Shown here: piece after piece, positions 1-64,000 of the stretch
Numbering within the stretch: position 1 is the stretch's first letter
Layout: every line of letters begins with the position of its first letter
Assembly (NCBI RefSeq): GCF_023343835.1
Contig: NC_064433.1
Location: 177,435,076 to 177,499,075, forward strand
Reading direction: 5' to 3'
Source of the DNA: Lagopus muta
Lineage: Eukaryota
Length of the DNA: 64,000 nt
The notes under the pieces: model-generated
Told to the model about the DNA's origin: nothing
The model's database searches: none
What the model saw: only the letters and a program-made list of their open reading frames with translations
Made by a program: the position numbers and the translations under genes

Positions 1-290
1 CAATGAAAGCTGTGTTGCAAGCACAAAAAAGGCTTTTACTTGAAAGAAGCCACTTGTTTGTTCCACATTAGGCTAAAGCGATCAGAGATGGCAAACACTG
101 CATAACTGTAACAGCAGAAATATACCAGGAACACGCTGATAGGCTCAAAAATTAGCAAGAGTTTCAAAAGAAAATACTGGTTCAGCCTTCTGGTAAGTAA
201 GAACTGGAGCATTAAAAGATGCAAGCAGGAATGGAGTTAGTATTAAATGCAAGCGCTCATCGTTCTCCTAGGTTTGGTTCTGCAGCTCAC

Positions 291-536
291 CAGAGTTCTC
301 CATCTGACACACATCCACTGCTTCTCGACCACCTCCTGCAGCAACGTAATTCCATGTTTCTGCTTCATCTTTTATCCTCCTCTCCTTGTGCACTTTGCTG
401 TCTTTCAATTTTAATTCTTCTATGAATTTGCATTCTAGTGAGGGTTCTTCTCTTTTGCAGTTATTCTCAGAGCATTCCTTTTTTTCTTCTGAAGCTACAT
501 TACACGTGTCAAGTGCACTTTTGATGTCCTTATAGC
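291..536 (-). CDS. MPHOSPH8: MPHOSPH8 exon 5.
   Basis: (S)YKDIKSALDTCNVASEEKKECSENNCKREEPSLECKFIEELKLKDSKVHKERRIKDEAETWNYVAAGGGREAVDVCQMENS(G). Acceptor ttctag|GC, donor G|GTGAGC. It aligns to human TLKEIRNAFDLFKLTPEEKNDVSENNRKREEIPLDFKTIDDHKTKENKQSLKERRNTRDETDTWAYIAAEGDQEVLDSVCQADENSDG. The phase is consistent with exon 4. Confidence 0.6.
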
Positions 537-1553
537 CTAGAACATTAAGACAGTTACCAAGAATGACTTCTTGAGCTACTAAAGGCTTTTACATAACAAA
601 GTTTAAATAAGTGACCAGAGTCCATTTAGTAAAGATCTATTCTCTCTTCCTAAGTTAATCACTGCTGAAGCACAGGAGCAAGCTTAACAAAAAGCCAAAA
701 TCAGGGACAGCTAGTTCACCTTCAGTGACCCTGGTAAGTCTGGGCTCTGACTGCTTTCTACTTAGTATTACCTTCTTAAGAAATTTAATTTAGAATTATG
801 CATTACCTCTTTGAAAAAATGTTTCAGTACCGGTGACAACCAAAGAACACGTGCTCTATACAGAGCAGGAATTAATCGTCTGCTGGCTACTCTTCTTGAG
901 CTGTTAGCATCTACCGTCCTTTAAGTGAAAGCTGTTTCTCTGCCAATAGCTTTTGAAGCACCACAGCTCTTCCTATGCCCATTCAGAATGCCAAAAGGAG
1001 AAAATTCACTCAGAATTTTCCTGAGATCAAGAGTGCTAACATTAATACCCCATCACACAACTAAGAACAGAAGTCCAATCCAGACCTTTCATGTTTCAAG
1101 TCACCTTGTGTTTTTTTAAGGTTTGTACAGTAACCCATTACAGTGGCTAAAGCAAGAGGCATAGTTTGCCTGAAGTGAACCTCTACCAGCTAACTCCAGA
1201 AATACAAAGTGTGTATTTATAATGATATCAAAATGCTTCTGGAAATAGACAATAGTTGGATGAATTCACCCCCAAAAGACCGTTGTCACCGGTGTGATAA
1301 AGCGACGTAGTTAACAATACTAAATGAAAAAGGGCAAAATTTTGACTTGTCTATAAAAACATTACAGGCATTACAAACTTTCATGCCTCAGGCAGCCTTC
1401 TCACAAAGCCATAAAAAAGCTGGCTTTCATTTCTTAAAAGAAACTGCTTTTCTAGCACGTATTAGAAATGCTGCTCTGTATCTGCCCTTATAGGAGTAAG
1501 AGGAGAATGCCTTGAAAGGTGCTCCCTTTCTCTTTTCAGCAATTAACACTTAC

Positions 1554-1650
1554 TTTTTAGGACCTTCTGTTCTTTTCTGCTCTTTTCTTCTTTTTCAGAC
1601 TCTTTTTTTACTGCTTTTTCTTTCATTTCAGTTTTCTTTATTTCTTTCTC
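1554..1650 (-). CDS. MPHOSPH8: MPHOSPH8 exon 4.
   Basis: EKEIKKTEMKEKAVKKESEKEEKSRKEQKVLK plus one base. It has a good polypyrimidine tract with acceptor ...cttaataacag|GAG and donor A|GTAAGT. It aligns to human ...DKETKRNESKEKYQKRHDSDKEEKGRKEPKGLK. The phase is consistent with exon 3. Confidence 0.6.
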
Positions 1651-3539
1651 CTGTTATTAAGAAAAAGGATCAAATGAGAGCGGTATGGAGAAAGTGGAAA
1701 ATAACACTACTGAAATCTTACAGACAACAGACTCACAGATGCAATCCTAAGAAAAGAATTAAATGGGTGAGACAGGAGCTGCTCTGGGAAAGCTGCTTCA
1801 CTACGAGGAAAAGATCTTCCAAATTAGGCAACTTCAGTTTGAGTTCTGTAGCATGCCAGCCACGTGAGGCACTCACACATATCAAAACCAGCCTACATTT
1901 ACAATTAGGCTGCGTTACCATTTCCTAAAATGACACATAGCAAAGACAAAACACACCAGGAAACCACTGTATTTAATATTCCGAGTCTGAAATGTTAGCT
2001 GGTGTGTCATTCACAGCCAAAGCAAGCAGAAACCAGAACCCTCCCTTAGAAGTGTTCTCTCTACTAAAACTGAGATACGACAGCTGAAATCCCAAGGTAC
2101 CGAATAAGGAGACTACAACTCAAAGAGGCACAAATAAACACTCAAGTCCTTAAGTGATCACAGAATCACTAATGCCACCATTTCTTAGAAAGGTAAAAAA
2201 CTAAATGAATTCAGTACATCATGAAGCCTTCCTTCTCTCCCCTCAAAACTCTGCCTTTGGGTGATAGACATCATTCCAGGCAGGTGCCCATAGTAGGAGC
2301 AAACAAGTGACAAGATTACCAGACACTGCTAAGCACAAGGGCTGTTCAAAAACGTGAGTTCTGTTCCAGATTTCCTGATGTTGATGAGATGCACAGTGTA
2401 CCTACACGTTTATTTTTAGAAGGTAAATCACAGGGAAGAAAGGCTTCATCATACAAAATGACTCCAAACAGAGAATACTGTACCACAGATTGACATGACA
2501 GTGTTCTGTAATCAGAGAAGAGTCAGGCAGCTGAAACAAAGGCCGTGCTTTACTTTCAAAAGAACGATATGCTGGGCCCACAACTTCATGACACACAGCA
2601 AACCCCAAAGCTGTGCCCTGAGCCCACACACGCAGAGTCCCACAGATGCTGTGGGCAGACGCAGGCACCACCACTTCAGCATGCAGGAGATGGATGGCAA
2701 AAAGCAGAATGCCTTCCAAGCTACACCTAGTGAGGGTACTGGCTGAAGAGCAGTAAGAAAATCAACCTTCCCCCTGCTGCTGATCTCTTCATATTTGTGG
2801 TGACGGGGTTTGTACACTGTTGGTAATGAACAGAATTCCGAGGATGTATGTGATTATCTGATGCTGCTCTCTTATGAATGCTATGGCCTCAAACTATGAG
2901 AAAATACTTGGAGTAATGAAGAGCCATGCCATTTCAGTTAGTTACAACTGCAAAGAAAATGAGCTAAATAGCTGTGTGAAACCAGCTATGCCCCACAGCT
3001 ATTGCTTAACCTTGTTTAGAAGAGCTTTCACCACTAAGCTCCCACAAAGAGTACTTTGTGTAGCTCAGCTCTGAGCTTACTCCATGCAGTATTGCTATTC
3101 TCTGTCCAAAACAAATCAACGTGCTTATGTTAAGGTGCCTACCCCATACAGACAACAGTCTCAGAGGACTGCAGCTGAACCTACAAAAAAAGACACTTGT
3201 CACCACAGAATTATGGCCTCAGAAGCAGTGGGACATAATCCAATAAGCACCAGGGTACCGTGGCTGCAGCCCAGTTACAAATCAGGAAGGAGTTTCTCCG
3301 GGCAGCCAATGATTCTTCTTTACAAACTACAAACTGTATCAGAATAGTCTAAAGAAGCTGAAAAATATATTCTCCAAAAGCAGATTTTCCTCATAAACAT
3401 TCTAGAAATACTCCTTTATTCTTCACATACACATTTACATTAAAAAAAAATATTTTATCTTCTTGTTTTCCTTAAAATATTATTGCATTAAATAGCAGAA
3501 ATTAAATAGTATATGAGTATTTGATCAGCTCATCTGTTA

Positions 3540-3762
3540 GAAGGGACACAGCGTTTGTAATTAATGTGTCACCAAGTTGGGCAACTCAGAATCTCCTGAA
3601 AGCAGCACAGGAATTCCAACAAGACAAGACAAGCTGGGCAATTATCTGGGAGATCACAGAAAGGCCTGGGTTGGAAGGACCTCAAGGATCATCAAGCTCC
3701 AGCTCTCTGCCGCAGGCAGGGCCACCAATTTGGGCTTAGGAGCAATTTCAGCATTCCAGTTC
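3540..3762 (-). mobile_element. CR1 LINE 3' fragment.
   Basis: Its reverse complement matches the CR1 3' end (ggtggccctgcctgcggcag...gatgatccttgaggtccttccaacccaggcc). Confidence 0.55.
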
Positions 3763-4261
3763 TTCTGAAGCCACTAACACACCCAGTCTAACCAAGAGGC
3801 TGGCTTCTGAGAGAAATCAAGTGCAGAAGTATACTCCACTGTGCAGTTGGATAGCTTCTAGAAGACTGAATGCCTTACTATGCAAGCAGACAAAAGCCAA
3901 ACTGAGGCAGCTGTCAAAGGTGGGAGAAACAAGAGGCTAAAAAGGACAACATGCATCTGTGGAACAGAAGTTTTCATTTTAAGTACATACACATAGCAAA
4001 GGAGAGATTCACATTTTCATACCTAAAAGACACTCCTCTGTCCCAAAGCACTCCCCTCTTTCTAGTGTTCGAAATCCAGTTTTTCCATCCTGCCTGTAGA
4101 CCCTGCAGTGCACCTTTCATTTGCTTTATCCATCCATTAACCTTCAGACTCTTATGTTTCCATTTGCCATCATAAACAGCAGCCTTTTCAGGCTCCTCTG
4201 CCTGAGCTGTGTTTGATCTGAACCCCCTCCCAGCGCTCCCCAATGCCCTCATACTGCTCAC

Positions 4262-5116
4262 CTCCTCTCCTGCCTCCATGGATTTGCGCCCTGTCTCCTC
4301 AGCGCTCACCTTTACAGCCTTCTGTGCCGACACGGGCACAGCTGACACTTTCTCCAACTCTGCAGCCACCACTTTCACTTTTTCTTGACTTTTCTGCTTT
4401 TTGAGCACGCTTTTCTTCTCCAAACCCGTATCTTTGATTTCCACTTTTCTACCCTCCTCTTTGTAATCTTCCATTTGCTGATTTTTCTTCTTCTTTCTTT
4501 TAGCCTTAACCTCCACACTATCATCTTCATTACTTGCTGATCCATCAAGCTGTCTGTCAGCAATGCAATCTTTTTCAGCAATTTCTTCTTCCAACCTCTC
4601 TTTTTCACACTTTACTTGTTGTTCCTCCTCTTTATTTTCAGAGCATAAGTGTGGATTTTCATTATCAACCTCCTGAAAAAGTGCATCGTCTGAAGTACTC
4701 GGCTCTGTGTCAAACTGAGCATCTCCTTGCTTCTCCTTCCGTGATTTTTTACTTTCTTTAGAATCTTCTTTAGTTTTTATTTTTACATCTTTAACTTCCC
4801 CCTTCTTTTTCTTTACTTCTTTAGTATCTTCTTTCCTTTGCTTCTTTGGATCCTTTGAATCTTCCTTTGTTTCTGAAGTCCTTTTTTTGGGTTTTGAATC
4901 CAACCCCAAAGTATCTGAGGAACGTTCACATTCTATCCTGGGTTTCTCTTTGACTTTTGCAGACTTTGACTTTTTCTTCTTCAGGTCATCCGCACTTCTA
5001 TCTTCTCCTTCTCTTGACTTTTTCTTTTTCTTCTTTGGTGAAACATCCTCTTTTGTTTTGCTTTGCCCATCACTATCAGATTCTGCTTCAAACACATCAT
5101 CATCTAGAGAAAATTT
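4262..5116 (-). CDS. MPHOSPH8: MPHOSPH8 exon 3: long Lys/Ser/Glu-rich low-complexity exon of 285 codons.
   Basis: KFSLDDDVFEAESDSDGQSKTKEDVSPKKKKKKSREGEDRSADDLKKKK...AELEKVSAVPVSAQKAVKVSAEETGRKSMEAGEE. Acceptor ttttag|AAATTT, donor GAGGAG|GTGAGC. Collinear with human MPP8 (RLSLNNDIFEANSDSDQQSETKEDTSPKKKKKK...SAAELEKLMPVSAQ). Confidence 0.8.
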
Positions 5117-5989
5117 CTAAAATGCAGGGGGGAAAAAAAAAGAAAATATTTACTTCCCCATTAAACTGTATTGCCTGAATGCCTGAATGCAAGCTGTACA
5201 AAAATGGCAGTGCTTGTGTGTGGGAAAAGAGAACTGTTTCTAAACATCCCTTGCAGCCAAAACACAAAGTTTGTAAGCACAATTCTAACTCACTTTCTTA
5301 CATTACATCACATTACTGGCTACCTGAAAGAGAATCAACATCTAAAGCAGCAAAGCAAACCAACTGGATGCCCAGCAGCTCGATTCCGGAGCCAAACTAA
5401 ATTTCAACTCTTTTACACCAAAACCAGTCGCCTTGATTTTGCAAAATTTACGTATGGATTTCTCACAAACAAGGCACCAGCTTTCAAAAATGGTTCTCAC
5501 ATAGGATTTCAAAAATGACTGAGCAGTTAAACAGAAACAAACAAGGGAAAATTGCCTTCCTTCAATAGAGTTGTCTCTATTTTTCTTATCTGATGAATTA
5601 CTGCTTTTTAACCATTAAGTTAATCTGCTTCAAGGAGGATGAAAAGAGCAGACCCAGCTTCAGTGCTAATAAGCTTGTGAGCAGGAAAAGGAGCTTGCTT
5701 TTGTTGTCAAAAAATAACTAAAATAACCATACATCTAATGAAGCCATATTTAATTTGCCATATTAAATGGATTCAGACTCTACGATTTTGAACTGTCAAT
5801 TTGAAAAAGCTCCTTAACCACACAACAGCAATAATAGCTGAGGTCTGCTGGAAGAAAAAGCTCTCAGATCAAAGATCATCCAAGTCATCACTTCCATATC
5901 CCAAACATCCTGCTCTCCCATGCCTGCCATTAGAAGAGCCCAGGCAGGCAGTTTGTCTTCTACCGAGGACGACAGCAGGAGAAACACAC

Positions 5990-6145
5990 CTGAAAGTCCT
6001 TTTTCAAAGGCTTTGGCTTGGTGTCCACCAGCTTTCTTCTGAATTCAAGCAGCACCTCTTCGCAGTCTTCCAGATGAACCTCTGGTTCCCAGGTATCGTC
6101 ATCAGAGGTATAGCCCTTCCACCGGACTTTGTACAGAATTACACC
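5990..6145 (-). CDS. MPHOSPH8: MPHOSPH8 exon 2: second half of the chromodomain.
   Basis: GVILYKVRWKGYTSDDDTWEPEVHLEDCEEVLLEFRRKLVDTKPKPLKKDFQ (52 codons, phase 0). Acceptor cttttcttacag|GG, donor CAG|GTGTGT. Near-identical to the human MPP8 chromodomain. Confidence 0.85.
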
Positions 6146-7699
6146 CTGTAAGAAAAGAACCAAACACTGAACACGTTACAGCACAGCATTACTCCGTCCA
6201 CTCAATTCCTGTGCCTTCTCTTTGGTGAAGAGGAGGATTTCAAACCTTAACATTTGTAATACAGCAGCACTGCTCACTCAGCTCTAAATTGGAATTTATA
6301 ATCTGTTAGATTCACAATCAATGCCACTTTTGATAAACTGCAGTACCAACAGTGAGAAATGAGAGCCCTTCAATGAGATCAAGTCAAATGTAGACTTAGA
6401 CAAAACTTGACTACTTGCATCTCTGAGTTACAAACTTATTGGTAAAAGACTGTAATTGCAGCCCTAGATCAATTCTTTCAACAGTATCTGAACTGACATT
6501 GTGGTTTCATCCTAAGTGATTTCACCAGAATAGAAGTCTGTTAGCATTAAGGGGAGAAAAAAGGAAAAAAAAGGAGAAAAAAAAAAAAGGTGTGGGTAAT
6601 GAGGAAAGCTTTTCACTAAGCTCTCTCTTGATTTTCTCCTAAATAAATTGAACGGCCCAAATCTCTCGTTCCTCAGGGTGAACTCCTTCCTCTGCTGAGA
6701 TGCCAGGCTTTAGGCCTGCTGGGAGCACAGCCTGTCACAGCCAGGCATCAGCGCTCTGTGCTTCTGCAGCAGCCTTCACTGAATGGCAGAGATGCACCTT
6801 ATGGAGTCAGTGTGGTCACCTTCCTGCACTGACCATGCAGCCTCGTTCAACAGAGGTATGACAGCAACCAGCAGCAAAGTTCAGAAGATAAATCTGTTTT
6901 CCATTAAACATGTAATAGTAAACACAAGGTAGCAAAACCATCCCAGAACTTATTTTCTAAAAAGAAATTATCCTAAGCATTAACCAGAATGCCTCTGGAG
7001 AAGCATAAGAACAGTGCCTTTGGCTCACTAAAGAACAGAGTCAACGTTCCCCAAATCCAGAGGGAATGTCACCCTGCGCCTTGCAGCTTGTCCCTTCAGT
7101 GGGATTTTAATGCAGTACAGCAGCTTTTGAAACACTTGGAATTTCTGTTGCTATTTTCCTGGATCAGGACAAGCCCATGTTCACCTGCCAGCAGGCAGCT
7201 CCCCAGCACAGACTCATCCCCAGAGCGCTGTCTCTCCCACCCGCCCATCACTGCCAGGCACAGAGTATCAGCAGGGGAACTGACAGGAGCTTCTCTATGC
7301 AGCACCCTTCGGTTCCCACAGCTGCAGATGTAGCATGGGAGACCAGAGCCTGTCTTGACAGCTCTGTGCATCTGTTCCAGCTTTGAAAAGCACCTGAAAA
7401 GCATCAGCCTAAAGCTGACTGCATATACTACACCCCATCAAATGCAGCATACAGCTTTTTCCATTCCTCTCAGGCTTGAATGATTACCTGCCATGCCCTG
7501 CATGTCTGTAGCACAGGAGCACAGTGAGAGCCCCATTTGAGAGCCACAGAAAGGGTCTGGAACAACCACAGCCCCCAGGACCAACACACGTTGGGCAAAT
7601 AAATGTCCTGTGTGGCCACGTGCTCCAACCTCGTGCACAGAGCAGCTGCCGCTGGCCTGCACACAGCACAGATTGATCTAGGAGATGTTACTCAGTATA

Positions 7700-8330
7700 T
7701 ACACAGAATCACAGAATTGTTTGAGTTGGAGGGGACCCTCTAAAGGCCATCTAAACCAATCCCCCTGCAACAAACAGGGACACCTACAGCTCCATCAGGC
7801 TGCTCAGAGCCCTGTCCAGCCCAACCCTGAACATCTCCATGGATCCACCACCTCTCCGGGCAATCTGTGCCAGCGCCTCACCACCCTTACTGTAGAAAAC
7901 TTCTTCCTTTTATCTAATCTACATCGCCTCTCTTTTAGTTTGAAACCATTTCCCCATGTCCTATCACTACAGACCCTGCTAAAGTCTGTCCTGTTTTTCA
8001 CTGTAGCTTCCCTTTAGATACTGAAAGGCTCCTCTCAGGTCACCCTGGAGACTTCTCCAGGCTGAACAGCCCCAGCTCTCAGCCCGTCCTCATAGGGGAG
8101 GTGTTCCATCCCATGGATCATTTTTTGGCCCTCCTCTGGATGTGCCCCAACAGGTCCATGTCTCTCCTGTACTGAGGACTCCACTTCTGGACGCAGTACT
8201 GCAGGCGAGGCCTCATCAGCACAGAGCAGAAGGGCAGGATCAGCTCCCTGAGATATTCTAGTGCTCTTCAGAACCGTGTGCAGAGCATGATCCTCCTCCC
8301 CAAGGAGACTGACTTTCAGATCCCGACTGT
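7700..8330 (-). mobile_element. CR1 LINE 3' fragment in MPHOSPH8 intron 1.
   Basis: It starts with the reverse complement of the CR1 tail (cacagaatcacagaat...ggaggggaccc). The ORF2 C-terminal remnant reads ...[16 protein letters not shown]. Confidence 0.7.
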
Positions 8331-8684
8331 AGGAAAAGTGTTTGTGCTTTCAGGACAGATTAACTACTGTGGCTAACACCTCATACCTCCACAGCATAAT
8401 ACTCTCAAGCCACAGACATTTCAGCCAAGATACAACTAAACCACTCCAGCATCATAAATACATAAAGCAATTCTTCATTTGAAGACTCCTCAACATCAAT
8501 GCCTTGTATCTCTGATGCTCCACGGGGAGCAGGTGGACTTCCACACCCATGTGATTCTGACTGAAGCCTAGCACCAAAATATGAGCTACTTAAAATAAAC
8601 AAGTAGAAAATACAAAAATTGTTTTAAAAAAGCTGTGTTTGTTATTTTTTTGATTGTGAAATTTAGAGAATTTCTGAAAGACAC

Positions 8685-9130
8685 TGAGGCTCTGGAGCAC
8701 GTCCAGAGAAGGGCAACAGAGCTGTGAGGGGTCTGGAGCACAAGGCTTATGGGGAGCAGCTGAGGGAACTGGGATTGTTTAGCCTGGAGAAGAGGAGGCT
8801 CAGGGGAGACCTTACTGCTCTCTGCAACTGCCTGAAAGGAGGCTGTGATGAGATGGGGGGAATCTCAGCCAATCGGCCACTGGATAACAGCGACAGCACC
8901 AGAGGGAATGGCATTAAGCTGCACCAGGGGAGGTTCGGGTTGTATGTTAGGAACTTCTCAGGAGTAGCAGTGAGGCAGTGGCACAGGCGGCCCAGGGAGG
9001 TGCTGTGCAGTCACCATCCCTGGAGGTGCTCCAGAAACGTGTGGATGCAGCACTGAGGGATGCGGTCGGCGGGCACGGGCTGACGGTTGGACAGGGTGAT
9101 CTTAGAGATCTTTGCCAACCTCAGTGATTC
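8685..9130 (+). mobile_element. CR1 LINE 3' fragment in MPHOSPH8 intron 1, about 500 bp from the CpG island.
   Basis: ORF2 C-terminus [27 protein letters not shown]...[11 protein letters not shown]. It ends in a CR1-like tail. Confidence 0.75.
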
Positions 9131-9631
9131 GGTGAAGGACTCGTATGAAAACATGCAGGCTGCTCTCAGCGGAACGAGAGAAGGCAAGAGAATTCTGCCT
9201 AACACAGCCTGGAGGCAGCCTTATTTCAGCCGGAGAAGGTCCGCCTGCTCGGAGCGGCCCTCCCACAGCCGCGCTGCCCAGCCCGGCACCGCCGCAGCTC
9301 GGGCACAGCGCAGCGCACAGCTTCGCGCCGCCGACAAAAAGAAGTTTGCGAAGAGACGCGGGGTTCCACCGCTCTTTCGGCCGAGGCGGGAAGACGAGCC
9401 GCGGAGCCAGCAGGGCCGAGTAACGCCCGAGCTCTGCACGGCGGCGCCCGGCGATCCCGCACGCGGCACGGGGGCGTAGCCGAGGACGGAACCCGAACCC
9501 GCGCCGGGGCCGCCGCTTTCCGCGGCCCGGTGCCGCCCTCCCGCCGCCGGAGGGCCCAGCAGCCGTTCCCGGTGCCGCCGCGGCCCCCGGAGGGCGGCGA
9601 GCCGTGACGGGAGACGGCGCCGCGCGCTCAC

Positions 9632-9892
9632 CCCCTCGGTCTTCATGTCGAGGATCTTCTCCACTTCGAACACGTCCTCGTCCTCATTTTCGTCGTCCTC
9701 GTCGTCCTCCTCCTCCTCCTCCTCTTCCTCCTCGCTCTCACCGCCGGCGGCCGCCGCCCCGCCCGCAGCGCCGCCGCCATCCACCACCTCGTTTTCCCCG
9801 GCCGCCGCCGCCGCCGTCTCCGTCTCCTCCTCTTCCCCCGCCCCCTCCAGCCTGGCCGCCGCCGCCTCAGCCCCGCTCCTCGCCGCAGCCAT
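9632..9892 (-). CDS. MPHOSPH8: MPHOSPH8 coding exon 1: start codon at 9890-9892, acidic poly-E/D tract, first half of the chromodomain (DVFEVEKILDMKTEG). Donor GTGAGC lies immediately 3' of 9632.
   Basis: Minus-frame translation MAAARSGAEAAAARLEGAGEEEE...EEEEEEEEEDDEDDENEDEDVFEVEKILDMKTEG, then GTGAGC. It matches the human MPP8 N-terminus (...GEDVFEVEKILDMKTEGG). The exon lies in a CpG island. Confidence 0.8.
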
Positions 9893-10100
9893 TTTGGGCC
9901 GAGTTTCAAACGGCGATGGGGAAAAGCGGCTGCGACACCCACGGCAGCCAATGGGCGCCCGGCTGCCGTGACGTCACGGGAGGGGCGGGGCTACCCGTCC
10001 TCGGCGCGCTGCGGGCGGCTGCGCCTTTGGGCGGCGGGCTTCGACGGGCGGATGGGGTCTTCGTGTGGGAAAAAGTGGTGAACCTTTTGTTGCTGCGCTA
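9893..10100 (-). promoter_or_regulatory. MPHOSPH8: MPHOSPH8 core promoter and 5'UTR inside the CpG island (island about 9200-10100). It carries CCAAT (9948-9952), a palindromic CRE TGACGTCA (9969-9976) and an Sp1 GC box GGGGCGGGG (9982-9990).
   Basis: CpG density is very high. The canonical CCAAT/CRE/GC-box cluster lies within about 100 bp upstream of the ATG at 9892. There is no TATA box. Confidence 0.55.
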
Positions 10101-10384
10101 AGCGCTTCTGCCGGTGCCAGAGTGCTAGCAGAGCTGTCCTGGGAGCAGCTATCAAGGAACACCGTCACTCGTGCTGTCCAGCCCGCGTGAAAACTGGCGC
10201 CGTTGGCACGGTTGGAACAGAAGTGAGAACTGCCGTCAGAAAACCTGCTGACAAGGCGGCCGCAAAGGGATGTTGAGCAACTGGGAAACGGCCAGAGAAA
10301 AGCAGCGTTCTGCTCCTCCGGGGCGCGCTGCAGAAGTACAAAGGCATCCAACTGAGGGCACCGGTAGGCTGCATCGTGAAGGTG

Positions 10385-10390
10385 TTTATT
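10385..10390 (-). terminator. PARP4: PARP4 polyadenylation signal (AATAAA on the minus strand), about 265 nt after the stop codon.
   Basis: This is the only AATAAA or ATTAAA on the minus strand between the PARP4 stop (10651-10653) and the MPHOSPH8 CpG island. Confidence 0.5.
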
Positions 10391-10451
10391 AGGGCTTTGC
10401 TAAACGGTAGCCATCAAAACACGCTGCGTTACAGAGAAGGTAGGACTTTGG

Positions 10452-10515
10452 AAGAAATAAAACAGAGATACTGTAACAGTACTTGTCTGTACAGAGATAC
10501 TGTAACAGTATTTGT
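10452..10515. repeat. Tandem duplication of about 32-35 bp inside the PARP4 3'UTR.
   Basis: acagagatactgtaacagtacttgtctgt / acagagatactgtaacagtatttgtctgt, two copies with one mismatch. Confidence 0.8.
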
Positions 10516-10650
10516 CTGTGGCTATGAAAATCACTCAAGAATAACTCCAGGTGAAAATTACTCAAAATATGTAAAGCAGCAAGAAAAGCTAACGTTGCTG
10601 TTGTCTTAAACAATCACAATCATGGAATGATTTAAGTAGGAGAGCTGCTG

Positions 10651-10801
10651 TCAGTTGCACTCGATCCCCAGTATCTTCTTGGTGGCAGAATCCCAGTCTT
10701 TCCCAAGTTCAAGTCGATAGCAAATAGATGCAAATTGTCCCTCAACTCTTTTTACCCACTCTGTTGCTTTCTTGATGGACTCAAACGCCCAGTGAACACC
10801 G
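10651..10801 (-). CDS. PARP4: PARP4 last coding exon, including the TGA stop at 10651-10653.
   Basis: (x)GVHWAFESIKKATEWVKRVEGQFASICYRLELGKDWDSATKKILGIECN*. Acceptor ttctacacacag|C. It matches the PARP4 C-terminal MVP-interaction region as I remember it (…WAFEAIKQASEWVRRTEGQYPSICPRLELGNDWDSATKQLLGL). Confidence 0.6.
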
Positions 10802-13800
10802 CTGTGTGTAGAAATGGAGATTTGTTAGAATAAATTCTATCATTTGAAAGAGAAAGTACAGCAAACACAGCCTACATAAAATACCATTTGTCAGAGAAAA
10901 CGACATCATGGGAAATATGCCTATACATAATCATAATTTGCATTCATTTACACCATTCCAGTCCCCACATGAAGTTCTACGTATTTCATAATGGCAAACT
11001 TGACTCCTTTGTACAACTGCATGTTAGAATTCTTCCACTTTTGTGGTCTGCCCCACTTGCTTTCATCCCGCAGTCAATGTGATTTTATTTGTGTTCAGCC
11101 CAAATTTTACAATCATTTTTCCCTCTGTCAGGGAGTTTCAGGAGAGGGAGGAAGACTCTGCAGGGCTTTCCTGGGTTCTTATTCCTCTTGTTAAATTCCC
11201 TGGTAAAGCATTAAGGGTATTAGCTTCTCTTTTTGGCACCACAATCAGCTGGTGTCTGGGGCAATGCAGACTCACTGAAGGCCTATTCCTTCAGGCCTTT
11301 TCTTTTCAGACCTTTGCCTTTCCTCTGTAACAAAAAACTTCCCACCTGACAATTATTTGCTTCACTGAGAATGAAAGGAAATTTCCAGATGCAGCAACCC
11401 TATGTTCAAAAGCTAATGGAGAACTGGGACACACAGAAGTAAGTGGGAGTTGTTAGAATGAACCAACATCAGTATTCCCCAGGGGAAGTGGAAAGTGTGG
11501 AAGCTGTGCTGTGATCAATCATCTGCCCTAACAACTTCAGAAGTATTGTATTTTGTGGTGTACACCTGGGAAAATCAACAATGCATAAAGAAAATGTTAA
11601 AAAGGGATGAAGGCCAAGAGCCAAAAGTGACACAAAGGGAAAGTTTGAAATGATTGATGTCTGGAAAAAGTTGAAATGGTGGAATCTCCATCCTTAAAAA
11701 TCAGCTGGGCAGGATTTTGAGCGATTTATCTGAGTTAGCTCTGCTTTAAGGAACAGATGACCTGAAGAGGTCATGAATTGTTCAGTGATAAGAGGTACAA
11801 ACCTTTTCCTACTTTAAATACTTCTCAATTTTTGTATTATAGTTTGCAAAATATTCTTTCTTCCAACTCACCCTCCTAAAAGAAGCTGTGTGCCACCAGT
11901 ATCAACATTTCCCATTCCCTTTTCTGCAGCTACATTCTATAGCATGGTCATTTACTCTCTATAATGAGATTAATTGTTGTTAAGAAGGGTTATATTGCAA
12001 TATTAAATTACAAGATTTTGTAAAAGCACACCTTGAAGCTGTTAAATTATCCAGTTTCATCAGTGATTTGAAGACTATCCCTTGCAGTTCCTTTGCACAG
12101 CGTATGAACTGTAGCACAAGAAGAGTAGCAATCAATTTCAGTAGCTTTTCTTTTCCATTTGTGCCTAAGAAAGAAGAAATGGGAAATCATTTGAATGATT
12201 TCTTGCCAGCAGAAAAGAGACTTCCTGCAAAGTGTGTCCCCACATAGCTTTAAAAGTTTTTAAGTTCTGATGCTACCCAGTTGTTTCATGATACAGTCAG
12301 AACTATCAAGAATATTCACATTAGTGATCCAGAAAATGTAGTGCTGACTTTCAGACTCTAAGCCTGGTAATGCTTTTTTTAGGATGTCTGCAGTTTGTGT
12401 TTGCTTGGCTTCTAATCGACTTTGATTTGAATACATGCAGGAATGGTAAATGTGAGATTTTTGTGCTCTGACGAAGCACTGTGTGCTGATAAAATACTCA
12501 TATACTATTTAATTTCTCTAATAATTTACAGAGAATGAGTTGCCTTTTCGTCCCCAAGTTTTCTGGTCCACTGCCAGCAAAGAGCACCAACTGACAGGAC
12601 CAAGCAGCAGACACTGCGTATAGGCAGAATGCCTACTGAATGAGCTGCAAACAGCATGTAGGGAAAAAAATTATATATCATTCATCTTATTTGAAATGTG
12701 AAAAACAGAAGCGGTCTCAGTCTGTCTCCTAGGAGACTTTCTGACTTTCCTTCCAACTTTTTTTTTTTTAAAGTAGGTATTAATACAGCAGAAATAACAA
12801 CTGAAAGAAAAGAATCTGTATTGATATTCCAGCTATTTCACATCCTCCATGTACTTCTCTAGGAGATGTACTTAGCAAGCACATTATATTGCAAGAGAAG
12901 TTGAGATGAATATGTGTAATTAAAATCAGATGCTTCTGAAAACACAGCTAGGAGATCCATGTAAATGCTGAGCATATCTTATGGAAAGTTCCACCAGGCA
13001 CACAAAGTAATCATACAGAAGGATAGGAAATGTAATACAATGCACTGCTGTTTTAATAACTGAAAAAGTATTTACCGAGTGACTGAATGCCTTTTCTAAT
13101 AAGGAAATGATTAATTAAATAATCAACATCAAATTTCAAGATTTTTCCCAACTGTGGACTGAGATTCCAAGAGCCATCCTGTGGAATAAACAAAGATATG
13201 GATAAGCAAAGACTGAGAAGACTGAAAATATATTTGTAAGGAACAACCTAAAGCAAAGGACAAGTATTTAAAAATGTTTTTGAAAGCTTTCACAAACACA
13301 AACCACCTCTCAGTCAGCTCACTGTGATCAATTAGGTGACTCAAATATTGAACTTCAAAAAGCTTTGATGTAACACCCCATGTTTCTACTTGACCTGAAA
13401 AACTGTAGTTAAGCTATGAAAAAAATCAAACAGAGCTAATTTTGAACTCGCATACAAACCATGCACAATGACAACACGGCCACATCAGATTATTTCAAAC
13501 AAATTCCTTCAGAAAATTATTTTCAGTGTGCTCAAAAATAAGCATCTGTCTTACCCTAAAGAAGCAATAATGGATCTCTCTCCTCTAGAGGGATTGCAAA
13601 GTCTCTGTAAAGTTAGATTGCTGTTTATGTTAAGTACAGTATTAACAAAACCAATCCTTTTTCATCTGCCTTTTCCTGCCAAAAATTAAAGAACTGATTA
13701 AAACTAGCTGTCAGTTTGCTACTCTCAGATGAGATGGAAGACAGGCTTTCGAGAGGATATTCAACCACTTATTCTTCAATGTCACTTTCAAAACTTTTGT

Positions 13801-15471
13801 CTGCCCTTGCAGTATGATGTCACAGATTACTATGACTGTAGAGAAATTGGTAACAATTTATAGATTCATTTAAGATAATTTAGAAAACGATACATGATTT
13901 TAAATGAATCTTTAAATATTAAACATCCAATTTATGTAAAAAGCGAGATTCTGTTAGAATACTAAACTCATTCAGTGCAAAAACCTGTGAGGAACTGTTT
14001 TTCTTTCTAAAATTCAGCACTTGCAATTTTGCTTAAAAACAAAAGAAGTCTTGAAGCTCACTTTGTGAGTTAAGTCAATCACAGGTCTGTTCCCCCTTGT
14101 ATCCCCACGTGTGCCATTTGGTAATCGTTCAACGTGCAGAAATAATTTGATAAAAGTAACCCATCAAAAACATAGGAAAATGTGTACCTCTTCTTGCTGC
14201 TTCAGTTAGTTATACTTCCCTGCTTTTGCATACAAATTGACATACTGGTGTCAGAGCAAAAGGGAGTAGAACAAATCACCAATCTGAATGGCCGGTCCGT
14301 GTGGACACATGACAGGAGTTTCCACTGAGGGAACACCACAGTGGTTTCTTCACTTGGATCATATAATGCACCTGGAGACCTGTTGATCATCACCCTCTGG
14401 TTTAGTCAGCTCACCCAACTGGTGATGGTTAAGGTGGAACAGGGACTTGTCCCACTGCAGGGGGAATATTCAACGAGGCAAAACGTTACCTGCTTTGACT
14501 CCTACTTGCAGGATTCTTGGACAGCACTGGTTCAATTCTGCTTGCTTTAAATCCACCAGCCATTCAGCTGGTTTAACTATCCTGCAGAAGTTCCCACTGC
14601 ACTCACTCCAATTCTCCAAACCTCAATTCGTTTTAAGTTTTTGCTTAATGAGCATTATTTGCATCTACTACTTCTGCCTGTCTTCCCCTACGTGTTTTCA
14701 TGCACATTTTAGGAAGTCCCCAATCTGCAAACTGATGGGGGCTCTAAATCAGAGGTATATAGCTACTTTTGGCTCTAATTTTACAGTTTCTTAGGCACCC
14801 ATTAATGAGTTGCCTGTGACAGCAATATAACATAACGTGACCTTGAGGTCATTATGTACTTCTTAAGACCAATTTGTAAGGGAAAAAAAGCAGATACATT
14901 TACAAAATGCTTATCTCAGGACAGGTATAAAGTAAAAATACTTTTTTCTTCTACAAGTATTTTACTTTAAGTAATGCACAAAAAGACTGTTGGTAATGTA
15001 CCTGATTTTGGAGATCAAAAATTTCTTCCCAGATTACAGGAGTAAACTCAAGTTTCTGTTGGCTTCTTTCTTTCTCTGTTGTTATAAAACACCTTGGTTG
15101 TACCTGAAGAAGATAATTTTCACTCAGAATCAGAATCTTACTCTACCACCATTACCCATGCACCTACTACATCGTGGTAAAAAGTAATTGCATTAAAAAG
15201 TTTTAAAAGAAACTTCTTTATAAAACAAACTTCTTTTTTTTTAAGTTGAAATTTGAAGATTTTAAGTTCATTCTTTTCCACTTAGGAAAGTATTTGCAAT
15301 TCCACAGTTAATGAGGCATTTTTTCTCCATTTAAAAGTTACCTATTAGAGCAGTGAGGAACAAGTGACAGAATTCAGACTATAACATATTTCCCTTTAAA
15401 AAGCAGTAACAGAAAAAAACAAAAATAACGCGGTTCAGGTCTCTTGAAAGAAGTTTCATTACCACCCTTAC

Positions 15472-16212
15472 CATGTTCTTGTTCTGCTGCACAGCCATGA
15501 ACCTTGAAACAAAGGTATTTTTATGGCAGTTTTCATTAGGTGAACGCAGCTTGGGTTTCAACATGACGCTCATAGCATCCTGTGTATAGAAGACTCCTGA
15601 CAGAAGACTTACCAGAAGTTCAGCACTCTCAGGAAATTTCTGTTCCGCAGCTGTAGCATCGTGCAGACCTATTACTATTTTCTTCCTATACTTTGGCTTT
15701 AATTTTTTTTTTTCACAGTGTTGGGGAGCAGGAGAATTGGGAGTAACTTGTCTCTCAGTCTTATGAGAAGAGTGTGTGCTTGTACGTGAACTTAACACAG
15801 TTAGATTCGGAATGTGATCAACAGAAGAATTATCATATTTCATTCCTCCAAAAAGACTTTGAGGAGAACAATACATGGGAAGTTCACAAAATCTCAGATG
15901 GGCACCTGAATCTGGAACTGCAGGTGTTGGAAGTAAATTTTTTTGAGTTATATAAGCTTCTCCTCCTGCTTCTCGTCCAGAGCCAAAAAATAAAGCAGTC
16001 ACAGAAGATTTACATGGTAAAGATGACATTGTTCTTGAACATTTCATCATTGTGATGTCACCATCATGAAATCCATAGTCCTGTGGTGTGACTTCTTGTG
16101 AGGTGCTTTCTTGATTAACAGAAAGTTCTTCAAGTTGAAATTGAAAGCCTTCAGTTTCACACCTCTCAGTTGTGAAATAATCTGACCAAGCTTCAGAATC
16201 TTGCAGAGCTGC
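15472..16212 (-). CDS. PARP4: PARP4 large C-terminal-region exon (247 codons, low complexity, diverged).
   Basis: Open minus-strand frame AALQDSEAWSDYFTTERCETEGFQFQLEELSVNQESTSQ...EKKKLKPKYRKKIVIGLHDATAAEQKFPESAELLVSLLSGVFYTQDAMSVMLKPKLRSPNENCHKNTFVSRFMAVQQNKNM. Acceptor ctaaccag|GCAGCT, donor ATG|GTAAGG. Its phase is compatible with flanking exons. I could not check homology residue by residue from memory. Confidence 0.5.
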
Positions 16213-17214
16213 CTGGTTAGTAAAATTACAGGGAAATAACATAATAACAGAATTAGTAAGATATTTTTCTCTTCTTAATCAATGCAGTATTTCTTATGTC
16301 GTGCATATCATTATATCCTCATTCTTACATCCAAGATGAAAGTAGTATATCAAACTAAAATTCCTACCTTATTCTACCTTGCTAAGGTGAAGTTTGCCTG
16401 ACAAAATACGAAGTGTTGTGCGTTATTAAGATAAAAACAGTGACTATAATGATAGTTTGGATCCAAGGAAGTTCTACCATTCCATATTATTTTACATACA
16501 CAGAAGATGGATTTATACAAACTGAAATGTGAATCCTGCTTGTGCTGTCTCAAGCTGGGAAGCTCGCATGATGCACTGCTATTGCTTCTAGTCCTGGCAC
16601 TAGGCATCACTCAAAAGAGCCTGGCTCCCTCTTCTTTGCACCTTTGCTTCATGTTTTTATACCCATTGATAAGTTGCCTTCTTTTGAGCTTAGTTACAGT
16701 ACAAACAACAGACACAATTCTAAATAATCCACAATCTCAATACTTACATTACAGACTACAGGTTAAGGCGATGTTTCTCAGTTGTTTTAAATGCACATCA
16801 TGGTCATGTACAAGATAATTTAATAGACAAATAATGATTTAAATGATTCCCCTATAAAATGTGGAGAAAGCTTTTACCTGTTAAGACTTTAAGAACTAAT
16901 AGAATGGCACCTGCTGGCTAGTTTTCAAAGGCAAGAGCTACCATAACTAACAAACAGCCTATTTCACTAGTTCAGGATTTTCTCATCTCATCAAAACCTT
17001 GATCTTCCCAGATGGACCCACCCTCCCCACACACCTCTATCCAATGACCTGCTAGCAGGAGGAAAAAAAGAAAGAAGCATCCAGTGTGGAACTAATTTCT
17101 TTCTAGATAATTCAAAAATTGAAGAAATGTCATAAACAATAACTGTATCTTATCACATACAATACAGCACCACAACTGGATAATAGACCAGAAATGTTAG
17201 TGACAAGAACATAC

Positions 17215-17367
17215 ATCACATGGAGGCATCCTGTAAGGTTCTGAAAATATGACGCCGGATCCCACTGGCTTTTGTTCCCAGTTCATGTAAGGTAAAAAAT
17301 CAACATCTTCTTGAGCTATAATTTCCAGGATGTTTGGAACATTAGCAGAACAAATTTCTCTAGTATC
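17215..17367 (-). CDS. PARP4: PARP4 exon.
   Basis: DTREICSANVPNILEIIAQEDVDFLPYMNWEQKPVGSGVIFSEPYRMPPCD. Acceptor tattttag|GAT. The donor GAT|GTATGT is my best choice, and the 3' boundary is uncertain. It matches human DENESPFPDIPKVSELIAKEDVDFLPYMSWQGEPQEAV. Confidence 0.5.
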
Positions 17368-18188
17368 CTAAAATAAAATTCATCACAGTTATAAACTTGA
17401 GAATTCTCTTCAGTCTTTGTTTCATTCTTAGTTTGATGGCTGTTAGACCAAAAAAAATCTGCCATAACAGAGAGTGAGTTTTTTATTTGTGCATTCAAAA
17501 CATACTGAAAACAGAACAAGCAGATACAGTAGAACATTAAAAATACTCAGTGTATACCAATAAGCAGTAAATCTAACTTCTGACTTTTGACTATACTGAG
17601 AAACAATGTATTCCCAGTAAAGGAATTTCTAATACTATAGGAATACTGATACTAATAATAATTCTTAATACAATCAAGTTGTGGTTTCCTTCTGTGATTA
17701 CCACCCAACACAGACTCTCCTCAAATGACTTTTGCCATACAAAACCTATTTCTTCAGTAATTCATAACCAAGGCGGCCAGTTTGCTACAGTTTGGTACTG
17801 TGACTTCCTTATGAAACTGTTCTGTGGTTATGCATGAAGAAGGATTAATAAGTGCACTTCATATGGTCTTGCTCTTTGAACAATTTGGCTTCCACAGTTC
17901 TAGCACAAACTGCAAACCCTTGTGGCAATTCCCAACAGGAACACGCTGACTGACAAGGTTTTGTTGTAAACTGAAGACAAGCAATATATGAGAAAGATGA
18001 CAAAAATAGCTCACTGTATTGCAGAAGAAATAAAAATATTTTCAAAAATCATAGCTTTGTCTCTATTTCTAAACTAATAAACATTGTTCAGCTAAATGAA
18101 GATTGGTTTTGATATGTGTAAGGTTAAATAATTTAGAGTCTTCTGGCAGATAAGATAGAGGGAGCAAGACATTTAATAGAAAACGTAC

Positions 18189-18284
18189 CCTCTTCTCAAC
18201 CGCAATGAAGCTTGTAAACTGGGTTATAATCGAGTTCTCCAAACTGAGACGTATAATCATGTTCTTCAAGATTTGCTTCTTCAT
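18189..18284 (-). CDS. PARP4: PARP4 exon.
   Basis: MKKQILKNMIIRLSLENSIITQFTSFIAVEKR (32 codons). Acceptor tctag|ATG, donor AGG|GTACGT. It matches human EMKKQTLKSLIIKLSKENSLITQFTSFVAVEKR. Confidence 0.65.
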
Positions 18285-18439
18285 CTAGATTGTTCACGAT
18301 TAAATGCAGGAGGTAGAAAAAACATAATCAGATAAAATCAACAGATGTAAGAACTGAATATAGAAACACACCAATGTACTCAAAATTGGGATATGTAAAA
18401 GGAAGAGCTTGCGAATATACTGGCCTGCCTGTCTATGCC

Positions 18440-18880
18440 TTCTAACTTTCTCTACTCTTACCTCTGGACAGGGGCATGCATTTTCTTTAGTGAGACAACC
18501 ATTCTAGGCAGCCTATTCGAGTGCTCTGTCACCCTCAAAGTAAAGATGTTTTTTCTCGTGTCCAGATGGAATTTCCTGTGTTCCAGTTTTTGCCCACTGC
18601 CTTTTATCGTGTTGCTGGGCACCACTGAAAAGAGCCTGGCCCCATCCACTTGGCTCCTACCCATTAAATGTTTATAGGTGCTGATAAGATCCCCTCTCAG
18701 TTTTATCTTCTCCAGGCTGAACAGTCCCAGTCTCTCAGCCTTTCCTCCTAAGGGAGATACTTCAGGGCCCTCATCATCTCTGTGGCCCTCCACTGAACTC
18801 TCTCCAGTAGTTCTCTGTCTTTCTTGAACTGGGGAGCCCAGAACTGGACAGAGAGGAGTGTCATTGTATTCCACCCCATC
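18440..18880 (-). mobile_element. CR1 LINE 3' fragment (PARP4 intron).
   Basis: Minus-strand ORF2 remnant [24 protein letters not shown]...KLEHRKFHLDTRKNIFTLRVTEHSNRLPR. Confidence 0.7.
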
Positions 18881-19244
18881 CTATACAAAAGATAAGGACT
18901 TTTCCTGTACTAGTATGAACTACAGGAAACAAAAATGTTATATGCCACAGGGAAAGAAGAACCACCAACAGCCTGCCATGACAAGTATAGGTTAGGAAAA
19001 ATGTACACACATTATGCTCAGAGAAGATATTCTTATAATGGGGAAGAACACAAGATGGTCTCAAAATTCTTCAAAATCTCATTTAGTGGGAAAATGTATT
19101 ACTACATGGTAATCTTAACCATAAAGTGACACTGGAACTGCAACAAAAAAAGTCACATGGCAAAAAAACCTCTATTCGATTGAAACGTTTGCTATTTGAC
19201 ATTTAAATACACATTTTAAATTTTCTGCTTTTAGATTATCAAAC

Positions 19245-19325
19245 CTCATGCTCTGTTTCATTCTCATGAAGAATACCATCTTCATAGTCCCTAATGAAAG
19301 CTCTTGCTGTGAGTTTGTGTAGCAC
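19245..19325 (-). CDS. PARP4: PARP4 exon.
   Basis: VLHKLTARAFIRDYEDGILHENETEHE (27 codons). Acceptor cttttctag|GTG, donor GAG|GTTTGA. It matches human MIHKLAARALIRDYEDGILHENETSHE. Confidence 0.65.
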
Positions 19326-21121
19326 CTAGAAAAGAAAACAAAGGTGATAATACTACTAATAAATATATATATATTTAAAATTCTTCCTTTTATTTACAAA
19401 ATCCCCCATCAGGCAAATAGCTTCCATATGTACACAGAATCCAGTTTTCTAGGGGCAAGGTAATTCTGCATTTAACAAGCAACCATAACTTGCACCTAAG
19501 GTGTATTTTAATTTTACTTCATGTTATCAAGCTAAAAGATAATCAGGTCTTCACTTGTTGCACACATTCTCGCCAGTCAAGGATGAGAAAAAGCAAATAA
19601 ATGAATGCAGAAAATTCAGGTAATTAATCTAATTTTGAAACATCCAGCTAAAACAAGTAGGGAGAATTCCCTTTCTGGAAGAAAAAAAATGTCTCTCCAG
19701 TAACTGCAAATGGAACCTGGGCAATCACCTCAGACTTAAGCAGGAATATCTAGATAGCTGGGGGTAAATGAGTCCTGTGCATAAAACTACAGAATTCCGG
19801 GGAAAAGTACATTGAGTTTAACTTTCAAAGAATCATTAGGTCTACCACAATCAAGTCAGTTTTGACCTGAGGGTTTGTATGCAGAAAAGGGAAGTACTGA
19901 ACTCTATTAATCAGATATTGCTTTTTAAAATGGAACCACTCTTTCATAGGAAAGAAAAATGGTGTTTTTTTTTTTTTGGCTTGGTATATTAAAGGTCACA
20001 AAGAGAAAGAGCACCATGGAGGTGACATGGCAAAGTACTTTGTATTCCAGGTTTAATTGCTCAACATTCCTAGTGGCTCATTTCAGAAGAAAACAGTAGA
20101 TGCTGAAGGGAGCCACTTCTTAAGATAACCTCATAAGCAAGTAGTTACTTCTGATCTTAGGTGAACTGGCAAAAGAAACAGGTAGGAATGCTCAGGGTTC
20201 ATCTAAAACATCAAGAATTATTAGAAATAATGGTTTCTGATTTGGTCCTGTTTTCCAACATTTTGTCCTATCACCTTTCAAAGCTGCATTTTTTAAACTA
20301 CATCTGGAATTTGTACTACAGAATTTTTTTAAAAAACAAAAATCCTTTGTGTTAAGCAAACACATTGCTTCTACTTGCCAGTCCCACTTGTCTGTATTAG
20401 AACATATCCTGGGAAACTGTTCTAATACTGCAACCCACAGTATTAGTTTTCAAAGTGGACTACACTAAATAGGGAGCAAAATCTTTTCAATCTGAAAACA
20501 AACCAGCTCTTCAGTGGGGAAAGGATGACAGCCTTATCAGAATCAATACTGAAGGCTGACTATTCAGTTGGTTTTTAAAGCATAGACACCCATTAGATTA
20601 ATAAATGGTTCTTTTTAGCTTGTTTGCCTTCTCAAGATTGGTGCTGTGCTTTTCTCTATATAAATTCTCTCCAGTTATTTATTTCACTGTTACTGAAGCA
20701 ACTGAAAGGTTAGTAACACTTTAATGTTTTGACATTTTAAAAGATTAAAAACTAGTAAGCAGATTGTCCACATGGAAACAATTTGCAACTCGAGAGAGAA
20801 TGAGGCAGCATGCAGAATTCACCTGAAGAGCTGCCAATGCAAGGGTAAAACTGGAGCCCAAATAAATTATCAGAATAAGAAGCAGCATCTCCTGTTTTGA
20901 AAAGTTGAAGTTTTGAGTTAGAAACCTGACATTTGTATGTAAAACAGTTTCCCTTTAAAAGCCTGAAGACTGCTGGTCTGTGCTAAAACATCAGAAGCAA
21001 AAATAAAAAAGTTACTGAAAACAGAAGTTTCAGTTCCCTCAAAGAAGCACAGTGCAGCACGTTGTTGCTTAAAGCAGCTTCGCTCACTGTTGTATGCACA
21101 GACAGTGTTGCACAAACTCAC

Positions 21122-21202
21122 CGTTCCTGTTGTCTTCTGTAATTCAGTAGTTGACACCACAGTTTGTAGTTCTTGGTCATTTATTATCGCCCTTAAGGTG
21201 GC
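21122..21202 (-). CDS. PARP4: PARP4 exon.
   Basis: ATLRAIINDQELQTVVSTTELQKTTGT (27 codons). Acceptor ttttttcattatag|GCC, donor ACG|GTGAGT. It matches human QATLCALIQEKEFRTMVSTTELQKTTGT. Confidence 0.65.
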
Positions 21203-21586
21203 CTATAATGAAAAAAACCAAACAAGTTTCCTTCTCTTGTTATGTTGTGCTACCAGAACGCATGAATGCTATCCTGATTCCTGAATGTAACTCAAGTCTG
21301 TCTCTCTGCATGGCTATACTTAAAAACATTTCCCCTTACAACAAGGGGACAGTTGCAAAGAAAGGAATCCTGTATTTATCAAAGTCCAGTGACTTGAGCA
21401 TTAAATAAGGTATCCTTTTCCTCTCTGCACTTCACTAGGAAGACTAGTAATTTAAATATTGAATTATATTTAGCAGTAAAGAAGCTAAAAGCGTGCTGGA
21501 TAAAGCATGACATAATATAACACAGTACATCTTGCAATCTCTTCAGCTGTGGATTTCCATCCAGCAGTATGTATCCCAGTCTTTAC

Positions 21587-21757
21587 CTGAGTACAGTGAG
21601 GGACAAATCCATAGACGAGAAGCCTCTCATTGGTAAACAAAGACTGTATTTGAGCAGGAGCCTGCATTGGCTTCGGTGCATTTATATCAAACTGTTGCCA
21701 TTTAATAGAAACAGAACTGCATCCTGGAGAAAATATTCTAGATACTTGGCTCTGTAT
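21587..21757 (-). CDS. PARP4: PARP4 exon.
   Basis: IQSQVSRIFSPGCSSVSIKWQQFDINAPKPMQAPAQIQSLFTNERLLVYGFVPHCTQ (57 codons). Donor CAG|GTAAAG. It matches human ...CSPSCHSVSVKWQQLNPDVPEALQAPAQVPSLFLNDRLLVYGFIPHCTQ. Confidence 0.7.
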
Positions 21758-22997
21758 CTGTGTAAAGATTGAAAACAAATTAGCTCTGTTTCAAATTTTG
21801 ATTTTGTATCAAATCTCTTGATACAAAAATAACATATTTCCTTTTTCCTTTTCTTTTTCTTTCAATTTTTATTTTTGGTACAACTAAGGGCATGTACTTG
21901 TAAAATTGTCACCACATATTGGTAAAAGAGTCTAATGCTTTGAGGTAGTGAGGATAATCACTCAGCCATTATTGCACTGGCTTTTAAGTGAGATATGAGA
22001 CTGAAGTTTCTTCAGGTTGGCAAAAAATTTAGAGAATGTGGTCTGCTACACCCAGCACCTCCTGTGTGGGAACTCTGAAATGTGTGAACAGTTCTGCACA
22101 TCTCTGTGTTCTGCACATCTCCATGGTCTGCTTTGGATAATTTTGCATGTATCATTCAAATGGCAGCCAGACGAGCAAAAGGATAAACCTTTCCCCTGCC
22201 AAAAACATGCCAGATACTAGCCATGCTGCAGTCCCTTCTATACTGTCACTGTTTCAGGAGGGACCAGATTCAAGGCACGGGACAGAGCTGTAGGCACAGA
22301 ACTATACTGGGAAACTGAGAAGCACTGCACATGGAGTCCTAGATTGCCTGTATCTTCCAGATGTACCAACAGTCAAAAGTTTTGGCATGCAGTTGCTACA
22401 ACCCTCCACATTACAGCAAGGACGATGCTGTAGATGGACTGTGAGCTATGACAGAAGTGAAACTATATTTTTCCATGCAGGGAGAATTACTTACAAAGTT
22501 TGAAATTTCATCATCTTTTTTCCAAGTTGGGGTTATTGCACTTACTCACGAAAAGCACAGACCTCTTTCAAAGGCGCTAGAAAAATGAACTCATGGCTTT
22601 CTTGTTTTCATTTAACATTCAGTGACCAGTAGGAATAGGAAAGTGGGGCAAGTACAAATTCCTTCCCTTATCAAAGAACTTATCAATATTCCGCTGTAGC
22701 ACATGTTCCTGCTGAAAACAAGGCATGCTCCTGAAACCTTTGGAACACTCAAACCAAATACGTCCCTTTCTAAATGTCTATGCATTTCTATTTAAAATAA
22801 GAGAAGGCTTGATAGACAAGCATTTCTCCCTCCATATTCTATCAACGGCCTCTCTTTTCTTATTGTAATAAGCCCCATTAACCATGAAATGAAGAATTAG
22901 TAACTCCCATTTTGAGATACTGAAAATGTTCAGTATCAGATATTGAGATATCAGACAATGATCACATATGGAATACATTCAGCATTTGTAAGTGTAC

Positions 22998-23097
22998 CTT
23001 TGCCTCCCAGTTATACTTTGATTTCGAGTCAAAGTATTCAAACACTCCAGCACCATACTGGGACAAAGATCTCAGCATGTGTCGATTTGCTGTGGAA
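22998..23097 (-). CDS. PARP4: PARP4 exon (end of the vWA region).
   Basis: (G)STANRHMLRSLSQYGAGVFEYFDSKSKYNWEAK. Acceptor ctctttag|T, donor AAG|GTACAC. It matches human GSTANRHVLRILSQCGAGVFEYFNAKSKHSWRKQ. Confidence 0.65.
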
Positions 23098-25532
23098 CTA
23101 AAGAGAAAAACAAATCTTATGTAATGTAATTACTGAATCAAATCATTAAGTCATACGATCTCTTTTCTACTTCTCATACCATTTAAGATATCTTGGTTTT
23201 AATTTTTACTGCACGTTTTTTGAATTTAAATACTTTTAATTCCATACTTTTTTCAGGATATGGACCAACTGACAGTGACTGAGCCAATGAAGGTGCTGCT
23301 GAATTACAGATTTCCCAATAATATTTGAGGAAATTACAAGGCATATGAGTGTCTCCATATCCTAATGCAAGGATGTGAAGAGAAATTAACTAATGTCCAA
23401 CACTAATAAGGATCATTAAAATGACGTTAACTAATTGATTCATCTAATTAACCTCAGTCTCAGCAGAACTGTTTAGTATGGGCACAATCATCTTACAGCT
23501 AAATCCAGAATCAATTAGGGAATCTTACTTTCTGGAAAACATAATCAATATGATAATACTTATCAGCTCTGCTCCCCAGCTCTGACTGCTATGAAGCTAT
23601 AGACAAAGAGAGCTTTAGGGAGTATTACAGGAGAACAATTAAGCAGATGAAAGTTATTGTGAGTGAGAAACAATATTACGTGTTGATTCTTTGTCAGACA
23701 GGTAGATTCAGTCCTGACAGCATTATAGCATTGTTTTAGAGAAACCTACTGAACTGTCACCAAATCTCCTTGAGAAAAAATTGTACAAATAGTAAGGCTA
23801 TGTTTCATAACAGGAACACATAACATCTAGTGGAAGCTGTCTCTGCCCATGGCAGGGGGTTGGAACTGCATAGTCTTTGAGATCCTTTCCACTACAAATT
23901 ATTTTATGATTCTATGATTTTTTTCATTCACTTGAATTGTCACAGACAGAACTGTGATAATGATGACTATTCTGTACTAATACAGCCTTCTAAACAACTC
24001 TGTTGACACAGAAGTACCAACCACAGAGCCAACTTCTCTTTCACAACTCTTTTCCAATTCATTGTTTAACAATGTAACACATTAAACACAGATCCCACCT
24101 CCTGAAAGCAGACTGCTGCACATTAGCACCATCATATTTGTGTTACAGGTCTTGAGGAACTATTAAAAGCCATGTCTCCTTAGCCTATCAGCACTGAGAC
24201 AATCCATCCCCAGGCCTAATTCTGTCATTACAAGAAAATGAAGGTAAATATGCTGAAAATGAACACAATATGACTGTAAGTACTTTAAAAAGGATGTTAG
24301 CATGTAAGGAGGCACGCACGCACTATCTGCTCTTTATTGTGAGTTGATGCAAATTCTGTTATAGTTAAAACGTGTGATTACACTGGAAGTGTACTGGGAT
24401 GCTTGGCCCATGGGCTGAGGGGTGCTTGTGCAGTGCTGTTAGAGGGCTCATGGCTGTGAGAACTGGGGAATGTTGGCAGAGCCATGCAGAAGGTAAAAGA
24501 TGTTCTAGAAGAACAGGACCCTACCATTGGTGTCCATTGGTCTCTATTTTGATGCATTCCCTCCCAAGGAATAGTAAGAAGCTAATACTATCTGACTCCT
24601 CCCCACTTATGCCTGGCAATGTGAAATACCTAGCTGTAAGCCTTTTTTTCCAAAGTCATTTCAGGTGTGTACATACCTTGCCTTTAAAAAAAAAAAACAA
24701 AAAAAACAACAAAACTGAACAATTGAAGTACATTACAATGAATTTCAATGAGGTTTTACTTGTTCCTGAGGTCTCTAACACAGATAGCTCATAACAAATG
24801 TTCCCAAGCTACATTCTCTCTAATATTGCCATCATTGTAGAAGATCTGAGCTAAGTTACAGTGATAGCAGTTGCTCTTGCTCCCCTCCTCTGGACTGGAA
24901 GCACACATGTAATAGAGAAATCATGTCTCCTTTCTCCTGTCTCCATTTGGGAGGAGGAAGTGTGAATTTGGATGTTTAGCAAAAAAAGTTGACACAGTCA
25001 CTCCCTGATTTGCCCTGAAAGACAGAAACTGGTTTGGAGAGGAGGAGGTTCATTTTCACATCATTTTGAAGTAGCTTGCATTCCAGCAGTGAAATGTACC
25101 ACAGGTTTGGGAACCTAATGCTTACACTGTCTTTACAAAAGAAATGAAAATGCAATAATGAAATTGTACAACTATAAATGTTACATTGAAATTCCACTAC
25201 CGAAATCACACTAAACCAAAACATGAAATGCAACGTTTTAAAGTATTAACTCTCATACTTTCTGATTTTACCTTTAAAAAGTAAAGTTGTTATAATGAGG
25301 AAAGATATGAATAGGTAAGGCTATCTGAACATAGAATTAACTTTACTGTAGGTATTTTACTCTACGTATTTTTCTTTTTGGTTATTAAAGATATGCAAAC
25401 ATTTCTGCATTTAATCTAAATATATACAGATCTTTAAGATAGCACCCAAGCATCTGGCACTTCCCAGCTTTCTAATCTCTCACTTCAAATAAAATACCAG
25501 TGCTTTAAAAGAAAATCCAACGCAGTGCTTAC

Positions 25533-25720
25533 CCAACACCACATGTGAATAACCTCGTATGGTGGACATTATCTTTCACAAGCTGGAAGGTCACACTCTC
25601 ATTCTGAATGTGTCCATCAGATATAAGAAGAATGTTACGATGTCCTTGAGAAGGAAATAGCAAACTTAAGTAACGCAAGCTCTTCCATAAATCAGTGTTT
25701 CCCATTGTTGCTGTAGCAGA
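25533..25720 (-). CDS. PARP4: PARP4 exon (vWA domain, C-terminal part).
   Basis: SATATMGNTDLWKSLRYLSLLFPSQGHRNILLISDGHIQNESVTFQLVKDNVHHTRLFTCGVG. Acceptor cttttcag|TCT, donor GG|GTAAGC. It matches human SATPTMGNTDFWKTLRYLSLLYPARGSRNILLVSDGHLQDESLTLQLVKRSRPHTRLFACGIG. Confidence 0.75.
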
Positions 25721-26821
25721 CTGAAAAGTAAAGTATTAAAATGTTAGTTTGAACTTGATTTATCTTTTCTAAAATAACACCTAATACATAATTGATTTGT
25801 TACTTACTATATATTTATTTAACTATGAACTATTAATTATTAATTTTTATTTTGTTTCTGCTCTTCCGTAATTATTAGAGGTGGAGCTTGAGGTTGATGG
25901 CATTCAGTATCTTCTCTGGTTTAAGCAATAAACATTTTTCATAGGCAAAATGCATAACAGCAATTATAAATCTTCCCAAAATTCTCAGAAATTTCAGTAA
26001 TCCGTGCTTTGGGAATTTCTGGAGTTTTTATCCACATTACTGCATCCACAAGCTGTTTACAGCTCTATCTTTTAATCTGCCTATCCCACTTCTGAACTGA
26101 AGGATAATTTGCCCTCAAGTGTGACAAGAACGCTTTAGTTTTTCTTTGAAATCTGCTGATGGATCATTTGCTGGGTGTGCTATGACCATCAGAGGTGAGG
26201 AACAGCAAATAACCATTCCTATTCTCCTCTCCCTCTCTGTTTATCCTGGAAGAGATGACTGTGTAAGGATGCAACTGAAACTAAAAAAAATCAGGAAAAG
26301 TCTTTTCCTCATACAGCATGTCTTCCATATACCTGGCTATCTTTGCTTTCTCTATCTCCAGCCCTTTGTTTTGAGACGGAGTGACCAGAAGTATCTACAG
26401 TATTCAAGACACCAGAGCAACACAGATTTATACAGCTACCTAAGTGTTTGCCTGTTTGCCTGCTGCTGAATGGTGGGCCCTGGTTTAAAAAGGGCTATTT
26501 AATGTGGTTCCAGCATCTCTCTACTGCAGCAAGCCCAACATCATACAGGTACAGTTAGCACCTGTTTCCCCTCTGTGTTACTTTGCATCAATCATTTGCA
26601 CCTTATCATGCATTATGTTAGTATCTCAAGTATTATGCTAGCATCAAGAAGCTTTATTTACAGATGAAGAGCATACTATAACATAGAACAAACCAAACCT
26701 GTTCATCCTAAATAGTTTACATCTGATCTTCTGATGACAAAAGCATTTTTTTCTCGATAAAAGTCCTCTGGCCCATCTAAATGCTGCCTTCTTTTACAAA
26801 CGATAAAGCTTAACATCAGGA

Positions 26822-27010
26822 AGCGCTTCTTTACTGTGCAGGTAACAAAGTATTGGAACAGACTAAGAAACTGTAAACTCTCCCTCCTTGGAGATCTTCA
26901 AAAGCCACCTAGACATGGTGCTGGGCAACCTGATTTAGGTGTCCCAGCTCAAGCAGAGGTTGGAGCAGATGACTTTCTTCCAGCCTCAGCCATTCTGTGA
27001 TTATATGAAG
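26822..27010 (+). mobile_element. CR1 LINE 3' fragment.
   Basis: ...ggagatcttcaaaagccacctagacatggtgctgggcaacctg...cagccattctgtgatt is the CR1 3' terminus. Confidence 0.6.
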
Positions 27011-27642
27011 TAAATAATTTCCCCTCTTCTGCTGTGGGCAGGCAACAAGGAGCATGAGCTCCAAAGGATTATTTTAGCGGGAAACATTGTAATTCTTTCC
27101 TAATACAGATACCTACTTACTTTCAAAATAACAACTTAAGCAATTACTTTAAACCATAGTGGAATTAATATTTAGATGTGGTTGTGCTTGTTACTAGGGT
27201 AAATAATTATAAAAATTATAACATTATTTAAAAAAATCCTTAGAAGCTAGCCTAAAGAAAAGAAAAAGTTGGGTAACTTTTGTAATGATAACCATTCCTT
27301 TCCAAGAAGTGTTCTGTAGTATACAACCAAATTGATTTACTTACTGTAATAAACTCAGTTAGTGATGCCAAATCCTTGAAGGTATTCTTTGAAAATGAAG
27401 AAAATTCTGAGAAATCTGTAAACAAAGATAGATATTAAGAGCACTGAAATATTAGTATTTATCAATGCTTGGTAACACAAGTTTAAGTTTCATGACTAGA
27501 ATATCAGGATAGAAATGCATCACACTACTACATGTTCCAAGTCGCAGTGTATTAAGTTGGTTTGATAATAATGATGCACATAAAATTGAGTCATGGCAAG
27601 TAAAAGGTGGCTTACAGTTAGGAAAGAAACAAAGAAACTCAC

Positions 27643-27838
27643 TTGTGCCAAATTTGATTACATTTACATTTTGTCTGGAACTAAGCAGTTTTAAGGCATG
27701 TAAAGCAATCTGCTTTGCTTGCAATAGAGCTGAACCTGCCATAGAATTTGAGCAATCTAGTAAAATAATAATTTCACTGGACAGCTGCTCTTCATCAAAT
27801 GCTGCTTCGAACTCTGGTTGGAATACAAGCATGCAAGC
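27643..27838 (-). CDS. PARP4: PARP4 exon (vWA domain, N-terminal part with the DxSxS MIDAS motif).
   Basis: ACMLVFQPEFEAAFDEEQLSSEIIILLDCSNSMAGSALLQAKQIALHALKLLSSRQNVNVIKFGT. Acceptor ctctctttgtag|GCT, donor A|GTGAGT. It matches human ACMLVFQPDLDVDLPDLASESEVIICLDCSSSMEGVTFLQAKQIALHALSLVGEKQKVNIIQFGT. Confidence 0.75.
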
Positions 27839-28415
27839 CTACAAAGAGAGAAACAGAATCAGTGCAGTGAACAAATACTTTTTCACTGGAAATGTACCCA
27901 CGCATCTTCATTTTCCTCATTACGAATGAGAGTAGAATAAAGTAATATTTGAAAAATTTACCAAATATATTTCATTTACTTTAAATTCTTGAAAAGTGCA
28001 ATTTTCCTGTGCTTTACCTATACCTCAAGCTCCACATGAAAAATTGAAAACAGAATATTTTTTGTTTAATTTTACAATCCAATTCACTCGTTGGCAAACA
28101 GCATTCAGTTCTTTACACCAATTTAAAAACAATTTACAGGTATTGTCTTCTGTTGTCATAACTGCCATCATCCACTTAAGCAGTACGGTCACATTTCTGA
28201 GAAGTACAAGCAGCAGCACAACAGTTTGTTAGAAAAATGTGTTTCAACTGAAATGTGAATGGACACTGTTGAAAATGCACCTCAACCTTCACTCCATTCC
28301 AAGGCAAAGGATAAAAGAAAATCACCAAGATTCTGTTGAACAGTGCCTATGGTGTCCATCTATTTATTATGTTTTAACATATTACCTCATGAACTCTATG
28401 ACAGGTGTGCCATAC

Positions 28416-28553
28416 CTCACTATTTTTGTTGGGATGCTTCTCTACCCACATTCGGGGTGCGTAGGCATGAGAAATCCATATATCTAGACCAAAGCCACTG
28501 CTGTCCAAAGAACTGTTGTCTACGGTCTTAATTACAGCCTTGCATTCTGTTTT
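28416..28553 (-). CDS. PARP4: PARP4 exon.
   Basis: KTECKAVIKTVDNSSLDSSGFGLDIWISHAYAPRMWVEKHPNKNSE (46 codons). Acceptor cctctcttccag|AAA, donor GAG|GTATGG. It matches human KRTDCKAVISTMEGSSLDSSGFSLHIGLSAAYLPRMWVEKHPEKESE. Confidence 0.7.
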
Positions 28554-29089
28554 CTGGAAGAGAGGAAAAAACAGGCATAATCTCAGTTTATAACTGTACA
28601 GTGAATATGCTTTACTTGTACAAAATAAAATTGTGATTCGTGAGGATAGGGAATGAAAACAAAACATTTAATAGGGGTAGTAACAGAGATCTTTTCTAGA
28701 AAGATTATATTAATCTTTAAAGGTATAGCTGCTATTTACATACTATATTCTTTCAAACATCATTCACTTGAAGACAAACAAAACAAAAAGGATTCAAAAC
28801 AACAGAATTATTCATCTGAGAAAAACAGAACCTATCAGTTTGAGGAATGAATACTGCACAAAGTCACACAAATCTTGCACACATATTTCCTAGGATTAAA
28901 GTTCCTTTTAAAATGCATGGCAGAACTTCTAAGGCAGAGGAACAGCTATAGAGAAATTAATTTACCTTTATCTTAAGTTTATGCGTCCAACTGTGTAGGC
29001 TTTCAATGCTATATGGCATCTCAATAGACATATCCAAGGAGAATCTGCTAAATAAGGAGAGTAGAAGTAAATGGTGGTCATTTGAATTA

Positions 29090-29890
29090 CAGAATCACAA
29101 AATGCAGGGCTGGAAGGAACCTCTGGAGATCCTTCAATCCAACCCTCTCCTAAATTAGGTTTCCCTATAGCAGGAAAGCATCCAGGTTGGTTTTGAGTAT
29201 CTCCAGAGATGGAAACTCCACAATCTCTCTGAGCAGCCTGTTCCAGTGTTCTGTCACTCTGACAGTAAAGCAGTTCTTTCTTGTGTTAGTATGGAACTTG
29301 CTAGTTAGTTAGTTAGTTAGTTAGTTAGTGGTTAGACCCTGGAACAGGCTGCCCAGGGAGGTTGTGGATGCCCCGTCCTTGGACGTGTTTAAGGCCAGGT
29401 TGGACGGGGTCCTGGGCAACCTGATCTGAATGTGTATGTTTGGTGGCCCTGCTAGGCAGGGGGGGTTGGAACTACATGATCCTTGGGGTCCCTTCCAACC
29501 CGGGTGATTCTGTGATTCTGTGATTCTGTGATTCTGTGATTCTGTGATTGCTGTGTTCCACTGTGTACCTGTTGCCTCTTGTCCTGTCACCAGGCACCAC
29601 TGAAAGAGCTTGGCCTCATCCACCGAGCTCCCACTCATTAGATATTTATGAGTGTTGACGAGATGCCCTCTCAGTCTTTTCTCTAGGCTGAACAGTCTCT
29701 CAGCTCCCTCTAAGGGAGGTGCTCCAGGCCCCTAATCATCTTTGCAGCCCTCTGCTGTACTCTCCTGTGGTTCTCTGTCTTTCTTGAACTTGGGAACCCA
29801 GAACTGGACAGAGGACTCCAGTTGTGGCCTCATGAGGGCAGAGTAGAGGGGAAGGATCGCCTCCCTAGACCTGCTGGTCACGCTCTTTTT
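29090..29890 (-). mobile_element. CR1 LINE 3' fragment, interrupted by a nested plus-strand CR1 fragment at 29330-29548.
   Basis: Reverse-complement CR1 sequence lies on both sides of the insertion (cacaaaatgcagggctggaagg... and ...ccaggcaccactgaaagagcttggcctcatcc...). The nested copy carries ggaacaggctgcccagggaggttgtggatgcc...ccttccaaccc(gtgattct)5. Confidence 0.65.
29302..29330. repeat. (TAGT)n microsatellite at the CR1/CR1 junction.
   Basis: ctagttagttagttagttagttagttagtg. Confidence 0.9.
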
Positions 29891-32800
29891 AACATACTTC
29901 TGTATTAATGTGTGTGGTTATTCCTTCCCAGATGGAGAGGACTCTACACTTGCCCTTGTTGAAGCTCATGAGGTTCCTCTCCACCGAAATAATGATTAAT
30001 CTGCATGCCAGGATGTCACTACGAGAATGAGCTATGTTTCCTGTCCTATTTAACTGTCTAGATGGAATGAAGAATTCTGAACTACTTCGACAAATTTCTG
30101 TCCGAAAGAGTTACCATGCTGATTCCCAATGGGCATTCACAGGTTAAAAGGTCAGAATGGAGAAGACGTCGTTTGACATGACTGTCTGTATAATATGTTA
30201 TGTAATGCAACCAACTATCTCTTCATTTTACCCAATGTTTTTATTTATCTAAAGCGAAACTTCTTAAAAGGCTATTAAACTAGCTTTCAGAGAAGGCAAG
30301 TTCATCATATTTCCCTGTGTAACTGTTTCAACAATCTTCACTGCTAAAACTATACTTATTTTTAATTCAGCTTGAACTTTCAGTCTTCTTCGTTTATTTC
30401 TGTAATGACATCCAAAGCAACTTGATAGGTGGTATCACAGAAAACAAGAAATAAGATGCATACAAAACACAAGATAGCATATAATGTTTCATGGAAACAC
30501 TTCCCAGATTGTAGCTGGAGCTCAATGTGTGTGGCCTACAGGCTGTTTTCGTTGGAGGTGATGGGTTTTTTTCTTCGTTGTTTTTTAAATTTCAGCCAGT
30601 CTGGCCTCATAAGTTTATTTTCTCTCTTCACTACTTCTTTGTTAGCACATTTTGGGATTGCATTAGCTACTTTTGCCATATTATCACAATGGTTGTGCAT
30701 TCCAGGTTGTTTACTTACCACAATGCTGGGTTACAGATAGTCACTATATTCCAGGATATAATCTCCCAAGCTGTAGGTCTGTAGGGCTACAACTATTTCC
30801 TCAGTATGTAGTTTTGCATTAGCCAGCCTTACAACACTTTTGTCCAATGAGTCCCCTTTAAAAAATACTCTTGACTATTTGGAGTCCTAACCTTGGTATT
30901 ATTGAATGTACGATGGATTTGTGCATCCTTTGCAATGTGTAAGAGCAATTATTTTCTACCTATAGTCACACCTCCATTATCCTTAAGGTGCTTGTGGATA
31001 AAATGTACAGTGGGTATGTACAGTCCCAGAGCAGCTGCAGAACCAGACTGAAGCCAGAAAATATATATCACTAAGCATTATAGAAATGTTTGCAGCTATC
31101 TTGAATGTCTTTGTATTGCTGATTCTAGGACCTGATTCTGGAAAGAGTGAAGTAGTGATACCTGAGCTCAGTCCTCACACAGTAACTGTTCTTAAGTGTT
31201 TCCCCACTTACTATATTTTCTAGCTGAATTATCCTTTCACAACAAAATTAAATTAAATCATTATTTTAAATACCTTTTCTACAACAGGATGTGTTTTGTA
31301 AGAACTTGTAAATTTGTTCTTGATGTATTTATGCCAGAAATGGCACCAGATCTTTAGCAAGTCAGTACAGTATTTCTACTAACCAACAGTAATTGTACTG
31401 AATAAAAGCAAGGTAATAATAGGGAGCATTATTTCAGGATTAAATACAAGTTGAGAAAATTGCAATGGATGTGGCTTTGTGCCAGCTTTGCAGATAGAGC
31501 AGAGAAGAAACAAGAACATGCTCATGAAAAACTCTTTTCATGTGCTTCTAGTAAGGAAAATTCAATTCCCTGAAAAACATAAGTTTTAACATATTTACTG
31601 CTACCTGCATTCCTTGTGATTCTGATGGAGGATGGCCTTATGCAGAAACATTTCTGGGAATATTTTGTTTACGAGAAGTCTTACTTTGACAACAGCATTA
31701 TAGTTTCAGATAATTGTATTTTTAATTTAAAATGCAAGTGCAAAGGCTAAAATGTTAAGTGCAGTGATACTGAAAATATGAAGATCATGTAGGCTCATTA
31801 AGCTTTGTGACTTGGGAATTTATGTATAATCCTTAGTAACGGAAATGTCTCTGAAACAAAGGGAAGTATTTGTGATATTACCAATCTAAGGATAACAACA
31901 GATAAGAAAGAAAGATGAAATTAAACTAGTCTCTCAATGCAAATTTCAGAGTAAATAGAACAAGGTTAAACACACACATTTTAAGTGAATGATTTAAAGG
32001 TATAATAAGTAAAATAACATTAATGAAAGCAACTTACTTTTTCAGTGTTTCTACTTGTTTAACACAAATCTTTTTTATTGTATCCTACAAAAAAAAAAAA
32101 AAATCTTATATTGCACCAGTTACGAAATCTTGGCATGTAATTCCCGATACTTCTGATACTTCAGCTGGAGCTCCTTCTATCACTAAAATGGGATTGCCTG
32201 CAACCTTCTTTACGTCATTCATTCATACAGCCTTGTCATCCAAGTATCAGTGCAGCTAAAATTCAGCTGAATTTGCATGTGCTTGTCTCCCAGAGGCACA
32301 GTGAACTTCAGAACTCCCAGTAATACAGCTCTGAAGCAGAAAGCACGACTAGTCAGACATATGACACAGCTATATGAGCTCATGAGGACTAGGACCACAA
32401 GGACCACCTGTGGCTCCTTGCCAGCATTTAAACAGAGATGACCTCCCCTCCCACCTGTACAATTCATGAGCCATCAGGGACATCAAAAGAAACAGATGGG
32501 AAACCTTATCAGAGAAATAAGATGGATAAAAGAGAGTGTTCAGCAGATGCTTAGCTGCTGTTTAATGATGGAGATTCACAATGCCTGATTTCCTAAAGCG
32601 CTTTAAAGGAGGAACAGAAGCACAGATACAGCAGATAACTCAAAATACAAAATTTAGTTTAACCATGTTCCAACTCAAGTCAACTTCTGAAGTTCTGCCT
32701 GAGTAAATAAATCCTTAGACATCCTACAGGCTTTCCACCAATCACACCACTCCTAAGTTTGTGTTCACAATGCTTTGTCATAACAAGAGTGACACAAATG

Positions 32801-33582
32801 ATTATCTTTTAATAAAAAGAGAAGAAACTAAAAGGCAATCATGAACTTAGTCTTGTGTGACTGCAATCCCTTAAGCACAATTTTTTTTTGCTTCAAAAGA
32901 AGATGCTATTTCAAGATTGTATTCCAACAAACCTGTGTGTTTTCATTCAGTGCTTTGTCCTGTTGCCATGGGGACACAGAGGCAGGCATATGAAAGGTGA
33001 TACAACCATTCTGGCAACTCAGTTCAGTGATATAGGTGACTTTGATCAGTACTGTAGAGTTTGGACATATATTTCCAACAGTTATTACAAAAATATCCTA
33101 AAAAAAAAAAGAAAGACTATCTTTAATGATATTATTAAAGCCCAGGTTGTCCAAAACAATAATTTAATTGATGGTTAAGCACACTTAAACCAAAGGCTAA
33201 CAAAGAAAATACCACTTGGTTTTGCAGAAGTGCAATGAAAAATGACAGTAAGACAAGAAATGTTAAGCTTTCAATAGCTCTTTGAGATTTCGGGGCAAAA
33301 CTAATCAAAAATAACTGAATTTAAAAGTCTGTTATTAAAATAAAAAAAAGTTATGATTTACAAAGTTACAAAGGTAAGCTCCAAGGAGAGAAATATCTCT
33401 TTTATACAAGGTGTGGTGCATGTTTACAGAAAGAGCAATAGTGTTTTACAAGGACCAGATGTATAGTCCAAAGAAATTGCAGCTTCCCAACAAAAACATG
33501 ACTCACAATCAGAAAAGATTTATCTCTAATGTGAGAAATGCAAAATCTTCAAATGGGTCAGAAACCATGATTTCCAACATAC

Positions 33583-33669
33583 CGGTGCATCCTGGTCCAG
33601 TAGATAAGCTCCATCACCTTCATTGATAGCTTTGCGATATTCTCTATGCGCTTGTTGCTTTTCTTTAAC
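33583..33669 (-). CDS. PARP4: PARP4 exon.
   Basis: VKEKQQAHREYRKAINEGDGAYLLDQDAP (29 codons). Donor CCG|GTATGT. It matches human EIKEKEEAQQEYLEAVTQGHGAYLMSQDAP. Confidence 0.6.
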
Positions 33670-33894
33670 CTATGAAATATGTTCCAAAATGAGTGCTTTC
33701 ATCCCTGTATGCAGAACACTTAGCCAATATTCTCTTACATGACATGACTACCTTGCAATCCAGTCAAGGGCTAACAACAAAGAACTTGAGAGAAAACAAA
33801 ACGTTGGTATCGCACATCTTCACTGCTAAACAAGTGCTTTCAAATCCTGAAACTGAAGGAGCTGCATCAAGCTTAATGTACAGTAACATTTTAC

Positions 33895-34026
33895 CTGCCC
33901 AATGATGTGTGTTCCATTGACAAAAGCTTCAAATCCACAAACAGCAGCTTTATCATCCAAAGGAAAAACATACTTAGCTTCAATTGGACTACTGTTTTGA
34001 TTGGTGTAGGTCTGAAACATCACTAC
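33895..34026 (-). CDS. PARP4: PARP4 exon (VIT domain).
   Basis: VVMFQTYTNQNSSPIEAKYVFPLDDKAAVCGFEAFVNGTHIIGQ (44 codons). Acceptor tattcatttcag|GTA, donor CAG|GTAAAA. It matches human VIVFQTYTNKSHVPIEAKYIFPLDDKAAVCGFEAFINGKHIVGE. Confidence 0.75.
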
Positions 34027-35534
34027 CTGAAATGAATATATTTTTTTTTCACAATTCTGCAATTCTGAAACATCAGTATCATCAGTTAGACATCAGTTTA
34101 ACAGAATAATTGCACTGCAAGATACCAACGTGTGCCACAATCTAAAGATCTATTTATACATTAGAAACTAAGGTGTAACATTCACCGGTGCTTGACAAAT
34201 AGATATCTCCTGAACATGCAAGGAGCTGCAGGATTTTTACTCTCTAAATCTTTAATTAAATCTCCTCTAGAAGAAGAGTAAACCATGACCTTATAAAAGT
34301 TATCTGACGTACTAGCAGAGCTGGAGCTGCCAAGGTATTGCCTGTCAATAAGTAGTCACTACTGCCACATGCCTGTAATAGTTTCAAAGCTAGTAACATC
34401 TAAACAAGAAGGAAGAAGAAACCAAACTGCAAAGATCTATTTTTAAGATACTGAAGGGGATGTTTGTGAAAGCCTGTGTTAATTCTGCATGTGTAGCATC
34501 TGTCCTCCAGTGACAGAATTTCTGTCTCTGAGGTAGCAGATTGCATCTGCTTTCTTTTCATATCTGCTCTTCTCTTTACTTCTTTTGTGTCCTAACAAAA
34601 CCCCAGGAATTCCTCATTCCCACTTGCTGCCATTCTTATTGCCCTTTATTATATCATCATTTCTGGTTTATGCTTTGTACCTCAGCTTTATAGGTTGCTT
34701 TTTGCTCTGGTGGACTGGGCAATAGAACAGATGATACTGTAAAGTAATTAATTCCATAGGAAGCAAGACAAAAAAATAAATATAATGCCCCTTGAGAAAA
34801 ACAGAATCAGACCACAGTTGTGAGTGTCAGAATAATTTAATAACTCATGCAACAATAATTCTTTAAACTCTTTTCTCTCCTTTTTTTTTTTTTCCTCTGC
34901 TTTCCTTTTTAAGGCTTCAGGAAAAATGAAAACATGATTTGCTCTTATAAATCTACTTTAGCTCTGGAAACCCCTGAACACAGATTCCTGTGCAGAAAGA
35001 CAGAAACGGCAGAAGTCAGTGGAACTATAGCTTTAGCATGATGAAGACTTAACCAGGCAGAACTCAGTTACAGGGTAGATTGTGGAATTATGCCTCAGGA
35101 TAGAAAAAGGCAGGTGACTTGGTGGAATGTGACCTTAGGGCATACATAGTGGAAAAAAAAAAAGAAACACAAATAAAACCAATCCACAACACCATAGGCT
35201 CTCACTTTTAGCCTGCCAGGTTAACATTTATTAGCTAACTTTAAAACTAGATAGCAAGTTCTTTTGTATTAATTGCTATTTTACTTGCAACAGCTATTTT
35301 AGGTTTTCCAACCACAGGTAAAACCAAAACACATAAATATATTTCCATGCTAGGCATTTCTCACCAGTGTCAGGTGGCAAACTCATCAAAGTCTTTAAAA
35401 GGGAACAGAATACATATGCTGCAGTGGAAAATTTATCTGCAGTTGCAGGAGACAGAAAACTTACAAAAAAAAAGAAAAGCCAAGACTTTCACTGAGCAAG
35501 GAGCTTTTGGCACCTGTATGACAATACATCTCTG

Positions 35535-35818
35535 AGAATTTCAGTGGTGAGTGGAGACAGGACAAGGGGAAATGGCCGGAAACTGGAGCATAGGAAGTTC
35601 CGCACAAACATGCGCAAGAACTTCTTTACAGTGAGGTGACGGAGCACTGGAACAGGCTGCCCAGGGAGGTGGTGGAGTCTCCTTCTCTGGAGATGTTCAA
35701 GACCTGCCTGGATGCCTACCTGTGCGACCTGCTGTAGGGAACCTGCTTTGGCAGGGGGGTTGGACTCGATGATCTCTGGAGGTTGATCAACCCCTACAAT
35801 TCTGTGATTCTGTGATAA
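35535..35818 (+). mobile_element. Young CR1 3' fragment. It is the inverted partner of 45690-45970.
   Basis: ...ggaagttccgcacaaacatgcgcaagaacttctttacagtgaggtgacggagcactggaacaggctgcccagggaggtggtgg...gatcaacccctacaattctgtgattctgtgat. Confidence 0.8.
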
Positions 35819-35966
35819 AAACAGTTTCCACTCAGCTTCAGGACTTCCCTTTATTTAAAGACTGAATTGCCTCTTTTTTTTTTTTTTAATGGTTAAAACA
35901 CTTTTTAAGAACTGAAATAATTTTTCAGGTCTGACATGGAAGAAGACAATACATAGCATACTTTAC

Positions 35967-36091
35967 CTGTGCTACAAAGTCTATTATCCTTGCCTTGATA
36001 TGAACACTTTCCAGAGGAACAGGATTTCCCAGTCTGTCTTGAAGACCAATTTTCACTGTATTTGAAATATTTGCACTGGGTAATTCATAGC
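35967..36091 (-). CDS. PARP4: PARP4 exon.
   Basis: (S)YELPSANISNTVKIGLQDRLGNPVPLESVHIKARIIDFVAQ. Acceptor cttttctttag|GC, donor CAG|GTAAAG. It matches human YQLPDAKTSSSTKAGLQDASGNLVPLEDVHIKGRIIDTVAQ. Confidence 0.65.
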
Positions 36092-36634
36092 CTAAAGAAA
36101 AGAGTGTGTGAAATGTTTAATTTTTTTTTTTAAATGTACATTTGGGAAGCGAGTTTGATAGTAATCCTATATCAATGGCCTGTGTTCATTTATGCAATTC
36201 AGAACATGTAAATTGAAAATAACACTCCTTTTCTGTCATGAATGCTTGCACTGCATTGTTGAGCTGTAGGCTATCTAAGGGATCAAGAGCTCACAATAGG
36301 TCTTTAAGGTCTTACAAGGTCTTTGTATAAAACCTTGCATTTGAATTATTAAAAGACCATTTGATGATTCATGCAGAAGTGCTTCCTGTGCTTCTCTTGA
36401 AACATGCAGTGACAGGAGGAGCTGCAACAACTGCTGGGAAATCGACCTATAAGGAAATCTGCTAAATAGATGCTATACAGATGCTACCTTGTAATGACTA
36501 ATTTAGTAACACCCACAAATAAACTGCAAGTTATCTTTTAATAAGTTGGCTGGATGCAAGAATTCTAAAAGTTGTGACATATTTATAGGGAATGCAGGTA
36601 GCAAGTCAATATGCAAACAGAAAACATTTCTTAC

Positions 36635-36797
36635 TCTCATTCTGTGAATGACACTGTGACTCCAACTCAGTGTTATCTTGCTCAGTTTGCACCCCAATTT
36701 CAGGCTGGAATTGTTTTATTTGATCTTCAGCGAGGCAAAACTTAACAACGTATCTAATTTTAACCTGTGTAGTTTTGTACACAACAAATTCATCATC
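36635..36797 (-). CDS. PARP4: PARP4 exon (C-terminal part of the PARP catalytic region).
   Basis: DDEFVVYKTTQVKIRYVVKFCLAEDQIKQFQPEIGVQTEQDNTELESQCHSQNE. Acceptor tttctaccag|GAT, donor A|GTAAGA. It matches human DDEFVVYKTNQVKMKYIIKFSMPGDQIKDFHPSDHTELEEYRPEFSNFSKVED. Confidence 0.7.
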
Positions 36798-37197
36798 CTG
36801 GTAGAAACAAAGAAAGCTATTTTACAATAAGAACAAAGCTCTAGATAACATTTTAAAAAATGTCTATCTATTATGAGGTAAACCTAAATGACATCATTTT
36901 TATAAGTAATAAGTAATAATTTCAATATCACAGATTGGATACTTACAGGATAATTAAGTAACAATAAATAAAGAATACTAACATATTAAATATTACTTTC
37001 CAGCAAGAACTTCCAATCTCTTCATGACTAACAACTTACAGCCTTACCTGTAAACCTGACAAAAATGATTTTATGTTTTATTGTCTAGTGATTTAGTGTC
37101 TGAACTGAGACATACAGGTTATACTACTTCTATTATCTATCAATGGTATAAAAAAATCCCAAAGTTGGTGTCTTCTCAACTACTGTAGGATCAGTAC

Positions 37198-37381
37198 CTC
37201 AAAGTCTGAAGAGATGCCTGCTGTTGTGCGCACTCCGTGCACGCTGCTGTAACCTGATGGGGCAGCAGTTAATGAAAAATCTCGTTTGTACAAATCTAAG
37301 CAGGATCCAAGTGCCACATCACAAACCGCCAGGAGTCGGGTTCCATCCATTTCACTGGGTGAAGAATACTTAATGCTGGCA
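37198..37381 (-). CDS. PARP4: PARP4 exon (PARP catalytic domain).
   Basis: (S)ASIKYSSPSEMDGTRLLAVCDVALGSCLDLYKRDFSLTAAPSGYSSVHGVRTTAGISSDFE. Acceptor ccttacgtacag|T, donor GAG|GTACTG. It matches human TSIKYSHPGETDGTRLLLICDVALGKCMDLHEKDFSLTEAPPGYDSVHGVSQTASVTTDFE. Confidence 0.75.
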
Positions 37382-37603
37382 CTGTACGTAAGGAAAGATC
37401 ATGCATCTGTTATTACAATTGATACTGATGTAAACACCGTCAGAATTTCTGCTTACACAAGTACTTCTGAACAGATGAGGAGGAAAAATTAAATTACTTA
37501 TAATTAAATACCTTTGAGATTATTAAACATTACATCTACTTCATTTGCAAAGTAAAAAGAATACACAAAGGATAAAGTAAAAAGATACTGTCATTATTCA
37601 GAC

Positions 37604-37702
37604 CTGACAGAATCACTGAAGTAAATGCCGCTTCCCAGATTCCCAGTGTCAGTTCTTTCCACACCATGATCTTCAACAACCACTTTTGGCATTAGGAGTC
37701 CT
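37604..37702 (-). CDS. PARP4: PARP4 exon (PARP catalytic domain).
   Basis: (R)GLLMPKVVVEDHGVERTDTGNLGSGIYFSDSV(S). Acceptor tctctag|A, donor AG|GTCTGA. It matches human RGLLLPKVVEDRGVQRTDVGNLGSGIYFSDSLS. Confidence 0.75.
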
Positions 37703-38740
37703 CTAGAGAGAAAAAAATCATTCACATGATGAATGAAGTTCAAGATACTTCTGCATAAAGTATGTGGGAAGGTACACACTGTGCAGTTATGAACCACAGA
37801 GGACTAAATCAAAATACACCTTACAGAAACAACAGGAAAATAAAGTATATAACAAAAAATAAATCCCAAAGCCATGTGAATCACCAAGACACTGATTATA
37901 TAAGCAAGTAAAGACTGCTTTTTTCATTTAGCAGAAAACAATACATTTCCTGGAGTCACTGCCAAATATTCAAAATAATTTTTTAGATGTGTTATTAGAT
38001 GAGTAGTTCATAGCATCATAGAATCATGGAATCACCAAGGCAGAAAAAGACCTCCCAGATTATCTAGCCCAACTGTTCACCTACCACCAATATTTCCCAA
38101 CTAAACCATGTCCTTTGTCCCACACCTGTATGTTTCCTGAATACAAGTTCTACATTCCTAGCAACTGTGCTGTATTAAATTTCAAACAACCTGCATGAAA
38201 TTTCTATATCAAACCAAAAGAAGATTTTAAGGTAGTAGGGGATGGATGCTCAGAAACTTCTCCAGGGTTTGATTTGCAAATCTGTTAGTGTAGTGATATC
38301 ATTCTTAGACTGCTCAAGAGACATTTGATTTGCTGCTGATTGATCCTCACACAAAGCCTTTTAATACAAAGTATGCAAGAAGACAAAACATTTATCTAAG
38401 TTGAACTGTTTTGTCACTTAAAAAATTTGCAATATAAGGAAAACAATGCTAATATGACTTTTGAGATTATTTCTCAAGTACTTTGATAGCACTGTGTCAC
38501 ACATTTTTTCCAACATTCTTAAATTTTCAGTGGCTGGCATTCATTGCATAAGATGCTGATGAGGATGATAAGATGATGAGGATTTAAAAATGTTAGGCAA
38601 CTTGTATTAGATTTTAGCTATGAATATTAAAACCAGGCCTGAGTGAATTCACAGAATTCAGTAATTAAACCAGATGTTGTTGTAACAGAAAATTATCATC
38701 ATCTAAAAATTTGTCATTTAAAGTGGTCACAGGCAAATCA

Positions 38741-39178
38741 TGGAATCAAATCATCTGAGTTGGAAGGGACACTTAAAGGTCATCTAGTCCAACTCCAGCT
38801 GCAGTGAAGGGACACCTACAGCTCAGTAAGTTGTTCAGAGCCCCATCCTGCCTGACCTGGAATATCTCCACCACATCTCCAGTGCCTCATCAAACTTCTG
38901 TCAAAATCCTTTTTCCTTATGTCCATTGTAAACCTTCCCTCTTTCACTTTGAAACCATTTCCCCTTATCCTACCACAACAGACCCTACTAAAGAGTCTGT
39001 CCCCTTCCTTCTTATAGCCCCCCCTTCAGACACTGAAATGCTGCTCTCAGATCTCCCTGCAGCCTTCACTTCCGCACTCTGAACAGCCCCAGCTCTATCA
39101 GCCTGTCCTTGTAGGGAAGCTGTTCCATCCTCTGGGTCATTTCTGTGGCCCTTCTCTTGTGCTCTAAAAAATAATGTA
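38741..39178 (-). mobile_element. CR1 LINE 3' fragment.
   Basis: It starts with the reverse-complement CR1 tail (catggaatcaaatcatctgagttggaagggacac). Confidence 0.7.
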
Positions 39179-39498
39179 TAGAAGTAGGAGGACACCATCA
39201 ATGGACTTATTTCCTAAAAGAAAATAAATTATCCACATGGCCATTATTCTCCTACTCTCTCAATTTTGTCATCTTTCATCTGGATTTAAACTTCACTCCT
39301 CTTCGTCTTACTCAAACAGCTGCATCTCAATGCTAATCCAGCTGTAAGGTAATTACAAAAGGTTGATTTTCCTTCCTGCAGAAGTGTTTAAGTATTCATA
39401 TAAATGTTGACAGTAAAAATTAATTTAAACATAATGCAAAAGAGCTTCAAAAAAAGCATTTTTAAAGATGAAAATATACAATTAAAACATATCCAATG

Positions 39499-39541
39499 TC
39501 ACACATACACACACACACACACACATACAAAAAAAAAAAAA
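39499..39541. repeat. (AC)n followed by (A)15 microsatellite, 20 nt downstream of a PARP4 5' splice site.
   Basis: cacacatacacacacacacacacacatac(a)15. Confidence 0.9.
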
Positions 39542-39560
39542 AGGGAATGTATATTTTTAC

Positions 39561-39698
39561 CTGGAAAGAATTCCCATGAAATTCCTTACAGATGATGCAT
39601 GGAATAAAGACCGAACATTTCCAAGACTGCCCACAAATTCTGCTGTTTCACTTACTCTGCCAATCCTGTATACTTGTAAAATTCTCACTGAACAGCCA
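39561..39698 (-). CDS. PARP4: PARP4 exon (PARP regulatory/catalytic region).
   Basis: (N)GCSVRILQVYRIGRVSETAEFVGSLGNVRSLFHASSVRNFMGILS(R). Acceptor ttttttgcag|T, donor AG|GTAAAA. It matches human KSPVDVLQIFRVGRVNETTEFLSKLGNVRPLLHGSPVQNIVGILCR. Confidence 0.75.
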
Positions 39699-40055
39699 CT
39701 GCAAAAAATTTGAGAAGATCTTTGATTTAGAAAATGTGTACCTGAAGCCCTATTCATTACTTTCCAAACGTTTTGTAAAACACTTGGAAATAAATATTGA
39801 GAGGGAAAGTGAGCAAAACTAAAAGATAAATATCTTATTCTCCTATAAATAGACATGAAAAACTGAATATGAGCATTTTCAGTTTTTTCAACTTCCATTT
39901 GACTCTAGTGTAGGTAAATCCACTTGTTCTGCAATCCTGTTAGCTAATCAGTACTACCAAGTAGCAGAACCTGATAATTCAGTGCTACCTAGAAGTATTT
40001 TGTGCATGACAACTTGCATGCTACTGGAATCACCGTATAACTGTTAAACACTCAC

Positions 40056-40216
40056 TTGTAATTGTTTTTTAACACTTGTCGTTCAACACTGAGAAATTCG
40101 TCACTCATTGGATCAATGGCATCAATCTTGCACCTCAGGGCCTGGTATTTGGCCAGAGATGATGGGTTTGGGCACGACATACTTGTTTCCCGTATATTCA
40201 GCATGTCTCGCATGAG
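40056..40216 (-). CDS. PARP4: PARP4 exon.
   Basis: LMRDMLNIRETSMSCPNPSSLAKYQALRCKIDAIDPMSDEFLSVERQVLKNNY(N). Acceptor tttcctag|CTC, donor AA|GTGAGT. It matches human LIRDMVNVCETNLSKPNPPSLAKYRALRCKIEHVEQNTEEFLRVRKEVLQNHH. Confidence 0.75.
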
Positions 40217-41754
40217 CTAGGAAACGAAGACAGAAATTTATGAATATTTGATACATTTTAATTAAGAAAACACACAAAACAGAATAAAATTATATGCAGT
40301 GACAGTGTAGTAACAATGAAAAGAGCATGCAAGAGAACATTTCCACTTACTAGATAAAAAAAGTGGAACTAAATCCCATGAAAACAAATCAGAACTAAAA
40401 AGGTGTTTGAATAACAGTGATAAATGACTTCTGTACAACTCCAAAGTCTGGATGGAGGCTGTTCATGACAGCTCTGCCACACAGTATTTGTGCTCAGATA
40501 TCATTTTGCTTTTGATTCTGAGGCAATTTTTATTTAGCTTGCAAACTTGTCATATTGTCCCTGATGCCACCATCCAGTTAGAGCAGTAGAGTATGGCATT
40601 CATATAATTTTCTCACATCAGGAGAAAGAAGGGCATTGAACAAATAAACAAAGCAAAGAAGGCTATACTTCACTGAGTCGTGGCAAAGCTTTATGAGACA
40701 TTGTAATTTTTTTTATATCAGAAGTATCAAAAGGTTTTCATTATCAAAAGGTTTCCGAGGTTAAAAGCACTATTAGTATTTATTCTTTTAGAACAACAAA
40801 GAGCTTCTCTTCCTCTTTTCCCCTTAATTTCTTGTAACTTAAAGAAGATTAGCTTGTGAGTGTCTTTTGCCAAAACCAAGAGCTATGGCTGCCATAATCT
40901 ATGGAATTTACATCATAACTGAATCACAAGGAAGAACATTCCAGTTTGCTCTATAGTTACAACTGTGAGATCAGTGTCAGAGCCCTGAGTGTCCCCCTCC
41001 CCTCCCAAGGCTCTGGCTGCTGGGGCTCAGGGCCAGTTTTGATGGTGCAGCTGCAAGGCCTGGAAGAGAGCAGTGGGAAGACTCAGTAGAAGCCTGCTCC
41101 TTCTCCATTCGAGAGATATCTTTAAGCTGAGGCTTTTGCCCTTGGTCTCTTTGCTGAGCTATACTGCAGATATGTTCAGACCCAGTTCCTGTGGACTTGA
41201 GTTCCTTGTCTGACTGCAGACAAGACAGACAAGCCCACAGTGAGGCTCGTCTGACCCTGTCTAATGTCACCAGCAGTCACTGTAATCTACTCTGCTCATC
41301 CTAATTGGGTGCTGTGGGACTGTGCCCCTGCCACTGAAGTGACTGCCCTAGCCTTGCTCTCTTTCACTCCAGCCCTGGCTCTCTGCCCTCATAGCCACCG
41401 GGTGCAAGGGCTGCATTTATGTGCATACTCAGCACACCTCACTGTCAGTCCCCCAGTCAGGCTGAGAATTTCCCAGCTACTTTCTGCAGACGGACTGATT
41501 TGCAGCAGAGTAGCTGAACACCCAATTGACTGAACGACTGAGCAGCTTACAAATGAAGTGACAAATTAACACAGGAGCAGTGGAGCTGTGGGAGAGATCC
41601 CTAGAGATGCCCCTAGGCAGAGCAGCTGTGCTTAGGCCTACTGATAGATGCTGCTTGCAGTCCAGGGAACTCCCCTAGGTTGTTGTAAATGTAGGAACAG
41701 ACCAAACTATACAGAGATAATTAACTTCAAATTATCTCTAGAAATTGTTTCTGC

Positions 41755-42790
41755 ACAGACATATAACTACCAGAGGGAGTCCAGTGGAAGGCTACAAAGA
41801 TGATTAGGGGCTTGGAGCTTCTCCCTTAGGAAGAAAGGCTGAGAGATCTGGGGCTGTTCATTCTGAAGACTGAAGGAGGATTTTATCAGTACCTATGAAT
41901 ATCTTGTGTGTGGGTGTCAAGAAAATGGGACCATGCTTTTTTCATGGTGCCCAGCAACAAGACAGCAGACAATGGGCACTAAGTGGAACACAGGAAGTTC
42001 AATTTGTATATAGTTTATAACAGCCAATAGAAACTGATTGTGTGTGCTGGATAGTTGCCAGCATCAGCAGGATGATAAACATCAGTTCTGTGAGTCTCAT
42101 TTAATCCAGCTTCAGATGTCATTCATAACGAATGCAGTGGAATCTATCACCATCTAGATGGCAACTGGCCTTCCTCTTCAATGTATTCAGTTCAGTTCCC
42201 CCTGTGAATGTTACCCTATTTGTAAGATTCCCCATGGGAGTTGATTGTACCCCTGTACTCAGCACTGGCGAGGTTGCACCTCGAGTACTGTGTTCAATTT
42301 TGGGCCCCTCACTATGCAGAAGACACTGATGTCTTGGACTACGCCCAGAGAAGACCCAAATGAAGCTGGTAAAGGAGCACAGATCTTACAGGGAACAGCT
42401 GAAGGAACTGGGATTGTTTAGTCTGGAGGAGACTCAGAGGAGACCTATCTGTTCTCTACAATTGCCTGAAAGGAGCTTATGGTGAGATAGATAGGTGTTG
42501 GCCTCTTCTCCCAGGTGACTAGCAATGGCACAAGGCGGAGTGGCCTCAAACTGCACCAGGGGAGGTTCAGGCTGGATATTAGGGAAAATTTCTTCTCAGA
42601 AGAAAAAGCGAAGTACTGGAACAAGCAGCCCAGGGAAGTGCTGGTCTTACTGCCCTTGAGGTTTTCAAGATAAGAGTGGATGTGGCACTGAGGGACACGG
42701 TTAGTGGCATGGTAGGGATGGGTTGATGGTTGCACTGGATGATCTTAGTGGATCTTTTCCAACCTTAACGATTCTATGATTTCAGTAAAT
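41755..42790 (+). mobile_element. Two adjacent or internally deleted CR1 3' fragments (about 41755-42000 and 42185-42790).
   Basis: ORF2 C-terminal remnants (...KMIRGLELLP...RLRDLGLFIL...; ...[16 protein letters not shown]...[19 protein letters not shown]...) and a CR1 tail at about 42780. Confidence 0.65.
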
Positions 42791-42916
42791 TATTTTTTAA
42801 ACCCACAGTCTGACTTGTTGTGCAGTGCAAAATATCCTGTTAATTTATCAACTGATTGTGTTCAGTACTGGTGTAACAGGGCAGACTGGGGCTTACTAGC
42901 AGTCTGGAAAAGTTAC

Positions 42917-43090
42917 CTGGCACAGGTCCTGTTTTCTAGATAACAGCCTTTTGGAAACTTCATAGTCTATTTCAGTTTTGTGACGTATAAGCTGATAGAA
43001 TTCCATCATCATCTCTTGCAGTGCTGCCTCATCAGCTCCCTCATTGAGTGCATTCTTTACCTGAAGCAAAATACCTTCTGCTTTGCTCAC
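42917..43090 (-). CDS. PARP4: PARP4 exon.
   Basis: VSKAEGILLQVKNALNEGADEAALQEMMMEFYQLIRHKTEIDYEVSKRLLSRKQDLCQ (58 codons). Acceptor tcttttaaag|GTG, donor CAG|GTAACT. It matches human VSKAEGILLLVKAALKNGETAEQLQKMMTEFYRLIPHKGTMPKEVNLGLLAKKADLCQ. Confidence 0.75.
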
Positions 43091-45087
43091 CTTTAAAAGA
43101 AGAGATTACTGAACTGAAAAACATTACAAAATTAATGAAAGAGCACAAAGCAATAAATACTGAATGTGAGTGAATTAATTCCATGCTGAAACAAAACTTT
43201 AACTCTTTGTTAGTGAAACAAAGTGCACAAAAATTTACTTGCATCTCAGTGTGAAACCAGTTTTAAAATGTTGGATATTATTCAGCCCTCATACTGGACA
43301 AAGTACCCCAGAAGAGCTAAGAGCCAGTATCATAATTCCTCAGAAGTAAAGCAGAGTTTGAATCATGTTGAAAGACAATGACCCTTGACATTATTTCAAT
43401 TCACATCGTTAGCTTTAATGTACCATTGAAATAACTGCAGAAATAACATGATAATAAATTTCTTGATAAATTTCTAAGTGCACTGGTTTATTCTAAATAC
43501 ATAAAGCTGAGCAAAGTACCATTTATAAAACACAACCTAGTGATCAAAAATAATCTTATGAATCATTTTAGACAGTTTGTATAGACAGGTAGGATATAGA
43601 CTTGCTTGTGTCTCTGTATATTCATTCCCAATTGGAAATTTTTTCACAGAGTACTCTGTTATTTCATGTTATTATAACCACTGGCAACAGCTTGTAAGAT
43701 GCTGTCACTAGAGGAGGCATAGTAGTCTTACTGCAGTTCAATACTGACCTAAGGCTGGACTCGGTCTCACAAAAGCCTTTAGAGGAAATTGGACAGTTAA
43801 TCTAACTGAACAGCAATCCACTTCCTTGTTTCAATAACCCAGAGATTTTTTTCTTTCTACACAAATGCTCTGTCTCTTGCCAACTCATTATAAGTGGGAA
43901 AAGGTAGTGAAAACAGTTTTAGTACACTCTTACAGACTGATCCATTGGGCTGCAGTTCTGTGATTCAGCTTTTTCAAAAGCTATCAGTGATTGGGCATTT
44001 TTAATGAAATTATCAAATATTTATCAAATTTCACCTATTTGAAATAGGTGGGATCTTGATAACCAAACCAAATGCACCTCATAAAAAGCATCTACCACAA
44101 GCAGAATTTCCTTTCTATTTTTACTGTTTTATAAAATGCACTTGCTACTGTCTCTGAGCAAATGTATAAAACAGTACTAATGTACTACTTCTGATGGGTA
44201 CTACTTACCCATCAGAACCTACATAAATGTATATTTCCACATCAAAAAGTGAAAGGATTATTTTCCTATGTAAGACAATCGAAGAGAATCAAGAGCCTTC
44301 TGTCTTAGTATGAGGGCAAAATCATTCTATGTTTAGGCAACTTCACTGGCAAAATTTGTCCAGTTTAAAAACAACCTAATTTCCAGGTTATTTTTTCCTT
44401 CAGTAGTAACAGAAATTAACAAAGTTGCAGTCTTATGCAGCTATAACTTAGATTATATTATATTATAAGTTAAGTTAAATGAATAAACATTAGACTCCTA
44501 AATGTCTAGGAAGGAAAGCAAAACCACCGAAGTAAGTGGAAAAATAGGATTAAATAAACCATAGAGTTAAAGAGGGATGGATAACTAATTACTCTCATTA
44601 ACAGTTATACTATATGAAGAACTTAACAACAGTTAATTAAATGCCAATTATGTGTTGTCTGGTAATACACAAATGCACTATAATTAAAATGATTTTTCTA
44701 ATACTAGAGAGTGGCTGACTGAAATATGGTTGAAATACATTGGCAGAAGACAACAAACTGCTATTCTGCACTATTTTCTGTTACTATCTTCTTAGGGAAC
44801 TTGATTTATTACGCAGAAGGGATCCTACAATAAACATTGTATTTTAAATTTCTATAAGATGGAAAAGACAGCCATCTGCTCTAGGGAGTACAGGATGTTT
44901 TTAGTGTCATAATTCTAAAGCAACATTTGAGGTTAAAATTTCTGAAGCATGAATATGTTGTCATATAGGAATACTCAGTGTAATGACCAATTCTAATGTG
45001 AAACACAACATTCCTGTTTGCTGGGGAAAAATTATTTATAGTAGCATTCACGTACGTGTTCTCATGGAGTAAAAAGAATTAACTTAC

Positions 45088-45225
45088 ATCATTTAGGCTG
45101 ATGTTGTTTACTGATTCAAGCAGTAGATTGTCCAGGTGGCCAAGAGCTTCTGCCCAGATCAACTCCACAAAATCACTAACTTCTTGACATACAGCACTTG
45201 AATTGATGGATTCTTCTAGAAGTAA
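45088..45225 (-). CDS. PARP4: PARP4 exon.
   Basis: LLLEESINSSAVCQEVSDFVELIWAEALGHLDNLLLESVNNISLND (46 codons). Acceptor ttttactacag|TTA, donor GAT|GTAAGT. It matches human ALLLEEVMNSSTLSQEVSDLVEMIWAEALGHLEHMLLKPVNRISLND. Confidence 0.7.
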
Positions 45226-45689
45226 CTGTAGTAAAACAAACACAAATCAGTGTATGGCAAAGATGCAATGTGAGAACTTTCTTGTTCATATAAACTATAC
45301 GGTTTGCAATACACATTAATGCTTAATTTAATTGCTTCAGTCCCATCAACTTGAAGGGAAAGTTTGTCTTTATAAATTCTTCCAAGTGAAGACCACGGCA
45401 GGCAAGTGGCCATGATTTGTCTTTCTGAAATTTCAGATATAACATGCTACAGAATTCAGAAGTTGATTTGCTTGATATCTTTATCATTACATAGTACTAT
45501 CAGCCCTAAGGGCTTGTTTACACAGCTGATAAAAGAACAGATATGAACACTGGAGATAATGTAACTGTAGAAAAAAATTGGAGCAGTAAACTAAAAGGAG
45601 AATAGAAGGGTCATGAATATAATTGCAATTCATACATCCAGAAAGAAAACAGATTTTGTGATCTAGGGAGCACTGTTAAAATATTTACA

Positions 45690-46375
45690 GAATCACAGAA
45701 TCACAGAATTGTAGGGGTTGATGGACCTCCAGAGATCATCGAGTCCCCTGCCAAAGCAGGTTCCCTACAGCAGGTCGCACAGGTAGGCATCCAGGCAGGT
45801 CTTGAACATCTCCAGAGAAGGAGACTCCACCACCTCCCTGGGCAGCCTGTTCCAGTGCTCCGTCACCTCACTGTAAAGAAGTTCTTGCGCATGTTTGTGC
45901 AGAACTTCCTATGCTCCAGTTTCCGGCCGTTTCCCCTTGTCCTGTCTCCACACACTGCTGAAAACAGTCCGGCCTCACCATTCTGCTCCCCACATCTCAG
46001 ATATTTATAGACCTGGATCAGGTCCTCTCTCAGTCTCCTTTTCTCAAGGCTGAACAGACCCAGTTCACTCAGCCTTTCTTCATAGGGGAGATGCTCCAGG
46101 CCCTTCACCATCTTCGTGGCCTTCCGCTGGACTCTTTCCAAGAGATCCCTGTCTTTTTAATACTGCGGAGCCAGAACTAGATGCAGTACTCCAGATGAGG
46201 CCTCACCAGGGCAGAGTAGAGGGGGAGGATCACCTCCCTTGACCTGCTGGCCACGCTCTTTTTAATGCATCCCAGGATGCCATTGGCCCTCTTGGCCACA
46301 AGGGCACACATGGCCAACCTGTCGTCCAGCAGGACGACCACCACACTACTTGAGCATTTTGTCATTGTCATTCTT
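45690..46375 (-). mobile_element. Young CR1 fragment (ORF2 RT C-terminus plus 3' UTR). Its 3' 280 bp are about 98% identical to 35535-35818 in inverted orientation.
   Basis: Minus ORFs ...[42 protein letters not shown] and [47 protein letters not shown]... Tail acagaatcacagaatcacagaattgtaggggttgat. Confidence 0.8.
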
Positions 46376-47077
46376 TAGCTCCAGTAACTGCTATTAACGT
46401 TGATGTTGTCAAACAATTCTCATACATTCGGATACAATACTTTACTTGCTTATATAATACTGTACTTGTTTATAAACCATATGGCCCTGCAGTCAGTAGG
46501 TGACACGGATGTGGGACTGATCTATTCTCCAGCTGTGTTCTAAAACATAAGTTAGCCATGACAGGAGAGAGGAGCAGAGGAAGTATAGTGAGAAAGTAAA
46601 TGGAAAAAAAATTTGGTCAGACTACAACCATTCTAAACAGCAGTAAACACTGAATGAAAGCGACTTTAGAGAGCAGACTTCTGCAGCTATTGACACTGAG
46701 GGGACTTCTGTTACAGATTTTAATGACATCTACACCAAGCCTATGATATCTGTATAGTTTGCAAAACAATTATGACAAAGTCATACAGGACACAATAATT
46801 CTGGTTGCTATATTAGTACATCCTTTTTTTTCCCAGTAGGTAATGGACCTACTGGGAAGTAAAAGTGTGATGAATGTGGTTGTATTTGCTTTTAGCGTGT
46901 TTAATGACTTGCAACATTCAGTCAATATTCCTAAAAAAAAATAAAATAAAATCAGAACATTTGCATATGAACAATTTCCTTTAACATATGACTGTGTGAC
47001 TGTACAAACAATGTTTACCCCATTCAGAAAACTGGAAACTGAAATAACGAAGAATGGAAAAGTGTAAACACACAAAC

Positions 47078-47236
47078 TGTACAAGCCTTTTGTAACTTTG
47101 TAGAAGCCAAACATTCTGCTTCTGGTGGAAAAGTTTCTCTGAGCAGGAAATCCTGGCTCTTCAGGTTTGCAACAAGAATATCATAATTTTCTCTTATTTC
47201 TTCAGCAGTCTTATTTATTATGAATTGTTTATTTTT
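47078..47236 (-). CDS. PARP4: PARP4 exon (3' boundary uncertain by about 20 nt).
   Basis: KNKQFIINKTAEEIRENYDILVANLKSQDFLLRETFPPEAECLASTKLQ(KACT). Acceptor tttcag|AAA is clear. The only in-phase GT I found is the weak ACA|GTTTGT. It matches human RRQFAIKKTSEDASEYFENYIEELKKQGFLLREHFTPEATQLASEQLQ. Confidence 0.4.
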
Positions 47237-47860
47237 CTGAAAATGGAAAGAATAAAGTTAGATGGAGAAACAGATAAACAGATTTGCTGGAACAATTCAC
47301 CAGATGCTACAGTAAGAACTGACAAATCCACACAGCTTTTGGGATGTGATTTAACATGCTGCCAGCAAGGCACTACGACCATGAGGGCTCATGGGACAAA
47401 AAGGGAGCTCCACATGCAAACCCCACAGTGACAAGAGAGTTTCATGTAAGTGTGTACTGGAAAACTTGTTCTATCATTTGAGCTATTTCAAATGCATCCT
47501 CCTTTGACTCTCAAGAGAATGTCCAGTCTATCATTCTTTGCAGCATTTTAGCAGTTAAATATGCCATTCTAGTTTAGTCATTACCAGGCACTTGTATATG
47601 AGTATATGAGGTAGGTGCATCCAGGACTATGCTGTGTTGCTGTCAAGTACCAAACAGTTCTTCTGAGAGATCTGCAGGCAAGCAGTGTAAAAGGGGCCAA
47701 GTATGAACCAGACCTCTTAAAGCTAAGATAATGGCCTCCTACTATGTAAATGTGAGAATCAGCCTGCAAGTAAAAATGAAGAACACCTAGTGCTCTCCAG
47801 GACAGGAGTGCTCAAGGCATACAAAGAAACAAGCAGGAAATGTCAATAAGTGGCTCATAC

Positions 47861-47974
47861 CTTGGTTCCATTTGAAGCACTGAAGTGTGCATATAATCGA
47901 AACAGAAACTCAAACTGTTCTTGAGAACAATGTAATTCAATAACTACAAAATCCTTGCTTCCCTTGGAGTTAAT
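47861..47974 (-). CDS. PARP4: PARP4 exon (BRCT-linker region).
   Basis: INSKGSKDFVVIELHCSQEQFEFLFRLYAHFSASNGTK (38 codons). Acceptor (tc)7cgttcag|ATT, donor AAG|GTATGA. It matches human MEGGQEAVVVELQCSRDSRDCPFLISSHFLLDDGMETR. Confidence 0.7.
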
Positions 47975-48553
47975 CTGAACGGAGAGAGAGAGAGACCCCA
48001 GCCCCCAATGTAATACATAGGCATGTTTCATTCACATGATATTCACATGATATTGCAACACATACTTTCCCCATCCTACTTAATTTTTCAACCCACTTGG
48101 AACCATACAGTGGCTAAGAAAACAAACAGAATTATTATTATTAGTTTTTATATCATAGTAATAAGCAGAAATTCCTCTCAGGGCTTCACTGTATTGATTG
48201 ATGTACAATCCCATCATTGTTGTGTTTCAAAAGATTTTTAATAAAAAAAGATTAATGCTTCAATTAGATTTAAAACATAACAGCCATGAGAAAATGTATC
48301 TAGCCAGAAGCATGTATGTATTATTCTACTGCAATAACTTGGTGAGAACACTACAGTGATAACAGAGAAGTTTCATGTTGGTAGAATTAGGCCGCACTGA
48401 AAGACAGAAAGCACTGAAGTTCTTTTCAATACAGCTCCTTGCATTGCAGGACACGGTAACATTAAAGAGTTCTTGCTGATGTGTGTGAAATCATAAAACT
48501 TTTACTCATCCACTGATCCTCCCACACTGTCTCACAGTAAGAGACAAGCTTAC

Positions 48554-48614
48554 TTTTTCAAGGACGTTGTATTTTGCAACTTCAAAATCTTGAGGAAAAA
48601 AAGGAGCATTTTCA
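48554..48614 (-). CDS. PARP4: PARP4 micro-exon of 61 nt.
   Basis: (S)ENAPFFPQDFEVAKYNVLEK. Acceptor ttttacag|T, donor AAA|GTAAGC. It matches human QNVEIPHLPQDFEVAKYNTLEK. Confidence 0.55.
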
Positions 48615-49356
48615 CTGTAAAATCTGGAATAGAATCAGAACAATTAAAACCACACGTACCCAGTAAATACTGTGCTATTACAGGCTGCAACATCACATCC
48701 TACGGTAAGAATTAATGTAAGAACATGAAATTATTTTTAAGCCACAAAATAACAACAAAAAAGTTTTAAGAAATAAAATCCCATACTGCCAAGCTGCTGA
48801 CCCACACAAGGAGGCACAAGTGTCTGGTGTGAACCTGAAGATAATAAACTCGATTTCAGACCTCATTCTTTAGAAACACTTTGGAAGCAACAAAGAAATG
48901 GATTTCCACTGATTGATTGCATGTTAATTTTTTTAACAGCTTGGTCAGCATCAGCTATCTGTGGTGTCCAGTGCTAAGCCCTCCCTCATTCTTAACTCTC
49001 ACATTAGGATACGTGATGTAATCATATCATTCAGCATCAGAACATTTAGATTAAACACAAATTCTAGTACATTCCTGGAGAGTAGCTAAATACCTTCTTT
49101 AACATTGAACAGCAGCCTCTGAAAGTGAAAGCTGCATTTTATAAATAGATTTAAAAACAGGAGTGTTGGAGCTGGCTCTGTTCTTTTATTTCTACATAGG
49201 TATAGAAAATGAAAAAAGCTTTTTCCTCCCCTGCACTGTTTTTAAGGTAATGAATCATCTCTGATGCTGAAACAGAACGGAAAGTGTATTTTTTTCTTTT
49301 ATATAATTATCTACATAGCTGTATCAATATACATCTTTAATTTTGTATTATTTTAC

Positions 49357-49480
49357 CTGAGAGTTCCCACTTTGAATTCAATTCTCTTGTCACTTTCTCC
49401 TATAACAGTAAGATTGGTATCATTGCTTTCATTTTGATTTGTGGCAATTTTATTTTCAGAAGGTGACAAGTCTTCCAAAC
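49357..49480 (-). CDS. PARP4: PARP4 exon.
   Basis: (G)LEDLSPSENKIATNQNESNDTNLTVIGESDKRIEFKVGTL(S). Acceptor ttgattgcag|GT, donor AG|GTAAAA. It matches human GLCPDSATEEEDTVELTEFGM approximately. Its phase links exons 2 and 4 exactly. Confidence 0.6.
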
Positions 49481-49499
49481 CTGCAATCAAAACCTTTAT

Positions 49500-50200
49500 T
49501 TACTTCATATGATATGGCTTCACTAATTTAACATAACCTATGATCACCTGCCTTGATCTGCTGGTGATACTTTGCCTAATGCAGCCAAGAATGCTGTTAG
49601 CCTTCTTGGCAGCAAGGGCATACTGATGGCTCACATTCAACGTGTTGTGTACCAGGACCCTGGGTTCTGTTCTGTAAAGCTGTTTTCCAGCTGGGCAACC
49701 CCCAGCATGTACTGGTGCACAGGGTTCTTCCCACTCAGGTGCAGACTTATTGAACCTCAGCTTCCTGTCAGCCTGTTTCTCCAATCTGATCAGGTCTCTC
49801 TGATGACAGCATGACTCTGGTCTATCAGCTGTTCCCCTCAGTTTTGTGTAACCAGCAAACTCGCTGAGGATACATTCTGCCCCATCATCCAGATCATTAA
49901 TGAAGGTGCTGAAGAGGACTGGCCAACATATTGACCACTGAGGCACTCTGCTCCTTGCTGGCCTCCAACAAGACTTTGCACAACAGGTCCTCCAGGCCTG
50001 GTCATTCAGTTTTTGATTCACCTCACTATCCAGACCATAATTCAACAGCTACTCTATGAGAACATTATAGGAAGAAGTGTCAAAGGCCTTACTGAAGTCT
50101 ACACAGACAACAGCAACTGCGCATCTTTCATTTATGAGACCAATCATTTCATTTCAGAAGCTTATCAAACGGGTTAGGCACGACATCCCCGTGACGAATC
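49500..50200 (-). mobile_element. CR1 fragment (reverse-transcriptase region).
   Basis: Minus-strand ORF with ...LAAKKANSILGCIRQSITSRSRQVI..., the CR1 ORF2 RT motif. Confidence 0.55.
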
Positions 50201-50436
50201 CATGCGAATAACCCCTGATGGCTTTCTTGTCCTTCAAGCATTCAGGAATGGTTTCTAGGATTAAATTCCTCCAACACATTTCCACCTTTGTTTTCAGAAA
50301 AAATCGTATTTATGTCACCTTTATTTCCAGTGTTTATGGCTGCTGATTTCCTAAAAGTGTATTTGAAATACTGACTTCCTAAAACATTATTTCCCAAACT
50401 AACAAGTAAATAGATAAACCATGCAAACACACCTAC

Positions 50437-50632
50437 CATGTCCACCTGGCCATTGGTTAGAAATGTTGCCTTGTGATGTATTAACCTCAAATGCATCAGT
50501 TATTAAAAGCTTCTCATTTTCAACTGATTTCCAGACAAAATCTGCATATAAAACAGGCAGCTGATATTTCTGAGTAATTTTTAGATCGTGACGACTGAGG
50601 ACACTGGCATTATCCACAAGAACATGTGTACA
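50437..50632 (-). CDS. PARP4: PARP4 coding exon 2 (end of the BRCT domain).
   Basis: CTHVLVDNASVLSRHDLKITQKYQLPVLYADFVWKSVENEKLLITDAFEVNTSQGNISNQWPGGH(G). Acceptor ctttcag|TGT, donor G|GTAGGT. It matches human QCTHIILDNADVLSQYQLNSIQKNHVHIANPDFIWKSIREKRLLDVKNYDPYK. Confidence 0.7.
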
Positions 50633-51699
50633 CTGAAAGACAAGTTACAATTAGAATCGTTATGCACACAAAACTAGTGTTAATCCAAACATTGTTTATT
50701 TGCAATTCATGCTGGTAAAATCCTACAGTGTAAAGGAAACATTTAAAAACACAACATTCTTGGACAGGATTTTAATTGAAACATCTAATTTAGAGACAAA
50801 ATACCTCTGCATTTCCTCCACAGTCAGCAGAGAGGATTCTTTCAGATGACAGCTCAGATGAGCTAAAATATATGTAAGTTGCCTTGAGAGTATTGCCTCC
50901 TATTTATTTTCATGGAAACTACAGCAGATACCAAAAGCACAATAATACTATTCGATAGAGCAAATTCTCAGCTACAAAACATTATTTTTCAACATAGTCA
51001 CCATCATGAGATACGCATTTTTGTCAGTGAGGACAAGAGCTTACATGCTGCTCTTGTAAAAATCTGCACCAGCAGAGGCAGCCCACTGCTGCTGTCACCA
51101 CTGCTGAAATGCACCACCCACCACCTCACTGTACTCACATCAACTGTTTGCTCTCCAGAAACATTCAGCAAGCATTGATTAATTGAAAGGCCCACCTTTG
51201 CACTTCCATGTCAGATGCCATTCTGACAGACTGCCCCCTGCTGCCATCTGTCACATGGCAACAAATGCAATGGAATATTGGTGGGAAGGTTCAGCCTCTA
51301 CTGTCGTACTACTAGCATCAGTCTCTGATGTTGTGGGCCAGCATAATACAGGAGACATTACTTCCAGAGCAGCTCTTGTATGTAACTTCCATCACTGTGC
51401 AGTAACTACAGAGACTGAGGGTGACCAGGCGTCTAATGTTCTGCAGAACTTTTAGAGCACACAGGAGGTCCAATAATGGGGCAAGCTCTATAGCAGCTGA
51501 CTAGTTACAAACCAAAAGCTCTTTGGGAGAATGGTAAAAAAGCTGGTTAGGGTCCTTTAGAATCATAACATGCTTTGGTAGCTTTGTAAGGGTCCTTACA
51601 GCGCTTTACTGGAATCATACATATGCTGAAAGTTAAAACTATCCACATAATTTCAACAGTAGAGTCATGTCCTGGTAGGAGAAACTGAGGACATCTGGG

Positions 51700-51995
51700 T
51701 TGTCCAGCATGGAGGAGGCCAAGATGTGACCTCATTTGTCTCTGTAGCTCCCTGAGGAGGGGATGCAGAGGGAGATAGGTGCTGGGCTCTGCTCCTGGAA
51801 GCAGCACAAAGCTGTACCAAGGGAGGGTCAGACTGGGCATTATGAGACATTTCTGCACTGTGAGGGTGGACAGACACTGGAACAAGCTTCCTAGAGAGAT
51901 GGGTGATGCTCTTTGGCTGCCAGTGTTTGAGGTGCATTTGGATAATAGTCTCAATTATATGCTCTATTTCCTGGTTACACAGGAAAAAACCCTTC
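51700..51995 (+). mobile_element. CR1 3' fragment in PARP4 intron 1.
   Basis: ORF2 C-terminus ...RHFCTVRVDRHWNKLPREMGDALWLPVFEVHLDNSLNYML. Confidence 0.6.
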
Positions 51996-52210
51996 CTGGT
52001 TCTTTTGGAGAGAGAGAATATTGCTTTTATTTTTTATTTATTTTTAAGGAGACATTTCAGTACTACAGAGATAGATGAATTGGAAGCATAAGCAGAATAT
52101 TTCCAGTGAAATATTGAACAGAGAAATATTTCTCTATATGAAGAACTCCATAATACTTTCAACATTTGGTATTTTCCTTCAGAGATCTCAGAAATGAATC
52201 TGGAACTTAC

Positions 52211-52336
52211 TTTGTTATTAAGCACAAAATTAATTACTCCACCATTTTCTGTTATGCATGCTTTCAGGCTGTTCCTCTTCTGAATGGGCAAGTGCTTCAC
52301 TTTAATAAAGAACACACAGTTTGCAAAGATTGTCAT
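52211..52336 (-). CDS. PARP4: PARP4 first coding exon (start codon at 52334-52336).
   Basis: MTIFANCVFFIKVKHLPIQKRNSLKACITENGGVINFVLNNK, then GTAAGT. It matches the human PARP4 N-terminus MVMGIFANCIFCLKVKYLPQQQKKKLQTDIKENGGKFSFSLN. Confidence 0.7.
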
Positions 52337-54369
52337 TGCTCTCCTGTTAAAACAGAGAAGGGTTTGTTTTTTTCTTTTGTCTAAGAAATCTTTATTTCCT
52401 ACCACCCACCTAAGATTTTACTTATGGAGAGAGAACAACATAATTCATTTGAATTTGGGGTTCCAAGAAAACCTAGAAAATCATCGCTATCAGATGCATT
52501 TCTATATATGCCTGTGTAATCTGAACTATAGGAAAGGCCAAATCAACTACTGCCCTATGCATCTGAGAGAACCAGCAATGTGCTGGTTGAGGTGAGGCAT
52601 ATAGCAGCTCGAGGATCAAAGAGCACATTAAATTGTTATATACTTGTATTTTGTGCCTCTTGTGTTTTACTGTCTGGCATTAGCAGTACATGTGTCATAA
52701 AGTACTCTCTGCTCATGCACAGAATAAACCCTGTAACTCTTTTTTCCATAAGGAGGAGGTTTTCACAAGATACTACATTATCTGAGATGCTAACAATCTT
52801 TTAAGATGCAGACTTATAACTTGGCTCAAGTAGATTAATTTGAGTCACATACAAAAGAAAATGTGCCACTGCCAAAAGCTTCCGATATTAAAAGCGTAGA
52901 GGGCACTGCCTCCTTTTGCACCGATCTCTGCATGCACTGACTTCGCTGCAAATTCTCTACAGCAGACTCTGGACATTGCTGAAATTTCCACAGAAGTCAC
53001 CTCCTCAGGAAATAATGGATTCCATTTGCACAGCCTAACCCAAAAGATTATTAGGAGGTTATTGAAATACATACAAGCCGTCACAAGCCCTGCCAACACA
53101 GTCCTGGAAACTCAAGAAGCAACTGAATTGTTTGTGGTGCAAAACTCCACAAAAATATTTTATATGACACTTCCTTATGAAAGTTATACTGCTAAGGACT
53201 AGGAACAAATACTGAGAGAACTGATCTGTAAGTAAACTTTAAATGAGCCAGTAAGAGGAAAGGAAAGCTTGAGGGAAGGGCAGATTCACTTCCTCAAAGT
53301 TTGCCTGCAAAGTGAAGTTCCCCCCACCTAGCAAACAAAGCTTGTCTCTGCTCCCAGCGTGACAGCTGTCCAATGACTCCTGATCCCACTTCTCTCTGTA
53401 TGTTTTAGGTGAAAGATGGCACTCACCTGCTCAGGCAGTTCCCTGCCTGAAGGACCTTCTGCTTCCCCAGTAGAGTGAGGTGCAAGGGAAGAGCCTCAGT
53501 GGTGGGAGGGAGGATGGGCTAAGGCAGCTCACACCCACCTGAACATCGTCCGAGGGGACAGCAGCAACAGTTGTGACCCTGACAAATAAACAAACCGAGT
53601 GACCAAGTGACGTGCAGCCTTCTGCGGAATAAGGAACACTAACACTTCCGGGGCTTGAGGGAGGAGGAAACTCACTGTTAAAGTGCAAGTGAACTTTGAA
53701 AGATGCTCCAGACAGCAGGAAGTAAAGCTGAAACCTCTTTAGTCTGTACCCAGCAGCTTTTCTTTCTGCTGAGTGAAGTAAGCTTTATTCCCTCTCATTG
53801 CTGATGAATGCTGCCACCCAATATTAGCCTCTCTTCTTTAGCCAATTTCCCCTGAGGATCAAACTTATCAAGGAATTTTAGCAAAGTGTTTGTCTTACTC
53901 TTCTTGAACTGCAGTTTCCAGAATTCAAAATCAGAATAGAAAACGACAACATTTAATGTGAGAGTGAAGAATGGTGAACAGTTTTATAACTGGAATAAGG
54001 CGCTGATGCAGCACTAGGTAAGAAGCTGTGCAATGGAGAGTTGCTGACAACTGTCACTGGTTTAATTCTTGCAGTTTTAATTTATCTCAGTGGAGATCCA
54101 TAATTCCCTAATGACCTCAGAAGAATTTCACACAGGTACATGAGCTTGTAATTATGATTGGCTTGCAAGTTTGGGATCATCATTAGAGATAGATTACGCT
54201 TTTGACAGAGGAGAGCACCAAAGAGAATTTTGTCCTCATTCAAAAATAGACGAAGAATAACCTGCAACTCAATGTGGGCCTTCAGTGTGCAGGGATACTG
54301 AATTTTCATGAGGATGTTAATGCATTAAAGGTGACGTTGTGCTTGAAAAGGAAGGGGTAGAAATCCTTG

Positions 54370-54402
<33 letters not shown>

Positions 54403-55189
54403 TGTTTTTAATATATATTTCCAGCACTGTAGCTTCCCACTCTTAATGCAGAACTCAGCTTCAGGAAAGCTGTGCAGGTGATATATTCATAACTGGCTTA
54501 AGTGCAGGAAAGGTGATGGGAAGTTTGGAAAGAGCCACAGCTGATGTGAGATTTAGCAGTTGGCAGCTGAAAGAGCTGCCCTGGTTTTATGCAGCCGGGA
54601 GCTCGGTCCTGTACCAACGTGCAAAGAGGAGCAAAACCCGGCTCTAGCTGGCAATGTGTCACCAGGCTTTGGAGTGAGATTCTCCACTGTTTGCTGGAGC
54701 TCTGAGGAAACTGTTTTGCTCAGTAAGAGAATTCCTAAAGAGCAAAATGTCAAAAACTCTCTGGTGATGGTGACAGAACGTGAGGGAATGGCACAGAGCT
54801 GTGTTGGGGTGAGGGGCAGGTCAGGTTGGGAGTCTGGAAAAGGTTTTTCAACATAGATTAATGGAGTATCCTGAATTGAGAGGGGTCCGTAAGGATCACT
54901 GAGCCTAACTCCTGGATCTGCACAGGAACAGCCTGCCCAGGGCAGTGGGCACAGCTCTGAGCTGCCAGAGCTCAGGGAGCGTTTGGACAGTGCTTCCAGA
55001 CATTGGGACTGGCTTTTGGGTGGTCCTCTGTGGAGCCAGGGGTTGGACTCAGTGATCCTTATGGGCCCCTTCCCATTGGGAAGGATGGAAAGAAGCCCAG
55101 GTGGTTCAATGACTCCGTAGGCTTTCTGCCACTTATCCTTCCACTCCACCCTTACTGCAGCTATTTAAAATTAAAAGGGCAGAGGCAGC

Positions 55190-55900
55190 TACAAGGAAAG
55201 CACGCTGAAAGCGCACAGCCCCGCCCGCCCAGCAAAGGCACGGCTAGCGCAGATTGCGGGTTCGTTCCGCGGTCGCCTCCTCACTGCCGCCCCCACAGGG
55301 CGGGAAGGCGGGGAGCGGCCCCTCCCCCAGCAACGGGGCGGGGCAGGCATCACCGCCTTCGTGCGCCTGCCCCCGCCCCTCAGAGGCCTAGGCAGGGCTG
55401 GAGGGTTTGCAGTGTCAACCTATTAACGGCATCCTCGCCGCTGAGCATTTTGGGAGCTGTAGTCGAGCGCAGAGAGATCGCTACGGGGCTGCAGGAGGCG
55501 GGCGGCGGCTGGGGACTACAAATCCCGGCGTGCCCCGCGCCGCGCGGCGTCCAGCCTGTGGCGGCGGGAGGCTGTGCTATGGCGGCGCGTTTGTAACTGC
55601 GAGCGGCGGGAGGTCGCGGCGCTGAGTGGCGGCGCTGCTGCGGCGGCGGCCTCGGCTTCGGCCATTTGGAATATTACGCTCTGGGGAAGCTTTGAGCGTT
55701 TCGAAATCTGCTCGTACGGAGTTCTGTAGGAGTTCCGGAAGGGTTCCTGTGGGGATCCCGAAGTGCCGCCGGGCGGTGATGGTGGTGGGAAGAGGAGTGA
55801 GAAGCGAACGCGCAGCTGTTTGTGGAGTTACCGCGGGAAGGTTAAGTGCGAGTTGAAATATGCACAGTAAACCGATCGTGTTCACTTGGGCATCTCTGCG
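55190..55900. promoter_or_regulatory. CENPJ: CpG island at the CENPJ 5' end. It is probably a bidirectional promoter that also serves PARP4.
   Basis: CpG density is very high, with several GC boxes (CCCCGCCC at about 55222 and GGGGCGGGG at about 55336). It lies immediately upstream of the CENPJ first coding exon. No other CpG island exists near the PARP4 5' end. Confidence 0.6.
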
Positions 55901-56151
55901 GCGTTGCATTAGTACGAGGATTTGTGGCTTGACTGCTTCTTATAAACACGATCGGCTGGTTTTAAGAGTGACTTCCCGATGCTGGGAGTCTCTTCCTGTA
56001 GATTTTTTTCTTTTATCTGCTTAATTTCTCGGAGCTAAAAACAAGTGAGCATCCACCCCTGATACTTGTGACTGCACCTTTTACTCCCCTGGCGCTACAC
56101 TATGTTATGTTAATGCTGCATCAGCAATTGCGTTGGAATGTAATTTACAGG

Positions 56152-56541
56152 ATGCCGACTGTTGAAGAGCTGAGTAGTGAACAAAACTTCATTGCACACT
56201 GGATGTCCAGTAATTCCCGTGCTGGTGTCTTATTAGATCCTCATTTTACTGGATTAAAAATCACCACAGAAAGTCTGTTACCTGGACCTGAAAGCATCAC
56301 GGCTTTCCCCGGTGAAGTGCAGAATCTCTTAGACAGCTGTTCTGTAAGTGAGGACTCCTTGAGTGAAGAGCAATTGCTTGAGTCTGGCAGCTCCTGTGCA
56401 CTTCAGCAAAATAGCACTGAAATGTCTTTTCCAGCAACAGCATATAATGTAGGAAGCTCTAAAGCAGACTTCGGCCACAGTGAAAAGGATGCTCAGAATA
56501 AATCTGATTGCAATGATCCTCTCTTACAAAAGCTTGAACAG
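56152..56541 (+). CDS. CENPJ: CENPJ first coding exon (ATG at 56152, two nt after the acceptor tttacag|G at 56150/56151).
   Basis: MPTVEELSSEQNFIAHWMSSNSRAGVLLDPHFTGLKITTESLLPGPESITAFPGEV...NDPLLQKLEQ (130 codons), then GTAATA. It matches the human CENPJ N-terminus ([32 protein letters not shown]...DPLFKKLEQ). Confidence 0.8.
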
Positions 56542-56609
56542 GTAATAAATTTTAAAAATTCTAGAATTTCTTGATATTCATAAATTAAGGTATATTTTGT
56601 TCCTGTGCA

Positions 56610-57010
56610 TCCATGGAATGGAACACCTCTCCTATGAGAACAGGCTGAGAGAGCTGGGGCTGTTCAGCCTGGAGAAGAGAAGGCTTTCAGTATCTAAAGA
56701 GGAGCTACAGGAAAGAAGGGGACAGATTCTTTAGTGGGGTATGTGAAATTAGAACAAGGAGAAATGGCTTCAAGCTTAAAGAGGGGAGATTTAGGTTGGA
56801 TTTAAGGAAAAAGGCTTTAACAGTGGGGGTGGTGAGGCACTGGCACAGGTTGCCCAGAGATGTTGTTGATGCCCCATCCCTGGAGACTTTCAGGGTAAGG
56901 CTGGATCAGGCCCTGGGCAATCTGATCGAGCTGTGCATGTCTCTGTTTGTTGCAGGGGAGCTGGACAGATAAAAGAAACTTTAAAGGGCCTTTCCAACTC
57001 TAAGTAGATT
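56610..57010 (+). mobile_element. CR1 3' fragment in a CENPJ intron.
   Basis: ...[20 protein letters not shown]...KLKEGRFRLDLRKKALTVGVVRHWHRLPRDVVDAPSLETFRVRLDQALGNLIEL. Confidence 0.75.
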
Positions 57011-57468
57011 CTAGTATTCTATAATTTTTCATACCTGAAAGTATCTGTAGAACATAAGCTTAAAGAGCAAGCCCTGAGTCAGTTACGTGTCAGTTGCGTA
57101 AAGATTAGTGTCCTCCTCATAACATACTGTTATTGAGAGCCTCGTTGGTTTTCATAGGCACAGATTTCAGTTCAAAATGAAATTATGTTTAGCGCCAGCA
57201 TATTTGCTCTTAGAATCTTCTTACCTCAAAAGGTGAACATTTCCCAAATTGCAGAAATGAGAGTTCTGTTATCTACTATTTGTGGATTGGTCGATTAAAA
57301 ACTAGTGGCTTGGAGTGCACTAGAAACAGCATGAATTTCATTCATCAAAGCACTTTGTATGCAATGTGTCATGTTACAGTTAGATAATGGGATGTCTTTA
57401 AAACTTGTTGTCTTGATGATGCTTATGTTTTGGTGCATTCTAAGTATACTTACCCCACAGTACATTGA

Positions 57469-57491
57469 TTTTTTTTTTTTTTTTTTTTTTT
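57469..57491. repeat. Poly(T) homopolymer of 23 nt that forms the polypyrimidine tract of the CENPJ exon 57507 acceptor.
   Basis: Uninterrupted T run, followed by aaatttcttaaaaag|CTG. Confidence 0.9.
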
Positions 57492-57506
57492 AAATTTCTT
57501 AAAAAG

Positions 57507-57630
57507 CTGAAGGAATTGCAACAACAGAAACAGGAACAGCTAAAGAAACAACAGATGGAGCAACTTCAAAGGCTAATGGAAGAACAGCAGAAGTTACTTA
57601 GCATGGTATCTGGTCAGACGGCAGTTCTTG
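57507..57630 (+). CDS. CENPJ: CENPJ exon.
   Basis: [41 protein letters not shown](G). Acceptor (T)23aaatttcttaaaaag|CTG, donor G|GTAAGT. It matches human [37 protein letters not shown]. Confidence 0.75.
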
Positions 57631-57649
57631 GTAAGTTGAGAAATAAAGC

Positions 57650-57875
57650 ATAGGATCACAGAATCATAGAATGGCCTGGGTTGAAAAGGATCACAATGAT
57701 CATCGGGTTTCAACCCCCTGCTATGTGCAGGGCTGCCAACCACCAGACCAGGCTGCCCAGAGCCACATCCAGCCTGGCCTTGAATGCCTCCAGAGATGGG
57801 GCATCCACAGCCTCCTTGGGCAACCTGTTCCAGTGCATCACCACCCTCTGAGTGGAAAAAATGTGTACTTTATTA
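57650..57875 (-). mobile_element. CR1 3' fragment in a CENPJ intron.
   Basis: Reverse-complement CR1 tail (ggatcacagaatcatagaatggcctgggttgaaaaggatcacaatgatcatc...). Confidence 0.7.
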
Positions 57876-58900
57876 AACTGAAGAATGTGATCTATTGTTC
57901 TTGTTTAAGTTAGAAAGTATATTCAGTGTTCATTTTAAGACTACTTGATTAGTCAAAGATAAATGCATCATTTTAATGACTGCTGTGTGGTACTGCTAAA
58001 GGAATGCTATCCTTTTGCCAACTTTCATTGTAATTAATGATGGGAGCCCTTGTTTTGAAGAAAATATCGTAAATATAAAAGACAAAATAGGCAGTTGCAT
58101 TTCTTTCAATACTTCTGATTGCTTTAAGCTATCACTGTATCCAAATGAGGTGGTGCCTCCTTGTTTGTGCTCACAGTACATGTTTTCCCATGTGATGATC
58201 TCAATGAGACTGGGGAACTCATCTGTACTGAGAAACAAACATCTGTAACCTGGATCAGTGTTCCAGTCCAATTTAGCTTGTGCACAGGGAGAGGACAGTC
58301 CTGGACTGGAAGAAGCCCCCAGAGTTGAGAGAGGGGCATCTTCTCTTGCAGGTAGTATCAGACCCACCTGATTTAAATGATTATATTTCTTTTACGTAGC
58401 CTATCTGAGAAACTGAAGTTAGGCTTTGAACAAAAACTAAATTGCCTAATGATTTTTTCTGAGTTGGGAACATGAGGATGGAGGCTGGCTCTTGCCCTCC
58501 TGTGTATGTTTATTTTGTTCCTGTGAAACACTGGTTTGTTTGAAGGCTGTACTCTAATGGCTGAAAGTAAAAAGCTAAGCTAAGACCTGGGCATTCATTG
58601 GGCTTGACAAGTTTTTTTGTTTGTTTGTTTGTTACAAATCAGTCATCTGAGTAACAGAATCACAAGGACAACAAAGCTCATGCTCTGAGTAATTGGTCTC
58701 CACATACACAGAACAGTGAAATTATAACAAAAGTTAATGCAGAATGCATCTCATCTTTGGACAACGGTTGTTCAGTACTGTCTGCCTGTAAAAAGCAAGG
58801 CCCCTGAAAATGCAGAACTGCTTGAAAGGCAGTGGAAGTGACAACTATATTGGTTAGGCATTTGGAGAAAAATAATTGGGAGTGTGTGTTCCCTTCCCAT

Positions 58901-58921
58901 CCCCCCCCCCCCCCCCCCCCC
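58901..58921. repeat. Poly(C) homopolymer of 21 nt in a CENPJ intron.
   Basis: cccttcccat(c)21aaagtt. Confidence 0.9.
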
Positions 58922-59960
58922 AAAGTTACTGAGCATAACTCACTGCTTGTAGTGATGCTTGTATACAAATTTTGGTTTCCTTTGCTCAGTATGGTCAGCT
59001 CAGCACCCTCAGTGTTCCTGTGAGTGTTGTTAAAAGCAGCAGGAGGAAAAATCAAGTTCTTCCATCAGCATGATGTGTTTGTCTGTTCTAGTAGGGAAAA
59101 AAATGGCTACTGCTAAAACTTATGTGTGATAAAGACTGGGAAAATGGTAAAATAATGACAGATCCTTGATGGCTGCATTATTTGGTAAGTTAGAATGAAC
59201 TGAAACCGTATTTTCAAGTAGCAATTAGAAAATAGTCCATACGGGGATATAGAATGTCTCCAGACCAACTGTGTTGTGAGGCTAAATAACTGAATTGGAA
59301 TTAGGAATCAAGATGGATTGGCAAAGAGATGCTATGGCATAGTCATAATGTCCTTAGAGTTGGAAGGCTGATGAAGAATTGTTTATACACCAGAAGAAAC
59401 GCACCAGAATTCTTCACCTTTTCCTGTTTCTTAGCTGTACCACTGGCACCGTGTTACCATTTATGCTGTTATGACTGGAATAGCATTTTTGGTTTTAAAT
59501 TTCATAAGGAGTTTGTAAATCTGTAGAGGTTTCAGAGAAAAGAAATGGGAGTGAGTTACAAGCATGAAGTATGATGACAAGCTTTTAATCTTGGTCTAAG
59601 GTGATGTGAAAGGATGAATTGATCTTGATTTTTAAGTATAGCAGACATCCAAGCTTCTGTTATTTTACCTTTAAGCCATAAGTTAGCAAAGATGATGAAT
59701 CAGAATGGAGTGCCAAGGTGTGTGTCTGGGGGAGAAAACTTATACGTGGTTGGATATTGCTTTCAAAGGAGTGCTCAAATTCAAACAAGAGTTAATTTGG
59801 GAAAATCATAGGACTTCTTTTGTGTGGGAATTCAGACTATGTGACCATGAAGCTGTTTTAATCTGGTCTGAATGCCACTTAAATGTAAGCTGAGCTGACT
59901 GTTTGTTTGCATGCTTTTGGGAGGAAAAAAACCCAAATTTGTATTCTGTTGATTTCATAG

Positions 59961-60093
59961 GAAAAAGCATGAGGTGTCCAGAACAAAAGATGGAAAAATT
60001 GATGGAGACTGAAGATCCACCCGTGGATCCTTTCAGTGCGGAACTCCCTGAGAACAGAGGAAAACAGTTATGGGTGACTAATGCAGAGGAAAG
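59961..60093 (+). CDS. CENPJ: CENPJ exon.
   Basis: (G)KSMRCPEQKMEKLMETEDPPVDPFSAELPENRGKQLWVTNAEE(R). Acceptor gatttcatag|GA, donor AG|GTAATT. Its phase links the flanking exons exactly. Confidence 0.65.
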
Positions 60094-61508
60094 GTAATTC
60101 AGAATGTGATTTGGTAAAAAGTGTAAGTAATTTATACTGCAAGTTTGAATGAATTCTGAATCCCAATTCAGATATTCTCAATTTGTATAGCTTTCTTAAG
60201 CAGGGATTACGTTTCACTAGTACAATGGAGAGCAATAGTAGGAGAGGCTCTGGCTTGAGATTGTGACAGATGTGCTGTGCTGGCTGAAGAGGTGTGTGCA
60301 GCGTGGGGTGATGATAGTGTAGAAGCACATTCTGGTATAGGCTTAGTAGATTAGCAGTCACAATTACTGCACTCAATCTGATTCATTACAATCTCCTCTC
60401 CACTGTTACACAGCAAAAGTAGTGATGTTGAGGAAGAGTGTAAGGCCACAACTTTTTAGTTTGTTACCAGGAGTTATGTTTGTTTAAGCGTCTATGTGTG
60501 GCTAAGAAATAACAATGCTTGTGGGAGAAGCCTTCTCATGGATGTTAGAAGCTTTTTGTTGTTGCTGTTGTTGATGGAATAAAAGTAGTGGTTGGCACTG
60601 TTTTGGAGCTCTGCCTTGTCTGCCTTGCCTGTCATAACATGAAATACTTGTTCCAGGCAGTACTGGGTTGACCCCAGGCAGCCACTTGGTCACCCTGCCT
60701 CAGAATTCAATGGAGGTGAATTAGAAGAAGTAAAATGACATTTGTGGGTTGAGATAAAGACACTTTATCTTCACAACAAGTGAAGAAAAGAGGGGAAGAG
60801 ACCCCAGCATTAAGAAGGTGGCCATCTCCCACAACCAGACCGATGCACAGTTGGTCCTGTGTAGTTTTAGAAAACCAAGTCTGCAGTTCTCATTGCTGAA
60901 CATGATGTTGTGTGGCATGGAACTCTTGGTCACTTTGGATCAACTCTTCTGGCTCTGACCTCTCTCTCTTGCCCATCCCCAGCCTATTTGATGGGGTGAA
61001 CAGAGTGAGCAGCATGAGAAACCAGAGAAAACCTGGATGCTCTGCAAGAAGTGTTCAACAACAGCGCAAAAACGTTGGATGTTACCATCACTGTTTTGGT
61101 CACAAATCCAAAGCAGCACCATATGGACTGCTGTAAAGAAAGTTTACTCCATCCTAGCCAGACCCAGAATGCAGGCTGATCTCTGTAGGATTTCTGTGAA
61201 CCAATGTGAAGGACATACCATAGAAATTATCAGTATGACTACAATCTGAGTGCGAGTCTGATGGCTCGGGCAGAAGAATGGCTGGTCGCAATGGCAATTT
61301 TATTTAGCTGTGTATGAATAATTTTGTCAAAAGATAATCAACTATTACTACAGTGCATTTTTCAGATTAGCTTTGCCACTCAGTGACTAAAATTCTTCAT
61401 AATTGTCATCGTTTAGGTAATTGTATCCCAGGTCTTTGATTAGCAGTGATGTTAAATGCAATTAAATTATACAGAAATGTTAATTTTTTATTTTTTTAAT
61501 TACTACAG

Positions 61509-61614
61509 ACCTATTAAAGCTGCGATTCAGGAGAAGAAACAGACCTTTGAGGAATTTGTGGAAGAACAGATGAGAATAGAAGAGCAGCGTCTGAAGCAAA
61601 AACAGAAGTTACAG
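61509..61614 (+). CDS. CENPJ: CENPJ exon.
   Basis: (R)[35 protein letters not shown]. Acceptor tactacag|A, donor CAG|GTTTTC. It matches human [34 protein letters not shown]. Confidence 0.75.
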
Positions 61615-61954
61615 GTTTTCTATTCTTTCTGACTTGTTTTTTAAATATTATACCGTGGTGTGATGGGTGTTTTAAGAACTTAGACAGCAGGTTCTGGCAT
61701 CAAAAGCTAATGCTGCAATATTCACATCTTAATAATTCATCTTCGAAATAAAACAATAAGTCCTAACTATTTTGTTTAAGATGCTTTCAGAAATCCAGTA
61801 GAAGTAAATGCGCTTTATAAATTCCTACTAATATGTGGGGTTTATTTGGAAAACAAGCAAAAAAAACCAAGCAAATTCAAAAACCCAGCAACTTAAAACT
61901 GCACGAGGGATTTAATGTTGTGTGTGTGTGTTAATTTTCCTTATCCCCTTTCAG

Positions 61955-63560
61955 GAGACATATGGATCAGCCATTCAAAAACCTGTGATCAAACGACCCT
62001 TCCTAAAAAGAGGAGAAGGCCTAACAAGGTTTACTAATGCCAGATCTAAGATAGCAAAGTTTCGGGAAAACATGCTGAAGTCTCCACAGAGGGCTTCAGA
62101 TGACAGAAATGTGAGAGTGGACAGATCACAAATGCAAAAGAAAAGTCTGCCTTCTGGCAAAGAACTGGTTTCTGAGAGCGCTCTTACACCATGTAAAAAC
62201 AATAACCAGCCTGACAAAGCCAAACGTCCTCTTCAGAAGACCCTGGTACTCAGAAATCACAATGGAAAAAATTCCTTGCCACTAGAAACAAGAATGCAAC
62301 CGGGAAAAAATCTTAATGGACAGATTAAGGTTTCTTTTTCGCCAGAAGTCAACAATAAAATAGAAAATAAAGAGAATGTAGTGGAATTTACTAAGTCTAG
62401 CACTGGCAGCAAAATCAGAAACAAACTACCTTACACAGAAAAGCCTCCATTATCTTGTGAGATGGCTGATGCCTTTTCTAATTCTAACTGTTCTGTGACT
62501 CACTCTGTAAAGGATTCAGAACTGTCTTTTGAAGTTTCATTTCAGAATAAGTTGGAAAACTGGGAAAAAGAAAAGGAAAAAGAAAACCTGGAATTAGATG
62601 AATTTTTGTTTCTAGAACAGGCTGCAGATGAAATATCTTTCTCAAGTAATTCTTCATTTGTGCAAAGGATCTTAGATCGAGATCAGCAAACTTCACAAGG
62701 ACGCAGAATGTCCTCTACCCCTATCAAGGCAAAACAGCAGCAAGTAAAGGAATTTGCAGTTAAACTCATTAATAAGAAAAAGGCAGAATGTGTGGCTGTG
62801 GGAAATAAAAATGATAAAGCAGTTAATCGTGCGATGTCAAATTCAGAAACAGCTTCTAGACTAAAGGATCCACTGAATAAAGCAGATAGTGTAACGTTTT
62901 CAGGTTCTTTCATGACAGCAGCTCCTGCTTTAAAAAGTACTCAGTGGATTGTGAATGAAGACAAAGATGAAGAAAATGGTAATAGTACTACAGATTCTGA
63001 GCAAGAATTTGAGACCACTTTAAAATATGAAAATGAAGATGTTAAGACATCCTTTATGAGCCATAGAGAAAGCGATCCAGAATTGTTAGATTATGGGAGT
63101 TCTGCTACAGATATCAGCAAAGAAAGCAAAAATGGAAGTGCCAACCTTGACTTGTCAGACAAAGATGCACAGTCAAACCAAAAGGTTGGAAAAGCTTCAG
63201 ACCACCAAAGAAGCATGTCTAGTGTAAACAGGAATAAGTTTGAGTTTGATGATGAGAGAACATGGAGTGATCTTGATGAAAATTATGTTCATGATGGTTT
63301 ACCTGAAAAATACACTACAACGCCCTCACAGACTGACTTTTTCAGTAAGAATGATACACCTTTCCCAGATAGAGCATTAAAGAGAAAAGTTGCCTCAAAG
63401 AGGGGGGAAGAACTGTCTAAACAGCCTGCAGTGGACAGCGATTCAAATGGACCTCCATCAGACCTGATGGTGAAACTGTTTCCCTCACTGAGACCAAAAC
63501 AGAAGACAGGTTGTCATCCAGAGCATGAAATCAAATCAAATGTGGAACAGGAGTCAGGAG
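61955..63560 (+). CDS. CENPJ: CENPJ large central exon (about 535 codons). The gene continues past the window end.
   Basis: ETYGSAIQKPVIKRPFLKRGEGLTRFTNARSKIAKF...SFQNKLENWEKEKEKENLELDEFLFLEQAADEISFSSNSSFVQRILDRDQQ...KFEFDDERTWSDLDEN...LKRKVASKRGEELSK...LMVKLFPSLRPKQK. Acceptor cccctttcag|GAG, donor G|GTGAGA. Long blocks are identical to human CENPJ (PFLKRGEGLARFTNAKSK; KEKENLELDEFLFLEQAADEISFSSNSSFV; MDFDDERTW; KRGEDLSK; MMKFFPSLKPK). Confidence 0.7.
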
Positions 63561-64000
63561 GTGAGAGAACAGCAACTGGTAGGAAATGTTGAAGAATACA
63601 TGTTTTACAAGTCTTTCCTTCTAAGGCTTACGCTGCAGCTTGATGCTACACCAAAAGGTACAGACTTCTACTGTAGGCACCCTTCATCTCTTCTGGTGTC
63701 TGGTGCCACATGCAGTCATTGCACAGCCTGCAGAATGATAAGTTCAGTGAAACCCTTCATTTATTTCACCCTGAAGTCTAGTTTTTTGTCTCATCACCTC
63801 ATTCAACTAACTTAATCCAAAGGCGCTTGACCACTGTTTCAAACTCAAGCAAAGAGGCAAAAGTGTGCTGAAAATGAAGCAGTGCCTCCCTTTCCAGTGA
63901 GTGCATCTACACCGCATTTGGGTAGTGCCATGCACTCCTAGGTTACATTGTTCCTGTAGTAAAACTGGATGCGTCAGCAATGTCTGTTTTCTCTCTGCAG

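Follow-up and report, generated by a model that had tools for sequence, protein, structure and literature searches.

Gene content of the locus

The window, by which we mean the whole 64-kb stretch of Lagopus muta DNA analysed here, carries three genes side by side, CENPJ on the plus strand and PARP4 and MPHOSPH8 on the minus strand, and takes in the 5′ two-thirds of CENPJ, all of PARP4, and the 5′ half of MPHOSPH8 (Table 1). A first-pass annotation, made from the letters only, had proposed these identities, strands, and approximate coordinates, and splice models, Pfam, PDB, and database matches bear them out: the best matches of the exon translations are the named orthologues PARP4, MPHOSPH8, and CENPJ, by wide margins. 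The three genes, which encode CPAP, the vault PARP, and the HUSH subunit MPP8, are unrelated to one another; CENPJ and PARP4 are transcribed divergently, and PARP4 runs in tandem into MPHOSPH8. The further claim that nothing intervenes also holds, in that the orthologous locus of the New World quail Cyrtonyx is annotated with the same three only, both spacers align to that locus, with a diverged segment (10,510-10,018) and one CR1-like insertion as the exceptions, and Rfam and tRNA searches of the window gave no matches; an unannotated long noncoding RNA could nonetheless lie there.

TABLE 1 Features of the 64-kb window
Feature	Position	Strand	Basis or remark
MPHOSPH8, 5′ part of coding region	1-9,892	-	tblastn of turtle model P0207, splice junctions, Pfam, PDB
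MPHOSPH8 exon	536-291	-	
MPHOSPH8 exon	1,650-1,554	-	
MPHOSPH8 exon	5,116-4,262	-	large, lysine/glutamate-rich
MPHOSPH8 exon	6,145-5,990	-	remainder of chromodomain
MPHOSPH8 exon	9,892-9,632	-	ATG at 9,892, acidic tract, chromodomain start
CpG island, MPHOSPH8 exon 1 and promoter	8,981-10,440		GC 0.67, CpG observed/expected 1.0
Candidate MPHOSPH8 core promoter elements	9,948-9,989	-	motif positions
PARP4 poly(A) signal AATAAA	10,385-10,390	-	261 nt past stop
PARP4, complete coding region	10,651-52,336	-	splice-aware model with Cyrtonyx PARP4 (P0129) as guide
Insertion relative to Cyrtonyx	54,546-55,090		CR1-like repeat fragments in opposite orientations; not a gene
CpG island, single one between PARP4 and CENPJ	55,081-55,940		GC 0.62, CpG observed/expected 0.96
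ACTACAGCTCCC motif, facing PARP4	55,452-55,463	-	motif scan
ACTACAAATCCC motif, facing CENPJ	55,515-55,526	+	52 bp from partner
CENPJ, 5′ part of coding region	56,152-63,562	+	guided models (Merops, Balearica CENPJ) and tblastn (Bambusicola, Colinus CENPJ)
CENPJ ATG exon	56,152-56,541	+	acceptor aatttacag just before
CENPJ exon	~57,507-57,634	+	
CENPJ exon	~58,577-58,799	+	boundaries uncertain
CENPJ exon	~59,961-60,093	+	
CENPJ exon	~61,509-61,614	+	
CENPJ large exon	61,955-63,562	+	

The splice-aware model of PARP4 has 34 coding exons and an uninterrupted frame of 1,611 codons plus TGA (ATG at 52,336-52,334, stop at 10,653-10,651), with AG at all acceptors and GT at all donors except one GC. 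Pfam places BRCT (1-78), PARP (402-579), VIT (639-749), and VWA (893-1042) domains on the spliced product, and the C-terminal exons, which hold the major-vault-protein interaction region, align to the human C-terminus. Joined end to end in a preliminary version, the exon translations score 1,475 bits with the solved chain of full-length human PARP4 in the PDB and at most 53 bits with PARP1 and PARP2, and the named database matches are all PARP4, bar a few unnamed or misnamed entries. CENPJ contains the tubulin-binding PN2-3 region (Pfam Tubulin-bind_CPAP, which passes the curated cutoff with E=2.2e-6); its best PDB matches are human CENPJ (5itz, E=4e-9), and the 120 database matches listed are all avian CENPJ or unnamed sequences. 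Its coiled-coil and G-box (TCP10_C) exons fall past the right edge of the window, and the neighbouring gene in Cyrtonyx (1,260 aa) carries Tcp10_C. MPHOSPH8 likewise continues past the left edge, where its ankyrin-repeat exons lie, and the orthologous Cyrtonyx gene (858 aa) carries both Chromo and Ank domains. The chromodomain is assembled across a splice junction whose donor, at 9,631, reads GTGAGC and whose acceptor, preceding 6,145, is of the polypyrimidine-CAG type; once spliced, it is recognized by Pfam (E=7.5e-15) and scores 116 bits against human MPHOSPH8 in the PDB, compared to 61 bits for CDYL, the next chromodomain protein. CENPJ, PARP4, and MPHOSPH8 in the window are thus true orthologues of the genes so named.

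Two CpG island junctions

The CpG scan found only two islands in the window, one per gene junction. The 860-bp island upstream of CENPJ is the sole one in the 3.8-kb CENPJ-PARP4 spacer, and Cyrtonyx has an island at the equivalent position (7,121-7,840 of its locus) whose core aligns at 75%. The only part of this spacer that fails to align to Cyrtonyx is a 545-bp insertion, presumably of the CR1 (chicken repeat 1) family, whose open reading frames on both strands encode mirror-image 'LSDPYGPL' peptides. Splice acceptors lie directly 5′ of both the CENPJ and the PARP4 ATG across amniotes. In the window, the PARP4 ATG stands 7 nt into an exon that starts at 52,343 behind the acceptor ttctctgttttaacag, which is kept in quail, skink, an opossum relative, lemur, and monkeys, so that exon 1 must be noncoding and lie farther upstream. 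By the same reasoning, the acceptor that opens the CENPJ ATG exon at ~56,150 places a noncoding exon 1 upstream, most likely, as judged from the sequence, within the CpG island, and the first-pass placement of the CENPJ 5′ end at about 55.9 kb is reasonable. In galliforms, the noncoding first exons of CENPJ and PARP4 would then both sit in one shared 0.9-kb CpG island.

The conserved core of this island holds the only two matches to ACTACANNTCCC in the 64 kb (0.04 expected by chance), which point away from each other. The PARP4-facing copy, ACTACAGCTCCC, is identical in Cyrtonyx, and the CENPJ-facing copy, ACTACAAATCCC, has one mismatch there. The same 12-mer as ACTACAAATCCC faces CENPJ in the skink spacer, Microcebus has ACTACACTTCCC facing CENPJ, and ACTACAACTCCC occurs at the equivalent position, directed away from CENPJ, in the CENPJ islands of Microcebus and Nasalis. 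We take ACTACAnnTCCC to be a ZNF143/Staf-type motif enriched in bidirectional promoters. The presence of two diverging ACTACAnnTCCC motifs in one CpG island suggests a shared bidirectional CENPJ/PARP4 promoter. Such a promoter would share with the CpG island bidirectional promoters that carry ACTACAnnTCCC the single island between divergent genes with noncoding first exons, and likewise the two outward-pointing motifs. Primates have one island at CENPJ and a separate one upstream of PARP4, with no sequence in common within the flanks compared, indicating that a shared promoter is not universal.

At the other junction, the MPHOSPH8 island extends as far as the PARP4 poly(A) signal, and an island is found at the equivalent position in Cyrtonyx (52,461-53,280). 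A GC box (9,989-9,983), TGACGTCA (9,976-9,969), and an inverted CCAAT (ATTGG, 9,952-9,948) lie 56 to 97 bp upstream of the MPHOSPH8 ATG in a segment that aligns to Cyrtonyx at 75% (10,018-9,624); by general knowledge of CpG island promoters, these are candidate MPHOSPH8 promoter elements. From the PARP4 stop to the MPHOSPH8 ATG there is no AATAAA or ATTAAA other than this poly(A) signal. It stands ~400 bp upstream of the GC box, so that PARP4 termination and MPHOSPH8 initiation are crowded together, and PARP4 read-through toward MPHOSPH8 is plausible. In Cyrtonyx, an AATAAA or ATTAAA, which the scan did not distinguish, lies 141 nt after the PARP4 stop and ~265 bp before the GC box.

The block in other amniotes

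The Cyrtonyx locus reads CENPJ(-)/PARP4(+)/Chromo+Ank gene(+). Of the 64-kb window, 49.9 kb align collinearly to this locus at 83% identity. Chicken chromosome 1 (180-181 Mb) is listed as '...PSPC1, MIR6641, MPHOSPH8, PARP4, CENPJ, RNF17...' (PMC10976558), that is, with the same three consecutive genes in the same order, in a paper that gives a gene list without strands or distances. Chicken and the source of the window are distinct galliform species; in PARP4, the window is closest to the prairie-chicken Tympanuchus (97.6% identity, compared to 89.5% for Gallus and 85.6% for Cyrtonyx). The same succession is found in ruminants, where goat chromosome 12 is listed as 'ATP12A, RNF17, CENPJ, PARP4, MPHOSPH8, PSPC1, ZMYM5...' (PMC11874128) and all these block genes fall inside 580 kb of sheep OAR10 (PMC11192971). 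In the resulting ruminant block, ATP12A-RNF17-CENPJ-PARP4-MPHOSPH8-PSPC1-ZMYM5-ZMYM2, the three genes and their surroundings keep the same order (PMC11874128, PMC11192971), with the evidence for the mammalian CENPJ-PARP4 junction consisting only of adjacent names in the goat and sheep lists; ATP12A, present in this block, is absent from the chicken list.

Individual junctions recur in other genomes. CENPJ lies head-to-head with PARP4 in a skink, with 7.1 kb between the ATGs, and MPHOSPH8 follows PARP4 at 4.8 kb in the polar bear and 9.9 kb in the ring-tailed lemur. In a turtle (model P0207), PARP4 exons run into MPHOSPH8 exons within one fused gene model. The non-avian loci were viewed with 10-kb flanks, and none of them displays the three genes together with strands; the marsupial and caecilian PARP4 loci have no neighbour within 10 kb. 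The upstream PARP4 neighbour in Emys is a 1,295-aa product with no domain record.

Gene order and relative orientation are thus kept in independent lineages, including outgroups to birds. What differs is size: the coding exons of PARP4 spread over 42 kb in both the window and quail, compared to 66 to 231 kb in the skink, turtle, mammals, and caecilian sampled, and in mammals both genes and spacers exceed those of the window several-fold in length. The small size of the block is a general avian shortening of introns and spacers. We consider it very probable that the window corresponds, as its galliform orthologue, to the chicken chromosome 1 segment PSPC1-MPHOSPH8-PARP4-CENPJ-RNF17, and that this segment is an ancestral amniote microsynteny block from which the human 13q12 separation is derived.

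Separation in primates and alternative readings

For human hg38 we assume approximate positions of 19.4 Mb for TPTE2, 19.6 Mb for MPHOSPH8, and 24.4-24.5 Mb for PARP4, followed by ATP12A, RNF17, CENPJ (24.9 Mb), and PABPC3 (25.1 Mb). On this assumption, MPHOSPH8 and PARP4 lie ~4.8 Mb apart, and only ~0.4 Mb, which includes ATP12A and RNF17, separates PARP4 from CENPJ. The first-pass statement that the human orthologues are all several megabases apart would therefore be right for the former pair and wrong for the latter. The same genes presumably remain on the same chromosome arm, with the RNF17-CENPJ pair kept, and both junctions of the window presumably broken close to TPTE2-derived duplications. 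This wide separation is very probably derived, through rearrangements within primates, in a region of recurrent TPTE2-containing segmental duplications; the TPTE2 duplication block at human 13q12.1 is recurrently rearranged (PMC7419210).

The primates examined, in which RNF17 is tail-to-tail with CENPJ, agree with such a history. In colobus, a catarrhine, PARP4 is followed by an intronless PABPC-type, PABPC3-like retrogene. Unique similarity between lemur and monkey ends 0.2 to 1 kb past the PARP4 stop, just after the 3′ untranslated region, while the upstream flank is collinear for ~8 kb. As read from these alignments, the PARP4-MPHOSPH8 junction is broken in the catarrhine monkey and the lemur keeps the ancestral state. 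In the platyrrhine Cebus, an HNRNPA3-like retrocopy lies 9.4 kb downstream of PARP4, which speaks for neither state. The upstream flanks of CENPJ and PARP4 do not overlap in lemurs or colobines, so that in each pair the ATGs are more than 20 kb apart or the genes are not adjacent. One could speculate that the diverging ACTACAnnTCCC pair is an ancient, amniote-wide bidirectional core with PARP4 as the original partner; that PARP4 later acquired its own CpG island in mammals or primates; and that this uncoupling let duplication-driven anthropoid inversions split the pair harmlessly, leaving the outward motif orphaned at the catarrhine CENPJ promoter. We regard this extended scenario as doubtful.

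Could selection hold the three genes together, through a shared promoter, enhancers, or a chromatin domain, such that separation is harmful? The order has been retained in many lineages, over roughly 300 million years; CENPJ and PARP4 have between them a single CpG island whose diverging motif pair is conserved; the PARP4 poly(A) signal is ~400 bp from the MPHOSPH8 promoter; and a gene predictor fused these two genes in turtle. However, PARP4 and MPHOSPH8 are split in the catarrhine monkey, and presumably in human as well, without loss of either gene, CENPJ and PARP4 have separate islands in primates, and spacer length has been free to grow, ranging from 0.5 kb up to ~10 kb. Where spacers are very short, few breaks would be harmless, and neutral retention is then enough to explain the order. 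Given the separate primate islands and at least one junction broken in a monkey, obligatory coupling is unlikely, and we give selective linkage of the whole block a low probability. The first-pass suggestion that the tight packing reflects shared regulatory space keeps some weak support at the CENPJ-PARP4 junction only, with its one island and diverging motifs; the packing itself is generic avian compaction.

An origin of the arrangement by rearrangement in the bird or sauropsid lineage is far less probable still. Its avian version was one of the options raised in the first-pass annotation, where only the distance between the human genes spoke for it, and the block is indeed especially tight in both galliforms, but the same consecutive genes in goat and sheep, PARP4 followed by MPHOSPH8 in polar bear and lemur, and the individual junctions in skink and turtle refute it. 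The other option, an ancestral amniote arrangement or a primate rearrangement breakpoint, is upheld by the junctions in reptiles and mammals and by the different neighbour in the catarrhine. That the adjacency is an assembly misjoin, or that one of the genes is a paralogue or processed pseudogene, has a negligible chance of being true: we found no point in its favour, each of the three genes is intact across multiple exons, with an open frame and canonical splicing signals, an independent assembly of a species in another galliform family is collinear with the window over all 64 kb, and the best matches are the named orthologues by wide margins.

Returning to the ancestral amniote block, the CENPJ-PARP4-MPHOSPH8 order is an ordinary, already annotated arrangement of land vertebrates, neither avian-specific nor new, and any bird or ruminant genome that has been annotated shows it as a standard segment of conserved synteny. 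Its importance beyond correct annotation is slight, and it suggests no unusual biology. The block can serve to anchor orthology calls and to mark primate 13q12 as derived and rich in duplications, and promoter sharing and transcriptional interference could reasonably be studied, on a small scale, at its two tight junctions.

Gene models and the spacers between them

As a lead only, a human PARP4 sequence served to find the exons and aligned with about 30 collinear ones between 52,336 and 10,660; the final model rests on database proteins. With the Cyrtonyx (New World quail) protein as guide, a splice-aware model resolves PARP4 into 34 coding exons with a frame open over 1,611 codons, AG at all acceptors and GT at all donors except one. 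This exception, the GC donor of exon 6 at 47087, reflects either a true GC-AG intron or a minor modelling error. Compared with solved structures, the concatenated exon translations reach 1,475 bits for the full-length human PARP4 chain and ≤53 bits for PARP1 and PARP2. A large-database search with these translations retrieved PARP4 of birds, turtles, lizards, amphibians and mammals, and the BRCT, PARP, VIT and VWA domains stand in the expected order (Pfam). The finished model is 97.6% identical to PARP4 of Tympanuchus (prairie chicken), 89.5% to that of Gallus and 85.6% to that of Cyrtonyx. Protein matches assign the window to Galliformes, probably to a grouse- or turkey-like phasianid. Compared with Cyrtonyx, most PARP4 exons are conserved at 80 to 100%, and two only weakly, the large exon at 15613-16212 (52%) and the one at 17215-17367 (63%); this indicates a fast-evolving, probably disordered region ahead of the C-terminal vault-interaction part. 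An exhaustive representative search with the 287-aa variable exon brought up no usable guide protein: its matches were fragments no longer than an exon and P0126, a bacterial repeat protein unrelated to PARP4. The 3'UTR carries a 29-bp tandem duplication (96% match) at 10462-10519, past the stop codon and ahead of the poly(A) signal.

Exons 1 and 2 of MPHOSPH8 together encode a chromodomain. Its best match is human MPHOSPH8 with 116 bits, and the next chromodomain protein follows at 61 bits. In exon 1, codons for a long alanine/glycine tract precede those for a glutamate/aspartate tract, and the exon includes a GC-rich 39-bp imperfect tandem repeat (9757-9842); several overlapping ORFs on both strands around it represent composition artefacts. 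For CENPJ, a human sequence that served as search bait is 100% identical to database entry P0248. The ORF at 61,922-63,592 (556 aa) holds the CPAP tubulin-binding Pfam domain, scoring past the curated cut-off, and matches human CENPJ chains (PDB). Each of the 120 protein-database matches listed for CENPJ is either an avian CENPJ or a sequence with no name, and the window exon is 87 to 90% identical to the best of them, Bambusicola included. Later CENPJ exons reach 63,562, with the placement of exons 3-5 approximate, and the gene exits the window at its right edge. The splice models and best matches bear out the identities, strands and coordinates assigned to the three genes by the first-pass annotation.

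Its statement that no genes intervene holds as well. Neither Rfam (gathering thresholds) nor a tRNA scan gave a match in the window, and the annotated 62-kb Cyrtonyx locus lists the same three genes only. Collinearity with that locus extends over the whole window, with 49.9 kb in alignment at 83% identity, and the CENPJ-PARP4 spacer is alignable all along save for a 545-bp insertion in the window. Two oppositely oriented repeat fragments, probably 3' ends of CR1 elements, make up this insertion, and ORFs on both strands give mirror-image "...LSDPYGPL..." peptides. Hidden spacer genes were considered and rejected, the ORFs at 54,553-55,596 falling in this quail-absent, CR1-like insertion and in the GC-rich island. 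Long non-coding RNAs may lie between the three genes.

Two GC-rich peaks stand out from the otherwise AT-rich vertebrate DNA of the window (GC about 0.35-0.43). ORF fragments scattered through it share a 15-letter peptide that we take to mark chicken-repeat-1 (CR1) LINE ends; the fragments occupy introns and the stretch upstream of MPHOSPH8 exon 1, and include a reverse-transcriptase-like ORF at 49.5-50.0 kb. Pfam gave no match for two of these CR1-type ORFs. The coding span of PARP4 is 42 kb in both galliforms compared to 66-231 kb in other sampled tetrapods, and we therefore regard the compactness of the block as unremarkable.

Features of the window and of the compared loci (window coordinates unless a locus is named)
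Feature	Position	Strand or direction	Remarks
MPHOSPH8 further exons	5,116-4,262; 1,650-1,554; 536-291	-	gene leaves window at left edge
MPHOSPH8 exon 2	6,145-5,990	-	spliced to exon 1; the two joined read ...FEVEKILDMKTEGGVILYKVRWKGYTSDDDTWEPE...
MPHOSPH8 exon 1	ATG 9,892 to 9,632	-	GTGAGC donor
Candidate elements just upstream of MPHOSPH8 ATG	GC box 9,989-9,983; TGACGTCA 9,976-9,969; inverted CCAAT 9,952-9,948
PARP4 poly(A) signal AATAAA	10,390-10,385	-	sole poly(A) signal past PARP4 stop
PARP4 stop TGA	10,653-10,651	-
CpG islands of the window	8,981-10,440; 55,081-55,940		one per junction
CR1-type LINE fragments (LFSLEKRRL peptide)	about 8775 (+); 18458-18874 (-); 29695 (-); 46057 (-); 49500-50045 (-); 56660 (+)
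(GTGATTCT)x6.4 microsatellite	29504-29555		inside PARP4 intron
Insertion vs Cyrtonyx	54546-55090		545 bp, directly beside CpG island
ACTACANNTCCC copies	55,452-55,463; 55,515-55,526	toward PARP4; toward CENPJ	52 bp apart, outward-pointing
CENPJ ATG exon	56,152-56,541	+	reads MPTVEELSSEQNFIAHWMS...
Diverging ACTACAnnTCCC pair, CENPJ-side island	window 55452-55526; Cyrtonyx L001 7490-7570; mouse lemur Microcebus L008 3079-3152	diverging
Single ACTACAnnTCCC copy	skink L006 about 6100; proboscis monkey Nasalis L007 about 882
Separate primate CpG islands	L002 (lemur PARP4 locus) 4301-5220; L003 (Piliocolobus PARP4 locus) 1941-2740; L007 (Nasalis CENPJ locus) 581-1380; L008 (Microcebus CENPJ locus) 2801-3780

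Junctions and a putative bidirectional promoter

Exactly two CpG islands occur in the window, one at each junction. Between PARP4 and MPHOSPH8, 758 bp separate the stop from the next ATG, and the positions of the poly(A) signal and of the promoter elements leave about 400 bp from the end of PARP4 to the likely MPHOSPH8 promoter; the junction is similar in Cyrtonyx, where the ATG follows the stop after 496 bp and the GC box follows the poly(A) signal after about 265 bp.

At the other junction, the ATGs of PARP4 and CENPJ lie 3.8 kb apart. Each opens an exon directly behind a splice acceptor. The PARP4 acceptor is kept in quail, skink, a marsupial and primates, the CENPJ acceptor in quail, skink and primates. 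This position of the ATGs implies non-coding first exons upstream in both genes. The sole CpG island available to these first exons is the one of 860 bp, whose core contains the only two matches to ACTACANNTCCC in the window (0.04 expected by chance); Cyrtonyx keeps both copies, one exact and the other with a single mismatch. We take ACTACANNTCCC to be a ZNF143/Staf-type motif, a type reported to be enriched in bidirectional promoters. From these sequence features we infer that PARP4 and CENPJ share a putative bidirectional promoter in the 860-bp island.

The diverging motif pair, written as ACTACAnnTCCC, is found in the CENPJ-side island of both galliforms and of the mouse lemur, and a single copy in skink and proboscis monkey; the skink spacer carries the exact CENPJ-facing 12-mer. 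The motif was absent from the primate and marsupial PARP4-upstream flanks, the separate primate PARP4 CpG islands included. Whereas the galliforms have one island for both genes, PARP4 and CENPJ in primates each have their own, 5-9 kb upstream of the ATG exon, with no sequence common to both in the lemurs and colobines compared. Judged by motif content, this suggests that CENPJ retained the core of an old divergent promoter.

Conservation of the block and its break in primates

The consecutive order on chicken chromosome 1 (180-181 Mb) is PSPC1, MIR6641, MPHOSPH8, PARP4, CENPJ, RNF17 (PMC10976558). Goat chromosome 12 reads ATP12A, RNF17, CENPJ, PARP4, MPHOSPH8, PSPC1, ZMYM5, ZMYM2 (PMC11874128), and all genes of this list lie within 580 kb in sheep (PMC11192971). 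CENPJ and PARP4 are head-to-head in the skink locus, and in Emys, a 1,295-aa gene, which has no domain record, occupies the CENPJ-corresponding position beside PARP4. At the other junction, a 2,276-aa protein of the turtle Platysternon megacephalum (P0207) joins PARP4 to Chromo and ankyrin exons in one gene model, its residues mapping to PARP4 exons (12168-12034) and MPHOSPH8 exons (6145-271) of the window; this fusion offers useful sequence evidence for same-strand PARP4/MPHOSPH8 adjacency. The database name of P0207, "FAM98A," is wrong, the entry being a mis-named and mis-merged PARP4 + MPHOSPH8 read-through model. Downstream MPHOSPH8 follows PARP4 after 4.8 kb in polar bear and 9.9 kb in ring-tailed lemur; the PARP4 loci of Dromiciops and Microcaecilia show no neighbor within 10 kb and so say nothing about the block. 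The order and junctions shared by chicken, goat, sheep, skink, turtle, bear and lemur indicate that the block is ancestral for amniotes.

In the Old World monkey Piliocolobus, an intact intronless PABPC-type ORF (L003 108351-109489), presumably PABPC3 (a PABPC3-like retrocopy), lies 8.9 kb downstream of PARP4. Unique flank similarity between lemur and monkey stops 0.2-1 kb past the PARP4 stop, with upstream flanks collinear over about 8 kb, a pattern that a breakpoint just past the PARP4 3'UTR would give. In Cebus, the downstream neighbor is an HNRNPA3-like retrocopy with a glycine-rich C-terminus on the opposite strand (L004 104329-104892), which carries no information on the MPHOSPH8 link. 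In Nasalis and Microcebus, the tail-to-tail neighbor of CENPJ encodes a Tudor domain, as would fit RNF17, and CENPJ-upstream and PARP4-upstream flanks (≤10 kb each) of colobines and lemurs do not overlap.

On the human map, MPHOSPH8 probably lies at about 19.6 Mb and PARP4 at about 24.4-24.5 Mb, followed by ATP12A and RNF17 and then, at about 24.9 Mb, by CENPJ; if this is right, the PARP4-CENPJ gap is about 0.4 Mb, not the "several Mb" of the first-pass annotation. Human TPTE2 copies presumably lie near the breaks. Published gene lists around PARP4, CENPJ or MPHOSPH8 were found for livestock and none for human. Human 13q12.1 contains a 269-kb TPTE2-containing duplication block that is recurrently rearranged among apes (PMC7419210).

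Among the origins initially proposed, an ancestral amniote arrangement from which the primate state derives is favored by the order in birds, reptiles and mammals and by the downstream neighbor in Piliocolobus; an avian-specific one is contradicted by goat, sheep, bear and lemur. The suggestion of shared regulatory space survives at best for the CENPJ/PARP4 promoter in birds, as obligatory coupling is disfavored by the separate primate promoter islands and by the PARP4-MPHOSPH8 link broken in a monkey. The block is already annotated and is no avian novelty: the arrangement represents known, ordinary conserved synteny.

Follow-up and report, generated by a model that had tools for sequence, protein, structure and literature searches.

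Two genes lie in tandem on the minus strand of the window, the whole stretch of 64,000 nucleotides of Lagopus muta DNA analysed here: PARP4 and, following it in the direction of transcription, MPHOSPH8. Both identities were confirmed, and so was the same-strand order proposed in the earlier note. The PARP4 coding exons extend from an ATG at 52336-52334, which is preceded by a splice acceptor, to position 10651, a span of about 42 kb. This coding region (10651-52336, minus strand) comprises at least 33 exons, placed by a tblastn exon map against Tympanuchus PARP4 in which the identity per exon was mostly 90-100%. The terminal coding exon (10651-10801) begins behind the acceptor cag/C at 10801 and is closed by a TGA at 10653-10651, the stop codon already noted there. 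Its encoded protein ends in GVHWAFESIKKATEWVKRVEGQFASICYRLELGKDWDSATKKILGIECN directly before the stop and shows 93% identity to residues 1565-1619 of Tympanuchus PARP4 (tblastn). The open reading frame P0001, identical to that of the terminal exon, has a precomputed Pfam assignment (PF26156, PARP4_MVP-ID). Local Pfam scans of the exon and of P0001 gave no match; therefore the identity was taken from the concatenated exons, a query that matched PARP4 at E=0 with Galliformes as the best matches. The coding part of MPHOSPH8 exon 1 (9632-9892, minus strand) has its ATG at 9892-9890, contains 87 codons, is followed by a donor GT at 9631-9630 and ends in DVFEVEKILDMKTEG, with which the chromodomain starts. 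Exon 2 (5990-6145, minus strand) continues in phase 0 with GGT GTA ATT and encodes the remaining chromodomain. A PDB search with exon 1 alone found no match because the query was too short and of low complexity. When exon 2 was added, the two exons matched the MPP8 chromodomain (9h77, 3lwe) at E=3e-33 and the Pfam Chromo family at 1e-16. No RNA family was found in the whole 64-kb window by an Rfam search at gathering thresholds, so that the region cannot be attributed to an ncRNA gene. Suspected CR1 ORF fragments were without a match in Pfam scans.

The PARP4 stop codon and the MPHOSPH8 ATG are 758 bp apart, a hard upper bound on the intergenic distance. A scan of this interval for 13 common poly(A) hexamer variants returned a single match, the AATAAA at 10385-10390 (minus strand) that had been described as the only signal; none of the 13 variants is present on the sense strand of 10650-10391. 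From the density of AATAAA on the minus strand of the window, 0.58 copies would be expected by chance in 758 nt, and the lone copy exceeds chance because the hexamer and its downstream element are kept across birds. The PARP4 hexamer aligns with CTAATAAA(C/T)A of Cygnus, Apteryx, Limosa, Probosciger and Daphoenositta and is invariant in six of six Logan contigs. Together with the GU-rich downstream element it aligns with the proximal poly(A) site of kiwi, swan, godwit, parrot and passerine, and the conservation of both from kiwi to the window was weakly visible in a second alignment too. The GU/U-rich element, GTTGGATGCCTTTGTACTTCTG, is located at 10331-10352 (minus strand) and is conserved in birds, its core CAGTTGGATG..TTTGTA being kept in the five non-galliform species. 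Cleavage is predicted between 10353 and 10371 (minus strand), at the CA dinucleotides of 10371-10370 or 10354-10353, which lie 15-32 nt past the hexamer, a placement based on how vertebrate poly(A) sites are usually spaced. A UGUA motif (TGTA, 10430-10433, minus strand) identified by motif scan precedes the hexamer by about 40 nt, where a CFIm site is usually found, and may have that role. The predicted PARP4 site thus combines the hexamer-to-CA spacing, the GU-rich element and the UGUA of a canonical vertebrate poly(A) site. The predicted 3'UTR (10365-10650, minus strand) would be about 286 nt long with 38.5% GC, and its first 190 nt or so can be aligned to the 3'UTR of other birds. Judged from these alignments, PARP4 mRNA has one ancient, canonical poly(A) site with a predicted cleavage position.

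Inside this 3'UTR lies a tandem duplication, which had been described as a 35-bp repeat at 10452-10515. TRF corrects this to a 29-bp unit in 2.0 copies at 10462-10519 (minus strand; score 109), 96% identical with one mismatch, each copy holding the palindrome ACTGTTACAGT. The duplication is present in all six Logan contigs and absent from Cyrtonyx and the other birds aligned. It is predicted to form a hairpin of -22.8 kcal/mol (z = -2.46). A conserved regulatory hairpin was considered and rejected on account of that absence and of a z-score of only this size, and the duplication is probably a recent, neutral change of the 3'UTR.

The MPHOSPH8 promoter elements follow on the same strand at the positions given in the earlier note (GC box 9990-9982, CRE 9976-9969, CCAAT 9952-9948, ATG 9892-9890). 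The Sp1-type GC box, CCCCGCCCC (9982-9990), is conserved in the birds aligned and is overlapped by CCCTCCC (9984-9978), a MAZ-like motif in antisense. In galliforms the CRE, TGACGTCA (9969-9976), is perfectly palindromic; other birds have TGCGTCA in its place. The inverted CCAAT box (ATTGG within GATTGGCT, 9948-9952) is invariant in all six species aligned. MPHOSPH8 is predicted to start, and to have its 5'UTR, in a block that runs from GTGTCGCAGCCGCTTTTCCCC to GTTTGAAACTCGGCCCAAA (9893-9947, minus strand) and hardly varies between kiwi and galliforms. All birds compared (six species aligned) keep the core promoter block, and we regard both it and the PARP4 poly(A) site as genuine because both are conserved among birds. 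The GC skew of the sense strand changes sign at about 9950-9900, from -0.11 to +0.44, which fits a start site in a CpG island (PMC3787257). The island itself spans about 9200 to 10350 and takes in spacer, promoter, exon 1 and the first part of intron 1, with GC of 0.56-0.82 and CpG observed/expected ratios of 0.75-1.4; in 200-nt windows starting from 9200 to 10200 the GC is likewise 0.56-0.82 and the ratio 0.77-1.42. These values lie above the thresholds applied (GC >0.55 and CpG o/e >0.6 over >500 bp, overlapping the first exon), and no TATAWA was found by motif scan. Composition, overlap with exon 1, the Sp1, CRE and NF-Y sites and the skew switch agree in describing a TATA-less CpG-island promoter. 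As the island reaches about 10350, it extends upstream as far as the PARP4 poly(A) site.

The two genes are close, although the figure of about 300 bp between PARP4 end and promoter in the earlier note was loose, since 395 bp separate AATAAA and GC box; likewise, what is observed where PARP4 had been said to terminate is its poly(A) signal. The GC box lies about 365-380 bp past the predicted cleavage zone, the CCAAT box about 400-420 bp, the ATG about 460-480 bp and the predicted start about 0.41-0.47 kb. The need for rapid termination that had been pointed out follows from this geometry. The short tandem intergenic region proper, from predicted cleavage to predicted start zone (9941-10364, minus strand), measures 424 bp with 64% GC. 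Its sense strand contains more C (36%) than G (27%), a skew of -0.14, with values of -0.30 to 0.00 in 100-nt windows from 10450 to 9951; the antisense strand is accordingly the G-rich one. No run of four or more G was found on the sense strand of the spacer, nor any CTCF core, sense-orientation Sp1 or TATA motif. G5AG5 and G3AG3 are absent from the sense strand between poly(A) site and promoter, and the MAZ-type GGGAGGG from that of 10650-9850, where only its reverse complement occurs (9984-9978). The spacer being without known termination aids, efficient termination within 0.4 kb is assumed here, not explained.

The distance between stop codon and ATG differs widely among species. It is 495 bp in Cyrtonyx and 428 bp in Callipepla, both New World quails without assembly gaps at the locus, 2230 bp in Cygnus, 2507 bp in Apteryx and about 2.7 kb in parrot and passerine (2.2-2.8 kb over these last four birds); Limosa was left out of the comparison of lengths for an 843-N gap in the spacer. 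In mouse the distance is 8952 bp, and in human the two genes are not known to be adjacent. In the turtle Emydura no MPHOSPH8 exon was found within 10 kb downstream of PARP4, and a GC-rich stretch starts only at the far end of that 10-kb flank. An AT-rich spacer of 1.3-1.5 kb can be aligned among Apteryx, Cygnus, parrot and passerine, and no similarity to it was detected in galliforms, here represented by the window, the Logan contigs, Cyrtonyx and Callipepla. The series of distances and the alignable non-galliform spacer indicate that galliforms lost about 1.3-1.5 kb of ancestral spacer. On this comparative evidence the tight spacing is a derived state specific to galliforms, the spacer being kept in palaeognaths, waterfowl and Neoaves. 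The New World quails have lost the orthologous AATAAA and presumably use an ATTAAA at +134 or +141 past the stop; in the window this motif is interrupted at the corresponding position, where the duplication begins. Other birds have extra AATAAA copies at about +1410. That the quail junction is tighter still argues that the arrangement is tolerated.

We think it probable that PARP4–MPHOSPH8 is an ordinary tandem junction of two housekeeping-type genes in a phasianid galliform, with an ancient poly(A) site, a conserved promoter and a lost spacer, at which little interference is to be expected. PARP4 RNA would be cleaved at about 10371-10353, the uncapped downstream RNA would be degraded by XRN2 as in the torpedo model, with PCF11 taking part, and Pol II would be released within about 0.4 kb, before or at a nucleosome-free, factor-occupied MPHOSPH8 promoter. 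MPHOSPH8 transcription would initiate independently at about 9940-9900. Between closely spaced genes PCF11 is enriched and has a protective role (PMC6458999). The junction would therefore resemble the hundreds of short tandem intergenic regions (STIRs) known from human, and its two genes would interfere little and seldom yield fusion transcripts.

The layout belongs to a known class of closely spaced tandem genes and is not exceptional, because 457 human tandem pairs lie <2 kb apart, with no sign that their co-expression is avoided (PMC8972054). Like human STIRs (Nissani & Ulitsky 2022, PMC8972054), of which U2AF2-EPN1 with 479 nt is an example, PARP4 and MPHOSPH8 are coding genes on the same strand, non-overlapping and with <2 kb between transcribed bases, and the upstream poly(A) site is well conserved. 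Their spacer is promoter-like and GC-rich (64%, against a mean of 58% in STIRs). The composition of STIRs is a statistical tendency and not a strict rule, and the sense guanine enrichment that forms part of it is missing here, the sense strand being C-rich. A further difference is that the pair lies 9 kb apart in mouse, the tightness having arisen in galliform birds only. The human C2-factor B junction, as cited in PMC8972054 (Ashfield et al. 1991/1994), has a near-identical distance of 421 bp between poly(A) site and promoter and poses the same problem of rapid termination; it contains a MAZ (G5AG5) pause element, whereas PARP4–MPHOSPH8 offers only the CCCTCCC of the GC box. With the genes of the terminal GC-skew/R-loop class (PMC3787257) the pair shares a tandem neighbour within 2 kb and a positive skew after the MPHOSPH8 start site. 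However, the skew past the PARP4 poly(A) site is negative, so that R-loops are not predicted to assist in ending PARP4 transcription.

It is rather unlikely that the MPHOSPH8 CpG-island promoter acts as a roadblock that helps to end PARP4 transcription, by means of bound Sp1, CREB/ATF and NF-Y, paused Pol II and divergent antisense transcription. In an extension of this idea, released polymerase might pass to MPHOSPH8 and loosely co-regulate the pair. The edge of the island adjoins the poly(A) site, three conserved factor sites stand 365-420 bp past the predicted cleavage site, and a G-rich antisense strand is what divergent promoter transcription would lead one to expect; at human STIRs, in the findings cited from PMC8972054, Pol II builds up, and the downstream gene responds to pausing and R-loop factors. 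For the present locus, however, the argument is purely inferential. The plus-strand AATAAA at 10456-10461, where an antisense transcript could end, is polymorphic among the Logan contigs, and the same promoter is shared by birds with a spacer of 1.5-2 kb, so it did not evolve for a terminator role.

That PARP4 polymerases often overrun the MPHOSPH8 promoter, causing interference or PARP4-MPHOSPH8 chimeric RNAs, seems to us quite unlikely as well. The spacer is very short, has a single poly(A) signal and lacks a G-rich pause element or a co-oriented GC skew, and an AATAAA that could serve as a fail-safe is missing from MPHOSPH8 exon 1 and intron 1 and from the sense strand over 3.9 kb past the MPHOSPH8 ATG. 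Where PCF11 is lost, close gene pairs show read-through and downregulation (PMC6458999), and regulated tandem chimeras are known in chick and quail, such as TH-INS (PMC1524912), where galliform tandem neighbours are likewise joinable by read-through and splicing. Yet close tandem pairs in human seldom yield fusion reads (reads that touch exons of both genes make up 0.6% of the long nascent reads, PMC8972054) and their co-expression is not avoided, the PARP4 poly(A) site is canonical and has been conserved for about 100 million years, and quails tolerate a junction of 428-495 bp. The standard splice, which would join MPHOSPH8 exon 2 to the penultimate exon of PARP4, does not keep the reading frame: ...TCA AG joined to GGT GTA ATT gives AGG GTG TAA, a stop after two codons. 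A fusion protein by this route is excluded, and the RNA would be a likely NMD substrate. No galliform PARP4 or MPP8 transcript contigs were among the matches of the protein searches.

We hold it improbable that the loss of the galliform spacer, by moving the poly(A) site into the CpG island and leaving no known sequence aid to termination, made the promoter the terminator of PARP4 or let PARP4 transcription measurably modulate the output of MPHOSPH8 (HUSH) by read-through; if true, this would be a lineage-specific rewiring in game birds, most extreme in New World quails. The main use by PARP4 of another 3' end, either a non-canonical one inside 10650-10400 or one beyond the MPHOSPH8 promoter, is very unlikely. 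The presumed ATTAAA of the quails and the additional AATAAA copies of other birds would speak for it, but 10650-10391 holds none of the hexamer variants, the quail position is interrupted in the window, and hexamer and downstream element are both conserved and show no variation in the population sample. Lastly, although short-read bird assemblies break in this GC-rich region (the gap in Limosa, 49 N in exon 1 of Daphoenositta), there is hardly any chance that faulty assembly, for instance the collapse or deletion of a GC-rich segment, made the spacer look short, given six Logan contigs from other samples that are 98.1-98.7% identical to the window, two gap-free quail assemblies with even shorter spacers, and four independent contigs (L002, L003, L005 and L006) that span from 10700 to past 9850 with SNPs and small indels only and whose shared junction structure excludes assembly error.

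The analysis of the ordinary tandem junction that we favour gives a clean annotation, in which the PARP4 3' end and the MPHOSPH8 promoter are fixed in a galliform genome and both elements are ancient. Current models are not challenged, as hundreds of comparable human junctions have already been described. The tight spacing is the result of a derived galliform deletion and not a general feature of birds or amniotes. The locus thereby provides a modest natural experiment, in which the same poly(A) site and promoter stand about 0.3-0.4 kb apart in galliforms and about 1.5-2 kb apart in waterfowl, ratites and Neoaves, and the contrast between galliforms and waterfowl could show how much spacer Pol II termination needs.

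MPHOSPH8 lies on the minus strand downstream of PARP4, with 758 bp between the PARP4 stop codon and the MPHOSPH8 ATG, so the same-strand order and short spacer claimed in the earlier note were essentially right. Concatenated candidate exons between 52.3 and 10.6 kb matched PARP4 (E = 0), with Galliformes as top matches, and tblastn of PARP4 proteins placed 33 segments on the window at 52345-10654. Most of these exons are 90-100% identical to Tympanuchus and aggregate identities to Phasianus (87%), Cyrtonyx (81%), Gallus (80%) and waterfowl (76-77%) are all lower; therefore, the window comes from a phasianid close to grouse. MPHOSPH8 exon 1 (ending DVFEVEKILDMKTEG) and exon 2 (6145-5990) matched the solved MPP8 chromodomain (E = 3e-33) and Pfam Chromo, and a longer query retrieved MPP8 of many birds, reptiles and mammals. 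The PARP4 coding unit covers about 42 kb from the ATG (52336-52334, minus) to the stop at 10651, as had been proposed. A splice acceptor directly before this ATG implies a 5'UTR exon upstream, probably in a second CpG island at 55200-55900. This island is flanked by the PARP4 ATG exon on one side and, on the other, by sequence matching in order the annotated CENPJ 5' region of Cyrtonyx (56000-64000, opposite strand); it is likely a bidirectional PARP4/CENPJ promoter, in which case PARP4 would be transcribed over about 45 kb. Several copies of an interspersed repeat occur in the introns of both genes and upstream (7930-8113, 38939-39128, 56600-56783), with further ORF-like fragments, e.g. at 18461-18880, 45866-46374, 49503-50048 and 57597-57904; their motif (…LPREVV…PSLE.FK.RLD…) is presumably CR1-like, and a Pfam scan of the ORF fragments gave no match.

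The last PARP4 exon runs on the minus strand from an acceptor (cag at 10801) to the stop codon TGA at 10653-10651. A scan between this stop and the MPHOSPH8 ATG for 13 common variants of the poly(A) hexamer gave a sole match, AATAAA at 10390-10385 (minus), which confirmed the single signal and the stop reported before. On the same strand, a TGTA (10433-10430) is located 40 nt upstream of the hexamer, CA dinucleotides for predicted cleavage (10371-10370 and 10354-10353) 15 and 32 nt past it, and a GU-rich tract, GTTGGATGCCTTTGTACTTCTG, downstream at 10352-10331. The hexamer is 395 bp from the MPHOSPH8 GC box, and the predicted cleavage site is about 365-380 bp from the GC box, 400-420 bp from the CCAAT and 460-480 bp from the ATG; the layout first described stood, but its figure of about 300 bp did not. 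In the multiple alignment after the stop, CCCTAATAAACACC and CAGTTGGATGCCTTTGTA of the window match CTAATAAA(C/T)A and CAGTTGGATGGTTTTGTA of swan, kiwi, godwit, parrot and passerine, whose hexamers are placed 417-477 nt past the stop. Because hexamer and downstream element align across these birds, the PARP4 poly(A) site is ancient. A precomputed annotation gives PF26156 (PARP4_MVP-ID) for P0001, a 54-aa ORF matching the terminal exon (10651-10801), and a local hmmscan against Pfam-A (E <= 0.01) found no match for P0001 or the 49-aa exon peptide; this discrepancy is between tools, not between biological findings.

The 3'UTR does contain a tandem duplication, previously given as 35 bp at 10452-10515, but it measured 29 bp x 2.0 at 10462-10519 (96% identity). 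It is recent, since it is missing in Cyrtonyx and the five non-galliform birds aligned. A hairpin is predicted for it (-22.8 kcal/mol, z = -2.46), and nothing suggests a function. A plus-strand AATAAA adjoining it (10456-10461) could mark the end of a divergent antisense transcript from the MPHOSPH8 promoter; position 10460 is variable, however, and two of the six Logan contigs, which derive from other sequencing samples, read AATACA there.

The MPHOSPH8 elements named earlier downstream of PARP4 were all seen in the minus-strand sequence: a GC box (9990-9982), a perfect CRE (9976-9969), an inverted CCAAT (9952-9948) and an ATG in good context (9892-9890). In the CpG profile a single island extends between about 10350 and 9200, which therefore places the PARP4 poly(A) site on its upstream edge. 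Sense GC skew is negative up to about 9950-9900 and strongly positive thereafter (+0.44 to +0.53), the pattern of CpG-island start sites (PMC3787257). In the promoter alignment (A2) the GC box, CGTCA, GATTGGCT and a block of about 55 nt into the ATG are kept from kiwi to galliforms. Compared over 9941-9976 with bird loci L011, L012, L009 and L007, galliform promoters are about 30 bp shorter between the inverted CCAAT and the conserved start-site block, and they carry a perfect TGACGTCA at the site reading TGCGTCA in other birds. Within exon 1, trinucleotide and 39-bp repeats (9690-9842) encode acidic (E/D) and Gly/Ala-rich tracts, whose lengths vary among the birds compared. On the sense strand, MPHOSPH8 exon 1 and intron 1 (5990-9892 minus, 3.9 kb) have a single ATTAAA (7111) and no AATAAA at all, against an average of 0.77 AATAAA per kb on the window minus strand. 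Poly(A) signals are depleted downstream of promoters, and this pattern agrees; read-through polymerase would thus meet no fail-safe site for 3.9 kb past the ATG.

Orthologous junctions were retrieved from Cyrtonyx and Callipepla (New World quails), Cygnus (waterfowl), Apteryx (palaeognath), Limosa, Probosciger and Daphoenositta (Neoaves), a turtle and mouse. MPHOSPH8 is same-strand downstream of PARP4 in all birds compared and in mouse, CENPJ is divergent upstream in the four bird loci with enough flanking sequence to include it, and a chicken GWAS table shows the same gene order (PMC10976558). The stop-to-ATG distance is 495 bp in Cyrtonyx and 428 bp in Callipepla (both gap-free), 2230 bp in Cygnus, 2507 bp in Apteryx, about 2.7 kb in Probosciger and Daphoenositta, 8952 bp in mouse and >10 kb in the turtle. 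In kiwi, swan, parrot and passerine, the AT-rich 1.3-1.5 kb after the stop aligns at 69-75%; for galliforms, alignment recovered only the initial ~190 nt and the end next to the promoter. By parsimony, the stretch from the downstream element to the CpG island would have shrunk by about 1.3-1.5 kb in galliforms, with a further loss of about 200 nt within the 3'UTR, and on these comparisons the tight PARP4-MPHOSPH8 spacing is a galliform novelty. In the quails (L010:52282-52777, L015:50630-51057) the ancestral AATAAA and downstream element are gone and an ATTAAA is kept 134-141 nt past the stop, at a position broken in the window at the start of the duplication. This ATTAAA (+141 and +134) precedes the GC box by only about 200-260 bp and is probably the signal used for PARP4 polyadenylation in quails. 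The AT-rich sequence of L011:52951-54460, L012:56617-58140, L008 and L009 has a second AATAAA at about +1410, common to kiwi and swan; because of it, non-galliform birds may have a long PARP4 3'UTR isoform, likewise ending just ~0.4-0.5 kb short of the CpG island. The PARP4 terminal exon of the parrot Probosciger aterrimus (L009:6944-7209) has several in-frame stops (…ELSIKH*SG*EEKWFQSVCY*LELRKDWDSATKK…), which could represent PARP4 pseudogenisation or assembly errors.

PARP4 RNA would be cleaved at about 10371-10353, and Pol II would be released by the torpedo (XRN2) with PCF11 assistance, either within the 0.4 kb of GC-rich spacer or on reaching the occupied promoter, and MPHOSPH8 would initiate independently at about 9940-9900; a roadblock role of this promoter for PARP4 Pol II would be reasonable. 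The spacer (10364-9941) is 64% GC with a C-rich sense strand (skew -0.14), on which a motif scan found no G-run of 4 or more, GGGAGGG or CTCF core. Having neither GGGAGGG nor such a G-run, it is without a MAZ-type element, unlike the 421-bp C2-factor B junction. Co-oriented terminal GC skew, in which close tandem genes are enriched (PMC3787257), is absent as well. Since these known aids are missing and no sense AATAAA follows for 3.9 kb, termination within 0.4 kb is assumed, not explained. In human, 457 tandem pairs are <2 kb apart (e.g. U2AF2-EPN1, 479 nt) and show no avoidance of co-expression; nascent coverage has dropped almost to baseline by the next start site, and only 0.6% of nascent long reads include exonic sequence from both members of a pair (PMC8972054). 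In human and zebrafish, closely spaced genes have PCF11 enriched between them and are guarded by it from interference (PMC6458999). The layout is common in the literature, and PARP4-MPHOSPH8 is a lineage-specific case of known short tandem intergenic regions and no new kind of element.

PARP4 read-through or interference with MPHOSPH8, as the earlier note had it, is a possible but unsupported reading: tandem-gene chimeras occur in chick and quail (TH-INS, PMC1524912) and RNA-level PARP4-MPHOSPH8 chimeras could arise, but the still tighter quail junctions indicate that the arrangement is tolerated. Moreover, the usual splice from the PARP4 penultimate exon (...TCA AG) to MPHOSPH8 exon 2 (GGT GTA ATT) reads AGG GTG TAA, so that the chimeric product would be a likely NMD target and a PARP4-MPP8 fusion protein by this route is excluded by the stop after two codons. 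An assembly artefact was rejected because Logan contigs spanning the junction have the same structure: all six come from other sequencing runs and share 98.1-98.7% identity with the window, and the four that cross the whole junction differ by SNPs and small indels only, with hexamer, duplication and promoter motifs identical. What the galliform junction offers is the same poly(A) site and promoter at about 0.3-0.4 kb versus about 1.5-2 kb in waterfowl, a natural contrast on spacer dependence from which its modest value derives.

Follow-up and report, generated by a model that had tools for sequence, protein, structure and literature searches.

Two young CR1 3′ ends forming an inverted repeat across PARP4 introns of Lagopus muta

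Insertions of CR1 (chicken repeat 1), a common LINE retrotransposon of birds, usually lack a target-site duplication. An 8-bp octamer end has been documented for the element (PMC2612034), and low recent CR1 activity is reported in Galliformes (PMC8665684). Porath et al. 2017 (PMC5625713) found chicken CR1 3′ fragments to be SINE-like, to pair into dsRNA and to contain over 35,000 hyper-editing sites; they are the main targets of hyper-editing (PMC5625713). A 2025 review credits reverse-complementary matches that overlap CR1 with promoting the circularisation of exons in chicken (PMC12658333). The first-pass annotation of the DNA described here held that an avian CR1-based equivalent of mammalian inverted Alu pairs would be notable. 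That view is weakened by the CR1 dsRNA and editing (PMC5625713) and the circularisation (PMC12658333) already published for chicken.

The window analysed is a stretch of 64,000 nucleotides of Lagopus muta contig NC_064433.1. The host gene lies on the minus strand. PARP4 was defined by the architecture BRCT – WGR-like/regulatory – PARP catalytic – VIT – vWA together with orthology, and the sequence evidence identifies the host gene as such. Window exons match Pfam PARP, PARP_reg and VIT. The best named protein matches are PARP4 or PARP4-like proteins of turkey and other birds, the top one being turkey PARP4-like, in agreement with the earlier identification of the gene. A transcript of a related species (L002) carries BRCT, WGR-like_PARP4 and PARP, and the turkey chr1 locus adjoining CENPJ aligns collinearly with the window.

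Exon limits were taken from mapping of the L002 transcript and a GT/AG search; all exons are on the minus strand. E0 (47087..47238), the last exon upstream of CR1 copy B, has a GC donor, also present in turkey. E1 (45088..45225, 138 nt), the first bracketed exon, has its AG acceptor at 45227-45226. E2 (42917..43090, 174 nt) encodes the PARP regulatory (helical) domain. The catalytic domain starts in E3 (40056..40216, 161 nt), continues through E4 (39561..39698, 138 nt, with the motif LFHASS), E5 (37604..37702, 99 nt) and E6 (37198..37381, 184 nt), and ends in E7 (36635..36797, 163 nt), which is skipped in L002. E8 (35967..36091, 125 nt, GT donor at 35966-35965) is the last bracketed exon and the first of the VIT region. 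E9 (33895..34026), the first exon downstream of CR1 copy A, belongs to the VIT domain. The bracketed block E1-E8 (45225-35967) is 1182 nt or 394 codons long, in frame and open, and spans the PARP regulatory and catalytic domains (Pfam PARP on the product, 5.6e-34; PARP_reg match weak). The regulatory and catalytic core had been recognised correctly as the bracketed part; the block comprises eight exons, not seven, the exon at 36091-35967 having been missed. A circle of E1-E8 (1182 nt) would have an open frame all round.

Copy A (35539..35816, plus strand) is a 278-bp, 5′-truncated CR1 3′ end, recognised by alignment to copy B and other CR1s, by empty sites and by hairpin fold. Located in the E8-E9 intron, 150 nt downstream of the E8 donor, it runs antisense to PARP4. 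It contains the last ~65 codons of ORF2, a 3′ UTR hairpin and 2.25 units of the octamer ATTCTGTG. The hairpin (GGGGTTG...CAACCCC) folds directly upstream of the octamer repeat, and the copy terminates ...ACAATTCTGTGATTCTGTGAT. Copy B (45687..46348, minus strand) is a 662-bp, 5′-truncated CR1 3′ end, recognised by ORF2 homology and the turkey empty site. Its host is the E0-E1 intron, where it runs in the sense direction of PARP4 and is placed 461 nt upstream of the E1 acceptor. It contains ~190 codons of the ORF2 C-terminus (with a frameshift and a single in-frame TAG), followed by the 3′ UTR and ~2.9 octamer units, and terminates ...ATTCTGTGATTCTGTGATTCTGT. Opposite orientation, placement in different introns and flanking of the regulatory and catalytic exons are all seen in the exon map, as first annotated.

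Truncated CR1 copies were defined by C-terminal ORF2 homology, by a hairpin and (ATTCTRTG)n without poly(A), and by variable 5′ truncation with little or no target-site duplication. All three are found in A and B. With repair of the frame, the translation of B matches 7974 proteins at E<=1e-10 (best E down to 1e-110); the best matches are bird entries named 'Reverse transcriptase', the closest (P0051) carrying Pfam RVT_1. The canonical ORF2 C-terminus is recovered in both copies after allowing a 1-bp deletion. Both end in the octamer microsatellite, poly(A) being absent; their 5′ ends differ (278 vs 662 bp); and no target-site duplication is present at A or B when filled and empty sites are compared. 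Autonomous CR1 activity, which takes an intact ORF2 with endonuclease and RT domains, is ruled out for both: only the ORF2 C-terminus is present, with the TAG and frameshift in B and the same frameshift in A. Both are dead copies, inactive as elements.

The inverted match joins A with the part of B at 45687-45963, with ~10 kb between them (BLAST E = 1e-126 within the window). Of the 278 columns in the local alignment, 265 match and 7 are substitutions; the rest form one 6-bp gap, GGGTTG being absent from B. Identity is 97.4% over ungapped columns and 95.3% with gap columns included, and the longest perfectly identical run is 154 nt. The ~98% identity and the single 6-bp indel counted by eye in the first-pass annotation were thus essentially right, the ~4 substitutions an undercount, and the pair itself is real; the distal copy is longer than had been given, as its limits of 45687-46348 (662 bp) follow from the turkey empty site. 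The inverted-repeat search returned two arm pairs, divided by the 6-bp indel: 35539-35757 with 45745-45963 (219 nt, 98% complementary) and 35762-35816 with 45692-45746 (55 nt, 96% complementary). A/B is the top-scoring inverted repeat of the 64-kb window (444 bits; runner-up 253 bits at 75% identity). The similarity far exceeds that of the other CR1 copies, as had been noted: remaining CR1 fragments of the window reach only 67-85% identity to B.

An A/B duplex of 265 intermolecular bp is predicted in silico (-568 kcal/mol; -382 kcal/mol net of self-folding), consistent with the long dsRNA stem proposed at first. The window-wide inverted-repeat comparison yielded no inverted repeat with both arms inside one host intron, and other cross-intron complementary pairs show 85% identity or less. 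Cross-intron pairing of A and B exceeds within-intron pairing, as in IRAlu-like repeat pairs. The next-best complementary partner of B (46051-46134) is an older CR1 fragment in the E2-E3 intron (41777..41860, plus strand; inverted-repeat and BLAST comparison), 84.5% identical over 84 nt; it is a much weaker competitor for pairing with B.

Changes shared by A and B were judged against other CR1 copies and more than 40 intact ORF2 C-termini. Set against these, A and B have both lost 1 bp at FFTVR|VTEHW, which shifts the frame 38 codons ahead of the ORF2 stop, and 2 bp within the 3′ UTR. Together with ORF2 homology and alignment to other copies, which identify both as CR1 3′ ends, this bears out the assignment to one young CR1 lineage. 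Metagenome scans recovered no further copies of this lineage; the shared deletions may be subfamily-wide or private to A and B. Private substitutions, polarised by L003 and L004, number 2-3 in A and 4-5 in B. Through its private 6-bp deletion B has lost the 5′ arm from the 3′ hairpin; the deletion is for that reason probably post-insertional.

The B site is empty and contiguous in turkey (L001 14128|14130). The A site is empty and contiguous in Hydrobates (storm-petrel, L005) and Atlantisia (rail, L006); the turkey A site falls in an assembly gap, so absence of A is shown only in distant Neoaves. The similarity of A and B begins at unlike 5′ truncation points and halts exactly at the 3′ microsatellite. 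The 10 kb separating them is collinear with turkey, which excludes inversion or duplication of that interval. The K2P distance between A and B is 0.026, against 0.069-0.074 between window and turkey. The A-B divergence of 2.6% is thus ~0.37 of the window-turkey divergence, and the pair is young, as had been supposed; 'very recent' holds only in this relative sense.

A and B are probably independent insertions of one young CR1 lineage, with the inverted repeat in the PARP4 transcript as a by-product. Separate retrotransposition events would have placed them in opposite orientations in two PARP4 introns of a phasianid-like landfowl, probably after the split from the turkey lineage (shown for B, presumed for A), each as a typical dead-on-arrival 5′-truncated 3′ end. 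Their alikeness would be due to fairly recent copying from one source, or from two nearly identical ones, and not to selection, and each copy would have drifted ~1-2% after insertion. The by-product would be a ~278-nt near-perfect inverted repeat in PARP4 pre-mRNA. With both arms in one unspliced transcript, long intramolecular dsRNA may form. ADAR hyper-editing of both intronic arms is the likeliest molecular consequence suggested by this arrangement; less certainly, E1-E8 might to some extent be back-spliced (E8 donor 35967 joined to E1 acceptor 45225), giving a circle of 1182 nt, or be skipped in frame.

Since recent CR1 activity is reported to be low in Galliformes, two insertions from one lineage at a distance of 10 kb come, a priori, as a mild surprise. 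It is unlikely that the insertions are older, dating perhaps from shortly after the turkey-lineage split, and that intrachromosomal non-allelic gene conversion later homogenised at least the central 154 bp of A and B, which would make both their age and their divergence look too small. Mildly consistent with conversion, the A/B differences crowd at both ends (columns 6-62 and 217-246) around the identical central 154 nt (uniform scatter, P ~0.012-0.05), the end regions diverge at 7/118 sites (~6%), near the window-turkey divergence, and templating of one copy by the other would likewise account for the frameshift and 2-bp deletion that both carry. Yet the 2-bp deletion (column ~248) is shared though outside the identical tract, the three 5′-most differences lie <=12 nt from the A truncation point, and the clustering P is marginal and was chosen after the data were seen. 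CpG decay in 2 of ~14 CpG copies suits one young age, and outgroups (Hydrobates, Atlantisia) have no older resident CR1 at the A site. Gene conversion, also raised at first, is a weak rival and is unneeded to explain the similarity. Doubling of one sequence by segmental inverted duplication or mis-assembly is barely credible. Assembly collapse or duplication can give very high identity at short distance, but the similarity is limited exactly to CR1 with none in the flanks, the copies are of unequal length and differ by 7 substitutions and an indel, and the flanks are collinear with turkey and two Neoaves, with clean empty sites. The flank comparisons effectively refute this origin.

It is highly improbable that the pair is used or tolerated for a lineage-specific PARP4 circle, or for an isoform without the 394 aa, that modulates vault-PARP activity. 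The geometry is near-ideal for back-splicing driven by intron pairing: B is 461 nt from the E1 acceptor and A 150 nt from the E8 donor, and the pair is the strongest inverted repeat of the window and has no within-intron competitor. The GC donor of the upstream host intron is weak. The E1-E8 block is an exact multiple of 3, but this has a prior of 1 in 3. Circularisation driven by reverse-complementary matches and CR1 is reported in chicken (PMC12658333), and human PARP4 yields a circular RNA, circPARP4; a search of the available literature found no paper linking PARP4, circRNA and chicken. Decay of both copies is neutral: each has substitutions of its own, CpGs have been lost, and the 6-bp deletion makes the pairing weaker. 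Absence of B in turkey means that any function of the pair would be very young. For most intronic inverted-repeat pairs no function is known, and nothing here indicates a biological function of A/B.

The finding as it stands matters little: A and B are a clear pair of neutral, lineage-specific CR1 insertions. They could act as presence/absence markers for landfowl phylogeny. They also make an especially clean candidate substrate for the CR1-CR1 dsRNA formation documented genome-wide in chicken. Interest would rise only if the pair altered PARP4 splicing, by a circle or by catalytic-exon skipping. That A/B created a new PARP4 intron-pairing structure, yielding a 1182-nt open-frame circle or an isoform without the regulatory and catalytic region, is very unlikely. 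Such a structure would date from about the final third of the period since the turkey split. If true, it would provide a natural before/after experiment on how an inverted repeat of LINE origin alters splicing in a conserved gene, since turkey, without copy B, offers a natural with/without species comparison should PARP4 splicing be altered.

Compared with primate IRAlus flanking circularised exons, the case described by the intron-pairing model of back-splicing, A and B are likewise opposite copies in introns around an exon block, near the back-splice acceptor and donor, with cross-intron pairing above within-intron pairing. They differ in being LINE 3′ fragments, not SINEs, and in being 97% alike, well above typical Alu pairs; they are a candidate pair for back-splicing. 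The chicken CR1-CR1 dsRNA (PMC5625713) has the same neighbouring opposite CR1 3′ ends in one transcript; that editing study was genome-wide and RNA-based, whereas A/B is a candidate substrate seen in DNA. The host gene of human circPARP4 is the same; given the lineage-specificity of the CR1 pair, an avian PARP4 circle would have an origin independent of the human one. The closest match is the class of avian intronic truncated CR1s, with the same ORF2 C-terminus, 3′ UTR hairpin and ATTCTGTG, no poly(A), variable truncation and no target-site duplication. Presence and absence are lineage-specific in both, as in the markers used for landfowl phylogeny. Against typical galliform CR1, A and B are younger (~1-2% from their common ancestor) and carry the 2-bp 3′ UTR deletion as well as the frameshift that precedes the ORF2 stop by 38 codons. 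Nothing essential separates A and B from this class, and the pair is an ordinary case of a known situation, CR1 dsRNA and editing having already been published in chicken.

The paired elements, A and B, are 3′ ends of CR1 LINEs. A lies on the plus strand (35539–35816, 278 bp) and B on the minus strand (45687–46348, 662 bp, with limits set by the turkey empty site). Translated B corresponds to the C-terminal ~190 residues of CR1 ORF2; a protein search with this translation gives bird matches in the thousands, many of them under the name 'Reverse transcriptase', and the nearest one, P0051, carries Pfam RVT_1. Both copies terminate in the CR1 octamer microsatellite ATTCTGTG, with 2.25 units in A and about 2.9 in B, and without poly(A). 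Such a microsatellite is documented for CR1 (PMC2612034). The 3′ hairpin just upstream of it is kept in A; in B the 5′ arm is gone through a private 6-bp deletion. At 35781–35792 of A, two adjacent private substitutions (TCC to TTG) make the loop side of the hairpin a perfect 12-nt palindrome, GGTTGATCAACC. No Rfam family reaches the gathering threshold anywhere in the whole window.

The inverted CR1 pair reported by the first-pass annotation is real, as confirmed by an inverted-repeat search of the window and by local alignment. Its arms are 35539–35757/45745–45963 (219 nt, 98%) and 35762–35816/45692–45746 (55 nt, 96%), offset from one another by a 6-bp indel. Aligned locally, A and B give 278 columns, with 265 matches, seven substitutions (five transitions, two transversions) and one 6-bp gap; identity is 97.4%, counted over ungapped columns only. 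The annotated identity of about 98% with a 6-bp indel is essentially right, and the accompanying count of about four substitutions is too low. The longest unbroken run of identity is 154 nt, and the match has an E-value of 1e-126 (BLAST inside the window). It is the top inverted repeat of the 64 kb (444 bits; runner-up 253 bits). The remaining CR1 fragments of the window show 67–85% identity to B, in line with the claim that A and B resemble each other far more closely than other copies do.

PARP4 occupies the minus strand. Stop-to-stop ORFs of that strand match Pfam PARP, PARP_reg and VIT, and, concatenated as a query, retrieve PARP4 and PARP4-like proteins, that of turkey being best. The window aligns collinearly with L001, a turkey chromosome-1 locus flanked by CENPJ. 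A spliced transcript of a related galliform (L002, from ENA) maps to the window exon by exon at 92–98% identity, save the second 5′ exon (81.5%); exon boundaries were fixed by a GT/AG search on this mapping. Between B and A lie, all on the minus strand, E1 (45225–45088, 138 nt), E2 (43090–42917, 174 nt), E3 (40216–40056, 161 nt), E4 (39698–39561, 138 nt), E5 (37702–37604, 99 nt), E6 (37381–37198, 184 nt), E7 (36797–36635, 163 nt) and E8 (36091–35967, 125 nt). The exon set bracketed in the first-pass annotation was incomplete; because E8 had been overlooked, the block now comes to eight exons. They sum to 1182 nt (394 codons), with the frame open. Pfam recognises in them a complete PARP catalytic domain (E = 5.6e-34) and, weakly, PARP_reg; the placing of the two copies around the regulatory and catalytic exons holds. 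B sits in sense orientation in the E0–E1 intron, with 461 nt between it and the E1 acceptor that follows. A sits antisense in the E8–E9 intron, with 150 nt between it and the E8 donor that precedes it. The earlier structural reading is thus supported once the strand is corrected, one exon added, the number of substitutions raised and B lengthened.

Other features of the gene were observed. The donor of the intron hosting B is GC instead of GT (AAAAG/gcttgt; 47086–47085, minus strand), and the same GC donor is found in turkey (L001 ~13431). At 1736–2049 of L002 (ENA ERZ21819515, NODE_5648), E6 is spliced straight to E8, without E7. Skipping of this 163-nt exon produces a frameshift and a stop 12 codons on, the encoded protein (P0002) ending ...SSDFEAMNYPVQIFQIQ; L002 would represent natural exon skipping in PARP4, with loss of the last part of the catalytic domain. 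The turkey 'PARP4-like' model (P0001, 561 aa) continues past the E8 donor to a stop codon within the intron (L001 23866–24015, window ~35875–35930). There, a 100-N gap interrupts turkey assembly GCA_000146605.4 at a poly(A/T) tract, 59 bp from A, with unrelated sequence beyond; the shortened model is an artefact of assembly or annotation and no real short isoform. PARP4 (minus; 5′ exon 53675–53763) stands head to head with CENPJ (plus, a strand inferred from collinearity with the turkey annotation) at ~53763–56000. The two genes probably share a bidirectional promoter in the GC-rich stretch between them (GC 0.53 at 54–56 kb). Taken in 2-kb segments, the window has its highest GC content at 8001–10000 (GC 0.60), a segment flanked by older CR1 fragments (7702–8249 and 8677–9130).

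Five lines of sequence evidence indicate that A and B were retrotransposed independently of each other, both from a single source lineage. Similarity is limited to the element: the 5′ truncation points differ and the 3′ limit is the microsatellite. The empty site of B is contiguous in turkey (L001 14128/14130 = window 46349/45686), the filled site reading ...gctcaag[B]aaatatttt... and the turkey site ...gctcaagaaaatatttt..., within blocks of 10 kb and 4.5 kb that align at 90–91%. The empty site of A is contiguous in two Neoaves, Hydrobates (L005 19496/19495) and Atlantisia (L006 about 10060), which have ...gaaacagtttttattcttagagatg... against the filled ...gaaactgttttt[A]ttctcagagatg.... In turkey the A site is unreadable because of the 100-N gap and the unrelated sequence after it. 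Landfowl or waterfowl loci across the A site were also sought, with the VIT/vWA portion of PARP4 as protein query, which returned only Neoaves and non-birds. The Hydrobates tethys contig is without the orthologue of 48371–43856 (three PARP4 exons) at L005 9188–9181, probably through assembly collapse, so that the B site is not readable in this species. Neither the A nor the B site shows a target-site duplication, the absence of which is usual for CR1.

Set against two further CR1 copies (L003, L004) and more than 40 intact ORF2 C-termini, A and B have two deletions in common. One is of 1 bp (AGGGTGACGG to AGGTGACGG) and shifts the frame 38 codons ahead of the ORF2 stop; the other is of 2 bp and lies in the 3′ UTR (GGTCCATCAACC-type 3′ ends). 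Because both are shared, A and B appear to descend from one already altered source. If the 1-bp deletion is subfamily-wide, either the ORF2 C-terminus of the active source was shortened or the source depended on mobilisation in trans. JGI metagenome contigs scanned for relatives of the lineage gave 0 matches each to a frameshift-specific 37-mer and a subfamily-specific 33-mer. Two ORFs specific to the locus, from the flank of A and from the 5′ junction of B, have no exact match among recorded sequences. With L003 and L004 as the reference for polarity, the private changes come to 2–3 substitutions in A and, in B, to 4–5 plus the 6-bp deletion. The CR1 3′ hairpin is thought necessary for retrotransposition; because part of it is destroyed by this deletion, the deletion probably arose after insertion.

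Segmental duplication, inversion and twin-priming are rejected, since the flanking sequence is unique and three other birds are collinear with it. Origin of A by local re-insertion of a B transcript is unsupported; B is promoterless, truncated and defective. Homogenisation of a central A/B tract by gene conversion is improbable. The differences fall at columns 6, 7, 11, 34, 62, 217–222 (the indel) and 245–246, leaving the middle 154 nt identical, for which P = 0.05–0.012 under a uniform scatter of 6–8 events: a weak, post hoc hint of conversion. However, the shared 2-bp deletion falls outside this tract, CpG decay (2 of ~14 CpG copies) fits one young age, and outgroups show no older resident CR1 at the A site. 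The best explanation, held with good confidence, is that one source lineage, young and frameshifted, gave rise to ordinary, neutral, lineage-specific insertions; two independent CR1 insertions would then happen to have produced a strong intronic inverted repeat.

The K2P distance between A and B is 0.026; between the window and turkey it is 0.069–0.074 over 23.5 kb (substitution divergence 6.5–7%). If both copies were identical when inserted, insertion would lie about 0.37 of the way back to the turkey-lineage split, consistent with the absence of B from turkey. The first-pass term 'young' is correct at such an age, and 'very recent' is overstated. Recent CR1 activity in Galliformes was low according to Galbraith et al., with intact copies in chicken only and fewer than 20 full-length elements (PMC8665684). 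Because of this low activity, a same-lineage pair 10 kb apart is mildly unusual, to a degree that depends on the copy number of its lineage. The rail Atlantisia rogersi carries an independent CR1 3′ end (L006 5–76), oriented like B, which adjoins the orthologue of 44748 in the E1–E2 intron; PARP4 introns have therefore been struck repeatedly by CR1 in separate bird lineages.

The A and B arms are complementary in PARP4 pre-mRNA. Co-folding (ViennaRNA) predicts a duplex of 265 intermolecular bp at −568 kcal/mol, or −382 kcal/mol net of self-folds, in keeping with the long near-perfect stem proposed earlier. Inverted-repeat comparison of the window detects no internal competing inverted repeat in either host intron. 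The next-best partners are far weaker: 41777–41860 for B (84.5% over 84 nt) and 29086–29303 for A (74%). An older CR1 cluster of mixed orientation in another PARP4 intron (29084–29892; 29086–29303 minus, 29339–29529 plus, 29571–29892 minus) forms a close head-to-head inverted pair with 67–75% identity to A and B, and by its sequence is a much weaker dsRNA candidate. The intron-pairing model of back-splicing is established by mammalian IRAlu work. Under this model the A/B geometry favours back-splicing from the E8 donor to the E1 acceptor; a detectable circle from E1–E8 is possible, though doubtful. The duplex should also draw ADAR, and editing of the arms, given PARP4 expression, would have better than even chances. 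Any biological function of the pair is very unlikely. circPARP4 is known in human; a literature search found no paper linking PARP4, circRNA and chicken.

Porath et al. (2017) show more than 35,000 hyper-editing sites in the 3′ fragments of chicken CR1, which form dsRNA by pairing and 'effectively behave like SINEs' (PMC5625713). A 2025 review, a secondary source, states that reverse-complementary matches overlapping CR1 aid exon circularisation in chicken and that their deletion lowers circRNA (PMC12658333). The first-pass annotation had considered an avian CR1 equivalent of inverted Alus notable; for chicken CR1 the concept is already established by these two sources, and the A/B pair is a further instance of a known situation. 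As in the chicken CR1 dsRNA (PMC5625713), A and B are CR1 3′ ends predicted to pair. The intron-pairing geometry is likewise that of mammalian IRAlu pairs.

Follow-up and report, generated by a model that had tools for sequence, protein, structure and literature searches.

Transcription of avian PARP4 probably begins within a CpG island that the gene shares head-to-head with CENPJ, and the exon carrying the PARP4 start codon is then probably an internal one. Within the window, which is the whole 64,000-nucleotide stretch of Lagopus muta DNA analysed here, this reading is supported by a strong and invariant acceptor upstream of the start codon, the lack of CpG and of a conserved TATA element at that exon, a divergent pair of SBS2 motifs in the island, a flip of GC skew at this pair and a conserved head-to-head gene arrangement. 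The acceptor, the island and the motif pair, together with their conservation, are read directly from the DNA. The first-pass annotation had proposed a non-coding PARP4 exon 1 inside the CENPJ island and hence a bidirectional promoter; its general model is the best supported one, and the particular donor it named is not sustained.

PARP4 lies on the minus strand and CENPJ on the plus strand with their 5' ends facing, and their start codons are separated by 3.8 kb (Table 1). The conserved CENPJ first coding exon is carried by 18 genomic ORFs of other birds, and its ATG at 56152 sits only 1 nt past the acceptor, so CENPJ must have its own non-coding first exon upstream, in the island. The PARP4 and CENPJ transcription start sites (TSSs) would be less than 1 kb apart only if PARP4 also has an exon in the island. 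The adjacency of the two genes is retained in a distant bird (L022), where the CENPJ exon, the island and PARP4-proximal intron blocks occupy a single 3.9-kb contig, as well as in goat; in human, CENPJ and PARP4 are presumably no longer neighbours. MPHOSPH8 follows at 9673-5990, and the order of genes in the window matches that of goat chromosome 12 (RNF17, CENPJ, PARP4, MPHOSPH8; PMC11874128), a likeness in gene order to the mammalian CENPJ-PARP4-MPHOSPH8 neighbourhood.

Table 1. Features of the PARP4-CENPJ interval in window coordinates; a slash within a sequence marks a splice junction.
Feature	Position	Strand	Details
PARP4 coding exons	52336 down to ~10660	-	start codon and further exons downstream
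PARP4 first coding exon	52211-52343	-	7 nt 5' UTR (GAGAGCA), ATG 52336-52334, 42 codons, donor AAA/gtaagt
3' splice site of PARP4 ATG exon (predicted)	52344-52365	-	cccttctctgttttaacAG, AG at 52345-52344
Alternative leader exon or weak promoter (candidate)	53427-53680	-	ETS CCGGAAGTG 53651-53643; CRE-like TGACGTG 53608-53614
Splice sites of that segment (candidate)	acceptors 53621, 53578; donor exon ends 53539, 53427	-	donors TTCAG/GTGGGT (end 53539) and GAGCAG/GTGAGT (end 53427)
Conserved blocks C and D	54562-54756		C 54562-54624, D 54663-54756; downstream of island in PARP4 direction
Inverted pair of CR1-3'-end-like fragments	54860-55090		reverse-orientation matches; PARP4-side edge of island
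CpG island between PARP4 and CENPJ	55101-55900		GC 0.64, CpG o/e 0.97, 77 CpG
Conserved block B	55121-55239	-	contains alternative donor TTTAAATAGCTGCA/GTAAGGG, exon end 55156, 5.24 bits
Candidate donor of first-pass annotation, GGCGGCA/GTGAGG	55279-55291	-	exon would end 55285; 4.78 bits
Two GC boxes	55335-55379		GGGGCGGGG at 55335, CCCCGCCCC at 55371; PARP4 side of SBS pair
SBS2-type ZNF143/THAP11 motif facing PARP4	55439-55463	-	ACTACAGCTCCCAAAATGCTCAGCG
SBS2-type motif facing CENPJ	55515-55539	+	ACTACAAATCCCGGCGTGCCCCGCG
YY1-like ATGGCGGC	55579-55586	+	conserved as GCCGCCAT in window, L014, L012
CENPJ first coding exon	56151-56541 (end approximate)	+	acceptor tttacag/G, ATG 56152

A predicted 3' splice site, both strong and invariant in four bird lineages, lies directly upstream of the PARP4 start codon. 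The sequence across this site reads ...aaacccttctctgttttaacag/GAGAGCAATG, placing the acceptor cccttctctgttttaacag/GAGAGCA-ATG 7 nt ahead of the ATG. Scored with a simple position weight matrix, it reaches 11.8 bits, which corresponds to the 99.4th percentile of all 4602 minus-strand AGs and exceeds the median of 10.4 bits for approximated real PARP4 acceptors. The pyrimidine-rich stretch TT(C/T)TCTnT(T/C)TTAACAGGAG is invariant in the window, L001, L006 and L025, and the tract TTAACAG/GAG is likewise unchanged in four bird lineages, against otherwise divergent upstream sequence. The exon that follows encodes a peptide opening MTIFANCVFFIKVKHLPIQKRNSLKACITENGGVINFVLNNK, is present in genomic ORFs of four other bird lineages, aligns with what we take to be the N-terminus of human PARP4, and ends at 52211 in a donor of 9.46 bits. 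With such an acceptor the PARP4 first coding exon looks internal, which would most likely place the start of the gene in the island common with CENPJ, 3 kb away.

The surroundings of this exon are poor in promoter-like sequence. Each 200-nt interval starting between 51700 and 52200 contains 0 CpG, the GC content of those starting between 51900 and 52300 is 0.28-0.35, and a CR1-like 1.2-kb stretch (50784-51965), which presumably represents a CR1 3' end and is absent from a related species, adjoins the exon. The earlier description of the locus is thereby borne out in its placement of the initiator methionine at 52336, in the AT-rich and CpG-poor context of the ATG flanked by a CR1 fragment, and in the lack of promoter-like sequence there, with neither CpG nor a conserved TATA. 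It was also right that an acceptor lies just 5' of the ATG; the string quoted for it, ttgtttttattaaggag, is a misreading that is not found near 52336 even when 3 mismatches are allowed.

The window contains two CpG islands, at 55101-55900 and 9001-10400, and the former is the only one within 40 kb on its side. It had been placed at 55190-55900 as the nearest island and the driver of CENPJ, and measurement extends it to 55101. Equivalent islands are found in L012, L013, L014, L016 and L022. The island is GC-rich and lies between the two genes, and its conserved SBS core is free of TATA; TTTAAATAG is located at the island edge, in block B. With the SBS2 consensus taken from PMC3627581, the 64 kb yield two M4/SBS2 matches (0.38 expected), both inside the island, 52 nt apart and in divergent orientation. 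The core ACTACAGCTCCCA of the PARP4-facing motif is invariant in the window, L016, L014, L012/13 and L022, and the CENPJ-facing pattern is exact in L012/13 and L022, with a near match that misses the pattern in L016 and L014. Relative to the known SBS2 sites of THAP11-HCFC1-ZNF143, alias the M4 motif ACTAYRNNNCCCR (Ngondo-Mbongo et al. 2013, PMC3627581), both island sites, as sequence matches only, fit ACTACAnnTCCCR and keep the conserved C at SBS position 12, whereas the plus-strand site departs from the known pattern in those two species. Pol II forms two peaks flanking SBS2 loci (PMC3627581), and bidirectional promoters are enriched in SBS sites, which suffice for activity in both directions (PMC3082894).

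Further candidate elements of the bidirectional-promoter class accompany this pair. The motifs enriched in the class are ZNF143/SBS, YY1, GABPA, NRF1 and Sp1 (PMC3082894), and the island presents, as predicted matches, two SBS2, one YY1-like ATGGCGGC and two GC boxes, the last of which may be read as Sp1 sites at 55335 and 55371. The YY1-like site is also present in L016 and L022, and it probably marks the region just downstream of a putative CENPJ TSS, YY1 motifs being enriched just downstream of TSSs (bioRxiv 10.1101/2024.05.13.594008). Base composition is mirrored about the same centre. In five species, the CENPJ side of the island has a GC skew between +0.2 and +0.45 and the PARP4 side a mostly mildly negative one (about +0.05 to -0.29), with the sign flipping at the SBS pair in all five. 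The negative values towards PARP4 are far smaller in magnitude than the positive ones towards CENPJ, a pattern that would also be compatible with an unstable upstream antisense transcript.

These features resemble the known class of Staf/ZNF143 bidirectional CpG-island promoters (Anno et al. 2011, PMC3082894), exemplified by TMEM186-PMM2 and by the BUB1B fragment with two SBS and ACTACA. The likeness comprises head-to-head genes, a TATA-less island, SBS with the ACTACA extension lying in between, a YY1-like site, GC boxes and mirrored base composition. In contrast to that class, the SBS2 pair here is divergent, with one member directed at each gene and only 52 nt between them, a layout conserved in birds. 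The arrangement as a whole is an ordinary one for two genes and would represent a routine bidirectional CpG-island promoter.

In the mechanism that these elements suggest, the single TATA-less island at 55101-55900 would drive both PARP4 and CENPJ from a core formed by the divergent ZNF143/THAP11 (SBS2) pair. Transcription would start on either side of the pair: that of CENPJ some tens of bases to its right, close to the YY1-like site at 55579, and that of PARP4, by inference, to its left on the minus strand, roughly at 55300-55440. From there PARP4 would make at least one short non-coding exon, ending at one or another of the candidate donors, and this leader would be spliced over a CR1-rich intron of about 3 kb to the acceptor at 52345/52344; a further non-coding exon at about 53.5 kb may be included.

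The island candidates for the 5' splice site of this upstream exon (55354, 55285 and 55156) are all weak, and none is conserved in all species. The donor GGCGGCAGTGAGG named in the first-pass annotation does occur, once, at 55279-55291 of the minus strand; its splicing to the PARP4 acceptor finds little backing, the site being weak (4.8 bits) and its position not conserved. It ranks at the 92nd percentile of minus-strand GTs, and of the 15 GTs on the PARP4 side of the island two others resemble it, so that its presence does not exceed chance expectation. It is kept in L016, which is 94% identical there and hence uninformative, and has no counterpart in L012 or L022. The alternative donor at 55156 falls within block B, which is 74% identical to L014 and 71% to L012 amid flanking island sequence that is unalignable; L016 and L014 retain its GT, which L012 has lost. 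Between the SBS and block B, neither L012 nor L022 has a donor reaching 4.5 bits, and the minus-strand donors of the island reach at most 5.2 bits, without positional conservation. No one of the exon ends 55285, 55156 and 55354 is preferred by the evidence. The test of donor strength has little power, because the CENPJ side, which serves as a positive control with an obligatory first exon, likewise shows island donors of only 3-5 bits, its 7.56-bit site at 56045 lying past the island edge. Strength and conservation taken together are similarly of low power, as L016 (94% identical over the island) keeps all the sites and the distant species keep neither candidate.

Stronger donors are found in the 53.43-53.68 kb segment, and they form the basis of the foremost alternative, which we consider unlikely: PARP4 would start at a small promoter of its own at about 53.65 kb, a leader exon ending at 53539 or 53427 would be spliced to 52343, and minus-strand RNA from the island would be a short upstream antisense product. 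The two donors score 9.6 bits (53539) and 12.15 bits (53427), the latter being the best minus-strand GT in the window, and far surpass those of the island; they lie alongside ETS and CRE motifs and acceptors of 10.1 and 10.6 bits at 53621 and 53578. The minus strand carries a decoy donor scoring 9 bits or more roughly every 3 kb, and one or two here are near expectation. A local CpG cluster (6 CpG per 200 nt, o/e 0.44; 8 and 0.6 in L001) rises above the background of 0.1-0.2 but stays well short of the 200-nt CpG-island criteria. The segment is not a repeat within the window and is 90-96% identical in L001/L004, with 91-96% for L001, whose mean is 87%; however, a local 90% says little in a relative with 87% identity overall, and the segment is seen only in close relatives, not being detected in chicken-like or other distant birds, including L022, whose sequence spans the whole interval. 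Splicing of 53539 to 52343 would bring an ATG at 53545 into frame with the main one, giving MFRRA-MTIF as read from the sequence. In a milder version, the segment may be an alternative or internal non-coding exon of transcripts initiated in the island.

Additional conserved sequence lies between the island and this segment. Blocks C and D have collinear counterparts, 73-80% identical, in L012, L022 and L014, and the 150 nt at 54431-54580 are almost unchanged in a relative whose overall identity is 87%. Instead of serving as PARP4 leader, blocks B, D and C with 54431-54580 could be part of a distinct conserved avian unit, either a divergent non-coding transcript or a regulatory module; PARP4 would then start at a lineage-specific promoter near 53.65 kb. 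This arrangement appears improbable. The blocks are not known RNA genes, given that an Rfam search of 52000-56200 returned nothing credible, all matches falling below a third of the gathering score. Sliding identity against L001 singles out no exon in 52.4-54.9 kb. In the PARP4 sense, no AATAAA or ATTAAA occurs for 1051 nt after the SBS, an absence that agrees with the island model but carries no information over so short a stretch; in L022 an AATAAA occurs at +321.

A model in which PARP4 begins with the ATG exon, from a CpG-poor tissue-type promoter with a TSS no more than about 200 nt upstream of 52343 and with the apparent acceptor unused, is very improbable. In its favour, about 80 nt upstream of the ATG, including CTTAGGTGG, are conserved in four lineages, blocks 52428-52518 and 52677-52720 are conserved in the distant L022, and a TATA-like CATATATAG is present at about 52505-52498 in the window and L001, but the TATA-like element near 52500 is not kept in L022 or L006, a proximal TSS would place a short upstream ORF (ATGAATTATGTTGTTCTCTCTCCATAA) in the leader, the invariant pyrimidine tract with AG 7 nt before the ATG has the appearance of a 3' splice site, and broadly expressed genes such as PARP4, which encodes a vault component, normally use CpG-island promoters. 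A conserved proximal TATA promoter for PARP4 built on ATATATAG at about 52500 was considered separately and rejected, the element being missing in L022 and L006.

The spliced peptide of PARP4 exons 1 and 2 has five matches in the protein collection, all of them unspliced genomic ORFs reading into the intron, and a concatenated six-frame translation of 55100-55960, used to search for island-spanning contigs, gave 8000 candidates, none significant. The literature search found no paper on the PARP4-CENPJ promoter or on PARP4 first-exon structure.

If PARP4 does start in the island shared with CENPJ, the result refines one gene model only, namely the 5' exon and TSS of bird PARP4, and supplies a further instance of a ZNF143-type bidirectional promoter, bearing on no open question. 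With such a promoter, a centriole gene and a vault-particle gene would be expected to be co-regulated through one island, and this could matter when variants of the promoter or knock-outs of either gene are interpreted.

The PARP4-side edge of the island is bordered by the inverted pair of fragments at 54860-55090, which we take to be of CR1 origin. Contigs of relatives break near this pair, that of L001 ending at about 54977 and that of L016 starting at about 55033.

PARP4 and CENPJ probably share an ordinary ZNF143-type bidirectional CpG-island promoter, a well-known kind of feature; in this most likely reading, PARP4 would start left of a pair of SBS2-type motifs (the SBS pair) in the island between the two genes, and a short non-coding exon would be spliced to 52343. 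The first coding exon of PARP4 comprises 42 codons (MTIFANCVFFIKVKHLPIQKRNSLKACITENGGVINFVLNNK; donor AAA/gtaagt, slashes marking splice junctions) that align with the N-terminus of human PARP4, and about 28 further minus-strand PARP4 exons follow downstream, reaching 10660. CENPJ's first coding exon (MPTVEELSSEQNFIAHWMSSNSRAGVLL...), with its acceptor 1 nt before the ATG, is backed by 18 homologous genomic ORFs of other birds. MPHOSPH8 lies below PARP4, also on the minus strand, and the order CENPJ, PARP4, MPHOSPH8 is that of goat chromosome 12 (PMC11874128). Additionally, MPHOSPH8 exon 1 (VFEVEKILDMKTEG) sits in the second CpG island, which starts just a few hundred bases past the last detected PARP4 coding exon, leaving little room between the 3' end of PARP4 and the promoter of MPHOSPH8.

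Positions within the window of genes, islands, motifs and candidate splice sites
Feature	Positions	Strand	Sequence, score or content
CpG island between PARP4 and CENPJ	55101-55900		GC 0.64, o/e 0.97
Second CpG island	9001-10400		
CENPJ first coding exon	ATG 56152	plus	
PARP4 first coding exon	ATG 52336, end 52211	minus	
MPHOSPH8 chromodomain exons (exon 1, next exon)	9673-9632, 6145-5990	minus	
Block A	55419-55596		two M4 motif matches
SBS2-type site, PARP4-facing	55439-55463	minus	ACTACAGCTCCCAAAATGCTCAGCG
SBS2-type site	55515-55539	plus	ACTACAAATCCCGGCGTGCCCCGCG
Candidate donor of the first-pass annotation	GT 55284	minus	4.78 bits
Candidate donor in conserved block B (55121-55239)	GT 55155	minus	TTTAAATAGCTGCA/GTAAGGG, 5.24 bits
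Segment between island and ATG exon	53427-53680	minus	ETS, CRE-like, CpG cluster, acceptors, donors

By the usual criteria the window contains only these two CpG islands. Island-spanning contigs of four other species (L016, L014, L012/13 and L022) were obtained through the CENPJ exon ORF; L016 is 94% identical to the window over the aligned island stretch, and only blocks A and B of the island are alignable across distant species. Block A holds the only two matches in the entire 64 kb (0.38 expected) to M4, a ZNF143/THAP11-type motif (ACTAYRNNNCCCR). These matches are divergent, lie 52 nt apart and both extend, as sequence matches, to full SBS2-type ZNF143/THAP11 sites, each carrying CCCR and, at SBS position 12, the conserved C of the published consensus (PMC3627581, PMC3082894). 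The PARP4-facing site is invariant in 5/5 species. Each of the five also shows a sign switch of GC skew at the SBS pair, from mostly mildly negative on its left to strongly positive on its right. Bidirectional promoters are enriched for SBS sites, which suffice for bidirectional activity (PMC3082894). Moreover, a YY1-like ATGGCGGC at 55579 is conserved, and because YY1 motifs are enriched immediately downstream of TSSs (bioRxiv 10.1101/2024.05.13.594008), the putative CENPJ start is placed at ~55550-55580. A 3.9-kb span of L022 contains the CENPJ exon together with the island and two PARP4-proximal blocks, whose counterparts in the window lie 90-380 nt upstream of the PARP4 ATG, so the head-to-head arrangement is old in birds.

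Splice-site scores come from a simple position weight matrix, applied to all AG sites. Of the 15 GTs in the PARP4-side part of the island, only 3 exceed 4.5 bits (55353, 55284 and 55155). The donor string proposed in the first-pass annotation, GGCGGCAGTGAGG, has a single minus-strand occurrence (55279-55291) and is unlikely to be the particular donor used by PARP4. GT 55155 is retained in L016 and L014 and missing in L012; neither L012 nor L022 has a donor of at least 4.5 bits ahead of block B. CENPJ-side island donors, where a first exon is required, likewise score only 3-5 bits, so the donor-score test is low in power.

A separate PARP4 start near 53.65 kb is doubtful, even though the intermediate segment there combines a perfectly matching ETS site (CCGGAAGTG), a local cluster of CpGs and a CRE-like TGACGTG with acceptors of 10.1 and 10.6 bits and donors of 9.6 and 12.15 bits, the latter the best in the window. 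The segment has no repeat copy elsewhere in the window and is kept at 90-96% identity in the close relatives L001/L004, but no counterpart is detected in distant birds, and decoy donors reaching 9 bits or more arise about once every 3 kb. It may serve as an alternative promoter peculiar to this lineage or as a non-coding internal exon, or have no role at all. Joining a candidate exon end at 53539 to 52343 would bring the ATG in GACGATGTTCAG/ (53547-53539, minus strand) into frame, putting MFRRA ahead of MTIFANC; L001/L004 have this ATG too.

That transcription begins at the ATG exon itself is very unlikely. Acceptor, conservation and TATA pattern there point to a 3' splice site rather than a start, though they fall short of proof. 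As the first-pass annotation held, the surroundings are CpG-poor and AT-rich, with no CpG in any 200-nt window starting at 51700-52200 and GC of 0.28-0.35 in those starting at 51900-52300. The polypyrimidine-rich acceptor string it quoted does not occur near 52336 even with 3 mismatches, and aaacccttctctgttttaacag/GAGAGCAATG is found there on the minus strand instead; its observation is thus right in substance and wrong in that one sequence. The actual acceptor scores 11.8 bits, which exceeds the median (10.4) of the real, approximated PARP4 acceptors and places it at the 99.4th percentile of the 4602 AGs on the minus strand. In orthologous contigs retrieved via genomic ORFs running from the PARP4 exon into the intron, the tract TT(C/T)TCTnT(T/C)TTAACAG/GAG is invariant in 4 lineages (window, L001, 87% identical to the window, L006 and L025), and their alignment fades ~80 nt upstream of the ATG. 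A TATA-like CATATATAG at ~52500 has a counterpart only in the close relative and not in L022 or L006. A donor-like CTTAG/GTGGG (7.9 bits; 52401-52415, minus strand), invariant in 4 bird lineages, lies 66 nt upstream of the acceptor, too near for a normal intron, and may be part of a branch-point region or another signal.

On the PARP4 side, blocks C (54562-54624) and D (54663-54756) are collinear with the island core and retain 73-80% identity in the distant birds L012, L022 and L014. An acceptor-like sequence, TTTTGCTCTTTAG/G (10.3 bits), opens block D and is missing in L012, and 150 nt at 54431-54580, partly overlapping block C, are 98-100% identical to L001 against a regional mean of 87%. 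In the intron that follows the PARP4 ATG exon, a stretch of 1.2 kb (50784-51965) that L001-L003 lack looks like a CR1 insertion; further CR1 ORF remnants lie at 49500-49900 and 56597-56972. An inverted pair of CR1-3'-end-like fragments (54860-54920 and 55033-55085) marks the island edge, and relatives' short-read contigs break exactly there (L001 ends at ~54977, L016 starts at ~55033). The bird PARP4 and CENPJ genomic contigs L006-L011 come from metagenome assemblies (JGI 3300005287, 3300000035; ENA ERZ27241762) and bear prokaryote-style gene calls; they are probably host chicken DNA, and L006 is probably chicken because its samples are gut metagenomes.
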